Shown in pieces: positions 1 to 29,334 of a stretch of 29,334 nucleotides of DNA. The position numbers were made by a program, and so were the translations under genes. Source of the stretch: an uncultured Deferribacteres bacterium (lineage in GTDB: Bacteria; Zhuqueibacterota; Zhuqueibacteria; Zhuqueibacterales; Geothermadaptataceae); the NCBI GenBank assembly GCA_964014485.1, contig CAXHAT010000091.1, forward strand, positions 1-29,334, in the 5' to 3' direction. Each line of letters opens with the position of its first letter. Positions within the stretch are counted from its first letter, which is position 1. The notes under the pieces are model-generated. The model did not search any database, had not been told where the DNA came from, and saw only the letters and a program-made list of their open reading frames with translations.

Positions 1-620
1 CTATAGACCCAGCCGCTCTGGTCGCCAAAATAAACAAGATCGTCCCAGAGCGCTGCGGCGCGCGTCAGCAAATGGGGCGTTTCCGAAGAATGCGGTGATT
101 TGAATTGCCAGACCGGCTCTCCCGTCTCCAATTTGAGCGAGATCAATTCATCGTCGTCGACCACGGTGAAAATTTGGGCGCCAGAGCGAAGAATCGCCGA
201 CGGAGCGCCGGAGCCGCGGACACGGCGTTTCCAGTTCACCCGCCCCGTTTTTTTCTTGAAAGAATAGATGTGGCCGATTTGCGTATCGGTTCCGATCAGT
301 ACGGCTTGGTCGGTGAGCAGCATTTCGCCGTGAAAGCTGTTTTGGTCGCCGTCTTGTTTGACGTCATAGCTCCAGACTTCGCGCCCGGTTGCTTTATCCA
401 ATGCGTAAAACTTTCCGGCGCAGGAGCCGATGAAAACCAAGTCGCCCGAAACTTCGGGAGTGGAGAAGACTCAGCCTTTCGTATCAAATTGCCACAAAAT
501 CTCGCTTGAGATTGCTGGAGTGGTTTGCACAAAAAGGGATGTAAAAAAAGCGGCGGCAATCAAAAAGTTGCGCTCGAGGCCGCCCTTTCTGGAAGCTCTG
601 AAATGCAACGAATTCATCAT
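1..620 (-). CDS. Secreted PQQ-binding-like (BamB-like) beta-propeller repeat protein, running off the window edge; one in-frame TGA at codon 50 (471-473), candidate selenocysteine or nonsense mutation
   Basis: Manual minus-strand translation from ATG 620: MMNSLHFRASRKGGLERNFLIAAAFFTSLFVQTTPAISSEILWQFDTKG*VFSTPEVSGDLVFIGSCAGKFYALDKATGREVWSYD...IYSFKKKTGRVNWKRR...LISLKLETGEPVWQFKS...LVYFGDQSGWVY. Signal-peptide-like N-terminus and repeated (A/S)xxxxTGxxxW PQQ-repeat motifs. The frame has no other stop down to position 3. Confidence 0.85.
439..473 (-). promoter_or_regulatory. Candidate bacterial SECIS element directly 3' of the in-frame UGA
   Basis: Minus strand reads UGA GUCUUCUCCACU CCCGA-AGUU-UCGGG C GACUU. 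The upper stem CCCGA/UCGGG starts 12 nt after UGA, the loop contains GU, and a lower GAGUC/GACUU pairing is possible. Confidence 0.5.
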
Positions 621-684
621 CGCTCATTTGCTCGAATTAATCCGACTTACAGCTTGCTCTCTGGTTCCCCCATTATGGACGCTC

Positions 685-2466
685 TTAACCGTTGTAAAGC
701 GATTCGAAATTGGTTTTGTATTTTTCAAAAACCACCTTGCGCTTAACCTTCAACGTCGGAGTCAGCTCGCCGCCTTCAATGGAGAAATCCTGCGTAACAA
801 TGCTAAACTTCTTCAGCGTTTCGTATGAGGCTAACTGGCTGTTTTTTGATTTGACCTCACCGTCAATCAAATCGAGAATTTTGGATTCGGAGCACAAAGA
901 TTCCCAATCGTGGTTTGACAAGCCGTTCTCCGCCGCCCAAGGCTCGACTTGCTCGCGATCCAGCGTAATCACGGCTACGAGATATTTCCGCTTGTCGCCA
1001 TAGGTAACGACCTGGCTGATATATCGTGAGGTGGTCATGATTTTCTCGATGCGCTGCGGCGCCACATTTTTGCCGCCAGCCGTAATGATGAGATCCTTTT
1101 TGCGGTCGGTGATTTTGAGAAAGCCGTCTTCGTCTATTTCTCCAATATCGCCGGTGTAGAGCCAGCCTTCCTTGTCAATTGTTTCCGCCGTCGACTCCGG
1201 ATTTTTATAGTACCCCTTCATCACATTTTTGCCGCGAAATAGCACTTCGCCGTCTTCCGCGATTTTCATTTCAATGCCTTCGCCAATCGTCCCCACTGTC
1301 CCGAACTTGAAGTTATCGAGACGATTGACATTTGTAAACGAGGTGTTTTCCGTCATGCCAATACCTTCCAGGATGAGAATGCCGCAGGCGTGGAAAAATT
1401 CGGCGATCTCTTTGTTAAGCGGCGCCGCGCCGGAAATACACCATTCCACGCGCCCGCCAAGCGCTTCCTTGATTTTCGAAAACACCAGTTTGTCCGCCAA
1501 CTTCCGCTTGAACGCCAAGCCGCCGGGAATGGGCTTTTTCTGCTGCTGCAACCGGCTGACCTGGTAGCCAACGCCCAAAGCCCAGTTAAAAATCTTCTCC
1601 TTCAAACCGCCGGCGTCCGCGGCGCCGGAGGTGATTTTGTCGTAGACTTTTTCGTAGATGCGCGGCACGCTGGCAAAATAGTGCGGGCGCGTTTCTTTGA
1701 TGTTTTCAGCGACCTTTTCGAGGCTCTCGGCAAAATTAAGCGTCACGGCTTCTTTCATGCCGGAGTAGACGATAATTCTCGCGAAAACATGGGCCAACGG
1801 CAAAAATAGAATCGTTTCGTAATCATTCTTTACATCCAGGCATTTGGCGGAAGTATTCGAAGTGAAGATTAAATTTTCATGCGTAAGCATGACGCCCTTG
1901 GGAACGCCCGTCGTGCCGGAAGTGTAGACCAGCGAAGCCAAATCTTCCGGCTCGACCGCGTCAACGCGCGCCATAAAATCTTCATCGGATATGTCGCCGC
2001 CTTTTTCCAAAAACGCTTGCCAGCTCAGCACATCGTCAGCGCCGGAAGGCTCGCCGTCGATCATGACGATGTGTTTCAATTTGGGCAGATCGCCGCGCAC
2101 TTGCAGCACTTTGTCGAGCTGTTCCTGATTTTCCACAAAAATCAGCGCCGCGTCGCTGTGGTCGATGATATAAGCGCAATCTTCCGGCAAATTGGACGGG
2201 TAGATGCCCACGATGACCGAGCCAATGCTAACGGTCGCGATATCGCATTGCACCCATTCGAGCCGAGTTTGGCTAACAATATCAACTTTATCGTCCTTCC
2301 CCACGCCCAATGCAATCAAACCTTTCGAGATTTGTTTGCAAGTTTCTTCGTGCTCCGCCCAGGTCACGCCGACCCATTGACCGTCTTTTTTTGAACGATA
2401 AGCGGTTTTGTCGCGATTCGCATCGACGATATGCTTGAAAAAATGATAAATTGATTTCTCGGCCAT
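685..2466 (-). CDS. fadD: Long-chain fatty acid--CoA ligase (AMP-dependent synthetase, FadD/FAA1 type)
   Basis: YTSGTTGVPKG AMP-binding motif, LPLAHVF, EGIGMTE, GWLYTGDIG, ITDRKKDLIITAGGKNVAP and ELTPTLKVKR. GGAG RBS upstream. Confidence 0.93.
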   Translation of the reverse strand: MAEKSIYHFFKHIVDANRDKTAYRSKKDGQWVGVTWAEHEETCKQISKGLIALGVGKDDKVDIVSQTRLEWVQCDIATVSIGSVIVGIYPSNLPEDCAYIIDHSDAALIFVENQEQLDKVLQVRGDLPKLKHIVMIDGEPSGADDVLSWQAFLEKGGDISDEDFMARVDAVEPEDLASLVYTSGTTGVPKGVMLTHENLIFTSNTSAKCLDVKNDYETILFLPLAHVFARIIVYSGMKEAVTLNFAESLEKVAENIKETRPHYFASVPRIYEKVYDKITSGAADAGGLKEKIFNWALGVGYQVSRLQQQKKPIPGGLAFKRKLADKLVFSKIKEALGGRVEWCISGAAPLNKEIAEFFHACGILILEGIGMTENTSFTNVNRLDNFKFGTVGTIGEGIEMKIAEDGEVLFRGKNVMKGYYKNPESTAETIDKEGWLYTGDIGEIDEDGFLKITDRKKDLIITAGGKNVAPQRIEKIMTTSRYISQVVTYGDKRKYLVAVITLDREQVEPWAAENGLSNHDWESLCSESKILDLIDGEVKSKNSQLASYETLKKFSIVTQDFSIEGGELTPTLKVKRKVVFEKYKTNFESLYNG

Positions 2467-2593
2467 TTTGCGCTCCTTCAGAAATACTGGCGTTTCATGT
2501 TATCGGTTGAAAATTCGATGATTGTCGGTTATATTTTGCACGTAAAGCGTTGATAAATAATTGCTCTTTCAATGGAATAGCAAGTAAAAACAG

Positions 2594-3178
2594 ATGCACA
2601 AATCTGAAATGAATCCAATTGAAATTATTGAAAAATATTACTCGCCGGAATCGTTGGCTTATGACGTTTTGATCAGGCACAGCCGCGCCGTCGCCAGGAA
2701 AGCGCTCGATCTCGCGCATCAAGTCGAGCACTTAAATCCAGACCTGAAATTTATCGAAGAAGCGGCGATGCTGCACGATATCGGAATTTTTCTGACCAAC
2801 GCGCCCGGAATTGGCTGTTTCGGCGATGCGCCATACATTTGCCACAGCGTTCTGGGCAGAGAATTGCTTGAGAAAGAAGGTTTTCCCAAGCACGCTCTGG
2901 TTTGCGAGCGCCACACCGGGACTGGCCTCAGCGTCGAAGACATTGAAAGACAGAATCTGCCGCTGCCCAGGCGCGACATGCTGCCAATAACACTGGAAGA
3001 GCAAATCATTTGCTTCGCGGATAACTTCTTTTCCAAGAATCCCAAAAGGCTGGAGGAAGAACGTTCGCTAAAAAAAATCCGAAAAGTCATGGCAAAATTC
3101 GGTGAAGACAAGGTCGAACAAATCGACCGATGGGCGGCGTTCTTTCAAACGCCGTCTCGCTTGACAAAGCAGGACTGA
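2594..3178 (+). CDS. HD/HDIG-domain phosphohydrolase (start may be 2609)
   Basis: HSRAVA...AAMLHDIG...H...ERHTG...IICFADNF metal-binding pattern. Confidence 0.88.
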   Translation: MHKSEMNPIEIIEKYYSPESLAYDVLIRHSRAVARKALDLAHQVEHLNPDLKFIEEAAMLHDIGIFLTNAPGIGCFGDAPYICHSVLGRELLEKEGFPKHALVCERHTGTGLSVEDIERQNLPLPRRDMLPITLEEQIICFADNFFSKNPKRLEEERSLKKIRKVMAKFGEDKVEQIDRWAAFFQTPSRLTKQD

Positions 3179-3189
3179 TTGATTATATT
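3161..3189 (+). promoter_or_regulatory. Sigma70-type promoter for the csp-hyp-xerD-birA-coaX run
   Basis: TTGACA (3161-3166) - 17 nt - TATATT (3184-3189). Confidence 0.7.
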
Positions 3190-3256
3190 CACGCTTCTTT
3201 TAGTGAGCTTTCCGGCTCAAACAACAATTGCGCTGCATCTCGAAAGGAGTCGAAAA

Positions 3257-3481
3257 ATGTCGCAAGGACACGTACTTTGGTTTAATGAAAACAAGGGTTA
3301 CGGCTACATTAAGAGCGAGTCGGGAGACGATGTTTTCGTCCATTTTTCAGCGATAAAAATGGACGGTTTTCGCACCTTGCCAAAAGGCGCGCTTGTCAAA
3401 TTTGATTATATTTCTGGTGAAAAAGGACCGTTGGCCACCAAGGTCGTCCCGGTCGGTCGATGGAGTGAGGCAGCCATTTGA
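3257..3481 (+). CDS. csp: Cold-shock domain protein
   Basis: MSQGHVLWFNENKGYGYI...DVFVHFSAI (RNP1/RNP2-like motifs). AAGGAG RBS at 3244-3249 supports ATG 3257 rather than the ORF-track start at 3179. Confidence 0.92.
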   Translation: MSQGHVLWFNENKGYGYIKSESGDDVFVHFSAIKMDGFRTLPKGALVKFDYISGEKGPLATKVVPVGRWSEAAI

Positions 3482-3960
3482 AGTTTACACAAGAAGATAT
3501 TGAAGCTATTGCCGGCGCATTAGACGCTGAGGTCAAAAAAAGCGGCGATAACTTCCGTCTGACCATTTCGAATGAGGAAGCCGGACGCAAAATTAGTCTG
3601 GAAGTCAATCCCGACGCCCAGCTTGGCGCTGAAAGGGGCAGCCTGGTTCAGGTTTATACTTCCAACGCATTTCTGCAAGTGCAATTCTGCATTGGCTATA
3701 TTTTCAGCCGCATGTCCGGTGAGGTTACTTTTGTTACCCGTCATGCCGGGCGCGTCACCGGGCTTGTCGTAGAAAAAGAAGCGGGTTGCTCGCTCTATGC
3801 GAACATCGACGAAGGCGCCATTTCAGGAAACTACGCCAAAATGAGCTCAGAGGCTTCAATCGCGGCCATCTCGCTTTCTTTCGCGGAACAGTTGCTCGCA
3901 GAGGGCGGCGGCAGCATTGACGCCGACAAGATTCTTGCCGAAGATATGGACGATGACTGA
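3478..3960 (+). CDS. Hypothetical protein
   Basis: 160-aa ORF; its TTG start overlaps the csp stop (TTGA) and it ends 8 nt before xerD. No recognised motif. Confidence 0.75.
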   Translation: MKFTQEDIEAIAGALDAEVKKSGDNFRLTISNEEAGRKISLEVNPDAQLGAERGSLVQVYTSNAFLQVQFCIGYIFSRMSGEVTFVTRHAGRVTGLVVEKEAGCSLYANIDEGAISGNYAKMSSEASIAAISLSFAEQLLAEGGGSIDADKILAEDMDDD

Positions 3961-3968
3961 TTCACTGC

Positions 3969-4880
3969 ATGGATGAGTTCGTCGACGAATTTCTCGACTT
4001 TATTCGCATTGAGCGAAATTTCGCCCGGAACACAATCGAAGCCTACGCGCGCGATCTTGCCAATTACATCACCTTTCTTGATGACCATAACGTCACGACG
4101 CCCAATCAAATCTCTCCCGCTTTAATCCAGGATTTCATTTTTACGCTGAACGAACTAGGGCTTGCGGAAGCGAGCAGCGCGCGTAAACTTTCCGCCGTTA
4201 AGTCATTCCACAAATACCTTCTTGGAGAGCAGTACTCCGAATTCAATCCCGCCGAAACAGTGACGATTAGGCGCAGCGCAACAGAACCTCCCGCCGTGAT
4301 AGAAATTCACGAAATGGAGCATTTGTTATCCTTGCCGGAAACGGATTCGCCGCTTGGATTGCGCGATAAGAGCATGCTGGAATTTATGTACGCGACCGGC
4401 GCGCGCATTTCTGAAGTGCTGAATTTGCATCGCAGCGATTACTTTCCGGAAGAGTATTTCGTCCGATTGTTCGGCAAAGGGCGGAAAGAGCGCCTGGTTC
4501 CCGTCGGCGAGGAAGCTGCGCATTGGATCGAAGAATATCAAACGATGGGGCGGCCATATTTGGCAAAACCGTTCCGCTCCGAAGACGTGCTTTTTCTAAA
4601 TGGTCGCGGCGGAAAGCTCTCGCGCATGGGTGCGTGGAAAATTGTGCGTAAATATGTTGATTCCTCTGGAATTAGAAAGCATATTTCGCCGCATACGTTT
4701 CGGCACTCTTTTGCGACGCACCTGCTGGAAGGCGGCGCAGATTTGCGCGCAGTACAGGAAATGCTTGGGCACGCCGACATCTCCACGACGCAAATTTACA
4801 CACATATTGACCGGGATTATTTGCGAGAAGTCTTACGCCAATTTCACCCGCTCGAGCAGCAACCACGCGCCAGGAAGTAA
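3969..4880 (+). CDS. xerD: Site-specific tyrosine recombinase XerD
   Basis: RNTIEAYARDL, YATGARISE, GKGRKERLVP, SPHTFRHSFATHLLEGGADLRAVQEMLGHADISTTQIYTH. Confidence 0.93.
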   Translation: MDEFVDEFLDFIRIERNFARNTIEAYARDLANYITFLDDHNVTTPNQISPALIQDFIFTLNELGLAEASSARKLSAVKSFHKYLLGEQYSEFNPAETVTIRRSATEPPAVIEIHEMEHLLSLPETDSPLGLRDKSMLEFMYATGARISEVLNLHRSDYFPEEYFVRLFGKGRKERLVPVGEEAAHWIEEYQTMGRPYLAKPFRSEDVLFLNGRGGKLSRMGAWKIVRKYVDSSGIRKHISPHTFRHSFATHLLEGGADLRAVQEMLGHADISTTQIYTHIDRDYLREVLRQFHPLEQQPRARK

Positions 4881-4890
4881 AGATCAGACA

Positions 4891-5694
4891 ATGCATTCAG
4901 ATTATTTGGACCCGGATATTATTCAAGAACGCCTGAGTAACGTCGCTTTTGTGACGCGTATTCACGCGTTTGAAACGCTTTCTTCTACTAGCGATGTTGC
5001 AAAACGCCTCGCAGCGTCAGAAGCGCGTCACGGCACGCTTGTGATTGCAGATCGCCAGACGACCGGCCGGGGTCAGCATGGCCGGTATTGGCACTCTCCG
5101 CCCGGGGTCGGGCTCTGGTTCTCGCTTGTGTTACAATTTCCCCGCGGCGCCAATCTCCAAACCCTGCCTCTTTTTTTGAGCGAAAAAATCGCCGTCGCTT
5201 TACAAAACCTTCTTAACGTAGAATTTCATGTAAAATGGCCGAACGACTTACTTTTTCACGGCAAAAAAATTTCCGGCGTACTTTGCGAAGCGGGAAGTTC
5301 CAACAACGGCGTCGATTACGTCGTTGCAGGGATCGGAATTAACGTCAACCATGAAGACAAGCACTTCCCGGATGATCTCAGGCAAAAAGCGACTTCATTA
5401 TTTGCTGTCGCAGGACGAAAAATAGACCGCCTTGCAGTCCTCGCGGCAATCTTGGCGGAACTTGACAAAACGTTTTCTTTGCAAAACGCGAAGCATTTAA
5501 CCGATCTTTCTCAGTGGCGGAAAATGTGCCCGGACATTGGCAAATCGTTGCGTCTCCGCTTGAATGATGCAGAAATTGAAGGCGTTTTTAAAGACGTTGA
5601 TGATGACGGCGCGTTGCTACTTGAGACTTCGGGCGGGCGGGTGCGCCGTTTTCTTGCCGGGGAAATCACGGTTTTAAGGGACGGACAATTATGA
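4891..5694 (+). CDS. birA: Biotin--[acetyl-CoA-carboxylase] ligase (no N-terminal HTH)
   Basis: QTTGRGQHGRYW, KWPNDL, KKISGVL, GIGINV and VDDDGALLL. ATG 4891 follows the xerD stop; the ORF-track extension to 4600 overlaps xerD. Confidence 0.92.
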   Translation: MHSDYLDPDIIQERLSNVAFVTRIHAFETLSSTSDVAKRLAASEARHGTLVIADRQTTGRGQHGRYWHSPPGVGLWFSLVLQFPRGANLQTLPLFLSEKIAVALQNLLNVEFHVKWPNDLLFHGKKISGVLCEAGSSNNGVDYVVAGIGINVNHEDKHFPDDLRQKATSLFAVAGRKIDRLAVLAAILAELDKTFSLQNAKHLTDLSQWRKMCPDIGKSLRLRLNDAEIEGVFKDVDDDGALLLETSGGRVRRFLAGEITVLRDGQL

Positions 5695-6455
5695 TACTCG
5701 TACTCGACGTCGGCAATACCAATATCACCCTCGGCGTTTATGAAAACGGCCTGTTAAAATGCCATTGGCGGCTCAGCAGCAAAATTGCGCGAACAGCGGA
5801 TGAAATTTGGATCATGATCAAAGCGCTTTGCGAAGATGAAGGCGTCGATCCGCGCGCCATCTCGGGCCTTGCTCTGGGCTCCGTCGTTCCCAGCGTTTCA
5901 ACTTTGATCGGGCGTATGTTGGAAAAAAGGTTCCAGCCCAAGTATGTTGAAGTCAATCACATGACAAACACCGGATTGACGATCAAGTACAACACGCCGC
6001 AGAGCGTCGGCGCGGATCGGATTTGTAACGCTGTCGCCGGTTTTCAAAAATACGGCGGCCCGCTCATCATTGTCGATTTCGGCACGGCCACGACCTTTGA
6101 CGTGATTTCGAAAAACGCCGAATATCTAGGCGGAATCATTGCGCCCGGTTTGGAAAGCACGGTCAGCAGCCTCCACCATTTTGCCGCGCGACTGCCGCAG
6201 GTCGAGCTAAAATTCCCAGCATCTTTAATTGGACGCTCAACGGAATCGAGCATGCAGTCCGGTTTGATGTACGGCGGAGCGGAAATGGTCGAAGGCTTGA
6301 TTCGACGCTTGCGAGATGAACTTGGAAAAGACGCAACTGTCATCACGACCGGCGGCTTGGCGGAAGTTCTCATGCCGCAACTGCCCTCGGTCGAACGCTT
6401 CGAACCGTTTCTAACCCTCGACGGGCTACACTTGATTTTTCAGCAAAACCAATAG
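5691..6455 (+). CDS. coaX: Type III pantothenate kinase
   Basis: LDVGNTN, VGADR, IVDFGTATTFD, GGIIAPG and TGG motifs. ATGA overlap with birA. Confidence 0.95.
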   Translation: MILVLDVGNTNITLGVYENGLLKCHWRLSSKIARTADEIWIMIKALCEDEGVDPRAISGLALGSVVPSVSTLIGRMLEKRFQPKYVEVNHMTNTGLTIKYNTPQSVGADRICNAVAGFQKYGGPLIIVDFGTATTFDVISKNAEYLGGIIAPGLESTVSSLHHFAARLPQVELKFPASLIGRSTESSMQSGLMYGGAEMVEGLIRRLRDELGKDATVITTGGLAEVLMPQLPSVERFEPFLTLDGLHLIFQQNQ

Positions 6456-6550
6456 CTCGCCAACCCAAGGTCTACCCCCTTCTCAATTCTTCCCACTCAG
6501 CGGAAACAAAACATACGCGTTTTCTAGCCTCGACTCAATGGCAATTTCGG

Positions 6551-6673
6551 GAACTATTGACACAGTTTCTTGATGAAACTGAAATTGATGCTGACGAACT
6601 TTCAAATATTCTTGAAAAGCACAATTTAAAAGAAACCTGGCGGGAATTTCGAGGAAAGTTTTATGATCAATGA
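6551..6673 (+). pseudogene. C-terminal remnant of a small gene, probably a TA-type partner such as a nucleotidyltransferase
   Basis: Frame reads ELLTQFLDETEIDADELSNILEKHNLKETWREFRGKFYDQ*. It is protein-like, has no convincing start, and its end overlaps the next ATG as in a coupled pair. Confidence 0.4.
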
Positions 6674-6854
6674 AATCGCCCCCCCGGAAAATATCGAGGC
6701 ATTGTTCAAAACGAAATTAGAGAGACGAAAAAGCCTTGCGCAACTGCCTTTCGAAGAGAAAATTCGTATTCTTGTTGAACTGCAAAAAATGGCGCAAGGC
6801 TTTCAGGCTTCACCAAAAAACACGCATCGCGTCGTTTGGGATATTTCAACGTGA
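6663..6854 (+). CDS. Small hypothetical helical protein, likely antitoxin-like partner
   Basis: 63 aa containing RRKSLAQLPFEEKIRILVELQK. GAGG RBS upstream; lies within the TA cluster. Confidence 0.6.
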   Translation: MINEIAPPENIEALFKTKLERRKSLAQLPFEEKIRILVELQKMAQGFQASPKNTHRVVWDIST

Positions 6855-6890
6855 CAACGGAAAATTCTCGTTCGCATACAATATTGCCAT
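6846..6890 (-). pseudogene. Truncated DUF5615/PIN-like toxin (N-terminal 14 aa only)
   Basis: ATG 3 nt after the DUF433 stop gives MAILYANENFPLSR*, matching the typical (L)YA(N/D)ENFP start of DUF5615 toxins, then stops. Confidence 0.65.
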
Positions 6891-6893
6891 CGC

Positions 6894-7220
6894 TCAGGCG
6901 TCATCGTTTTCACGAATTTGCCGGTCAATATCATCGCGATGGGAGCGAACGTAAGCCCAGGCGTTGGCTAAATCTTCGGCGCGCAGCGTTGGGTAACTCG
7001 CTAACAATTCGGCTTCGCTGCACCCCAAACGTTTTGCTTGTTCCAGCAGCCAAACTGGAATTCGGGTGCGAACAATTCGAGGCTCTCCGCCGCAAATGCC
7101 AAGCGTAGTTTCAATACCTGGAAAAGCATCACCCAAATCTGGAACAACCCATTGCAGCACTTGAGCTTTCTCAGCCCGAGAAAGTGTTGACAACGCCTCT
7201 TTAAATTCCTGTGTACTCAT
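6894..7220 (-). CDS. DUF433-domain antitoxin-like protein
   Basis: GICGGEPRIVRTRIPVW...LLASYPTLRAEDLANAWAY. Confidence 0.88.
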   Translation of the reverse strand: MSTQEFKEALSTLSRAEKAQVLQWVVPDLGDAFPGIETTLGICGGEPRIVRTRIPVWLLEQAKRLGCSEAELLASYPTLRAEDLANAWAYVRSHRDDIDRQIRENDDA

Positions 7221-7272
7221 AAGTTATTCCATGCATTGATTTTCTTGTATCTTCCCGTAGTATCTTTTGAAA

Positions 7273-7301
7273 AATGTAATGAAAATCAGGAATTATGGCA
7301 A
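7273..7301 (-). promoter_or_regulatory. Sigma70-type promoter of the second DUF433 cassette
   Basis: TTGCCA (7301-7296) - 17 nt - TACATT (7278-7273). Confidence 0.55.
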
Positions 7302-7354
7302 TTTAGATTTATTCAGGGTTGGGTTGGCTGATGCAGAAACGATCAGCATTTTGC

Positions 7355-7483
7355 TCAAATCTTCACGATTTTCCCATTCTTACTGCTCTGCAACAACAAA
7401 ACATAAGCGTCTTCGAGAGTCGGTTCGACGGCGCGGGGGGTGATTTCGGGGATTTCGGTTTCGCTGATGAAGCGCATTCGCAC
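7355..7483 (-). repeat. Diverged direct-repeat copy of the last 43 codons of the RND-ABC fusion gene (8230-8358)
   Basis: Ungapped, 114/129 nt identical by manual count. Translates VRMRFISETEIPEITPRAVEPTLEDAYVLLLQSSKNGKIVKI* versus VRMRFISETEVPEIAPRAVEPTLEDAYVLLLQSSKKGSVAKV*. Confidence 0.95.
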
Positions 7484-7549
7484 GCCGCCGGCCATTTTCA
7501 TCTGAGGCAAAACAGTTCCGCCATTATACACAACCCTGATATTCCATTG

Positions 7550-7876
7550 TTATGTTCCTTTAGGAAGCGAAATTTCAAGGAAGGCACCGGGACGGACTGT
7601 TTTGAGCGCTTGATCTATGGCAGGGATAAGTAAAGAAACGACCGTAACTTTGTTACTTGGCAAAATGATCACTGCTAAGCGCCTATTCGATAAGTTTTGC
7701 TGGTACGGAAGGTTTTTGTCGGTCGAAATCAGAATTTCAAATCGATCTTCGACAAGTTTGAGAAGCCGCCCGTTTTTAACGCCCGCCCATCCCATTTCCT
7801 GAACAGTCTTGATGTTCCAATATGGCAAGCGTTTCTTGACAATCCGAGGCGTGCATTCATCCAGCAGGATTTTCAA
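7550..7876 (-). CDS. DUF5615/PIN-like toxin
   Basis: MKILLDECTP...TVQEMGWAGVKNGRLL...ILISTDKNLPYQQNL. TTG start overlaps the upstream TGA (TTGA). Confidence 0.85.
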   Translation of the reverse strand: MKILLDECTPRIVKKRLPYWNIKTVQEMGWAGVKNGRLLKLVEDRFEILISTDKNLPYQQNLSNRRLAVIILPSNKVTVVSLLIPAIDQALKTVRPGAFLEISLPKGT

Positions 7877-8118
7877 TTGACCTGTCCCAAATGCGACAGT
7901 GAAAGCTTGCAAAAATCGAGAACCTGAAGCGCTTGTTCGCGGGTTACGGTTGGAAAATTGTCAAGAAATTCATCCAACGTCAGACCGGCTTCGATATTAT
8001 TGAGCAAAGCGTCCACAGGCACGCGGGTTCCGCGAAAAACGGGAGTCCCGCTTACGATATCCGGATCAACCGTGACAGGGAGTTGCTCCGGCTCGATATT
8101 GTTTAGAACCAAAACCAT
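7873..8118 (-). CDS. DUF433-domain antitoxin
   Basis: DPDIVSGTPVFRGTRVPV...GLTLDEFLDNFPTVTREQA. GGAG RBS 8 nt upstream of ATG 8118. Confidence 0.88.
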   Translation of the reverse strand: MVLVLNNIEPEQLPVTVDPDIVSGTPVFRGTRVPVDALLNNIEAGLTLDEFLDNFPTVTREQALQVLDFCKLSLSHLGQVN

Positions 8119-8179
8119 GATCATCGCTCCAAAGTTGTGAAAGCGGTTTTCAAATTTCGATAACCTGCTGCCAAAACTC

Positions 8180-8208
8180 AAAGTAAAACAAGAATTCCGT
8201 TATGGCAA
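8180..8208 (-). promoter_or_regulatory. Sigma70-type promoter of the first DUF433/DUF5615 cassette
   Basis: TTGCCA (8208-8203) - 17 nt - TACTTT (8185-8180). Confidence 0.55.
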
Positions 8209-8229
8209 AGACTTTTGCAAGTTGATGAG

Positions 8230-11200
8230 TCAAACTTTCGCAACGCTCCCTTTCTTACTGCTCTGTAACAACAAAACATAAGCGTCTTCCAGGGTCGGTT
8301 CGACGGCGCGGGGGGCGATTTCGGGGACTTCGGTTTCGCTGATGAAGCGCATCCGTACTTCGTTTTCCACTTTGCTGTGTTGGACGATGTTGAGCTTATG
8401 CCGCCAATTCGGGAAATCCGCTTCCGGCACTTTTGCTTCGAAAACCTTGCCTTGCGCGCGTTTTTGCATTGACTCCGGCGAACCGCGATAGATGACTTGA
8501 CCGCCGTTGAGCACTGCCAGATCGTTGCACGTGCTCGAAATGTCTTCCACCACGTGTGTGCTGAAAATGACGATGCGCTCTTTTGCCAATTCCGCCAGCA
8601 GGTTGCGGAAACGAATGCGTTCGCGCGGGTCGAGACCGGCGGTCGGCTCGTCCACGACGATGATTTGCGGCAAGTTCAGAAGAGTTTGCGCAATGCCGAC
8701 GCGCTGCTTCATGCCGCCGGAGAATGTTTTCACCTTGTCGTCCCGCCGTTCCCACAAACCGACGCTTTCGATGAGTTTATCGATCAATTCGCGCCGCGCA
8801 TCTTCTTCATAAATGCCGTTGATGATCGAATGATAATTCAAATATTCACGCGGGGTCATGTTTTCGTAGAGCCCGAAATCCTGCGGCAGGTAGCCAATCG
8901 CGCCGTGGAACAGTTCTCGGTGCTCGTTTAAATCGCGCCCGTTAATTTTTATGCTGCCGCGATCCGCATCCAGCACGCCGACGATGGAACGCATGAGCGT
9001 CGTTTTTCCCGCGCCATTCGGGCCTAACAAGCCGAACATGCCTTGCCCGATCTCCAAATTAACGCCTTGCAAAGCCGTCACGGTCGGTTTCGGCGGGCGG
9101 ATGAGCGGAATCATCTTGACCAGCGCATAAATGCCGCGCTTGATTTTTTTCAAGCGACCTTCCGGCAATTCCGGGTTGATTTGGCCAGATTCAATGCGGC
9201 GTGACGTTCGTTTCAAAAGCGCAAAAATGATCGTAAAAACCAACATCGTGATCAAAAACGGCACGGACGAAGTTCGGACATAAAGGTATGCCAGCGCCGC
9301 CAAGCCGATCAAAAAACCGCCTCGTCGTACGAAATGAAGCGGATCCACCGTCTCGTCACGACGGTCTCCGTTGTGATCCCGCTTATTCGGGGGAAGCTCC
9401 GCAGCCTGTGGCGCTTGGACGAGGTTCATTTCTTCTGAATTCGCTTCATTGATGGGCTCCGCCTTCTTTTTGCCAAAAAATAAAAACCGTCGTTTTGCGC
9501 GCCGATTTTTCACTTTTGGCTCTGCTTCCGATTTGCGTTTGAAAAACAAAAACCGCCGCTTTTTCTCACGAACTTTTTTAACGCGCGGCTTTGGCGGTTT
9601 GCCGAACATGAAGCGCCAACGGTAGTACAACTCACGTGCGGAAACGACCCAAACGACCGTGCCTATGGTCAGCCAAAAGAGCCAAAATCGACTTTCAAAG
9701 AAGAAATGCAGATAAATAAGCAACGCGCCGATCACCAATGTCCAGATCGTCTCATCCTGCAATTGCCGCTTTGTCCAGGGCAATTGATTTTCGAGATCAA
9801 GCGCGCCAAAACGCCGATCTTGCTTGTGCCACTCGCGCGCGAATCTTTTTGGCGCGCCATAAATTTTGGTAAGGTTTGAAATTCTGATTTGCAGGCTGCC
9901 TTTTAAAACAGCGGCTTTTTCGGCTCGCAGCGTAAAAAACTGTTTCACGCTATACCACAATCCCAGCACAATGAACCAGGTCGGCAGCGTGATAACCGAG
10001 GTCCACAGCCAGCTTTCAAAACGAATATGGAACGAATAAACAAGCCAACCAGAAACTGCCGTGCAGACCGCCAGACCGAGCCAGCCAATTTTCAGCAACC
10101 ATTCGCGCGTCTGCTCCAACGCGACGTAAAGCACGGGGATGAAAACAAGGGTGGAAAACGCCGAAACCGTCAGTCCGCCGAGCACGACAATGGCGAATGG
10201 CGGCCAGAGTTCGAACTCAGTGCCTTGTTTGAAAGCCAGCGGTAAAACACCGAGAATCGTCGTCGCCGAGGTCATCAAAATTGGACGGACGCGGTTTTGA
10301 GAGGCGACCATCACCGCACGCTGCCAGCGGAAGTTACGCCGGTTGCGCAAAATCGCGATGCGGTCGAGCAAAATTATGCCGTTGTTGACGACGATGCCAA
10401 GCAAAACGATAAGACCGAGCAACGCCATCGGCGCGCCTTCGCCGAGAGAAAGCGGCGTGCCGGTGAGCGTAAGCGCGAAAAGTGCGCCGATAATCGCGGT
10501 TGGGATTGTACCCAAAATTACGAACGGGCTGAACAACGATTCAAATTGCGCCGCCAGGAACATGAAGATCAAAATCAAGCCAATGGCGAGCATCCAGTAA
10601 TAGACCGTTTGTGTGTTTTCTTCTTCAATTTTTTCAAGCGTGAATCCGCGCGGCATGCGAATTTCGCTCATCAAAATTTCGATCTGTGTTTCGGCGGTTT
10701 CAACCCGTTGTTTTGACGTTTCCGCTTCCGAAGTAAATCGATAGCTGATTTTGACCTCGCGCGACTGGTTGTAGCGTACGATATTTCCCGGCCCCTCATC
10801 CCGCCGCACTGTTGCAACCTCGCGGATCGGCACGAGCTGCCCGGCGCTATTCATGACCTTCGTGTTTTCCAAATCCTGAACCGTACGTTCTTCTACATCT
10901 CGAAGCTGCATTTGGATATTCGTATCATCGCCGCCGCTATAGAAAGGCGTGGCGGCTTGAGCGCCTTCCGCGCGCGTGCCCCAGATTGCCGTCATGATTT
11001 GCTGCATGCTCAAGCCCCAAATCGCCAAGCGCAGCCTGTCGCCGCGAATTTGAATTTCCGGCGTGCCTTCGCGCAATTCCGAGCGTACGGAGCGCGGATC
11101 GACGTCTTCGATTGTTCGCAAAGTTTGAACGATTTGCGTGCTGAGCGTTCGCAAAACATTCACGTCATGGCCGCGCAGACGGAGCCCTTTTTCCGTGCTG

Positions 11201-13158
11201 AACAATCCCCCGGCATCTCCTCCCCCGCGTCCGCCCCCTCCGCCGCCGCGATTCGGAGGCTCGAACGACAATTCTACGCTGCGGTTTCGTCTTTGAATGT
11301 CATCGATTTTTTCTTTTACGGCTTCAATATTCAGTTGCTGCGTGCGCTTGTCCGGCTCAACAAAATTGACGGCAATGAAAGCTTCCTCAGTTTGCACGCG
11401 CGTACGCGCTTCTTTAATATCCGGGATTTGGTTGATTTCTTCCTCAAATCGGCGGGTAAGTTCGTCCGTGTAATCCAGGGTCGAGCCTTTGGCCATGGTG
11501 AGATAAACGTCAACGCGGTCGGGCGGCGGCGAGGATGATTGTTGCAAAATAAACGTCGCGCCGATCACCAGACTCAAGAGCAAAAAAACGGCTACGAGCG
11601 AGACCGTGCGAATACGGTGGCGCATGCAGGACTTGAGAAACAAACGGTAAATTTCGAGAATACGACCAGCTTCAAACTGCCGAAAAGATTGCGCGCCCAG
11701 AGTCAGGCTTGCAAGCAAGGGCACAATCGTGAGCGCAACAAACAGCGAAGCAAGTAGCGGAAAAATGACGGCGAGGGCCAATTCGCGCACAAACAACTGT
11801 GCGTCGCTTTGTACGAACAGAACTGGCAGGAAAACTAAAATCGTCGTGCCGGTGGAGGCGAAAATTGAGCGGCTGACTTCGACCGTACCGTCGAGCGTCG
11901 CTTCGCGAACTGATTTTCCGCGCTGGTAGTGTGTGAAAATGTTCTCCATCACGACAATGCCGTTATCCACGAGCATGCCGATGGCCAACGCCAGCCCGCA
12001 GAGAGAGACAATGTTGATGGAAAGATTCCATGCGTACATAAAGTTGGCGGTGATGAGCAGGCTGACCGGAATCGCGATCATCAGAATCGTGACGAACCGA
12101 AAATTTTTGAGAAAAAGAAACAACACAATAAGCGCTAGAAACGCGCCGGTCACTGCCAGCGATTTTACCCGATCAATGGCGTCGGAAATGAGCTGCGCTT
12201 GGCTGATGTTAACGACCAATTCCAGATCCTCACGCGCCAATTCTTCGTTGAGTGCGTCGATCTGCTCCTGCGCCGCGTTGGCGACCTTGATCATGTTGCT
12301 CTGGTTGTCTTTCTGGATGAAAATGCCAACGCTCGATTTGCCGTTGATGCGGAAATATTCGGTCTTTTCTTCCTCGCCGTAACCGACTTTGGCTACGTCC
12401 GAGAGACGAATCGGGCCATTCGCATCAACAACCAAATCCGCTAACGTACGAATATCATCAACGCGCCCAATCAGGTTCACGTCGAGAATGCGTCCGGCGG
12501 TGATGACTTGCCCCAAATGTTCCGGCTGGCGATGAAACTGGTTGACAACCTGCTGAACGCGCGTGACGGGAATCCCCATCGCTTCGCACTTGTCTTCATC
12601 AATCTCCACGCCAATGTTTTGCCGCTCGCCGCCGCCGACATTGACGTTCACAATGCCGTCGACTTGTTCCAAGCGCAGCTTCACGCGGCGCTCCGCTATC
12701 TCCCTCAGGTCATTCAAAGGCCGGTCGCCGCGAATGCTAATTTGCATGAGAAATGTGGAAAAATCACTAGTGTCGAAGCGGTTGACGGCGACGCGCGAGT
12801 TCTGCGGCAATTGCGGCTCCAGAGCGGTCATCTTTTGCTGCAATTTCAGGATGGCGAATTTCATATCCACCCCGGGGTCGAAGGAAACCTTGGTGCTGAA
12901 AAAGCCGGGATTGACGGTCGTCTCCAAGTCCTTCACGCCTTCCAACGCCGCCAATTCCGCTTCCACGGGAATCGCCAATTGTCGCTCCACTTCCTCCGGC
13001 GCCGCGCCGTTCATCCCCGCGCTGACAAAAACTTCCGGAAAGATCAACTCCGGCAGCAATTGCACCGCCAGGCGATCCCAGGAAAAATACCCCAACATGC
13101 ACACGCCCGAGGCGAACATGAGCATCGTGACCGGTCTTTTTAGAGCAAGTTTTGTCAT
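8230..13158 (-). CDS. AcrB-family RND permease fused to extra TM helices and a C-terminal ABC ATPase domain
   Basis: Roughly aa 1-1015 form an RND (GMLVDNGIVVMEN, RVRPILMTSATTILGVLPLA, VLGGLTVS). The C-terminus carries GPNGAGKTT, GYLPQ, FSGGMKQR, VVDEPTAGLDP and STH. Single uninterrupted 1642-aa frame. Confidence 0.93.
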   Translation of the reverse strand: MTKLALKRPVTMLMFASGVCMLGYFSWDRLAVQLLPELIFPEVFVSAGMNGAAPEEVERQLAIPVEAELAALEGVKDLETTVNPGFFSTKVSFDPGVDMKFAILKLQQKMTALEPQLPQNSRVAVNRFDTSDFSTFLMQISIRGDRPLNDLREIAERRVKLRLEQVDGIVNVNVGGGERQNIGVEIDEDKCEAMGIPVTRVQQVVNQFHRQPEHLGQVITAGRILDVNLIGRVDDIRTLADLVVDANGPIRLSDVAKVGYGEEEKTEYFRINGKSSVGIFIQKDNQSNMIKVANAAQEQIDALNEELAREDLELVVNISQAQLISDAIDRVKSLAVTGAFLALIVLFLFLKNFRFVTILMIAIPVSLLITANFMYAWNLSINIVSLCGLALAIGMLVDNGIVVMENIFTHYQRGKSVREATLDGTVEVSRSIFASTGTTILVFLPVLFVQSDAQLFVRELALAVIFPLLASLFVALTIVPLLASLTLGAQSFRQFEAGRILEIYRLFLKSCMRHRIRTVSLVAVFLLLSLVIGATFILQQSSSPPPDRVDVYLTMAKGSTLDYTDELTRRFEEEINQIPDIKEARTRVQTEEAFIAVNFVEPDKRTQQLNIEAVKEKIDDIQRRNRSVELSFEPPNRGGGGGGRGGGDAGGLFSTEKGLRLRGHDVNVLRTLSTQIVQTLRTIEDVDPRSVRSELREGTPEIQIRGDRLRLAIWGLSMQQIMTAIWGTRAEGAQAATPFYSGGDDTNIQMQLRDVEERTVQDLENTKVMNSAGQLVPIREVATVRRDEGPGNIVRYNQSREVKISYRFTSEAETSKQRVETAETQIEILMSEIRMPRGFTLEKIEEENTQTVYYWMLAIGLILIFMFLAAQFESLFSPFVILGTIPTAIIGALFALTLTGTPLSLGEGAPMALLGLIVLLGIVVNNGIILLDRIAILRNRRNFRWQRAVMVASQNRVRPILMTSATTILGVLPLAFKQGTEFELWPPFAIVVLGGLTVSAFSTLVFIPVLYVALEQTREWLLKIGWLGLAVCTAVSGWLVYSFHIRFESWLWTSVITLPTWFIVLGLWYSVKQFFTLRAEKAAVLKGSLQIRISNLTKIYGAPKRFAREWHKQDRRFGALDLENQLPWTKRQLQDETIWTLVIGALLIYLHFFFESRFWLFWLTIGTVVWVVSARELYYRWRFMFGKPPKPRVKKVREKKRRFLFFKRKSEAEPKVKNRRAKRRFLFFGKKKAEPINEANSEEMNLVQAPQAAELPPNKRDHNGDRRDETVDPLHFVRRGGFLIGLAALAYLYVRTSSVPFLITMLVFTIIFALLKRTSRRIESGQINPELPEGRLKKIKRGIYALVKMIPLIRPPKPTVTALQGVNLEIGQGMFGLLGPNGAGKTTLMRSIVGVLDADRGSIKINGRDLNEHRELFHGAIGYLPQDFGLYENMTPREYLNYHSIINGIYEEDARRELIDKLIESVGLWERRDDKVKTFSGGMKQRVGIAQTLLNLPQIIVVDEPTAGLDPRERIRFRNLLAELAKERIVIFSTHVVEDISSTCNDLAVLNGGQVIYRGSPESMQKRAQGKVFEAKVPEADFPNWRHKLNIVQHSKVENEVRMRFISETEVPEIAPRAVEPTLEDAYVLLLQSSKKGSVAKV

Positions 13159-13169
13159 TTTCTCACCTT

Positions 13170-13220
13170 CTCGTCGCTACGGTCTCCGTCGCGACGCATA
13201 CTTGGACGCTCTGCATCCAA
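13170..13220. repeat. REP-like double-hairpin palindrome
   Basis: CGTCGCtACGG-TCT-CCGTcGCGACG, then CATAC, then TTGGAcGC-TCT-GCaTCCAA. Confidence 0.7.
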
Positions 13221-13228
13221 TCAAGCAT

Positions 13229-14068
13229 TTATTTTTCGAAATCTACCTTTCGCGTAGATTCATTGTCGCTCCAAAGTCCTTCAAATTGATTGCGATAGAA
13301 CAGAAAGTGCTCTTGCGAATTTCCCTTTGCTTCAAAGAAAAGAATACGTCGTTCGGTCTGGGGCGTTTTCAGGTAGACTGGAAATACCCCTAACGATATA
13401 ACGCCGCTGGGCTTGTGCCCATCGACCATGATCAGGCTATTCGGAGGGAGCCACTTTGTCACTTTCAATTCAAAGTTAATTTTACGTCCGGAGAATTTTT
13501 CTGTAAAATTAAAACAACGATTTATTGTTTTCTTGATATCGACAATAATTTCTTTATTTCTTGAGTTTTCATGGACTACTCTCGCGGCATCACTTTCGGG
13601 ATCAAGAATCAATAAACGGATATTGCAGCCTTCTTCGATTTTTTTGTACAGGAACCCATCGTAATAAGCAAACAAGTAACTGGCTGATAAAGCAAGAATA
13701 TCAATCGTCGATGCCTTTTTGGCAATTTCCGCGAGTTCCGGTCTGTCTTCGAATTTCAGCAGGATAGACGATTTCGATGCTCCATAAATTCTATGCGGCA
13801 GTTCTTCAAGCTGTCTTTTTGATTCTGTCAGATTGTCACTTATTTCCTGCAAGCTGGATTTCAGGCGCTCGCTCGTTCTTCGCGCTTCGATGAGACCGTA
13901 GATGAGAAGCGCTAACGCCGCAAGCACGATTTCAAAAAGCGCATCTTGACTAACGACACCGAACACATCCGCCACCAATACCGCAATGGCAACGGCCAGG
14001 ATCAGATATAATTCAATGCTCTTGCGGTTTTTGAAGTCGGTCTTTACATTACGAAAAAAGCTGCTCAA
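13229..14068 (-). CDS. 2TM + coiled-coil + DUF5919/PLD-like domain protein (start uncertain; ORF extends to 14134)
   Basis: Two hydrophobic helices, a heptad-like linker, then IDILALS...GCNIRLLILDPES...SLIMVD...YRNQFEGLW. No HxK motif. AT-rich relative to the flanks. Confidence 0.7.
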   Translation of the reverse strand: MSSFFRNVKTDFKNRKSIELYLILAVAIAVLVADVFGVVSQDALFEIVLAALALLIYGLIEARRTSERLKSSLQEISDNLTESKRQLEELPHRIYGASKSSILLKFEDRPELAEIAKKASTIDILALSASYLFAYYDGFLYKKIEEGCNIRLLILDPESDAARVVHENSRNKEIIVDIKKTINRCFNFTEKFSGRKINFELKVTKWLPPNSLIMVDGHKPSGVISLGVFPVYLKTPQTERRILFFEAKGNSQEHFLFYRNQFEGLWSDNESTRKVDFEK

Positions 14069-14127
14069 TGCTTTTTGCTCACAAATATAATTCAGTTTTC
14101 GTTGTATAAAGAGAAGGATTTTGAAAA

Positions 14128-14307
14128 ATGACAACCAAAGAAAAAATCCAGCAAGAACTCGACGAGCTTCCAGACGAGCTTCTCGAAAAGGTACACCAGT
14201 ATCTCACCGCTCTTAAAAAAAAGCCCGGTAAGCGTAAAAAAATTAAAACTTACAAGTTAGGCGGGCGATTCGACAATCTCGATATTCGCAGACAAGCTTA
14301 TGAATAA
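14128..14307 (+). CDS. Small antitoxin (DUF2281/VapB-like), missed by the ORF track
   Basis: MTTKEKIQQELDELPDELLEKVHQYLTALKKKPGKRKKIKTYKLGGRFDNLDIRRQAYE* (59 aa). AAGGA RBS; overlaps the PIN gene start. Confidence 0.8.
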   Translation: MTTKEKIQQELDELPDELLEKVHQYLTALKKKPGKRKKIKTYKLGGRFDNLDIRRQAYE

Positions 14308-14707
14308 TGTACTCATCGACACAAACGTTCTCGTTTACAGCACCGATGAAGATTCACGCTTCCATGAAGAAGCACAAAACATTCTGTTCGAATCAGATTT
14401 CGAACTCATAACGACAATCAAAAACATTTCAGAATTTCTTGCTGTTGTGACCAAGGGAAAAGCCCCTGCGTTGTCAGTCAATGATGCACTTTCGATTGTA
14501 ACCGAGTTTCAAAACCAGATGATCATTCTCTACCCGGATGCTGATTCTTTCGCTCAATTCCAGCAACTGCTGCGCAAATACAAGCCTAGAGGCTTGAAAG
14601 TTCATGACTTTGAAATTGCGGCGATTGCATTGGCGAACGGGATAGACAAAATTTCGACTTTTAACAAAAAAGACTTCACCAATATTGAAGAGATCATTTT
14701 GGTTTGA
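14300..14707 (+). CDS. vapC: PIN-domain (VapC-family) toxin
   Basis: VLIDTNVLVY...SEFLAVVT...HDFEIAAIALANG...TFNKKDF. Confidence 0.9.
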   Translation: MNNVLIDTNVLVYSTDEDSRFHEEAQNILFESDFELITTIKNISEFLAVVTKGKAPALSVNDALSIVTEFQNQMIILYPDADSFAQFQQLLRKYKPRGLKVHDFEIAAIALANGIDKISTFNKKDFTNIEEIILV

Positions 14708-14806
14708 ATTAAAGCCCGTTTTGTAACAACGGAAACTGTCATCACGAGACGGGAAAAAGCCGTGTTTCACCATCAAACGCTGACCAGATAATTCTTATCC
14801 CCTGAC

Positions 14807-15151
14807 TTAATCTTCTACTATCTCTCCGAGTCGATCAACCAATGCATTCAGGTCATTCTCAACAACTGACCAGACGATTTGATAATCGACGCCAAAATAG
14901 TCGTGTACAAGTCTGTTTCGAAAGCCTCGAATTCTCCTCCATTCGATCTCTGAGTGTTCGATTCTAAAATCAGGATCGATGCGGTTGGCTGCCTCGCCAA
15001 TTATTTCGAAATTTCTGATGACAGCGTCGACAGTTTTATCATCTGCGATAAACGATTCATAATCGAAACCTTCGGTGTAGCGTTGGATCTTCCTGGCTGA
15101 ATCCAGCATATCCCCCAAGAGCAAAAAGTCATCTCTTCTTCTCTCAGACAT
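14807..15151 (-). CDS. HEPN (DUF86/HepT-like) ribonuclease toxin
   Basis: DAVIRNFEIIGEAA and the RX4HXY motif RNRLVHDY. Start overlaps the MNT stop. Confidence 0.92.
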   Translation of the reverse strand: MSERRRDDFLLLGDMLDSARKIQRYTEGFDYESFIADDKTVDAVIRNFEIIGEAANRIDPDFRIEHSEIEWRRIRGFRNRLVHDYFGVDYQIVWSVVENDLNALVDRLGEIVED

Positions 15152-15434
15152 AGACGAGTTCCGGTTCGACGACCTCAAAATACTTGTCTTTTATTCCATT
15201 TCTCGAAACGAGGTCGACTTTCATCCTCATCAGTTCTTCCAACTCATCAGCAAGATCGATAAATCGAATACCGATATTGTCCGAAAATTCGACGAGCAAG
15301 TCCAGATCGCTGTCAGCGTCCTGTTCATCTCGAGCGAATGAGCCAAAAACCGCGAGTGATTTTATTGGATAATTCTTGAAAAGATGTGATTTGTGCCGTT
15401 TAAGCTCGAAGGTAATTTCAGCTAAATTGTTCAT
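15144..15434 (-). CDS. Minimal nucleotidyltransferase (MntA-like) antitoxin
   Basis: FGSFARDEQDADSDLDLLVEF (GSX10DXD) and KVDLV. Confidence 0.92.
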   Translation of the reverse strand: MNNLAEITFELKRHKSHLFKNYPIKSLAVFGSFARDEQDADSDLDLLVEFSDNIGIRFIDLADELEELMRMKVDLVSRNGIKDKYFEVVEPELVYV

Positions 15435-15478
15435 AACTATGACCAAACTAAATTGATTGTTAAAGAAGGATTCGAAAT

Positions 15479-18400
15479 CTATGGATTTCTTCGCAACCGA
15501 TCAATCAAATCATAAACCGTTGGGATGACGATGAGCGTGAGCAGCGTAGAGGTAACGAGTCCGCCGATCACGGCGATGGCCATTGGGGCGCGCAGTCGGG
15601 CGCCTTCGCCGAGGCCGATGGTGAGCGGCAAAAGCGCCAGAATCGTCGTGGCGCTGGTCATCAAAATTGGGCGCAGACGGCGTTTGGCCGCCTGTATGAC
15701 TGCTTCTTTCCGCGCTATGCCTTGCGCACGCAATCGTGTGATGTAATCCACCAAGACTATCGAGTCGTTCGCCGCAATGCCTGCCAGCATGATGACACCG
15801 ATGTAGGCCATGATGCTCAACGGTTCGCCGACAATCAGAAACGCGTAAACAACGCCAACTCCGGCTAACGGCAGCGTGAGCAGAATCGTAAACGGGTGCA
15901 AAAAGCTTTCGAACAATGAAGCGAGCACCATGTAAACGAGAACGATTGAAAGCAACAGGGCGAATTTTAATTGATCGAAAGATTCCTGCCGTTCCGCCTC
16001 TTCGCCGCCAAAACTCACTTCGTAACCGGACGGCAACGGCACTTGCGTCAAGCGAGGTTCAATACTTGAAATGACGCTGCTCAATTTAACGTCTTTGTCG
16101 AGCTGTGCGGTGACGTGGGTAACGCGTGACTGGTTGTGCCGCTGAATTTCTTTCGGGCCTTCATCCTTCTCAAGACGGACCAGATCGCGCAAGCGCAGGA
16201 TTGCGCCGTCAGGAGACGCGATGACGAGATTTTCCAATTCCATCATCGTGGCTTTTGGGAAAGCAACGCGAATATTCCGGTCGTCACCTTCGGTGTAAAA
16301 ACTAGACACAACATTCCCCGCCAAACGGTCGCGAACTTTCGCGCCGATTTGCTCAACGTCCAAGCCAAAACTTGCCGCCAACAAACGATCAACTTTCAAA
16401 TTGATTTCCGGCCTGCCGATTTCAAAACTAGTTTCGATGGTGTTCAAACCATTGATTGGCTCCAACGATTCGGCAATGCGCTCGCTGAGCTGCTGAAGAA
16501 TGGTAAAATCATCACCCTTGATTTCGACGATGACCGGCGGGCCGCCCGTGCCGATCGTGGCTTGCAAGCTCGTCTCACGGATGCGAAAACTCACTTCCAT
16601 GCCCGGCAAATCAAGGCCGGGACGCAAGAGTCGAATCGCATCGGACGGCGGCAGACCTTGCTCGCCGCTGCGCAAGTTAATGGTTACGCGCGCCCGTGAT
16701 TCACTGTTCGAAGCGCTTGAAGTAAACAAATCCTGTGATGAGCTGACATTGACGGTGGCAAATTGGTTTTCAAGTGCTTCGCCGATAATCTGTCCGATTT
16801 GGTACTCGACCTCGGCAAGCACGTCAGAAGATTTTTCCAGAGGCGTGCCCGGCGGCAATGTGAGATCAAGCTGCACCTGGTTTTCCGCGCTGCGGGGTAC
16901 AAATTCATTGCCGACGACAGGCAAAAGAAACGCGGCGGAACCTAGCATCAAAATCGCGGCAATCACCACGGTTTTGGGGTGATTCACCGCCCAGTTGAGA
17001 AATTTGTTGTACACCTGAATGTTCAAATGCTGCTTTTCCAACGCCGTCGTTTTTTTGGCGAATACGCGCGAAGCCAGCGGCGGGATCAGCAAAAAAGCGA
17101 CGAGTAAAGATGACAACAGCGAAAACGCGACGACCCACGCTTGCTCCTTAAAAAGCTCGGCGGCAACGCCTTGAACATAAACGATGGGCAGGAAAACAAT
17201 AATTGTCGTCAACGTGGAAGCGACGATGGCGACGCCGACTTCACTTGTGCCCTTAATGGCCGCTTCTCCAGCTTCTTCGCCGGACTGCCTTCTTCGGAAA
17301 ATGTTTTCGATGACGACAATCGCGTTATCGACCAACATTCCGGCGCCAAGAGCCAAGCCGCCAAGAGTCATCACGTTGAGCGTGTATTCCTGAAAAAACA
17401 TCAGGCTGAAAGTCGCCATGATTGAGATCGGAATCGCGAGGCTGATGATCACTGTGACGCCAATGTTTCGCAGAAAAACGTAAAGTACGAGCACCGCGAG
17501 AATAACTCCAATCACCGCCGTGGTTTTCACTTCACCTATGGCGGAATCGATGAAGTCCGCCTGGTTGTAAATCGTAACGAACTGAACGCCGCCCAACTCA
17601 CTTTCCATACCGCCAACAGCTTCCGCGAGCTGTCCGGCCACGCGAACGGTGTTGTCTTGCGCTTCTTTGTAGACATAGAGCCCGACGCTCTCTCGACCGT
17701 TGAAGCGCACAACCTCGGTGCGTTCTTCCGGCGCATAGCTGATCTTCGACACGTCGCGCAAGTAGATCGGCACTTTTTCCGGCGTGAATTGGCCGCCGGC
17801 CTGTTGCGCGCCAACAGAACTCGTGTCTCCGTTCGTCGCCTTGTCCTGATAGCCGACGACGGTTGATGCAACTTCGTCGATGTCCTGATATTTCCCCACG
17901 CCTTTGATCAGAAAGGAAGTATTGTCTTGCACCAGATTGCCGCCGGAAGCGTCGGCGTTTGATTGTTGGATTTGTGTGTTAATGGTCGCCGGGGTGAGAT
18001 TGAATGCGTTGAGAAGATATTCGTCAAGCTCGACGCGCACTTCCCGTTTGAAGCCGCCGTAGACTTCCACGCGCGCCACGCCGTCGAGGCGTTCCAGGCT
18101 GCGTTTCAAAACGTTTTCAGCGATGCGGCGCATTTCGTCGAGATCACGGTCACGGTCGCTTTGCAGCGCATAAATTGCAATCGGCTCTTCTTGCGGATCA
18201 TAGCGGGCGGTGAGAACGCGGTCAACGTCGGGGTCGGATTCAAAACCGGCGACTTTTTTCTGTACATCGAGCAGGGCAAAATCCATGTCGGCGCCCCAAC
18301 TAAACGTGACCGTTGTCAACACGCGGCCCGGGCTGCAAACGGAGCGGACGTCCACCACGCGGCTCACGGTGCCGAGCTCTCCTTCCAATTGGCGCGCAAA

Positions 18401-18586
18401 ACGCTGCTCCATTTCTTGCGGGGCTCGGTCGCCGGACTGTAATTCGACCACAATGCGCGGGTTGTAAATCGAAGGCAGCAGATCCGTGCCGAGCTTGTCG
18501 AAAGAAATGTACCCGAGAATTGCAATGGCCGCCATAATCATCGCAATAGTAACGGGATATTTGACGGAAAATTTGGGGAGATTCAT
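15479..18586 (-). CDS. AcrB/AcrD/AcrF-family RND permease
   Basis: 1035 aa with GMLVDNAIVVIEN, RRLRPILMTSATTILALLPL and PMAIAVIGGL. Confidence 0.95.
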   Translation of the reverse strand: MNLPKFSVKYPVTIAMIMAAIAILGYISFDKLGTDLLPSIYNPRIVVELQSGDRAPQEMEQRFARQLEGELGTVSRVVDVRSVCSPGRVLTTVTFSWGADMDFALLDVQKKVAGFESDPDVDRVLTARYDPQEEPIAIYALQSDRDRDLDEMRRIAENVLKRSLERLDGVARVEVYGGFKREVRVELDEYLLNAFNLTPATINTQIQQSNADASGGNLVQDNTSFLIKGVGKYQDIDEVASTVVGYQDKATNGDTSSVGAQQAGGQFTPEKVPIYLRDVSKISYAPEERTEVVRFNGRESVGLYVYKEAQDNTVRVAGQLAEAVGGMESELGGVQFVTIYNQADFIDSAIGEVKTTAVIGVILAVLVLYVFLRNIGVTVIISLAIPISIMATFSLMFFQEYTLNVMTLGGLALGAGMLVDNAIVVIENIFRRRQSGEEAGEAAIKGTSEVGVAIVASTLTTIIVFLPIVYVQGVAAELFKEQAWVVAFSLLSSLLVAFLLIPPLASRVFAKKTTALEKQHLNIQVYNKFLNWAVNHPKTVVIAAILMLGSAAFLLPVVGNEFVPRSAENQVQLDLTLPPGTPLEKSSDVLAEVEYQIGQIIGEALENQFATVNVSSSQDLFTSSASNSESRARVTINLRSGEQGLPPSDAIRLLRPGLDLPGMEVSFRIRETSLQATIGTGGPPVIVEIKGDDFTILQQLSERIAESLEPINGLNTIETSFEIGRPEINLKVDRLLAASFGLDVEQIGAKVRDRLAGNVVSSFYTEGDDRNIRVAFPKATMMELENLVIASPDGAILRLRDLVRLEKDEGPKEIQRHNQSRVTHVTAQLDKDVKLSSVISSIEPRLTQVPLPSGYEVSFGGEEAERQESFDQLKFALLLSIVLVYMVLASLFESFLHPFTILLTLPLAGVGVVYAFLIVGEPLSIMAYIGVIMLAGIAANDSIVLVDYITRLRAQGIARKEAVIQAAKRRLRPILMTSATTILALLPLTIGLGEGARLRAPMAIAVIGGLVTSTLLTLIVIPTVYDLIDRLRRNP

Positions 18587-18623
18587 ATGGTCTTGGGTTT
18601 ATTCTCGTGAAATCGGGAAGTCG

Positions 18624-18703
18624 AGTGATCAGTCATAAGTAAATAGTAATTAGTGGGCTATAGACTGATTACTATTTACTAATCACTCATTACTGATCAC
18701 TGT
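18624..18703. repeat. Inverted array of 7-bp repeats forming a long hairpin between the MFP and RND genes
   Basis: + strand: (g)AGTgat cAGTcat aAGTaaa tAGTaat tAGTggg ... ACTgatt ACTattt ACTaatc ACTcatt ACTgatc ACTg. AGTGATCAGT/ACTGATCACT and AGTAAATAGTAAT/ATTACTATTTACT pair perfectly. Confidence 0.85.
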
Positions 18704-19758
18704 CTCGCCACTCTAACTTTCGACTGATCTCGCAGCGTCTCGTGGCCTTTTGTCACCACTTGGTCGCCTTCTTTAATGCCGCCGGAAATCTCCACGTCTT
18801 CCCTAGTCTCGATGCCTGTGCTGACTTCGCGTTCGTGGGCGACGTTGCCTTCGACGACAAAAACCGTCGGGCGGTTGTTGCGCGTCAAAATCGCTTCTTT
18901 GGGGATAACGATGGCCGTGTCGTTGCTCGCCACGACGATGTCCGTTTTGACGAACATGCCCGGACGCAATTTCAAATCTTTGTTTCCAATCTCCACGGTC
19001 ACTTTGAAAGTGCGAGTGCGCTGATCGATGGTCGGATCGATGGCCGTGACAAGACCTTTGAAAATCTCATCTTCGAGCGCATAGTTGCTCACCAACACGG
19101 AATCGCCGACGTCCACGCGGCCAAGGTCCGTGTTCGGCAAATTGACGTCAACAAGGGTTGTCCTGTAGTCCAAAATGTTGCACAACACAAATCCGGTGCG
19201 AACGCGCGTGCCGTCGGCGTTTTTTTGTAAATTGGCGATCATGCCGGAGATAGGCGCTCGAAGATTGAGTTTTTCGGCTTGAATAAGTTTCGATTCATAG
19301 TCCATTCTGGTTCTCAACTCTTCTTGTCGAGCTTGTTCTAATTCTTTCTCTGTAACCCCGCCTTCTTTGAATAATTCTTCCTGTTTATCTAATTCCCGTT
19401 TAGCATTCTCTTTTGCCAACTTGTTGTATTCAACGCGTACCGTGAGCAAGTACTCGGGATTTTCGAGCTTCGCCAATTGATAACCTTTTGTCACTGGGCG
19501 ATTGGTCGAAAGATCTACGCCGTTGGATTTAGCCAGATGCAGCAGTCCGTCTACCTCAGTCACAACTTGCTCTTCTCGGCTGGCGCGCAGGGTGCCGGTC
19601 GTTGAAATATACTCGGCGATGGGGCGGCGATTGACTTTTTCAACAGAGACGGGAAAAGTCAAGTCCGCGGCGCTCTGCTCATTGTTATCGGAGCAACTAG
19701 CCAACAACACGCCGAGCATGAGAATGATGGAAACGCGAATGATTTGTCGTAAGAACAT
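18697..19758 (-). CDS. RND periplasmic adaptor (membrane fusion protein), lipoprotein
   Basis: Lipobox LLASC; LRAPISG, LRPGMFV, IPKEAI and GDQVVTKG. Confidence 0.93.
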   Translation of the reverse strand: MFLRQIIRVSIILMLGVLLASCSDNNEQSAADLTFPVSVEKVNRRPIAEYISTTGTLRASREEQVVTEVDGLLHLAKSNGVDLSTNRPVTKGYQLAKLENPEYLLTVRVEYNKLAKENAKRELDKQEELFKEGGVTEKELEQARQEELRTRMDYESKLIQAEKLNLRAPISGMIANLQKNADGTRVRTGFVLCNILDYRTTLVDVNLPNTDLGRVDVGDSVLVSNYALEDEIFKGLVTAIDPTIDQRTRTFKVTVEIGNKDLKLRPGMFVKTDIVVASNDTAIVIPKEAILTRNNRPTVFVVEGNVAHEREVSTGIETREDVEISGGIKEGDQVVTKGHETLRDQSKVRVARQ

Positions 19759-19846
19759 GACGGGCCTTTTTTTCAGTAAACTCAAATTAAACCAAGTACT
19801 CTATCATCAACCACAGCGGGACACGACTCCCCCAAAAATCAAGTTT

Positions 19847-21349
19847 TTACTCGTCCGGAACCTCAACCACGACGGGCGCGCTACGCTCAAAATCCCACAA
19901 AGTCTTGCGGCGCAAATCCGCCAGGGTGCGTTTATAATCGATAACCGACGCAAGATAATTTGTCCGTGATTGCGTCAGACGCGTTTGCTCAAGTGCCAAA
20001 TCCTGACTGCTAATATCGCCGTTTTCAAAGCGCAGCAGACTGATACGGTAGCTCTTTTCCGCCAATTCCTGGCTGCGTTTGTTAATTTCAACGCGTGTCT
20101 GCGCCGAAGCCAAATTGCGCACCGCTGTGCGAATTTCCTCGGTGATTAAATTGACGCGATTCTGTTTGGTGAGAATGCTGCTTTCCAAATTCGCCTTGGC
20201 CGACTGCACCTCGGCAGCGTTTCGCCCCCAATCCCAAAGCGGAATGGAAAGCGAAACACGGACGCTGCGATCATTGTCAAAATTTTGAAAAGCGTCGCTA
20301 AACCGTTCTTCCCGATTCGATAATCCGTAACTTAGAAAAATCTGGCCGCTGACTTCCCTATTTGTATCTGTTTCTTTTACACTTATCCTATCTAATTCAA
20401 CAGAGATTTCGTCTGAGCGCAATTCCGTTCGTCTATCCAGCGCTTCCCCGAGCGCTTTCTCCAAAGTCACTTCAACAGGTGTGTATTCCAAATCCGTCGT
20501 TGCCTCCACGATATCGGTAATCGACAGACCGATAAGATTTTTGAAGGCGTCTTCGCTCTGTAAAAGGTTTGCTTCACTTGTCGCTGCAGTATTTCGGGCA
20601 TTTGCAAGGTCAACTTCAAGGCGCAAAACCTCAACTTCCGGTAACAGGCCCGCTTGCTGTTTCAGATTTGCGATTCGATAAGCATTCTCGGATTGCGTGA
20701 CCTGCTCATTATCAATTTGAGCCTGTTGCTGTGCCTGGAAAAGAGAGTAAAAATTGGCCGTCACGTTGAAAACGAGATCGAGCTGGCTGCGCGTATATGT
20801 TTGCAATGTGCTTTCGAGGTTTAACTCGGCGCGTTTCAGTCCGGTTTTGAGACGGTTGAGCGTAAAAAGCGGCTGGCTGTATTGCACGCGGAAGTCAGGA
20901 CGAAACGAAATATCCGTTTGCTCAAATTCGCCGAACGTCCTAAAACGAAAACGGCTCATCGAGCTGACGAGTGAAAACGTACCATCAGTAAAGGAAACCG
21001 GTTGGTTGACGGAGACTTGCGCCGCAAAGTTAAGCGTTTCCTGGCGGTCGAAAGAAATGCCCCCGCCTTGAACATTTGTGGGGCGTTCAGACTGTTCAAA
21101 ATTTGGCAAGCTCAAAACATCGAATTGCGCATTGCTCTTGAAGCTCAGACGGGCCGCACGCAAACTCATCCGTGATGAGATCAGATTTTGCTCTAGTTGC
21201 TTGGCGTTATTGCTGCGCCCGAGCGCAATATCGATGCTCTGTTCAAGGGTTAAAACATGCCTGGTTTGCGCGGAAACAAGCGTAGAAAAAACCGCCAGGA
21301 ATGCAAGGCTGATAAACGGCCCGCAACAGGTCGTAAAACGAATTCTCAC
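19847..21349 (-). CDS. TolC-family outer membrane channel
   Basis: Signal peptide; LTLEQSIDIAL, SLSIPLWDWG, AEKSYRISLLRFENGDIS. GGAGG RBS before the GTG start. Confidence 0.92.
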   Translation of the reverse strand: MRIRFTTCCGPFISLAFLAVFSTLVSAQTRHVLTLEQSIDIALGRSNNAKQLEQNLISSRMSLRAARLSFKSNAQFDVLSLPNFEQSERPTNVQGGGISFDRQETLNFAAQVSVNQPVSFTDGTFSLVSSMSRFRFRTFGEFEQTDISFRPDFRVQYSQPLFTLNRLKTGLKRAELNLESTLQTYTRSQLDLVFNVTANFYSLFQAQQQAQIDNEQVTQSENAYRIANLKQQAGLLPEVEVLRLEVDLANARNTAATSEANLLQSEDAFKNLIGLSITDIVEATTDLEYTPVEVTLEKALGEALDRRTELRSDEISVELDRISVKETDTNREVSGQIFLSYGLSNREERFSDAFQNFDNDRSVRVSLSIPLWDWGRNAAEVQSAKANLESSILTKQNRVNLITEEIRTAVRNLASAQTRVEINKRSQELAEKSYRISLLRFENGDISSQDLALEQTRLTQSRTNYLASVIDYKRTLADLRRKTLWDFERSAPVVVEVPDE

Positions 21350-21390
21350 AAACTCTTCCTCCAGAAAACTTCAGTTTCGGTTCCGTCAGA

Positions 21391-24300
21391 TTATTGGACA
21401 TACTCCCAACGAATTGCGTCCGCAATCATCCATCCGTCACCTTCATCGGATAGTTCGACAAGGGCGGCTTCATCCTTTTCAAACTGAAATCTGCCAAGAT
21501 AAATCCACCCGTCGGCGGTCTCGATAAATTTCATTTCTACCGGCTGGCGACCTTTCGAAGTGACAATGTTTATCTTAAAAGATTTCGACAAATTACTCGC
21601 CCACCACCGGGTTCTCCGATCACTGGTGCTGACCGGCATGTGAAAACTGAGGTCATAAAAGCCGCTGCGGGGCGGCTTAACTTCCCAGTGCGCCGGAAAA
21701 TCACCTTCGCCGCCGCGTTTATACCGCCAGCCAAAATAATATTTTCCATACGCCCGCGGGCTCATATTTTCCCACCAGGATTTGCCTTTTTGCGCAGGCC
21801 GTAAATATTTGGACGTTTCACCGACAGGCAGAAAAAAGCCGTCATCACGATCATCGGCATAAAAAACGGTTGAATCAGAATTTGAGTTCACGGCGAAAAT
21901 AGTGTCCATTGCGACGCCCCGCTTCGTGCGCGTGGGAATGGTAAGCGCTTGACTGATGCTGCCGCGATTACGGGAAAAATCGGGCAGTACGCGGATTTGC
22001 CGCGGACTTTCCTTCACGACAAAATGCACTTCTTTCTCTTCGTAGCTGCCCAGGCGGATGTTTTTCTTGATTTTATCATTCTTCGTATCGCAAAAAACCT
22101 GAACAAATCCCGCTCCTTTCTCGCCGTTTTGCACGCGCGCTTTCACAAGGTAGGCAATTTGCATTTTGCCCGTGTCCAGCTTTTCCACCTCGGTGCTGGT
22201 AATGCGATAACCCGGAAAAGTCGTTTCCCTAAACCACTGCTCATAAAAGTCGCCGAGCGGCGCTTCCGAATGCCGGTTCATGATCGCAAAAAAATCTTCC
22301 GGCGTGACTTTTTTGTACTTGAAATTTGTCACGACTTCGTCTAACGCACGCCTGAAATTTTTCCCGTCATCGCCCATCGTTTTTTTGAGAATTTCAAACA
22401 CTGCGGAACCTTTGATATCCAAACGCCCGCGATAAAGGTTGCCGTCTTTTTCGGGCAGAAAATCTGAGAGCGGCGTTTCTTCAAGACTGACGAGAACCGA
22501 ATCATATTCCGTCCGATAATAGCGCCTGAACCGCCAATGAATCCAGTCTCCTTCGCCGGAGCGAAGCATTTCAAGCGTGCTCAAATTGACGTTCCAACGA
22601 TCCGGGTAAAATTTGTCTTTAAGTGATTTTTCAACATTCTCGAACAAATGCAGCTCGAGTGCTCGACCCAAGACGTGATCAGTGAGGTCAATCTGGTGAT
22701 GAAAGTAGTTTTTGGTCGGAGACGACATATTAAAGAACCAATTGTCGTTCCACTCGCTCCTCCCCCTCCCGATCGTGTAACGCAGGGCTTGCTCAACGAA
22801 CACGTCGCGCTTTAGCCTGGCGTCCGAATCATCGCGCCGACGGCGTTGTGCGCGCTTCTTTTTACGCTCGAGAAGTTTTTCAAAATAGCGCCCGGCGAGA
22901 TCGCGCTCATCAATCATGATGATTTGCGGCTGCTCAAACGGGCTCAGGTAGCCCGAACGCGTCAGGAAAATTTGCGTTTGCATCGGCGTTTCGACGTACG
23001 CCAATTTTGGGTAAGGGTAAGCCTGGCCCGTGGTATTCTCATAACCATCGAGAATCTCTTCAATAACTTGAAAACACGTGTCGGCAACGTCCGAAAAAAT
23101 ATCGAGGCCGCGCAAGTGGTTCTTGCGATAATAAAGCTCGAGCGTTGTTTGTTTAAAATTTCGCGCCAGCTTTGCGTATTCGCCGATATTGAGTGAAAAA
23201 GCGGGCAACGGCGTCTCAACTTCGAAAATCGCGGTTCGCGCGCCATTTGTCGTCGAGTCGGAGGCGCGAAAACCTTGCGTGATCGCGGTCAATTTTCTCG
23301 GCGTTTTAATTTCAAATCGCGCGGTGGCAAAATTCTTGGGTTTTGGCGAATTGAAGTCATAACCTCCCGCTGTTCCCGGCGCCGGATACCAACCGGCTTC
23401 AGCCGGCAACAAGGCAAAATCTTTGGTGAGGTACGCCCAAAATTCGCCAATATTCCAAGGGCCGTCCTTTTTGTCAATCAAGCCCTTTTCATCGGGTAAA
23501 AAATCAAGTGCAAAAGCGTCGGCGTCGATTGTCCCGGCATAGCTTAGACTAATTTTTGTTTTCTCTCCCGCTTCAAGCGGCGCATCTTTCAGATTGACTA
23601 ACAGGAGTTGATGCTCTTGTTTAAACGAAATTTCCGAACCGCCAACTTTTTCAACGTTTTGCACTTTCAAACCGCCGTTCAAGGCAAAAACGAGTGTGTC
23701 GAGCGGCGTCTGGCCTGGGTTCACAACACTCATTTCAAGCTCGACGGCCAAAGGCGCGCCTTGCCTCCCAAATGAAATCTTAAAATCGTAATGCTCGACA
23801 TCGGCCAACGGCGCATTGACCCAGTGATCCTGCGCATCTATCGCCGCGGACTTTTTGCTTTCAACAGTCTGGTGCTCACTGATAACATCGAAACAAATGT
23901 ATGCGGCGCCAGCGAGAAAAAGCACGGCAAACGCTTGCGACATTCTTTGGGATAAATTCGATTGTCTTAAACGAGGATAGAGAATGATGGAAAAAGCAAG
24001 GAGTGCAAAAGCCAACAGCGTATAAAACAGCCTTTGTTTGAGAATATGAGAAATATCGCCAAAGCCGACCAGATCGCTGGCGAAGAGCGGCAGCCAAAAC
24101 GTGCCGTAATCGAACATGCCAAGAAAATCCGCCTGGAAATAGAACAACACCCCGCCCCAGAATGCCAGCGAAAGCAAAATCGCGATGGATTGCACGCGAA
24201 ACAAGCTGACGAAGAAGAACATCAGCGAGGTCATGAATAAAATGGAAGGGATGGTCGCAATCGTATAATATTGCAGGGTGGGAACGAGATCGAAGCCTAA

Positions 24301-24732
24301 ATCAAGAATGAGCGCCTTGATGGTTCGCCCAATAAGCGCGATAAAAACCAGCGCAACATTGAGCACGAGAAGCGCGCTGACGACGCCAAAATATTTCCCA
24401 ATCACCCAATTCGCTGTTGTCATCGGGCGGGAAAGCATGACTTGATCGAGCCGCGCTTTTTCTTCGGCTTTGCGAAAGTCGCCGGCAACGAAAATGATCA
24501 GCAATGCCTGAGCGTAGCTAAAAAAGTAGATGACAAGGAACGATTCCGTGCCTTCTAGGAAGAATTCTCCCGGCGGCGTACCGTCAAAAAACGTTGCGAG
24601 CGTCGTCCCGGTCAAAATCATTAATGCCGCGAAAATTCCGGCTCCGCCTAATATCCAAAATTTTGGCATCCGGTACAGCATCCGCCGCTCGTAAGAGGCG
24701 ATGGTGAGAATGTACTTTAGAGCTTTTAGCAT
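21391..24732 (-). CDS. ABC-2-type permease fused to a degenerate M1 aminopeptidase-like domain and a C-terminal golvesin/xanthan-lyase-like beta domain
   Basis: N-terminal TMs with SRPMTTANWVIGKYFG. M1-like segments EHYD, GWYP, YPYPKLAYVETP, KGSAVFEILKKTMG and FYEQWF, with no HEXXH. C-terminal GWIYLGRFQF...VELSDEG...IADAIRW. Confidence 0.8.
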   Translation of the reverse strand: MLKALKYILTIASYERRMLYRMPKFWILGGAGIFAALMILTGTTLATFFDGTPPGEFFLEGTESFLVIYFFSYAQALLIIFVAGDFRKAEEKARLDQVMLSRPMTTANWVIGKYFGVVSALLVLNVALVFIALIGRTIKALILDLGFDLVPTLQYYTIATIPSILFMTSLMFFFVSLFRVQSIAILLSLAFWGGVLFYFQADFLGMFDYGTFWLPLFASDLVGFGDISHILKQRLFYTLLAFALLAFSIILYPRLRQSNLSQRMSQAFAVLFLAGAAYICFDVISEHQTVESKKSAAIDAQDHWVNAPLADVEHYDFKISFGRQGAPLAVELEMSVVNPGQTPLDTLVFALNGGLKVQNVEKVGGSEISFKQEHQLLLVNLKDAPLEAGEKTKISLSYAGTIDADAFALDFLPDEKGLIDKKDGPWNIGEFWAYLTKDFALLPAEAGWYPAPGTAGGYDFNSPKPKNFATARFEIKTPRKLTAITQGFRASDSTTNGARTAIFEVETPLPAFSLNIGEYAKLARNFKQTTLELYYRKNHLRGLDIFSDVADTCFQVIEEILDGYENTTGQAYPYPKLAYVETPMQTQIFLTRSGYLSPFEQPQIIMIDERDLAGRYFEKLLERKKKRAQRRRRDDSDARLKRDVFVEQALRYTIGRGRSEWNDNWFFNMSSPTKNYFHHQIDLTDHVLGRALELHLFENVEKSLKDKFYPDRWNVNLSTLEMLRSGEGDWIHWRFRRYYRTEYDSVLVSLEETPLSDFLPEKDGNLYRGRLDIKGSAVFEILKKTMGDDGKNFRRALDEVVTNFKYKKVTPEDFFAIMNRHSEAPLGDFYEQWFRETTFPGYRITSTEVEKLDTGKMQIAYLVKARVQNGEKGAGFVQVFCDTKNDKIKKNIRLGSYEEKEVHFVVKESPRQIRVLPDFSRNRGSISQALTIPTRTKRGVAMDTIFAVNSNSDSTVFYADDRDDGFFLPVGETSKYLRPAQKGKSWWENMSPRAYGKYYFGWRYKRGGEGDFPAHWEVKPPRSGFYDLSFHMPVSTSDRRTRWWASNLSKSFKINIVTSKGRQPVEMKFIETADGWIYLGRFQFEKDEAALVELSDEGDGWMIADAIRWEYVQ

Positions 24733-24744
24733 TTTAGCGCTGCG

Positions 24745-25653
24745 TCATTGGTTAGCCGCCAATTCTTCTTCATCTAGTTTCTCTCCCACAACAGATTCCA
24801 TAAAATACATGTATGCGTCTTCCAGGTTCGGTGCGGCGGGCTCAAATTGAAAATCACCGTCCGGTTCGCCCACGACGCGGAGCAAAAGCTTTTTACCGTC
24901 CGGGATCGTGGAAATCACCTGAACTCTTCGCGTAATCTTCGAAAAATCGCTTTCGTCAATGCGGACGTGCCAGACTTTGTCTTCCGCCTCATCAATAAGC
25001 TTATGCGGCGCGCCGTTAAAAACAACGCTGCCCTTGGCGATAACGGCCAAATCTTCACAAGTGCTCGAAATATCGCCGACAATGTGCGTGCTGAGAATGA
25101 TGATCTTATCGCGGCTGATGTCCGCCAGCAAATTCCGAAATCGGATGCGTTCTTCCGGATCGAGTCCTGTCGTCGGTTCGTCGACGATCAGCAGATCCGG
25201 CTCGCCAATCATCGCTTGCGCAATACCAAGCCTGCGCAGCATGCCGCCGGAGTAGGTTTTTGCTTTTCGGTCGCGAACTTGCGCCAGAGCAACGCTTTCA
25301 AGCGTTCTTAATACTGTCTCGCGGAGTTTTTTTCCTGAAAAGCCGTTGAGCTTCGCAATGTACGTTAAGAATTCAGCGCCGGTCAATTGCGGATAAACGC
25401 CAAAAAATTGCGGCAAATAACCAAGAGACGAACGAACGGCCTTGCGATGCTTCCGAATTTCCTTGCCGTTAAAATGAACGTCTCCGGAACTCGGTTCTTC
25501 AAGCGTCGCCAGGATTTTCATGAGGGTGCTTTTTCCTGCGCCGTTGGGTCCAAGAAGGCCAAACATTCCGGAATTTATGTTCAGGGTCAGGTCGTTCAGA
25601 GCACGAACGCCGCCGGGATAGACTTTAGAGAGAGCATGAATGTTGATTTCCAT
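24745..25653 (-). CDS. ABC transporter ATP-binding protein (ABC-2/CcmA-like)
   Basis: GPNGAGKST, GYLPQ, YSGGM, IVDEPTTGLDP, STH and PNLEDAY. Confidence 0.95.
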   Translation of the reverse strand: MEINIHALSKVYPGGVRALNDLTLNINSGMFGLLGPNGAGKSTLMKILATLEEPSSGDVHFNGKEIRKHRKAVRSSLGYLPQFFGVYPQLTGAEFLTYIAKLNGFSGKKLRETVLRTLESVALAQVRDRKAKTYSGGMLRRLGIAQAMIGEPDLLIVDEPTTGLDPEERIRFRNLLADISRDKIIILSTHIVGDISSTCEDLAVIAKGSVVFNGAPHKLIDEAEDKVWHVRIDESDFSKITRRVQVISTIPDGKKLLLRVVGEPDGDFQFEPAAPNLEDAYMYFMESVVGEKLDEEELAANQ

Positions 25654-25691
25654 TCGTCGTACTACTTAATGCAAATCGCGATGTTTCGTTC

Positions 25692-25720
25692 AAAGTAACG
25701 AAAGCGGCAAAAATGTGCAA
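25692..25720 (-). promoter_or_regulatory. Sigma70-type promoter of the transport operon
   Basis: TTGCAC (25720-25715) - 17 nt - TACTTT (25697-25692), ~40 nt upstream of ATG 25653. Confidence 0.55.
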
Positions 25721-25774
25721 CCAAGCCGAGATCAGCGGCGCACTTTCTATTTTGAGCACTTTTGAACAAAAAGG

Positions 25775-25828
25775 TTGCATAAAAGCGAAACTTTATTAAA
25801 CTACGTGAGTAGTATTACTTTCGTAGTT
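25775..25828 (+). promoter_or_regulatory. Putative blaI promoter overlapped by a double BlaI/CopY-type operator
   Basis: TTGCAT - 16 nt - TAAACT. Tandem boxes ACTAC-gtga-GTAGT (25800-25813) and ATTAC-tttc-GTAGT (25814-25827), both TAC-N4-GTA like the TACA-NN-TGTA consensus. Confidence 0.7.
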
Positions 25829-25885
25829 CGAAACTGAAACGGCACATTTTGGAATAAGATCAGGCTCTTCAAGCCCGAGGTCAGC

Positions 25886-26275
25886 ATGAAAAACGAAATT
25901 CAACTCAGCGATTTACAAACGGCGGTTATGCGCGTCATTTGGTCTTCCGGAGAAGCCACCGCCGCCAAAGTGCATCAGGAATTGCTTGAGGCGCGCGGCC
26001 TTGCTTTCACAACAGTGGCGACCACTTTGAAAAGAATGGAAAATCGCGGCTTGATCGATCATCGCACGGAAGGGAGACAATTTATTTACCGCCCATTAGT
26101 CAGCGAAAAAGACGTGCGCGTTTCGATGGTTTCCGGCCTGATCGACAGGCTGTTTAAGGGGGATTCCGCCGAGTTGGTTAATCACTTGATCACGGAAAAA
26201 CAGATCAACAACGATGACCTAGAAAAGGTCAAAGCCTTGATCGCTTCAGCGGAAAAACGGGAGAGCGGAAAATGA
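25886..26275 (+). CDS. BlaI/MecI/CopY-family transcriptional repressor
   Basis: LSDLQTAVMRVIW, LAFTTVATTLKRMENRG, GRQFIYRP and IDRLFKG. Confidence 0.93.
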   Translation: MKNEIQLSDLQTAVMRVIWSSGEATAAKVHQELLEARGLAFTTVATTLKRMENRGLIDHRTEGRQFIYRPLVSEKDVRVSMVSGLIDRLFKGDSAELVNHLITEKQINNDDLEKVKALIASAEKRESGK

Positions 26276-27972
26276 TTGCCGAATTCTTACAATCCAATTT
26301 ACTTCAAAATCTTGCCTTTTTTCTCGCGACCTATCTTTTGCACAGCACATTGATGCTTGGCGGCGTTCTGCTCGCCGTTCGTTTCCGTCTACTACAATCC
26401 AATGGTCTAAAAGACCTTCTGCTCAAAACCGCGCTTGTCGGCAGCTTTGTCACAGCCGTTTTCCAATTTACACTTGGCACGAACTCCATCCTTGGAAAAT
26501 GGGAAATGAGTTTGTTGAACCCGATGCAGCAAGACGAGACGGAGCTCATTGTTGAAATGGAAGGCGAAGCCGAGCATGTAGTCAACGGCGAACCGAGCTT
26601 CGTCCCGTCACCAACTTCTTCGCCGATTATCTGGGTTCAGGTCGATTCCGTCAAAAAGAAAATCGCCAAAACCGCCGACCCTGTCGTGATCGTCAATGCA
26701 ATCCCTGGATCCCAAACTTTAAAAGCGACAGCCAATGCCAACGTTTCAGCAGCGATCAGCGCCGCCTTGCTCCTCTGGTTTCTCGGCGTACTCATGCTCT
26801 TTCTCCGGCGCACGCGGCGCAAAAATTTATTCAGCGGACAGTTGCTTGAACGCCGCGAAATCGTGCGTGGCGCTTTACCGCAATTTCTGCTTCGGGTCTG
26901 CGACCGCAACAAAATTTTTAAGAACATTCGTTTGACCTCTTCCGCAAAAATCACCAGCCCGATCGCTGTGAACATGCGCGAAATTTGTTTTCCTGAACAG
27001 GCATTCGAGAAACTGGAAACTGCTCAACAGCAAAGCATGCTGGCGCACGAAATTGCGCATATTGTCCGACGCGACCCGGTTTGGATTCAAATCTACGCTT
27101 TCTTTGAAATCGCGTTGTTTTTTCAGCCCCTGAACCGCATCGCAAGGCGCGAATGGCAGGAGACGGCGGAATTCCTGTGCGATGACTGGGCGGTGCGCGC
27201 CACAGGAGAATCGCTCAACCTTGCCAAATGTCTCGCCGAAGTCGCTTCCTGGCTCAAAAATCAGCCGCTGGCCGTTCCGGTCGCGGGCATGGCTGAATTA
27301 CGTTCGCCGCTTATTCGGCGTGTACAACGTCTTCTCAACAACACGTCCGGCGGTGTTAAAGACTTGCCCAAACCGATGCGTTTGATCTTATCGGCGGGGT
27401 TGATTTTGCTAGGTTTCGGGTTCGCCCCCAGCTTGACAAAATCACCCGAATCCGTCCAAGGAGAAGACCGCAAGCTCAGACGCAGCACTGTAGTCGATAC
27501 GCATGACGACGTCAGGTACAAAATCCAGATAGATTGGGACGAAACCTTCGAAGATCGTGCGCTCAAATATAAAGCGCGGGGCAAGTTCGTTTTTAGCGAA
27601 GATGATCGCGAGATCGCTTCAATTTCACGCGGCGGATTTTTGCGGCTGGAAGAAGAACGCAGCGGTGTACATCGGAGCATTGAAGTGCGTCCTGGAAATG
27701 GGCAGAATTTGGATTTTAAGTATTTTAAAAACAAGGCTCGCGCCGAATTCGATGATGCGGCGAAAATATGGTATCAAGCCATGCTGCTGGAATTTATTCG
27801 CGAAGCCAATATTCATGGCGCACATATCCGCGCGAAAAGGATTTTTGAGCGCGAAGGACTCGATGCGCTAAAGCAAGAAATCGAGAGCATTCGGCAAGTG
27901 AAGCTCAAAGAATCCTACCTGCGCGAACTTGACAAAATCATGAAAAACAATTTGGAGCAACCGGAAAATTGA
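26272..27972 (+). CDS. BlaR1/MecR1-type M56 membrane metallopeptidase with a non-PBP C-terminal domain
   Basis: LAHEIAHIVRRD, FFQPL and EFLCDDWA. ATGA overlap with the repressor. Confidence 0.9.
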   Translation: MIAEFLQSNLLQNLAFFLATYLLHSTLMLGGVLLAVRFRLLQSNGLKDLLLKTALVGSFVTAVFQFTLGTNSILGKWEMSLLNPMQQDETELIVEMEGEAEHVVNGEPSFVPSPTSSPIIWVQVDSVKKKIAKTADPVVIVNAIPGSQTLKATANANVSAAISAALLLWFLGVLMLFLRRTRRKNLFSGQLLERREIVRGALPQFLLRVCDRNKIFKNIRLTSSAKITSPIAVNMREICFPEQAFEKLETAQQQSMLAHEIAHIVRRDPVWIQIYAFFEIALFFQPLNRIARREWQETAEFLCDDWAVRATGESLNLAKCLAEVASWLKNQPLAVPVAGMAELRSPLIRRVQRLLNNTSGGVKDLPKPMRLILSAGLILLGFGFAPSLTKSPESVQGEDRKLRRSTVVDTHDDVRYKIQIDWDETFEDRALKYKARGKFVFSEDDREIASISRGGFLRLEEERSGVHRSIEVRPGNGQNLDFKYFKNKARAEFDDAAKIWYQAMLLEFIREANIHGAHIRAKRIFEREGLDALKQEIESIRQVKLKESYLRELDKIMKNNLEQPEN

Positions 27973-28017
27973 ACTGCTAACTGATGTGGTACAGCTACGA
28001 AAGTTACGAGGTAACTC

Positions 28018-28965
28018 ATGTTCATCGAGAAAATTTCAAACACCGGCCTAGCCCAAAAACCTACTCGCTTATTGTCGGCGGCCATCAAAACGCACCGATT
28101 CTGGGGGTGTGTGATGGTGAGTACACTGCTTCTATCCGCCGCGCCCGGTTATACTCGCGTCACCGCAGCCAACTCGCTGAATACGCAAGACTCGATTCGT
28201 ATTCCGTTCGAAATTGAACGCAGCCGAATCTTTATTGAAGCGATGGTGAACGATAGAGGACCGTTCAGGTTTATGGTTGACACAGGAGCGTCAGGTATTG
28301 GTCGCGCGGATGTGCGACTGGTTAAACAGCTTCAACTGAAACAGAGTGGCAGTGCGAGCAATTCAGACGGCGTAAATACCGCTACTGTACCGCTTGTTCA
28401 CCTCGAGTCGCTCAAAATTGGCCGCCTTGTTCAGGAAAACGTTGATGTTATGTCCCGAGATTATAATCGAAACGCGACGAGCGACACAAAGCTGCGAATG
28501 GGAATCATTGGTCGTGATTTTTTCATCGATTGGTTGCTCACAATCAACTATACCAACAGAGAGCTGCTTCTTTCGCGCGGCTCACTAAAGTCTTCCGGTC
28601 AAAATATCGTCAGCTTCGAGCGGCCGATTGTCATCCCAATAGTTTTGGGCGATTATCCATCAGAAGGATTCGTTGATACAGGATCTACCGTAGAAATGCA
28701 TCTTCCTCTGGAATGGGCAAAAAAGCTGGGAGTCCGCGAACTTGTGGAAGCTGGCGAGGCTCGAAGAGCCAATACCGTATTTAAGATGTACACATGCTTA
28801 ATACCGGTGCAGATCGAGATTGCCGGGAACAAAATTAAACAAGTAAACGCTCATTTTTCAGAGCGGGCCAACCGCATCAACATTGGAGGCCGATTGCTTG
28901 CTAACAATGGTTTCATCTTGACCCTTGACCAGAAAGAACAATTGATCGATTTTCGACTGCCTTAA
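28018..28965 (+). CDS. Two-domain retropepsin-like aspartyl protease, probably secreted
   Basis: FMVDTGAS...GIIGRDFF and GFVDTGS...NIGGRLL. Hydrophobic N-terminal stretch; GAGG RBS. Confidence 0.85.
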   Translation: MFIEKISNTGLAQKPTRLLSAAIKTHRFWGCVMVSTLLLSAAPGYTRVTAANSLNTQDSIRIPFEIERSRIFIEAMVNDRGPFRFMVDTGASGIGRADVRLVKQLQLKQSGSASNSDGVNTATVPLVHLESLKIGRLVQENVDVMSRDYNRNATSDTKLRMGIIGRDFFIDWLLTINYTNRELLLSRGSLKSSGQNIVSFERPIVIPIVLGDYPSEGFVDTGSTVEMHLPLEWAKKLGVRELVEAGEARRANTVFKMYTCLIPVQIEIAGNKIKQVNAHFSERANRINIGGRLLANNGFILTLDQKEQLIDFRLP

Positions 28966-29334
28966 TACCAGGGCGCGGGCCAATTCGCACTGACGGCAAA
29001 AAGCTGGCTGCGGATGGAATGTTCACGTCACGCGGTCGTTCTCCGCAGCACAACCCGCCATTATTCGGCTCTTGTTGAAATTGGAGTGTAAGGCTTGGCT
29101 TGCCATTCCGTTGCGAGTTTTCTCAAACTTTTCGTTAAGCATTCTGAATTTGCCGTTTTTTTTGCGGGCTGAGAGCGCGAGGCAAAGCAAACTTTGCGCT
29201 CCTTGGCCTTTAATCATCTCATGATTCCGGAAACCGTAGTCACGAGTAATATTCTAAAATTACACTTCAAAAAATATTTGAGCCGACATTCCGCACGTCA
29301 ATTGTCGCATTTGAAATCATTTGTTGAAAGAGCG

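Follow-up and report, generated by a model that had tools for sequence, protein, structure and literature searches.

The in-frame TGA at positions 473-471 of the minus strand is almost certainly a selenocysteine (Sec) codon in the gene of an exported eight-bladed β-propeller, a member of a widespread family whose annotation is truncated. The gene lies at one edge of the window, i.e. the whole stretch of 29,334 nucleotides that was analysed. In the proposed mechanism a short stem-loop within the reading frame would recruit SelB together with Sec-tRNA(Sec); with its stem 12 nt past the UGA, 5 bp and an NGUN loop this would be the ordinary bacterial mechanism. The exported product would then fold into an eight-bladed BamB-like β-propeller, in which Sec may attack a substrate and a nearby Cys may resolve the intermediate as a selenenylsulfide. 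Taken as a whole, this explanation, with SelB- and SECIS-dependent decoding of Sec in an exported BamB-like propeller and a putative Sec/Cys redox role, is in our judgement very probable.

The gene, its in-frame TGA and the protein family

An earlier note had described an open reading frame with a signal peptide, a TGA at codon 50 and PQQ repeats, all of which are present in the sequence. The frame starts with ATG at position 620 of the minus strand and, as the note had read it, stays open for 156 further codons beyond the TGA, up to the edge of both contig and window. The features discussed below are as follows.

3..620, minus strand: first 206 codons of the selenoprotein gene, encoding a PQQ/BamB-type β-propeller predicted to be exported; runs off the contig start
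507..620, minus strand: signal-peptide-like N-terminus, rich in K/R at its start, followed by the hydrophobic core FLIAAAFFTSLFV and then TTPAISS
471..473, minus strand: in-frame TGA, putative Sec residue 50; TGA in the same column in orthologs, Sec machinery present
425..476, minus strand: possible lower helix enclosing the UGA, GGCUGA (476-471) with UCGGCU (430-425)
445..458, minus strand: SECIS-like apical hairpin, CCCGA (458-454), AGTT (453-450), TCGGG (449-445)
420..422, minus strand: Cys67 codon TGC in a GSCxG turn, candidate partner of Sec50
685..2466, minus strand: AMP-binding acyl-CoA synthetase-like gene, upstream neighbour on the same strand with a gap of 64 nt
G000:C434:1818-2351, minus strand, outside the window on another contig: 3' half of the selenoprotein gene (177 codons), stop TAA

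The gene is split between the window contig (C91) and C434 with contiguous homology, query residues 37-208 aligning on the former and 208-379 on the latter, and the two ends overlap by 9-10 nt ahead of an adapter-like end on C434, which we take to be Nextera. The window protein matches PQQ_2 (PF13360) in Pfam with 72.1 bits against a cut-off of 27.6, placing it in this superfamily, and PF01011 with 33.6 bits. Its N-terminal hydrophobic core peaks at 2.16 on the Kyte-Doolittle scale (10-residue window) with four K/R residues ahead. Similar N-termini are found in 17 of 18 family sequences and a lipobox in some relatives; based on this signal peptide the product is predicted to be exported. The sole Cys among the 206 visible residues is Cys67, encoded 17 codons downstream of the TGA, in line with the note's single visible Cys.

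Elsewhere TGA is used as a normal stop, as had been stated, and there is no sign of global recoding: it ends 14 of the 23 long ORFs in the window, where it is the commonest ordinary stop, and among the 16 intact family genes whose stop codon can be seen 10 end in it. The TGA itself had been marked for a check against sequencing error. It is unchanged in assembled contigs from two metagenome runs of one study (0 differences, ~3x depth). The contig from one run (X1), possibly identical with the source sample, spans positions 97-519; that from the other (X2) covers 415-476, the piece over the TGA measuring 62 nt with a loose end of 122 nt, while a third DNA run (X3) misses the TGA. For positions 1-1500 of the window no RNA data set is listed as containing the sequence.

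Comparison of orthologs, which the note had proposed as a check of the codon, shows that all 19 copies, from 18 genomes and at identities of 31-100%, have TGA in one and the same column. These copies comprise the window gene, those of G023, G024, G025 (two copies), G027 and G093, and those of 12 other species genomes; the carrier genomes are mostly labelled KSB1 or Acidobacteriota. The protein is conserved on both sides of the TGA, as is characteristic of an in-frame UGA in a bacterial selenoprotein, and in the six closest copies W41, F43, D44, T45 and G47 before the TGA and V49, P53 and V55 after it are invariant. Neither Trp nor any other sense codon occurs at the Sec column in the 19 true orthologs. 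Cys, a hallmark of selenoprotein homologs, occupies this column in P0164, P0204, P0274 and P0275, and in these rare forms the column of the partner Cys holds Cys as well. In two divergent homologs both columns are lost together (A/V in P0135, P/S in P0166). Two copies, L053 and L060, contain a frameshift after GSCxG and are possible pseudogenes or assembly errors.

That gene callers would truncate such genes had been predicted. In a search of 5.8 billion proteins, all 120 of the 120 homologs listed begin at or after the residue following Sec, demonstrating that gene callers truncate them. Likewise, 176 of 221 family-signature proteins (a set including six read-through translations) begin past the Sec column and keep the second Cys.

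The downstream hairpin and probable Sec decoding

The hairpin CCCGA-AGUU-UCGGG lies 12 nt after the UGA, where the earlier note had placed it; its stem of 5 bp closes a loop that begins 17 nt past the UGA. Across the family the loops read AGUU, GGUC, GUU or GUG, again 17 nt from the UGA, on stems of 4-7 bp by folding (4 bp in L051, L052a and L061). Free energies range from -5.0 to -13.7 kcal/mol for the bare hairpins, with -7.4 kcal/mol for the 21 nt of the window copy, and from -9.8 to -20.0 kcal/mol for 50-nt regions. The published bSECIS range places the loop 16-37 nt after the UGA (PMC13188914, section 5). The hairpin fits the constraints given there, with the energy of the bare hairpin borderline.

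The alignment provides further evidence for the hairpin, and the covariation that the note had suggested looking for is indeed found. Paired cells amount to 90% compared with 37.5-60% for slid controls, with the KSB1 copies L046 and L047, which have a shifted register, scored as partly unpaired. Compensatory double changes occur at three of the five pairs, some of them at synonymous sites; at pair 3, which joins two codon wobble positions, C-G, U-A, G-C and U-G all occur. The covariation score of 0.353 compares with 0.153 ± 0.032 in shuffled alignments, none of 500 being as high. The MFE structure computed for the window sequence contains the possible lower helix, which has 95.8% of cells paired over 16 distinct sequences, with one-sided changes only and no double changes.

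Folded singly, the window region gives a non-significant z of -1.46, and no Rfam match was obtained for positions 300-620 at E ≤ 10. At the equivalent site in non-Sec paralogs 53 of 105 cells pair because of the P-x-V-x-G coding pattern, so that part of the stem comes free. A comparable hairpin 11-13 nt past a TGA accompanies ~85 of the 307,532 TGA triplets genome-wide (~3 in 10,000), by our own estimate about the rate expected for random sequence. The combination of TGA and hairpin is beyond chance, since it recurs at the matching site in 17 of 17 aligned orthologous sequences. In a whole-genome scan with the hairpin descriptor eight matches lie in open frames, and judging the translated flanks by eye only selD and the window gene look like protein.

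The Sec machinery, whose presence the note had asked about, is complete. The window genome encodes tRNA-Sec (68.8 bits), SelA, SelB and SelD, all four above curated cut-offs, as expected of a genome with selenoproteins. Its selD itself contains Sec, with a TGA, 12 nt, a 5-bp stem and a GGUC loop. A search of 10 other carrier genomes detected SelB in 7, and 36 of 41 relatives have it with or without the propeller gene; being near-universal in the clade, SelB does not discriminate.

Could the TGA nevertheless be a genuine stop, in a pseudogene, through a sequencing error or between a 49-codon leader and a separate downstream propeller gene? Gene callers all annotate the downstream part alone, and the window copy is cut by the contig end at a depth of ~3x. 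Yet the TGA column is kept in every copy down to 31% identity, the WxF[DE]TxG strand upstream of it is conserved, a downstream-only product would be devoid of the signal peptide, and Cys homologs read straight across the column. In addition, the codon directly after the TGA is ATA or ATC, neither of them a start, in several copies. Together these observations leave a genuine stop with hardly any probability. Read-through of the UGA by other means, such as near-cognate insertion of Trp, Cys or Arg or a lineage-specific recoding, is slightly less remote but still highly improbable. A hairpin could in principle promote such read-through, and the reading as Sec is a prediction from sequence. However, the Sec machinery is complete, the hairpin is built like that of selD in the window genome and lies within the bSECIS constraints of PMC13188914, and the frequent use of TGA as an ordinary stop in the window speaks against recoding. 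The homologs with Cys at the Sec column point in the same direction. Cys is the usual counterpart of Sec in homologs. Decoding of the TGA as Sec is thus the reading that we retain.

Fold, conserved residues and putative function

An AlphaFold (AF2) model of an ortholog is an eight-bladed propeller with a pLDDT of 90.8 and a pTM of 0.86. Residues 1-32 are mostly of low confidence (pLDDT <50 at 1-3 and 10-32), and the strand 37-44 upstream of Sec belongs to the modelled fold. This WxF[DE]TxG stretch is modelled as a strand with a pLDDT of ~97, and on our reading of the model it would close the propeller ring. Foldseek returns BamB as the top match with TM-scores of ~0.7-0.84.

In the numbering of the modelled ortholog, Sec48 and Cys65 correspond to Sec50 and Cys67 of the window protein. 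The model places Sec in the loop leading into the innermost strand of blade 1 and Cys65, likewise in blade 1, in the B-C turn; the two are predicted to be close in space. By strand topology the top face would carry Sec, Cys65, His95, Asp110 and Arg354. Of these, Cys65 and Asp110 would sit in B-C turns and the other three where the central channel opens. These residues are conserved family-wide (C65 in 183/185, H95 in 216/217, D110 in 216/217 and R354 in 206/216 sequences), as is D84 (216/217); other conserved polar residues are D88 and K130, with H116 below 90%.

The genomic context is variable. No neighbour is common across lineages among 87 ORFs in 12 loci, and the acyl-CoA synthetase-like neighbour in the window is replaced by other contexts in the loci of other genomes; the neighbourhoods, not being conserved, give no pointer to function. 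Three Pyrinomonadaceae loci have, immediately upstream of the gene, genes for a UbiE-type SAM methyltransferase and a THAP4-like heme-binding protein (the heme-binding domain being detected in L057 only, E 1.8e-6), with an ArsR-family regulator, a glyoxalase-family protein and a cation-efflux gene within a few kb. At other loci a cytochrome c, acyltransferase or acyl-CoA synthetase gene adjoins.

We propose that the protein is a putative extracytoplasmic Sec/Cys redox enzyme, and for this catalytic role we see an even chance. Sec forms far outnumber Cys forms, which suggests chemistry where selenium is not easily exchanged for another element. Sec decoding would be just as real if Sec and Cys, together with His95 and Asp110, formed a metal or metalloid site (Cu, Zn, Hg, As, Se, Te) for periplasmic binding, chaperoning or detoxification. 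The conserved cluster mixes soft and hard ligands, several selenoproteins in Table 1 of PMC13188914 bind metal, and the methyltransferase, THAP4-like, ArsR-family, glyoxalase and cation-efflux genes of the Pyrinomonadaceae loci would suit such a role. That context is restricted to one genome family, though, with different neighbours at other loci, and only one His is invariant, H116 falling short; we therefore consider a metal site unlikely but deserving serious weight. In a third view the protein is a non-catalytic BamB-like scaffold, in which a Sec-Cys link would do no more than hold blade 1 together under the oxidising conditions of its compartment. Its closest solved fold is indeed that of BamB, and a lipobox occurs in some relatives as in BamB. 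Against this, its scores of 62-122 bits remain far below the BamB equivalog cut-off of 285, and Sec rarely, if ever, serves a purely structural bond (PMC13188914, section 7). Furthermore, the conserved polar residues H95, D110, D84, D88, K130 and R354 and the predicted gathering of Sec48, His95 and Arg354 at the channel mouth have the look of an active site. A pure scaffold is in our view improbable, and a redox role is the function that we favour.

A more far-reaching picture is offered tentatively, as possible though on the doubtful side. The family may represent the first β-propeller selenoenzyme, exported, with Sec forms dominant and a Sec/Cys/His/Asp/Arg centre at the hub of the top face, performing chemistry new to selenoproteins and found widely among Acidobacteriota and KSB1 of soils and sediments, yet invisible to annotation. 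Candidate reactions would be extracytoplasmic conversions of polysulfide, thiosulfate, tetrathionate, selenium compounds or metalloids.

Comparison with known systems

The May 2026 catalogue lists 119 prokaryotic selenoprotein families (PMC13188914, Table 1). None of the entries there has a PQQ, BamB or propeller domain, while its supplements and the 111-family list of BSepDB could still hold one. As the earlier note had supposed, no propeller selenoprotein appears in the literature covered by full-text searches or in the accessible text of PMC13188914, PMC12013277 (with supplements), PMC13326102, PMC9312934, PMC2398784 and PMC5029168. According to PMC13188914, most characterised selenoproteins either have a thioredoxin-like fold or hold their Sec at a Mo, W or Ni centre; the propeller family differs from most of them in not having a thioredoxin-like fold. 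It resembles many catalogued families (PMC13188914 and BSepDB) in its single Sec with a nearby Cys, its function-less label and its discovery by comparative genomics. Its partner Cys, however, is 16 residues away across a β-hairpin and not part of a UxxC or CxxU motif.

A propeller with Sec at its hub would be a new fold for selenium and a concrete target for extracytoplasmic selenium chemistry in abundant, poorly cultured soil phyla. At least ~200 family clusters (90% identity) appear in public databases under the names "PQQ-binding-like repeat proteins" or "BamB" with the N-terminus cut off; such entries are devoid of the signal peptide and of the most reactive residue, and their correction alters both predicted location and function. 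With its spacer of 12 nt, stem of 5 bp and NGUN loop, the compact SECIS that the gene has in common with selD of the window genome is a usable descriptor for further selenoproteins in these lineages.

At the RNA level the window gene resembles fdhF of E. coli and selD of the window genome in that its in-frame UGA immediately precedes a stem-loop whose small apical loop contains G and U, and its layout is identical to that of selD in the window genome. The loop of fdhF is GGUC. The window copy differs from the fdhF/selD type in its AGUU loop, in a 5-bp stem at the short end of the range and in its host, here a β-propeller.

At the protein level the family shares with PQQ-dependent alcohol and glucose dehydrogenases the repeat type (PF01011) and, as predicted for the window protein, the periplasmic location. 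In methanol dehydrogenase the top face bears a redox-active vicinal disulfide. Family proteins are about half the size of these dehydrogenases, show no sign of a PQQ pocket and score 47-74 bits against the 480 of TIGR03075, i.e. outside the methanol/ethanol family. BamB (YfgL), the outer-membrane β-barrel assembly lipoprotein, is likewise an eight-bladed PQQ-repeat propeller of ~350 residues and the best structural match (rmsd ~3 Å to its crystal and cryo-EM chains), with an identity of only 17-20%. The family lies outside the BamB equivalogs, at 62-122 bits against 285.2 for TIGR03300 and 54-91 against 423 for NF008351. BamB is not known to have a Sec/Cys pair or a similar group of polar residues at its hub. 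Tetrathionate hydrolase is extracytoplasmic and acts on sulfur compounds. The enzyme of Acidithiobacillus ferrooxidans (PDB 6L8A, 7CQY; ranks 34 and 36, TMq 0.74), whose catalytic Asp is D325 according to the PDB title, is also a cofactor-less eight-bladed PQQ-like propeller; with 17% identity and without Sec, its likeness to the window family is structural only. As a PQQ-like propeller it nevertheless indicates that this fold can host chalcogen chemistry.

The in-frame TGA and its conservation

Comparative sequence analysis identifies the TGA at 473-471 as a genuine, conserved selenocysteine (Sec) codon with a compact bacterial SECIS in the gene of a BamB-like propeller predicted to be exported, and its decoding as Sec is very probably real. 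The features on which this reading is based are as follows.

Features of the propeller gene
620, minus strand: ATG start codon
473-471, minus strand: in-frame TGA, codon 50
458-445, minus strand: hairpin CCCGA-AGTT-TCGGG, 12 nt past the TGA
422-420, minus strand: TGC, Cys67
C434 1818-2351, minus strand, outside the window: 3' half of the gene, 177 codons, stop TAA

As the earlier note had described, the frame stays open for 156 codons past the TGA, reaching position 3, where contig C91 begins. In line with the proposed signal peptide and PQQ repeats, the read-through product (P0001, 206 residues) has four Lys/Arg residues ahead of a hydrophobic core in its N-terminus and scores 72.1 bits against Pfam PQQ_2 (cut-off 27.6). 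Cys67, 17 residues past the UGA, is indeed its sole visible Cys. Global recoding had been discounted, and TGA is the most frequent normal stop in the window, ending 14 of the 23 long ORFs. Every statement of the earlier note about the sequence thus proves correct. The missing 3' half lies on contig C434 of the same genome with contiguous homology (query residues 37-208 on C91 and 208-379 on C434), and the two contig ends have an overlap of 9-10 nt, beyond which C434 terminates in an adapter-like sequence, presumably Nextera (region C434:1818-2369). A marine-metagenome study supplied two DNA runs whose assembled contigs (~3x depth) confirm the TGA with 0 differences; one run may be the source sample of the genome.

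A six-frame search of 40 relatives yielded five close homologs (44-50% identity) with exactly one in-frame TGA each; in-frame TGA is absent from all weaker PQQ paralogs. Among the close homologs the TGA column is identical, within [DE]-T-x-G-U, and the Cys follows 17 residues on in G-S-C-x-G. A scan in which each GTDB species was represented by a single genome recovered 17 gene copies at 16 loci, in genomes recorded as KSB1, Blastocatellia, Pyrinomonadaceae, Bryobacteraceae and Acidobacteriaceae; two further record names, Cytophagia and Heliobacteriaceae, look like mislabels. The TGA is directly evident in 16 of the 17 copies, and in the last (locus L053) it is found in a neighbouring frame, with a frameshift following. 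One further carrier (G093) came from a search of 167 genomes across the phylum. After removal of four loci from genomes already counted, 19 gene copies from 18 genomes remained (31-100% identity), and all 19 have TGA at the Sec column; inspection of this codon, suggested previously, thus returned TGA throughout, with Cys there in rare homologs. Since 10 of the 16 intact family genes with a visible stop also terminate at TGA, the internal TGA must be decoded context-specifically. Two loci (L053:~3950-4020 and L060:~4180-4270) keep the TGA and run into a frameshift soon past GSCxG, being either assembly errors or decaying copies. One KSB1 genome carries two tandem paralogous selenoprotein genes, both with TGA and hairpin (L052:2619-5119, G025).

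The prediction that gene callers would shorten the gene holds widely. With the full-length ortholog P0002 as query (C in place of U), 489 proteins were found at E <= 1e-10; among the matches listed, 120 of 120 cover just 75-87% of the query and start at or past the residue after Sec, many exactly one codon on. Among 221 proteins with the family signature (6 read-through translations included), 176 begin past the Sec column and keep the second Cys, and a further 34 begin past both columns. Entries are named "PQQ-binding-like beta-propeller repeat protein" or "BamB" at source; the family is large and systematically mis-annotated.

When 1.84 billion cluster representatives were searched exhaustively without a profile, the best 150 matches included four full-length relatives. 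In P0164 and P0204 Cys fills the Sec column as well as the second Cys column; neither position is kept in P0135 (Ala/Val) or P0166 (Pro/Ser), and P0166 lacks His95 and Asp110 too. With P0164 as query just two additional Cys forms (P0274 and P0275) appeared among 101 matches; most others cover ~80-85% of the query, resembling truncated Sec forms, and the weakest are more distant PQQ proteins. Sec forms therefore predominate in the family. In 21 non-Sec paralogs Cys occupies the Sec column in none and the second column in two.

The SECIS-like hairpin and the Sec machinery

The hairpin noticed earlier is present as described, and its covariation was assessed in a gapless alignment of 17 sequences.

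Pairing and covariation of the hairpin stem
Paired cells (stem columns 16-20 against 25-29): 90% observed; 37.5-60% with slid partners
Compensatory double changes: in 3 of the 5 pairs; no control
Covariation score: 0.353; shuffles 0.153 +/- 0.032, 0/500 as high

The helix is also predicted by RNAalifold. In pair 3 the wobble base of a Pro codon meets that of the codon two places downstream, as C-G, U-A, G-C and U-G; because both sites are synonymous, protein coding leaves this pattern unexplained. Pairs 4 and 5 are preserved via coupled amino-acid changes, namely (A,A), (T,V), (E,S) and (I,D). Every loop contains G-U (GGUC, AGUU, GUU or GUG), and two KSB1 copies (L046 and L047) have a shifted register with a 6-bp stem and a 3-nt loop. 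At the same site of non-Sec paralogs 53 of 105 cells are paired owing to the coding pattern. Folded alone, the window hairpin is unremarkable (z = -1.46), and its region has no match in Rfam. An additional helix around the UGA is possible. The hairpin fits the bSECIS constraints published in PMC13188914 (section 5).

The source organism decodes Sec. Its genome (8.4 Mb, 97% complete) was searched for the Sec machinery, as had been proposed, and contains tRNA-Sec (ARAGORN; Rfam RF01852, 68.8 bits) together with SelB, SelA and SelD (332, 567 and 377 bits, each above its curated cut-off). The selD gene also has an in-frame TGA, and its Sec codon is followed, after 12 nt, by a 5-bp stem AGCCC/GGGCT with a GGTC loop, the layout of the propeller-gene SECIS, which makes selD the decisive internal control for the hairpin design. 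A descriptor of this design matches 85 of the 307,532 TGA triplets in the genome, about chance level by our own estimate. Eight of the 85 lie in open frames, and on reading their translated flanks only two, selD and the propeller gene, give a plausible protein. SelD is itself a selenoprotein (…TCG-U-AAKVSP…; contig C68, locus L015, outside the window).

Gene neighbourhoods and other features of the window

Among the loci compared no neighbour gene is conserved, so that function must be read from the protein itself. In the window an AMP-binding acyl-CoA synthetase gene lies upstream. At L054:2628-3845 (Blastocatellia by record) and L058:1788-2918 (mislabelled) a reaction-centre-type cytochrome c gene precedes the propeller gene by ~60 nt on the same strand, and a 646-residue WD40 protein is encoded downstream. 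Three Pyrinomonadaceae loci (L055:429-1292, L056:3110-3955 and L057:3129-3992) have a UbiE/COQ5-type SAM methyltransferase directly upstream. In L056 and L057 a small gene lies ahead of it, matching a THAP4-like heme-binding domain in L057 alone, and a LysR regulator is divergent; L056 also has genes for an ArsR regulator and a glyoxalase-family protein nearby. Upstream in one Acidobacteriota genome (L048:271-3342) are a SelD-like AIRS gene, whose called ORF is missing the N-terminus, perhaps owing to a Sec codon of its own, and a gene for an SrpI-type (type 2A) encapsulin shell. Some family members continue past the propeller with a C-terminal DUF6624, and one with HEAT repeats (L050:4364-5656; P0014, P0018, P0023, P0035, P0045).

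Elsewhere the window contains the following.

Other features of the window
6897-8181 and 14300-15446: toxin-antitoxin-like modules (two DUF433 genes, a PIN-domain gene, a HepT-like RNase/nucleotidyltransferase (MNT) pair)
8233-13158, minus strand: 1642-codon ORF, full AcrB/RND transporter domain (residues 1-1014) and C-terminal ABC ATPase domain (1363-1507); either an unusual fusion or the result of an overlooked stop or frameshift
15482-21349, minus strand: tripartite efflux operon (second RND pump, HlyD-type membrane-fusion protein, outer-membrane efflux protein)
21394-24732, minus strand: 1113-residue protein, C-terminal Golvesin_C as sole Pfam match
25886-27969, plus strand: BlaI/MecI-type repressor, then BlaR1-type M56 peptidase sensor

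Structure, putative function and comparison with known proteins

The AlphaFold2 model of P0002 (18-sequence alignment; pLDDT 90.8, pTM 0.86) shows a propeller with eight blades. The segment before Sec, residues 37-44, is a strand (~97 pLDDT) that we read as closing the predicted ring, and a product begun past the TGA would therefore lack this structural strand as well as the signal peptide. Sec48 (Sec50 in the window protein) is located in the loop entering strand A of blade 1, and Cys65 (window Cys67) in the B-C turn (SCAG). Conservation was counted over 217 family sequences.

Conserved non-structural residues (P0002 numbering)
C65: 183/185
Y83: 212/217
D84: 216/217
D88: 210/217
H95: 216/217
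D110: 216/217
K130: 201/217
R354: 206/216

In the standard propeller topology B-C turns and D-A loops lie on one face. From strand order rather than coordinates, Sec48, His95 and Arg354 would sit at the A-strand starts of blades 1, 2 and 8, ringing the channel mouth, and Cys65 and Asp110 would occupy adjacent B-C turns of the same face. A Sec/Cys redox catalyst is the favoured reading of its function, about as likely as not; a metal or metalloid site is a less probable proposal, which we hold doubtful, and other roles account for the rest.

The earlier note knew of no Sec-containing BamB/PQQ-like propeller, and this agrees with the sources compared. Of the 119 families of prokaryotic selenoproteins in Table 1 of a review from May 2026 (PMC13188914), none contains a PQQ, BamB or propeller domain. 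The words PQQ, propeller, BamB and quinoprotein are unmentioned in the text of that review, of a 2022 review and of a 2016 ISME paper, in the main text and four supplements of deep-Sep, and in the main text and part of one supplement of BSepDB; the GOS paper does not mention PQQ, propeller, quinoprotein or WD40. A full-text literature search returned no relevant report of a propeller selenoprotein, and NCBIfam has no model specific to the family. By fold, Foldseek places tetrathionate hydrolase at ranks 34 and 36 and BamB at the top (TM-scores ~0.7-0.84), the latter at just 17-20% sequence identity.

Follow-up and report, generated by a model that had tools for sequence, protein, structure and literature searches.

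An open reading frame at positions 8230 to 13158 (minus strand) of the window, the 29,334-nt stretch of DNA analysed here, encodes an RND permease with an ABC domain joined to its C-terminus, and raises the question of where this ABC domain begins. Few protein modules have been studied as thoroughly as the ABC domain. As a rule its first strand (beta1) runs on without interruption into the remainder of the domain, and the A-loop usually lies about 20-25 aa before Walker A. A preliminary description had proposed that in the fusion beta1 and the adenine-stacking tyrosine of the A-loop are separated from Walker A by a membrane domain. All the sequence strings that it quoted were found at the positions given, and the evidence presented below makes it probable that positions 9085-9894 hold beta1 and the A-loop of the fused ABC domain and, after them, 255 aa inserted into its beta1-beta2 loop.

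Layout of the RND::ABC fusion

The fusion is a single unbroken frame of 1642 aa (ORF list and translation of the window), and its features, given here by residue and by window position, all lie on the minus strand. The chance that this frame is an assembly or frame artefact joining separate genes is negligible: the gene is split into two ORFs in one relative (locus L010), but the frame in the window is uninterrupted, related genomes carry open frames of about 1565-1630 aa, and among the matches listed all have both PF00873 and PF00005, with at least 111 exceeding 1500 aa, from independent assemblies and several phyla.

The ACR_tran family (Pfam PF00873) matches aa 1-1014 with 632.6 bits over model positions 1-1020/1021, and ABC_tran (PF00005) matches aa 1363-1507 with 108.5 bits against a cut-off of 25. 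The RND permease part (aa 1-1015; 10114..13158) is HAE-1-like and comprises 12 transmembrane helices, and its best solved relative is MdtB (9lyq_B, E 8.1e-73). It is followed by an extra hairpin, TM13-TM14 (aa 1019-1071; 9946..10104), seen both by hydropathy and in the AF2 model (helices at residues 11-32 and 35-71 of the model); the TM14 helix extends to aa 1086 and then runs into beta1. At the other end of the insert, the ABC domain from beta2 on (aa 1359-1642; 8233..9084) opens with the segment TVTALQGVNLEIGQGMFGLLGPNG, beginning at aa 1359 (nt 9084), and contains Walker A (GPNGAGKT, starting at aa 1379), the Q-loop, an SGG signature, Walker B with its Glu, the H-loop and a C-terminal domain. 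Its catalytic residues are invariant in 75 sequences (K370, Q411, S465-G467, D488-E489 and H520 in A1 numbering, to which 1015 is added to give protein numbering). This domain is of the DrrA/GldA/NosF type: its best family matches are GldA (176.4 bits) and DrrA (168.1 bits), both under the curated equivalog cut-offs of 402.6 and 312.45, the solved proteins closest to it in sequence are ABCA7, ABCA4 and NosF, and by fold it matches TM_1403 (4yer_B; Z 28.9, rmsd 3.5, 265 aligned).

The linker between the two parts (aa 1016-1360) gave 28 matches in an exhaustive HMMER search of 1.84 billion representatives, 10 of them full-length fusions, and an ESM Atlas search with the linker returned no usable match. 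A stand-alone linker protein was considered and rejected, since most of the short matches begin within RND sequence or lack a start Met and are therefore fragments. Three short matches (P0127, P0128 and P0137) start with a Met near the linker and could be split genes or miscalls.

The probable displaced beta1 strand and A-loop

The candidate strand and loop, LQIRISNLTKIYGAP, occupy aa 1089-1103 (9850..9894), with the tyrosine at aa 1100. The gap between the A-loop and beta2 (aa 1104-1358) is thus exactly 255 aa, and Tyr1100 lies 279 aa from Walker A, as compared with 23 aa in a free ABC ATPase of the same subfamily encoded in the window (24745..25653, minus strand), which has a contiguous beta1, is 42% identical to the fused NBD and was used as comparison copy. 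With a 12-column beta1/A-loop matrix made from 54 ABC ATPase segments of the same genome, aa 1090-1101 rank first in the fusion with 17.84 bits, the runner-up reaching 8.76; 26 of the 54 training segments are gap-free over the 12 columns, and these average 17.81 bits. In 3000 non-ABC ORFs, two of 1,000,250 positions scored at least 17.84 bits, which for a protein as long as the fusion corresponds to about 0.003 expected matches. Family models point to the same displacement: among the full-length ATPase models of NCBIfam, the GldA model matches the fusion from model position 16 only and the DrrA model from 6 only, while the free ATPase is matched from position 1 or 2 by these models and from position 1 by the GldA model. 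Judged by its sequence, aa 1089-1103 is a typical ABC beta1/A-loop, above what chance would give.

All 116 full-length homologues, which come from several phyla, retain the motif and the position of the insert, so that conservation of the segment, which the preliminary description had named as a check, came out in its favour. The best matrix match lies 191-289 aa upstream of Walker A in 110 of them, 105 of which have Tyr and five Phe, and the remaining six of the 116 have TLTK[IV]YG at the same place. Across 75 aligned sequences K1098 never varies, and both L1096 and Y1100 are conserved to at least 90%; Y1100 is also present in every member of a 14-sequence set to which the most divergent homologues belong. 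The displaced motif is as conserved as the catalytic motifs.

A second segment could in principle compete for the beta1 slot, namely the pre-NBD helix IKRGIYALVKMIP (aa 1337-1349; 9112..9150), which precedes the core. If it did, NLTKIYG would be a relic, left over from an earlier domain boundary and no longer packing, and the domain would either lack beta1 or use aa 1337-1349 instead. BLASTP indeed puts beta1 of the free ATPase on aa 1343-1351 of the fusion, with a 6-residue gap just after, and Y1344 is 93% conserved, from which it follows that the local segment has some role. However, a relic would be expected to decay, as the distal motif has not in any homologue, and the local segment has a matrix score of -6.5 and is helical in the AF2 model. 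It was moreover present in both the AF2 and the docking runs, and the distal strand still took the slot. We therefore regard a relic as highly unlikely, and retain the distal segment as beta1.

Structure prediction agrees with this assignment. The AF2 model of aa 1016-1642 (pLDDT 88.5, pTM 0.80) has a strand at aa 1091-1100, and in structural alignments with VIA-align, whose output gives the first and last aligned residues only, 50 of the 50 rows listed start at model residue 71-76, corresponding to residue -1 to 5 of the solved NBDs. With MJ0796 (1l2t_A), 218 of 230 residues are aligned (rmsd 1.9, Z 26.4, model 75-547), more than the 203 available from beta2 onward. On this modelling basis, the register of the strand and the stacking of the tyrosine on adenine would be those of an ordinary beta1 and A-loop.

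Two-chain docking of the distal segment gave 0.79, 0.78 and 0.78, the best control reaching 0.00, with a partner pLDDT of 53-54 and at least 84% of contacts in common between runs. The predicted interface joins aa 1088-1102 to aa 1358-1372, aa 1398-1408 and the Walker A helix, which places the segment between beta2 (aa 1360-1370) and the following strand (aa 1400-1405). The training of both predictors included solved ABC domains, so a canonical-looking beta1 may be put into its slot by recall, and the result indicates compatibility, not proof; the docking shows likeness to beta1 rather than binding by this copy. As far as prediction shows, packing of the segment into the NBD is thus favoured by both AF2 and docking, and the separation of beta1 and Tyr1100 from Walker A by a membrane-embedded insert, as first proposed, is borne out by motif statistics, conservation, AF2 with its structural alignments, and docking alike.

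The same predictions bear on whether the strand completes its own domain or that of a neighbour. ABC domains work as dimers, the strand docks confidently when supplied as a chain of its own, and the membrane excursion is long enough for either arrangement, so that the distal strand might complete the ABC domain of the neighbouring protomer in trans and the insertion lock two fusion subunits together. In the AF2 monomer, however, the strand packs in cis (pTM 0.80), and no data call for a swap; such an exchange appears improbable, and completion in cis is the arrangement followed below.

The membrane insert and the probable partner permease

Directly after the A-loop comes a helix (aa 1104-1122; 9793..9849; AF2 helix at model residues 90-107) with the consensus GAPGRFRREW..RR, in which GAP belongs to the preceding A-loop part, and whose columns are 70-90% conserved in 111 sequences. 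Beyond this helix the insert holds two membrane hairpins with a K/R-rich loop between them. Its hydrophobic stretches lie at aa 1137-1154, 1158-1172, 1280-1294 and 1299-1315; the first two form TM15-TM16 (aa 1130-1184; 9607..9771; AF2 helices 115-138 and 142-169) and the last two TM17-TM18 (aa 1278-1323; 9190..9327; AF2 helices 266-281 and 284-308). By hydropathy the long loops contain 14, 32 and 12 K+R and the hairpin turns are only 3-6 aa long, AF2 giving turns of 3 residues in TM15-TM16 and 2 residues in TM17-TM18; K/R-rich long loops together with such short turns imply an even number of helices.

The central loop (aa 1173-1279) carries 32 K+R in 107 aa. Its variable, cytoplasmic portion (aa 1185-1277; 9328..9606) is expanded in this copy, its columns being gaps in most of 111 homologues, and AF2 assigns pLDDT below 50 to aa 1212-1256 and 1258-1267. 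Within the K/R-rich loop there is a pair of 21-nt direct repeats (9476-9496 and 9542-9562, 66-nt spacing); Tandem Repeats Finder reported no repeat in window positions 9000-10000. Comparison of the three hairpins with hhalign gave probabilities of 66-84% over 32-38 columns, values too weak for membrane helices, and no claim of a hairpin triplication is made.

Taken together, the path of the chain may be described as follows. After the 12 RND helices it would pass through TM13-14, TM14 leading directly into beta1; it would then leave the domain by way of the conserved basic helix, enter the membrane twice (TM15-16 and TM17-18), re-enter the cytoplasm and form beta2, Walker A and the remaining parts of the domain. 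A hairpin leaves the chain on the side from which it entered, so beta1 and the core lie on the same side of the membrane, and beta1 is able to fill the place in the antiparallel sheet that lies between beta2 and the strand after it.

The preliminary description had also suggested that the insert may stand in for a missing second transmembrane domain (TMD). The four-helix insert and TM13-14 would then be the ABC unit's own TMD, and they do add up to six extra helices, the usual count for an ABC TMD, in a window where no permease gene follows the fusion. The genomic context speaks against this. A gene for a small 6-TM protein follows the fusion in four of the six loci examined (L002, L006, L008 and L010), and the genome studied here has such a permease on another contig (C44), with no ATPase beside it. 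Among 41 related genomes, 22 have both the fusion and the permease, one only the fusion, four only the permease and 14 neither; the permease is accordingly found in 22 of 23 fusion-bearing genomes, and in 15 of the 22 with both it adjoins the fusion on the same contig.

The small permease matches Pfam ABC2_membrane_3 with E 7.6e-6 and 25.7 bits, under the cut-off of 31.6, and among relatives 16 of 41 match ABC2_membrane_3 and 9 of 41 ABC2_membrane_2. The top matches of its model are type-V ABC permeases only, including ABCG2 (Z 16.9, rmsd 4.5, 261 aligned) and NosY (Z 16.2, rmsd 3.4, 220 aligned), and BLASTP found no similarity between it and the N-terminal membrane part of a 1113-aa protein (E 8.3). 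With a dedicated ABC-2/type-V permease encoded downstream in relatives and on a separate contig here, the role of stand-in is not supported, and an ABC unit relying on its own extra helices has a very low probability. From gene neighbourhood and co-occurrence, the fused ATPase most likely works with the small ABC-2 permease normally encoded just downstream.

Possible coupling to the pump and comparison with known systems

In the arrangement proposed here TM14, TM15 and TM18 would provide three anchors of the ATP site in the membrane, and the nucleotide state at the A-loop could be communicated to the six-helix bundle next to the RND transmembrane domain, or read out from it. Coupling of ATP binding to the RND part by the insert was the other possibility raised in the preliminary description. 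In its strongest form, which we consider rather unlikely, the insertion would be a transmission element in which TM14, TM15 and TM18 connect directly to the strand and loop clamping the adenine, ATP binding moving the six-helix bundle that leans on the RND part and so gating or driving the pump. If true, an RND protein with a reduced relay (VDN/VNN) would be ATP-gated or ATP-driven, and an ABC motor would be coupled to a membrane protein in a new way, without a coupling helix.

The relay residues themselves were considered as a mark of an ATP-driven fusion and set aside. The proton relay of AcrB is formed by D407, D408 and K940. At the corresponding sites the fusion has VDN in TM4 and VNN in TM10, as against VDD and KKN in MdtB; one Asp is left, and the TM4 Asp-Asp pair and TM10 Lys of a proton relay are absent. 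Similar residues are found in plain RND copies: the paralogue of the window, the upstream partner of the fusion (15479..18586, minus strand; identified by Pfam and 32% identical to the RND part of the fusion), has VDN in TM4, its TM10 being missed by the pattern used, the copies at L006 and L008 have VDN and VNN, and that at L010 VDN and VND. The reduced relay is thus a trait of the subfamily and no evidence by itself.

Whatever the mode of coupling, the family comprises well over a hundred proteins from several phyla in which four membrane helices run through the beta1-beta2 loop, beside the residue that holds adenine. Conservation of the four-helix insert at this site indicates that the loop tolerates a very large insertion, and the split domain would be a natural case of an ATP site tied to the membrane. 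The fusion belongs to an unstudied hybrid machine, an RND pump with a type-V ABC exporter, and its layout suggests mutants for a direct test of whether export is powered by ATP, the proton gradient or both.

A literature search, mostly at the level of abstracts, found no published description of a split ABC domain of this kind or of an RND::ABC fusion. Each part nevertheless has recognisable relatives. The fused ATPase differs from DrrA/GldA/NosF/ABCA-type ATPases in two respects, as these have a contiguous beta1 and no fusion to an RND permease; the type-V likeness extends to the partner permease, which has the type-V fold. MdtABC/MuxABC-type pumps have two permease paralogues, assembled in the MdtB2C heterotrimer. 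The window likewise holds two successive RND paralogues, accompanied by a single adaptor and a single outer-membrane factor, in the order OEP, MFP, RND, a 2.3-kb insert and the fusion; the plain RND gene directly adjoins the fusion at L006, L008 and L010, an arrangement not seen at L001, L002 and L004. At equivalog level the fusion matches MdtC best and the plain copy MdtB/MuxB, both far under the cut-offs. Unlike in those pumps, six additional helices and an ABC domain are attached to one of the paralogues, and the relay residues differ.

In half-transporters of the Sav1866/MsbA type (TMD-NBD), the last membrane helix leads into beta1. TM14 of the fusion similarly continues into the cytoplasm and directly into beta1. 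In the half-transporters the chain remains within the domain from beta1 on, whereas in the fusion it goes back to the membrane twice. The nearest parallel to an insertion at this site is in CFTR, where the regulatory insertion of NBD1 is placed between beta1 and beta2 and W401 is the A-loop residue; as in the fusion, an extra segment follows the A-loop aromatic and precedes beta2. The CFTR insertion spans aa 405-436 (PMC3458236, PMC9160490). It is a soluble, disordered segment of about 32 aa described as regulatory. The bacterial insert, which has no sequence relation to it, is about 200-255 aa long and contains four membrane helices arranged in two hairpins.

Layout and conservation of the split ABC domain

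The RND::ABC fusion is encoded by a single open frame of 1642 aa (8230-13158, minus strand), with an RND permease part at aa 1-1014 (Pfam ACR_tran, 632.6 bits) and an ABC ATPase domain at aa 1363-1507 (Pfam ABC_tran, 108.5 bits, cut-off 25) that has the full set of catalytic motifs and shares 42% identity with the free ATPase, the separate ABC ATPase of the window (24745-25653, minus strand), in which the Tyr lies 23 aa before Walker A. The preliminary description had the first strand and A-loop of the fused domain parted from its core by a membrane insert, and this layout is borne out: positions 9085-9894 correspond to aa 1089-1358, the displaced piece LQIRISNLTKIYGAP (aa 1089-1103) and the resumption at TVTALQGV... 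(from aa 1359) are separated by exactly 255 aa, four hydrophobic stretches lie in between (aa 1137-1154, 1158-1172, 1280-1294 and 1299-1315), Walker A starts at aa 1379, and the free-ATPase sequence is as described.

A phmmer search with the free ATPase against the six-frame ORFs (at least 150 aa) of its own genome gave 61 matches, and a scoring matrix of 12 beta1/A-loop columns was derived from 54 aligned segments upstream of Walker A in own-genome ABC ATPases. Its top position in the fusion is aa 1090-1101, with 17.84 bits (mean of the 26 of 54 training segments that are gap-free in the 12 columns, 17.81 bits), the runner-up reaching 8.76. The best candidate for a local beta1, immediately before the ABC domain (aa 1344), has a score of -6.5. 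Among 3000 non-ABC ORFs, 2 of 1,000,250 positions score at least 17.84, a chance expectation of about 0.003 per fusion-sized protein. The full-length NCBIfam ATPase models agree with the matrix, since the alignment of GldA and DrrA with the fusion begins only at model positions 16 and 6, and that with the free ATPase at positions 1 and 2, respectively. The beta1/A-loop of the fused ABC domain is displaced.

Every match listed in a search with aa 1020-1642 carries both PF00873 and PF00005, at least 111 being longer than 1500 aa, with source names including KSB1, Calditrichota, Latescibacterota, Gemmatimonadota, Acidobacteriota and Fidelibacterota, and Walker A always follows the RND part at a distance of about 280-390 aa. 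In 111 aligned sequences the NLTKIYGAPGRFRREW columns are mostly 70-99% identical, level with the catalytic core, and most of the other sequences have a gap where the insert of the window copy has its K/R-rich middle. All of 75 sequences have K1098, and at least 90% of them keep L1096 and Y1100; a set of 14 sequences, with the most divergent homologues among them, likewise has the A-loop Tyr throughout. The top matrix position falls 191-289 aa before Walker A in 110 of 116 full-length proteins (A-loop aromatic Tyr in 105, Phe in 5), and the remaining six have TLTK[IV]YG at the same spot with a lower score. The expected conservation of the segment and of the insert position thus holds in 116/116 full-length homologues, and the insertion site is fixed across the fusion family. 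A linker-only search of 1.84 billion representatives gave 28 matches, none beyond fusions or apparent fusion fragments. Of 41 related genomes, 23 contain the linker, mostly as part of a frame of about 1565-1630 aa; among the shorter frames are some that have an internal stop or lie on short contigs.

The 289 aa of the window copy are the longest among the 110 measured. A 21-nt imperfect direct repeat (9476-9496 and 9542-9562, 66-nt spacing), encoding a doubled KRRFLFF in the K/R-rich loop, is a small internal duplication that contributes to this length. In the Calditrichota locus L010 (6815-11572) the fusion reads as two ORFs of 855 and 712 aa, with a break within the RND part for which a frameshift, a stop or a sequencing error may be responsible.

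Predicted structure and membrane topology

An AlphaFold2 model of aa 1016-1642, built with 74 homologues, has a mean pLDDT of 88.5 and a pTM of 0.80. It extends the TM14 helix to aa 1086 and predicts a 10-residue strand at aa 1091-1100 (block pLDDT 89-95), seven insert helices (aa 1105-1122, 1130-1153, 1157-1184, 1193-1211, 1281-1296, 1299-1323 and 1337-1349), pLDDT below 50 at aa 1212-1256 and 1258-1267, and beta2 at aa 1360-1370. The last of these helices is the local alternative for beta1, which the model thus gives as helix with no strand.

When the model was compared by VIA-align with the Foldseek top 1000 PDB chains, each of the 50 matches listed starts within residues 71-76 of the model and within residues -1 to 5 of the solved ABC ATPase, among them MJ0796 (1l2t_A; model 75-547, chain 1-230, 218 aligned, rmsd 1.9, Z 26.4) and LptB (4p33_A; model 74-618, chain 2-236, 230 aligned, rmsd 2.2, Z 26.9). 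Only 203 residues are available from beta2 to model residue 547, so the surplus aligned residues must derive from the distal strand. In a gap-free alignment of this strand, Tyr1100 would fall on what we take to be Y11 of MJ0796, Y13 of LptB and W13 of MalK.

Docking of aa 1075-1130 onto a separate chain of aa 1320-1642, each given as an alignment, scored 0.79, 0.78 and 0.78 (0.00 for the best of three controls) at a pass mark that, in calibration, 116/157 solved complexes and 2/215 mismatched pairs reached. This speaks for a fit as in solved domains rather than for binding in the cell, because a predictor may simply recognise the two halves of a familiar fold. The partner had a pLDDT of 53-54, and the runs had at least 84% of their contacts in common. 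The confident interface involves aa 1088-1102 of the partner and, on the domain side, aa 1358-1372 (beta2), aa 1398-1408 (the GSIKING strand) and residues of the Walker A helix, and would therefore set beta1 between its two neighbour strands. Packing of the displaced segment into the domain, which the preliminary description had left to structure prediction, is indicated concordantly by the modelled strand, the VIA-align starts and the docking, and at the level of models the structural reading of a split ABC domain is well supported.

Past RND TM12, six further hydrophobic helices form three hairpins with turns of just 3-6 aa, and the long loops contain 14 (aa 1072-1136), 32 (aa 1173-1279) and 12 (aa 1316-1358) Lys+Arg. 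By the positive-inside rule these loops are predicted to be cytoplasmic, which would place the displaced strand and the ABC core on the same side of the membrane; the insert is membrane-embedded and topologically neutral. When the profiles of the three extra hairpins (P0001 aa 1016-1087, 1125-1187 and 1273-1327) are compared with each other, probabilities are 66-84% across 32-38 columns, which hints weakly at an origin by repetition, such comparison being unreliable for membrane helices.

Gene neighbourhood and a cognate permease

Along the minus strand, the free ATPase is followed by a 1113-aa protein (21391-24732) with 6-7 helices in its N-terminal part, a weak match to M1 peptidases and a Golvesin_C domain at the C-terminus, an outer-membrane factor, a membrane-fusion adaptor, the plain (unfused) RND (15479-18586), about 2.3 kb of inserted genes (13159-15478; DUF5919, PIN) and the fusion. 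The Bacteroidales loci L006 and L008 and the Calditrichota locus L010 have the same order, but lack the 2.3-kb insert and end with a small permease gene. The 1113-aa protein also occurs at L002, L006, L008 and L010; no Pfam family matches its membrane part, and BLASTP shows no similarity between that part and the small permease. Region 13159-15478 holds a DUF5919 ORF (13229-14134), a PIN-domain ORF (14300-14707) and small ORFs, with GC down to 0.41-0.46, and resembles inserted material, as the RND genes are directly adjacent in L006, L008 and L010. The RND part of the fusion (10114-13158) has VDN in TM4 and VNN in TM10 (VDD and KKN in MdtB) and so lacks two residues of the classic proton relay, the second Asp and the Lys (AcrB numbering). 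The plain RND also has VDN in TM4, its copies reading VDN/VNN at L006 and L008 and VDN/VND at L010.

The 3' end of the fusion gene is duplicated as a 112-bp direct repeat (7372-7483 and 8247-8358, 93% identical), the downstream copy still coding ...MRFISETEIPEITPRAVEPTLEDAYVLLLQSSK, with a DUF433-like ORF and a partner between the copies and a second DUF433 ORF at 6894-7220; this resembles the insertion of a small cassette at the end of the gene, in the place that the ABC-2 permease gene occupies in relatives. Downstream of the fusion at L001 (8117-8752), a 212-aa ORF repeats the ABC domain from about its second third to its C-terminus, with 75% identity to the domain of the window, and is another partial duplication at the gene's 3' end.

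The proposal that the insert substitutes for a missing second TMD is not supported, as a separate type-V permease gene exists. A six-helix protein of 238-268 aa is encoded after the fusion at four of six loci (L002, L006, L008 and L010); L004 stops at the fusion and L001 has different genes there. The present genome encodes a homologue, 49% identical to that of L002, on another contig (C44:26005-26826; L036:4009-4827, minus strand). A GNAT acetyltransferase gene lies on one side of it and nrfA/nrfH-like cytochrome c genes on the other, and none of its neighbours encodes an ATPase. The protein matches only ABC-2 membrane families, below threshold (ABC2_membrane_3, E 7.6e-6); of 41 relatives, 16 match one and 9 the other of two ABC-2 families. 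In a Foldseek-independent search with its AlphaFold2 model (pLDDT 85.5), the top 17 matches are type-V ABC permeases, such as ABCG2 (Z 16.9, rmsd 4.5, 261 aligned) and NosY (Z 16.2, rmsd 3.4, 220 aligned), followed from rank 18 (Z below about 9) by Lpt permeases, one teichoic-acid exporter and unrelated helical proteins. Among 41 related genomes, 22 have fusion and permease, one the fusion alone, four the permease alone and 14 neither, which are bare counts, as related genomes are not independent. Three of the four permease-alone genomes are 59-83% complete, and in the fourth the permease match is spread over two open frames; among the 22 genomes having both, 15 have the two genes no more than a few kb apart on one contig. 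Neighbourhood, fold and co-occurrence together argue that a cognate TMD exists.

Possible mode of action and known precedents

In a working model, beta1 would pack in cis in the fused ABC domain, which would be anchored to the membrane via TM14, TM15 and TM18 and would hydrolyse ATP as a dimer, jointly with the small type-V permease, while the six-helix bundle would keep the ABC unit against the RND subunit. We speculate that an MdtB2C-like trimer of two fusion subunits and one plain RND would provide the two ABC domains of the dimer.

In the titles and abstract openings covered by our literature search, no paper was found that describes the RND-ABC fusion or membrane helices in the beta1-beta2 loop of an ABC domain. 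The nearest parallel to an insertion at this position is the regulatory insertion of CFTR NBD1, which covers aa 405-436 (PMC3458236, PMC9160490). This insertion sits between beta1 and beta2 and is short, soluble and disordered, whereas the insert of the fusion comprises 255 aa with membrane helices.

Follow-up and report, generated by a model that had tools for sequence, protein, structure and literature searches.

Tripartite efflux systems are taught as having one of two alternative engines, RND permeases that use the proton gradient or ABC transporters that use ATP. The window studied here (the whole stretch of 29,334 nucleotides that was analysed, from an uncultured Deferribacteres bacterium) contains a cluster in which an RND permease and an ABC ATPase are encoded in one polypeptide, alongside genes for a second RND permease, an adaptor, an outer-membrane factor and an ABC-2 system. 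The locus raises the question of whether the two engines belong to one envelope machine or to separate machines in a shared operon.

Gene content, arrangement and spread of the cluster

As originally predicted, all six genes were co-oriented on the minus strand, and the ends of their open reading frames coincided exactly with the predicted ones (Table 1). The free ATPase had drrA and GldA as its top NCBIfam matches, both under their cut-offs. The outer-membrane factor (OMF) showed, by eye, a signal-peptide-like N terminus, and the periplasmic adaptor (MFP), which also matched Pfam HlyD_D23 (E = 1.4e-26), is probably a lipoprotein, judging from a lipobox-like LLASC near its N terminus. Two adjacent RND paralogue genes with a single adaptor gene constitute an MdtABC-type gene make-up; the MFP and OMF genes adjoin the RND genes, an adjacency that would suit a putative trimeric RND assembly with MFP and OMF. 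The set of ATPase, permease, OMF, MFP, RND and fusion thus named consists of known parts in an undescribed combination, and a literature search found no paper describing an RND-ABC fusion or its envelope-export gene set.

Table 1. Features of the cluster and its surroundings (positions in the window; residues refer to the protein named)
Feature	Position	Strand	Remarks
Free ABC ATPase	24745-25653	-	302 aa; DrrA/GldA-like ABC-2-type NBD; ABC_tran E 4.8e-31
Permease	21391-24732	-	1113 aa; ABC-2 NosY-like, M1-like and Golvesin_C parts
Outer-membrane factor, TolC family	19847-21349	-	500 aa; OEP E 8.8e-44, two stretches
Periplasmic adaptor MFP	18697-19785	-	362 aa; TIGR01730 RND_mfp 195.7 bits, cut-off 94.9
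RND permease paralogue 1 (RND1)	15479-18586	-	1035 aa; ACR_tran E 8.5e-218, residues 5-1028
Cluster-splitting insertion	13159-15478		2320 bases; GC 0.41-0.46 vs 0.53 on both sides
Nucleotidyltransferase (MNT)	15144-15446	-	Pfam match
HepT	14807-15178	-	Pfam match
PIN	14300-14707	+	Pfam match; opposite strand to cluster
DUF5919 protein	13229-14134	-	Pfam match
Fusion gene	8230-13158	-	1642 aa; RND 1-1014 and ABC ATPase 1360-1642
Fusion, RND part, residues 1-1014	10117-13158	-	ACR_tran E 1.4e-189
Fusion, TM13-TM14, residues about 1023-1070	9949-10092	-	Hydropathy and conserved alignment
Fusion, detached first NBD strand, residues 1089-1101	9856-9894	-	LQIRISNLTKIYG; probable A-loop tyrosine Y1100
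Fusion, insertion inside NBD, residues 1102-1359	9082-9855	-	TM15-TM16, disordered stretch, TM17-TM18, cytoplasmic helix
Fusion, NBD core and C-terminal regulatory-like domain, residues 1360-1642	8233-9081	-	ABC_tran 1363-1507, E 5.4e-31
Fusion 3'-end direct copies (three)	8230-8373, 7355-7498, 6486-6542		Region 6486-8373; two small DUF433-type cassettes between
DUF433	7873-8181 and 6894-7220		Pfam
DUF5615/PIN-like	7550-7912		Weak match

The six genes had been proposed to stand under one promoter. In the window this is doubtful, because a 2.3-kb low-GC insertion with four more open reading frames splits the cluster between RND1 and the fusion gene. Both edges of the insertion were bridged by public-run contig pieces (record 6, 12049-13466; record 16, 15385-15642). 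The corresponding RND and fusion genes of relatives overlapped by 4 nt at two loci (L040 and L045) and were separated by a gap of 14 to 599 nt at six loci. The direct copies of the 3' end of the fusion gene belonged to repeat families D1 and D2, with spacings of 875 and 890 and 106 nt at 94% identity.

The predicted union of RND permease and ABC ATPase in a single polypeptide was borne out by the Pfam matches (Table 1), and an architecture search found it not to be unique to this assembly: PF00873 and PF00005 were combined in all 120 best matches listed, from KSB1, Calditrichaeota, Latescibacteria, Gemmatimonadetes, Acidobacteriota and Fidelibacterota records. A match to the fusion in an open frame of at least 1489 aa was present in 18 of 41 related genomes. 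In public records the fusions are annotated simply as "efflux RND transporter permease subunit" or "ATP-binding cassette domain-containing protein"; the practical consequence is at present modest.

The neighborhood was likewise found to recur, both in the same order and reshuffled. Eight loci of relatives (L028 to L035) carried the six genes in this order, each on a single contig; the order was also kept in G025 (with a 13-kb insert), G001 and two Bacteroidota metagenome-assembled genomes (L048, L052), part of this synteny coming from related genomes that are not independent. At L036 and L037 the fusion gene was inverted and adjoined the ATPase gene, and in G041 the order was MFP, ATPase, RND, permease-like gene and fusion.

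The fused ATPase, its free paralogue and the permease

Between the RND part and the NBD core of the fusion protein lies a linker with six extra membrane helices, of which TM13 and TM14 correspond to helices 12-33 and 36-72 of an AF2 model of the C-terminal module (C-module; pLDDT 88.6, pTM 0.79), with pLDDT above 90. The first NBD strand, IRISNLTKIY, follows helix 14 and precedes helix 15; ∼260 residues with four helices come between it and Walker A. Its surrounding motif, I.I.NLTKIYG.PGRF.REW, was kept in 20/20 of the diverse homologues shown, and in an alignment of 71 sequences K84 (model numbering) was invariant and L82, T83 and Y86 were at least 90% conserved. In the AF2 model this segment forms strand 77-86, and in 48 of 50 listed rows of the structural alignment, residues 1-5 of solved NBD chains fell on model residues 73-77. 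The insertion that follows contains a basic, apparently disordered stretch with two RRFLFF repeats (model residues 200-251, pLDDT below 50). The NBD core had TM_1403 as its top fold match (4yer_B; Z 28.8, rmsd 3.4, 266 aligned), and Foldseek returned NosF (7osf_B, 7o0y_C) and ABCA NBDs among the best. The fused NBD thus does not follow the rule of one contiguous ABC domain, its first strand standing ∼260 residues from the second, and the model and the structural alignment support a split ATPase in which four helices separate the first strand from the remainder. Such a topology is not known to have been described before. The variant in G041 lacks the four-helix insert and has about 50 soluble residues at that position.

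Walker A (K1385), the Q-loop (Q1426), the signature (S1480-GGM), Walker B (D1503/E1504) and the H-loop (H1535), which had been reported intact, were all located; because all these motif positions were invariant in the 71 aligned homologues, the fused NBD looks catalytic. The free ATPase has fully canonical motifs as well, and is the closest paralogue of the fused NBD in the genome (E = 2.9e-72 vs 1.8e-40 for the next). Of the "close" paralogy originally claimed for the two, the shared GMFGLLGPNGAGK and ERIRFRNLL were found in both, but identity was only 42%. In a tree, the fused NBD grouped with the cluster ATPase and with the ATPases accompanying stand-alone permeases in one clade (SH-aLRT 98), apart from 7 further ATPases of the genome; within this clade, fused and free cluster ATPases were separate old lineages of one subfamily. 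By this phylogeny, the two are old paralogues and not recent copies.

For the permease, the Pfam matches to ABC2_membrane_5 (ABC-2) and M1 were below the Pfam cut-offs, so that its identity rests on fold. Its AF2 model (pLDDT 84.0, pTM 0.81) has seven helices and no NBD. Residues 6-252 superimposed on NosY (7o0y_D; Z 18.8, rmsd 3.2, 228 aligned; VIA-align), with PmtCD, ABCG2, Wzm and KpsM also among the fold matches of the membrane domain; residues 310-982 superimposed on tricorn factor F3 (1z1w_A; Z 24.7, rmsd 3.8, 451 aligned), 6a8z_A (Z 24.4) being a further match to the M1 fold, and residues 953-1113 on 6f2p_A (Z 16.2, rmsd 1.9, 131 aligned). The C terminus also matched Golvesin_C (E = 9.5e-11) and is carbohydrate-binding-module-like. 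As modeled, the permease is one type-V ABC-2 domain with a seventh helix, a periplasmic M1-aminopeptidase-like domain and a carbohydrate-binding-like end. Neither HEXXH-(18)-E nor GXMEN was present in the window's permease or in any of 40 aligned family members, and from these sequences the M1 domain is predicted to be catalytically dead, with its zinc site lost. The cluster permease illustrates how a peptidase fold can become a periplasmic domain without catalytic function.

Stand-alone relatives of this permease occur in cultured bacteria, including Xanthomonas sp. Leaf148, Sphingobacterium suaedae, Telluribacter sp. and Aquimarina sp. (loci L053 to L066). Their membrane domain is homologous to that of the cluster permease (hhalign probability 96-98%) and is followed by an M1 domain, but each chain has two ABC-2 membrane domains. 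They kept HEXXH-E in 6/6 cases checked and were not found beside RND genes at 11 loci, with no RND, MFP or OMF in the fetched 10-kb flanks. The form with a single membrane domain occurs in the RND cluster, a difference that strengthens the earlier remark on the lone ABC-2 TMD. A literature search found no paper on stand-alone ABC-2 permease + M1 proteins; they appear to be an unstudied permease family whose M1 peptidase, to judge by its motif, is active.

When the C-module of the fusion and the membrane domain of the permease were predicted as a complex, the score was 0.37 (runs 0.37, 0.41 and 0.36), vs 0.00 for the best of 3 controls; the runs agreed in at least 88% of contacts, with partner pLDDT of at least 71. 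The mark applied was reached by 116/157 solved complexes and 2/215 mismatched pairs, and with a score of 0.60 or below by 18/157 solved complexes and both of the mismatches that passed. The prediction lends weak support to docking of the C-module on the permease membrane domain; resemblance to NBD-TMD complexes of solved structure, or to the true partner, a paralogue, may explain the pass. It was the sole direct test bearing on the heterodimer of free and fused NBD originally proposed, which stays a conjecture.

One composite apparatus or separate machines

Since the fusion is not unique and the six genes co-occur elsewhere, a physical link between the ABC parts and the RND-MFP-OMF conduit is the most economical reading, and we consider the chances slightly better than even that the cluster specifies one composite envelope-export apparatus, a tethered ABC-RND machine. 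In such a machine, the free ATPase and the NosY-like permease are a type-V ABC module, and the two RND paralogues would form a mixed trimer, as in MdtB2C. The fused NBD, which the six extra helices keep at the membrane, would be a working ATPase, pairing with the free ATPase or with another fused copy, and this pairing would tie the ABC-2/pseudo-peptidase module physically to the conduit. A substrate, guessed from the folds of the periplasmic domain to be an envelope molecule bearing peptide or glycan, might be bound by the dead peptidase domain in the periplasm or flipped by the ABC module, and would then be expelled via the RND-MFP-OMF duct. Because the RND part would still be driven by the proton gradient, the machine would use both ATP and proton motive force. 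A more specific, dual-energy version, in which a membrane-embedded split NBD on one subunit of the mixed RND trimer docks the ABC-2 module, the dead aminopeptidase captures a peptide- or glycan-bearing molecule, and mechanically coupled ATP and proton cycles hand it from the ABC module to the duct, is put forward tentatively and is itself rather doubtful.

Against a tethered machine stand the mismatch in symmetry between a trimeric RND pump and dimeric NBDs, the separation of the window's fusion gene from the other five by 2.3 kb with an opposite-strand gene, the NBD core of G001 on a different contig (tight covalent coupling is thus not obligatory), the weakness of the complex prediction, the partial dependence of the synteny on related genomes, and the extra helices, which showed no similarity to three ABC-2 membrane-domain profiles (hhalign probability below 1%, in a profile comparison only). 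Moreover, the ABC and RND parts could be separate machines in a shared operon, because the free ATPase with a permease homodimer would already be a complete transporter and related pairs exist without RND genes.

One form of separateness would make the C-module a small ABC exporter of its own: two fusion protomers would pair their six helices and NBDs into a half-transporter dimer that, next to the RND pump, carries a substrate through the inner membrane or out of it, with the free ATPase and permease as a separate, complete transporter. Six helices plus one NBD are the make-up of a half-transporter, the catalytic motifs are all intact, and ATPase/permease pairs of the same subfamily occur alone. 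This arrangement nevertheless appears unlikely. The extra helices lack ABC-2 similarity, as given above, and the first NBD strand is placed between helices 14 and 15; no ABC half-transporter is known to have its first strand between membrane helices. G041 dispenses with the four-helix insert while its gene set is unchanged, and a pump of three-fold symmetry would accommodate a pair of fused protomers only awkwardly. No stand-alone form of the C-module was found either: a search for shorter proteins gave 5 matches, of which four lay on contigs of 1.3 to 3.1 kb and look cut off, and the fifth, a 267-aa fragment, spans just a portion of the linker.

Alternatively, the NBD might energize or gate the RND pump, making it ATP-driven or ATP-licensed, with the ABC-2 genes as mere neighbors. 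This bears on the RND part, which covers ACR_tran profile positions 1-1020 of 1021 (full length) and has 8gjj_B and MdtB 9lyq_B as its closest solved relatives (E about 1e-72). Against the curated NCBIfam model NF033617 (cut-off 1250), it scored 518 bits and RND1 621 bits; judged by such matches, both are RND proteins and neither is in a curated named NCBIfam subfamily. The proton relay of AcrB-type pumps comprises an Asp in TM4, a Lys in TM10 and an Arg in TM11. The fused RND keeps D398 (TM4) and R958 (TM11), and has N925 at the position of the TM10 Lys of AcrB. In favor of an NBD-driven pump, the covalent link to the RND subunit is kept over several phyla, and TM10 reads NN in 29/29 fused RND paralogues and ND in 11/12 RND1 proteins (the window's RND1 has VDN in TM4 and ND in TM10). 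However, the DN...NN pattern is not a sign of lost proton coupling, because ordinary stand-alone RND genes of the same genome share it (contigs C8, with two genes, C131 and C422; on C111 the pattern is DS/DP...NN). No loss of the TM4 Asp or TM11 Arg was seen, each being kept in 41/41 rows of the RND alignment. The NBD would still require a dimer partner, and the ABC-2 genes accompany the fusion even in altered gene orders. Together these points leave an NBD-driven pump quite improbable.

A neutral tether, which would only co-locate two independent pumps or fix their amounts, with no mechanical or substrate hand-over, is in our view very improbable. It would fit the natural split forms in G021 (1206 aa and 372 aa, adjacent) and in G001 (1239 aa in the cluster), where the NBD core (394 aa) is encoded on another contig; it would also fit the middle of the linker, which is disordered and varies in length among homologues. 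Yet the detached first strand and its flanking helices are strongly conserved and the architecture persists at phylum-level distances, which argues for selection on the join itself. Finally, the fusion is almost certainly neither a pseudogene nor an artefact of assembly or frameshift: the window's assembly is fragmented (465 contigs), but the frame is open over all 1642 codons, the 120 listed matches of identical architecture come from many sources, and independent public-run contig pieces match parts of the gene without differences.

Comparison with known systems

Here, RND and ABC engines are covalently joined, and the join is kept across several phyla of mostly uncultured bacteria, with fixed partner genes. 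If the parts of the tethered machine cooperate, it would be the first envelope conduit powered by ATP and the proton gradient alike, and a natural system for studying the coupling of ABC and RND modules; were the dual-energy reading true, the two would be parts of one engine and no longer alternatives. The split ATPase is a defined target for structural biologists. A parallel is CFTR NBD1, whose regulatory insertion likewise lies between the first two NBD strands, a loop that tolerates extra sequence. The CFTR insert consists of about 30 soluble residues, whereas that of the fusion has about 260 residues with four membrane helices.

NosDFY is the ABC transporter of nitrous-oxide reductase maturation. 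By fold, the permease membrane domain is closest to NosY among the matches and the fused NBD has NosF among its best, and both systems are type-V modules bearing a large periplasmic protein on the permease. In the cluster, however, that part belongs to the permease polypeptide itself and adopts an M1 instead of the NosD fold, and RND, MFP and OMF genes are attached. No nos genes, including those for NosD or NosL partners, were among the Pfam matches of the window's scanned open reading frames.

MdtABC-TolC of E. coli likewise combines a pair of neighboring RND paralogue genes with a single adaptor gene and a channel of TolC type. Of the solved structures, MdtB (9lyq_B, E = 8.6e-73) ranks with those most closely related to the fused RND, which also matches the NCBIfam models for MdtC and MdtB under their cut-offs. 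No Mdt subunit is known to have an NBD or extra helices, and the Mdt operon is not known to include ABC-2 genes. The MdtB2C heterotrimer of MdtABC is mentioned in PMC8277102. Relative to AcrB-type pumps, with D-D in TM4 and K in TM10, the pattern here is D-N, and N-N or N-D.

MacAB-TolC, DevBCA and YbhGFSR also combine an ABC transporter with an adaptor and an outer-membrane channel, and share a large periplasmic permease domain; none is known to contain an RND subunit. MacB is described with four helices and an N-terminal NBD (PMC8277102). The cluster permease, unlike MacB, has seven helices in a type-V fold, without an NBD.

The gene set and its distribution

ORF calls recovered all six genes of the original prediction on the minus strand, with the same outer coordinates. 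In the fusion protein, residues 1 to 1014 matched the Pfam family ACR_tran over profile positions 1 to 1020 of 1021 (E 1.4e-189), and residues 1363 to 1507 matched ABC_tran (E 5.4e-31). The fused ABC ATPase domain (NBD) had the complete motif set that had been claimed for it (Walker A K1385, Q-loop Q1426, signature S1480-GGM, Walker B D1503/E1504, and H-loop H1535), and both sequence motifs cited as shared with the free ATPase were present in the two proteins.

Features of the window: the six-gene cluster, the genes in its low-GC insertion, and the upstream flank
Feature	Coordinates	Strand	Length	Remarks
ABC ATPase (free ATPase)	24745-25653	-	302 aa	
Permease	21391-24732	-	1113 aa	
TolC-family outer-membrane factor (OMF)	19847-21349	-		
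Lipoprotein-type adaptor (MFP)	18697-19785	-		
RND permease (RND1)	15479-18586	-	1035 aa	
Fusion protein	8230-13158	-	1642 aa	Pfam ACR_tran + ABC_tran
Nucleotidyltransferase (MNT)	15144-15446			Pair with HepT; in insertion
HepT	14807-15178			Pair with nucleotidyltransferase; in insertion
PIN-domain gene	14300-14707			Opposite strand to cluster; in insertion
DUF5919 protein	13229-14134			In insertion
BlaI-type repressor	25886-26275			Divergent from cluster
BlaR1/M56-type membrane protease	26272-27972			Divergent from cluster
Retropepsin-like aspartyl protease	28018-28965			Divergent from cluster

Searches with the C-terminal part of the fusion (residues 1015 to 1642, here termed the C-module) established that the fusion is real and conserved: PF00873 and PF00005 occurred together in all 120 of the best matches listed, most of them 1524 to 1667 aa long. 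Their sources included candidate division KSB1, Calditrichaeota, Latescibacteria, Gemmatimonadetes, Acidobacteriota, and Fidelibacterota. Within 41 related genomes (the window's own counted), the matching segment lay within an open reading frame of at least 1489 aa in 18 and in two pieces or as fragments in 3 more; the fusion was also found in two Bacteroidales MAGs, one further MAG, and one MAG labelled Pseudomonadales. Among cluster members of ten long-contig matches there was no cultured carrier, only Gemmatimonadota and Latescibacterota MAGs. A C-module profile scan of genome contigs matched at least 606 stretches, mostly ordinary ATPases, and 4 of the 80 loci kept had the fusion; being swamped in this way, the scan gives no census of the fusion among named organisms.

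As the original prediction required, the six genes co-occurred elsewhere. They lay in the same order, co-oriented on one contig, in eight loci of relatives (L028 to L035), with protein identities down to 23 to 56%. The order ATPase, permease, OMF, MFP, RND1, fusion was also found in two other related genomes (G025 and G001), and identically in two Bacteroidota MAGs (L048 and L052), one of them labelled Sunxiuqinia sp. In one genus (L036 and L037) the fusion gene was inverted beside the ATPase gene. A further variant, in genome G041 (L051/L143, contig C30), ran MFP, ATPase, RND1, a 922-aa permease-like protein, and a 1437-aa fusion, with no OMF match within the 20 kb examined. The synteny counts overstate independence, since a good number of these genomes are closely related; it is the rearranged cases and the phylum-level spread that argue for the set being a functional unit.

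Insertions and flanking elements

The original prediction placed all six genes under one promoter. In this genome that is doubtful, since RND1 and the fusion gene are separated by a 2320-base insertion (13159-15478) with a GC content of 0.41 to 0.46 versus 0.53 on either side. Both edges of the insertion were spanned by contig pieces from public DNA runs. The two RND genes of relatives overlapped by 4 nt in two loci (L040 and L045) and lay 14 to 599 nt apart in six. One genus had a PNPOx-like gene in the gap (~1.3 to 1.5 kb in L033 and L034, 599 nt in L035), and in G025 the gap held 13 kb of unrelated genes. These observations indicated that the junction tolerates insertions. A sigma-70 scan was uninformative, with 26 promoter-like sites versus 15.5 expected and terminator-like sites at chance level. 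Three DNA runs, from one marine metagenome study, contained parts of the window, as short contig pieces only and with no joints; no RNA was found among the public runs matching the window.

Three direct copies of the last 57 to 144 nt of the fusion gene were present (8230-8373, 7355-7498, and 6486-6542; spacings of 875 and 890), with a small DUF433-type cassette in each gap between them (6486-8373). Toxin-antitoxin-like cassettes appear to have inserted repeatedly at the 3' end of the gene, each restoring that end. Similarly, a duplicated 3' fragment of the NBD and a putative MazF-like ORF (judged from its N-terminal sequence) lay downstream of the fusion in G022 (L044). A separate 31-nt direct repeat (84% identity) was present in the variable linker of the fusion (9346-9376) and just upstream of its start codon (13164-13194), and single contigs of DNA run X1 had loose ends at 9355 and 13169, i.e., at both copies.

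Upstream, the three divergent genes for the BlaI-type repressor, the BlaR1/M56-type protease, and the aspartyl protease (25886-28965) may act as a local regulator. A role of the BlaI/BlaR1-like pair (25886-27972) as a conserved regulator found no support, the pair not being seen beside the cluster in relatives' loci, where flanks extended only ~1 to 2 kb. At the other end of the window, the listed frames of a XerC/D-type recombinase ORF (3969-4880) and a biotin-ligase ORF (4600-5694) share 281 nt, and the biotin-ligase gene probably starts downstream of 4600.

The split NBD, the permease, and the two ATPases

Some 345 residues with six hydrophobic segments (TM13 to TM18) connect the last RND helix of the fusion to Walker A. 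In an alignment of 20 diverse homologues, TM14 and TM15 flanked a conserved motif, I.I.NLTKIYG.PGRF.REW, and TM16 and TM17 a variable stretch that was basic and in part repeated. The AlphaFold2 model of the C-module (71 sequences) had a mean pLDDT of 88.6 and a pTM of 0.79, with pLDDT below 50 only at model residues 200 to 251. In this model, the motif formed a strand (residues 77 to 86), and solved NBDs, from their residue 1 to 5 onward, aligned from model residue 72 to 77 in 48 of the 50 rows listed, so that the motif is, as modeled, the first strand of the NBD. For example, TM_1403 (4yer_B) aligned over model residues 73 to 620 (Z 28.8, rmsd 3.4, 266 residues aligned), and the matches listed by Foldseek against 'pdb' were all to NBDs. 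Y1100 of the detached strand was conserved to at least 90%; we take its position to be that of the adenine-stacking A-loop residue of other NBDs.

An insertion of ~260 residues, which includes four membrane helices, thus divides the predicted NBD in two. It is not universal, since the G041 fusion has ~50 soluble residues in place of the four helices. Naturally split versions were found in G001 (1239 aa in the cluster [L040, C1] and 394 aa on another contig [L042, C2]) and in G021 (1206 aa and 372 aa, adjacent [L043, C183]). Both were cut at the variable stretch, leaving the first strand and the core of the NBD on different polypeptides. The candidate that TM13 to TM18 form a second ABC-2 domain found no support: hhalign probabilities were 0.2 to 0.4% against the profiles of the permease and of both domains of its stand-alone relatives, versus 95 to 98% for positive controls. 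No stand-alone C-module was found; a search for shorter proteins yielded five matches, four of which lay on contigs of 1.3 to 3.1 kb and appeared cut off, and P0194 (267 aa) started inside the linker. Querying the ESM Atlas with the linker produced no usable match.

The permease model (pLDDT 84.0, pTM 0.81) had seven N-terminal helices. Residues 6 to 252 adopted the fold of NosY (7o0y_D, Z 18.8) and other type-V exporters, residues ~300 to 1000 an M1 aminopeptidase fold (1z1w_A, Z 24.7; 6a8z_A, Z 24.4), and residues 953 to 1113 a carbohydrate-binding-type beta-sandwich (6f2p_A, Z 16.2). The HEXXH zinc motif and GXMEN were absent from the window's permease and occurred in 0 of 40 family members; the earlier label of "pseudo-peptidase" was right. 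In cultured bacteria (for example, Xanthomonas sp. Leaf148, Sphingobacterium suaedae, Telluribacter, and Aquimarina), relatives of the free ATPase are followed by a protein of ~1200 aa. Pfam assigned two ABC-2 membrane domains plus M1 to two of the three such proteins scanned and M1 only to the third, and HEXXH-E was intact in all six checked (L053, L055, L057, L063, L064, and L066). No RND genes lay near these pairs in the loci examined. They constitute an apparently unstudied two-gene system of cultured bacteria. G011, G016, and G036, three relatives of the window's genome that yielded no fusion, had the double-domain type only, which ties the single-domain, putatively dead-peptidase form to the RND cluster.

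The free ATPase and the fused NBD shared 42% identity and were mutual best matches in the genome. In a quick tree of 62 rows (SH-aLRT only; HSPs below 200 query residues left out), the ATPases encoded with double-domain permeases grouped in one clade (SH-aLRT 98) with the cluster ATPases, the fused NBDs, and a fourth type, to the exclusion of seven further ATPases from the window's genome. Cluster ATPases formed one group (SH-aLRT 96) and fused NBDs a separate one (19 rows at SH-aLRT 86, with one long-branched row unresolved), which points to an old rather than a recent duplication.

A candidate composite apparatus

A predicted complex of the C-module (628 aa) with permease residues 1 to 300 scored 0.37 (runs of 0.37, 0.41, and 0.36), with contact agreement of at least 88% and partner pLDDT of at least 71; the best of three controls scored 0.00. 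Of 157 solved complexes, 116 reached the mark for such predictions, as did 2 of 215 mismatched pairs; at scores of 0.60 or less, only 18 of the 157 and both passing mismatches did so. The modeled complex thus lends weak support to docking of the C-module on the permease membrane domain: pairs of an NBD and a membrane domain look like complexes already solved, and the free ATPase and the fused NBD are related, so that the score shows little beyond docking being not implausible.

Our preferred reading, held with modest confidence, is that of one composite apparatus, in which the fused NBD, working and membrane anchored, would link a NosFY-like ABC-2 module with an RND/MFP/OMF pump of two RND paralogues. 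Alternatively, two fused modules might make up a self-contained mini-exporter, which we regard as unlikely.

An RND part driven or gated by ATP is improbable. Both RND paralogues had D-N in TM4 and R in TM11; TM10 carried N-D in RND1 (11 of 12 orthologues) versus N-N in the fused paralogue (29 of 29). The same or a near-identical pattern was present in ordinary RND genes that stand alone on four further contigs of the genome, and the N-N pattern is therefore no evidence of lost proton coupling, a candidate that was dropped. Separately, the fused RND subunit contained, in its periplasmic part, a glycine-rich insertion at residues ~640 to 660 (PPNRGGGGGGRGGGDAGG).

That the fusion is a neutral tether is quite improbable, and its conservation leaves next to no room for an artefact. 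No description of an RND-ABC fusion was found in the literature searched, with subscription journals mostly outside it, nor in passages of a large review of tripartite pumps (PMC8277102). Within that literature, the combination and the split NBD are without description; the parts themselves are all of known kinds.
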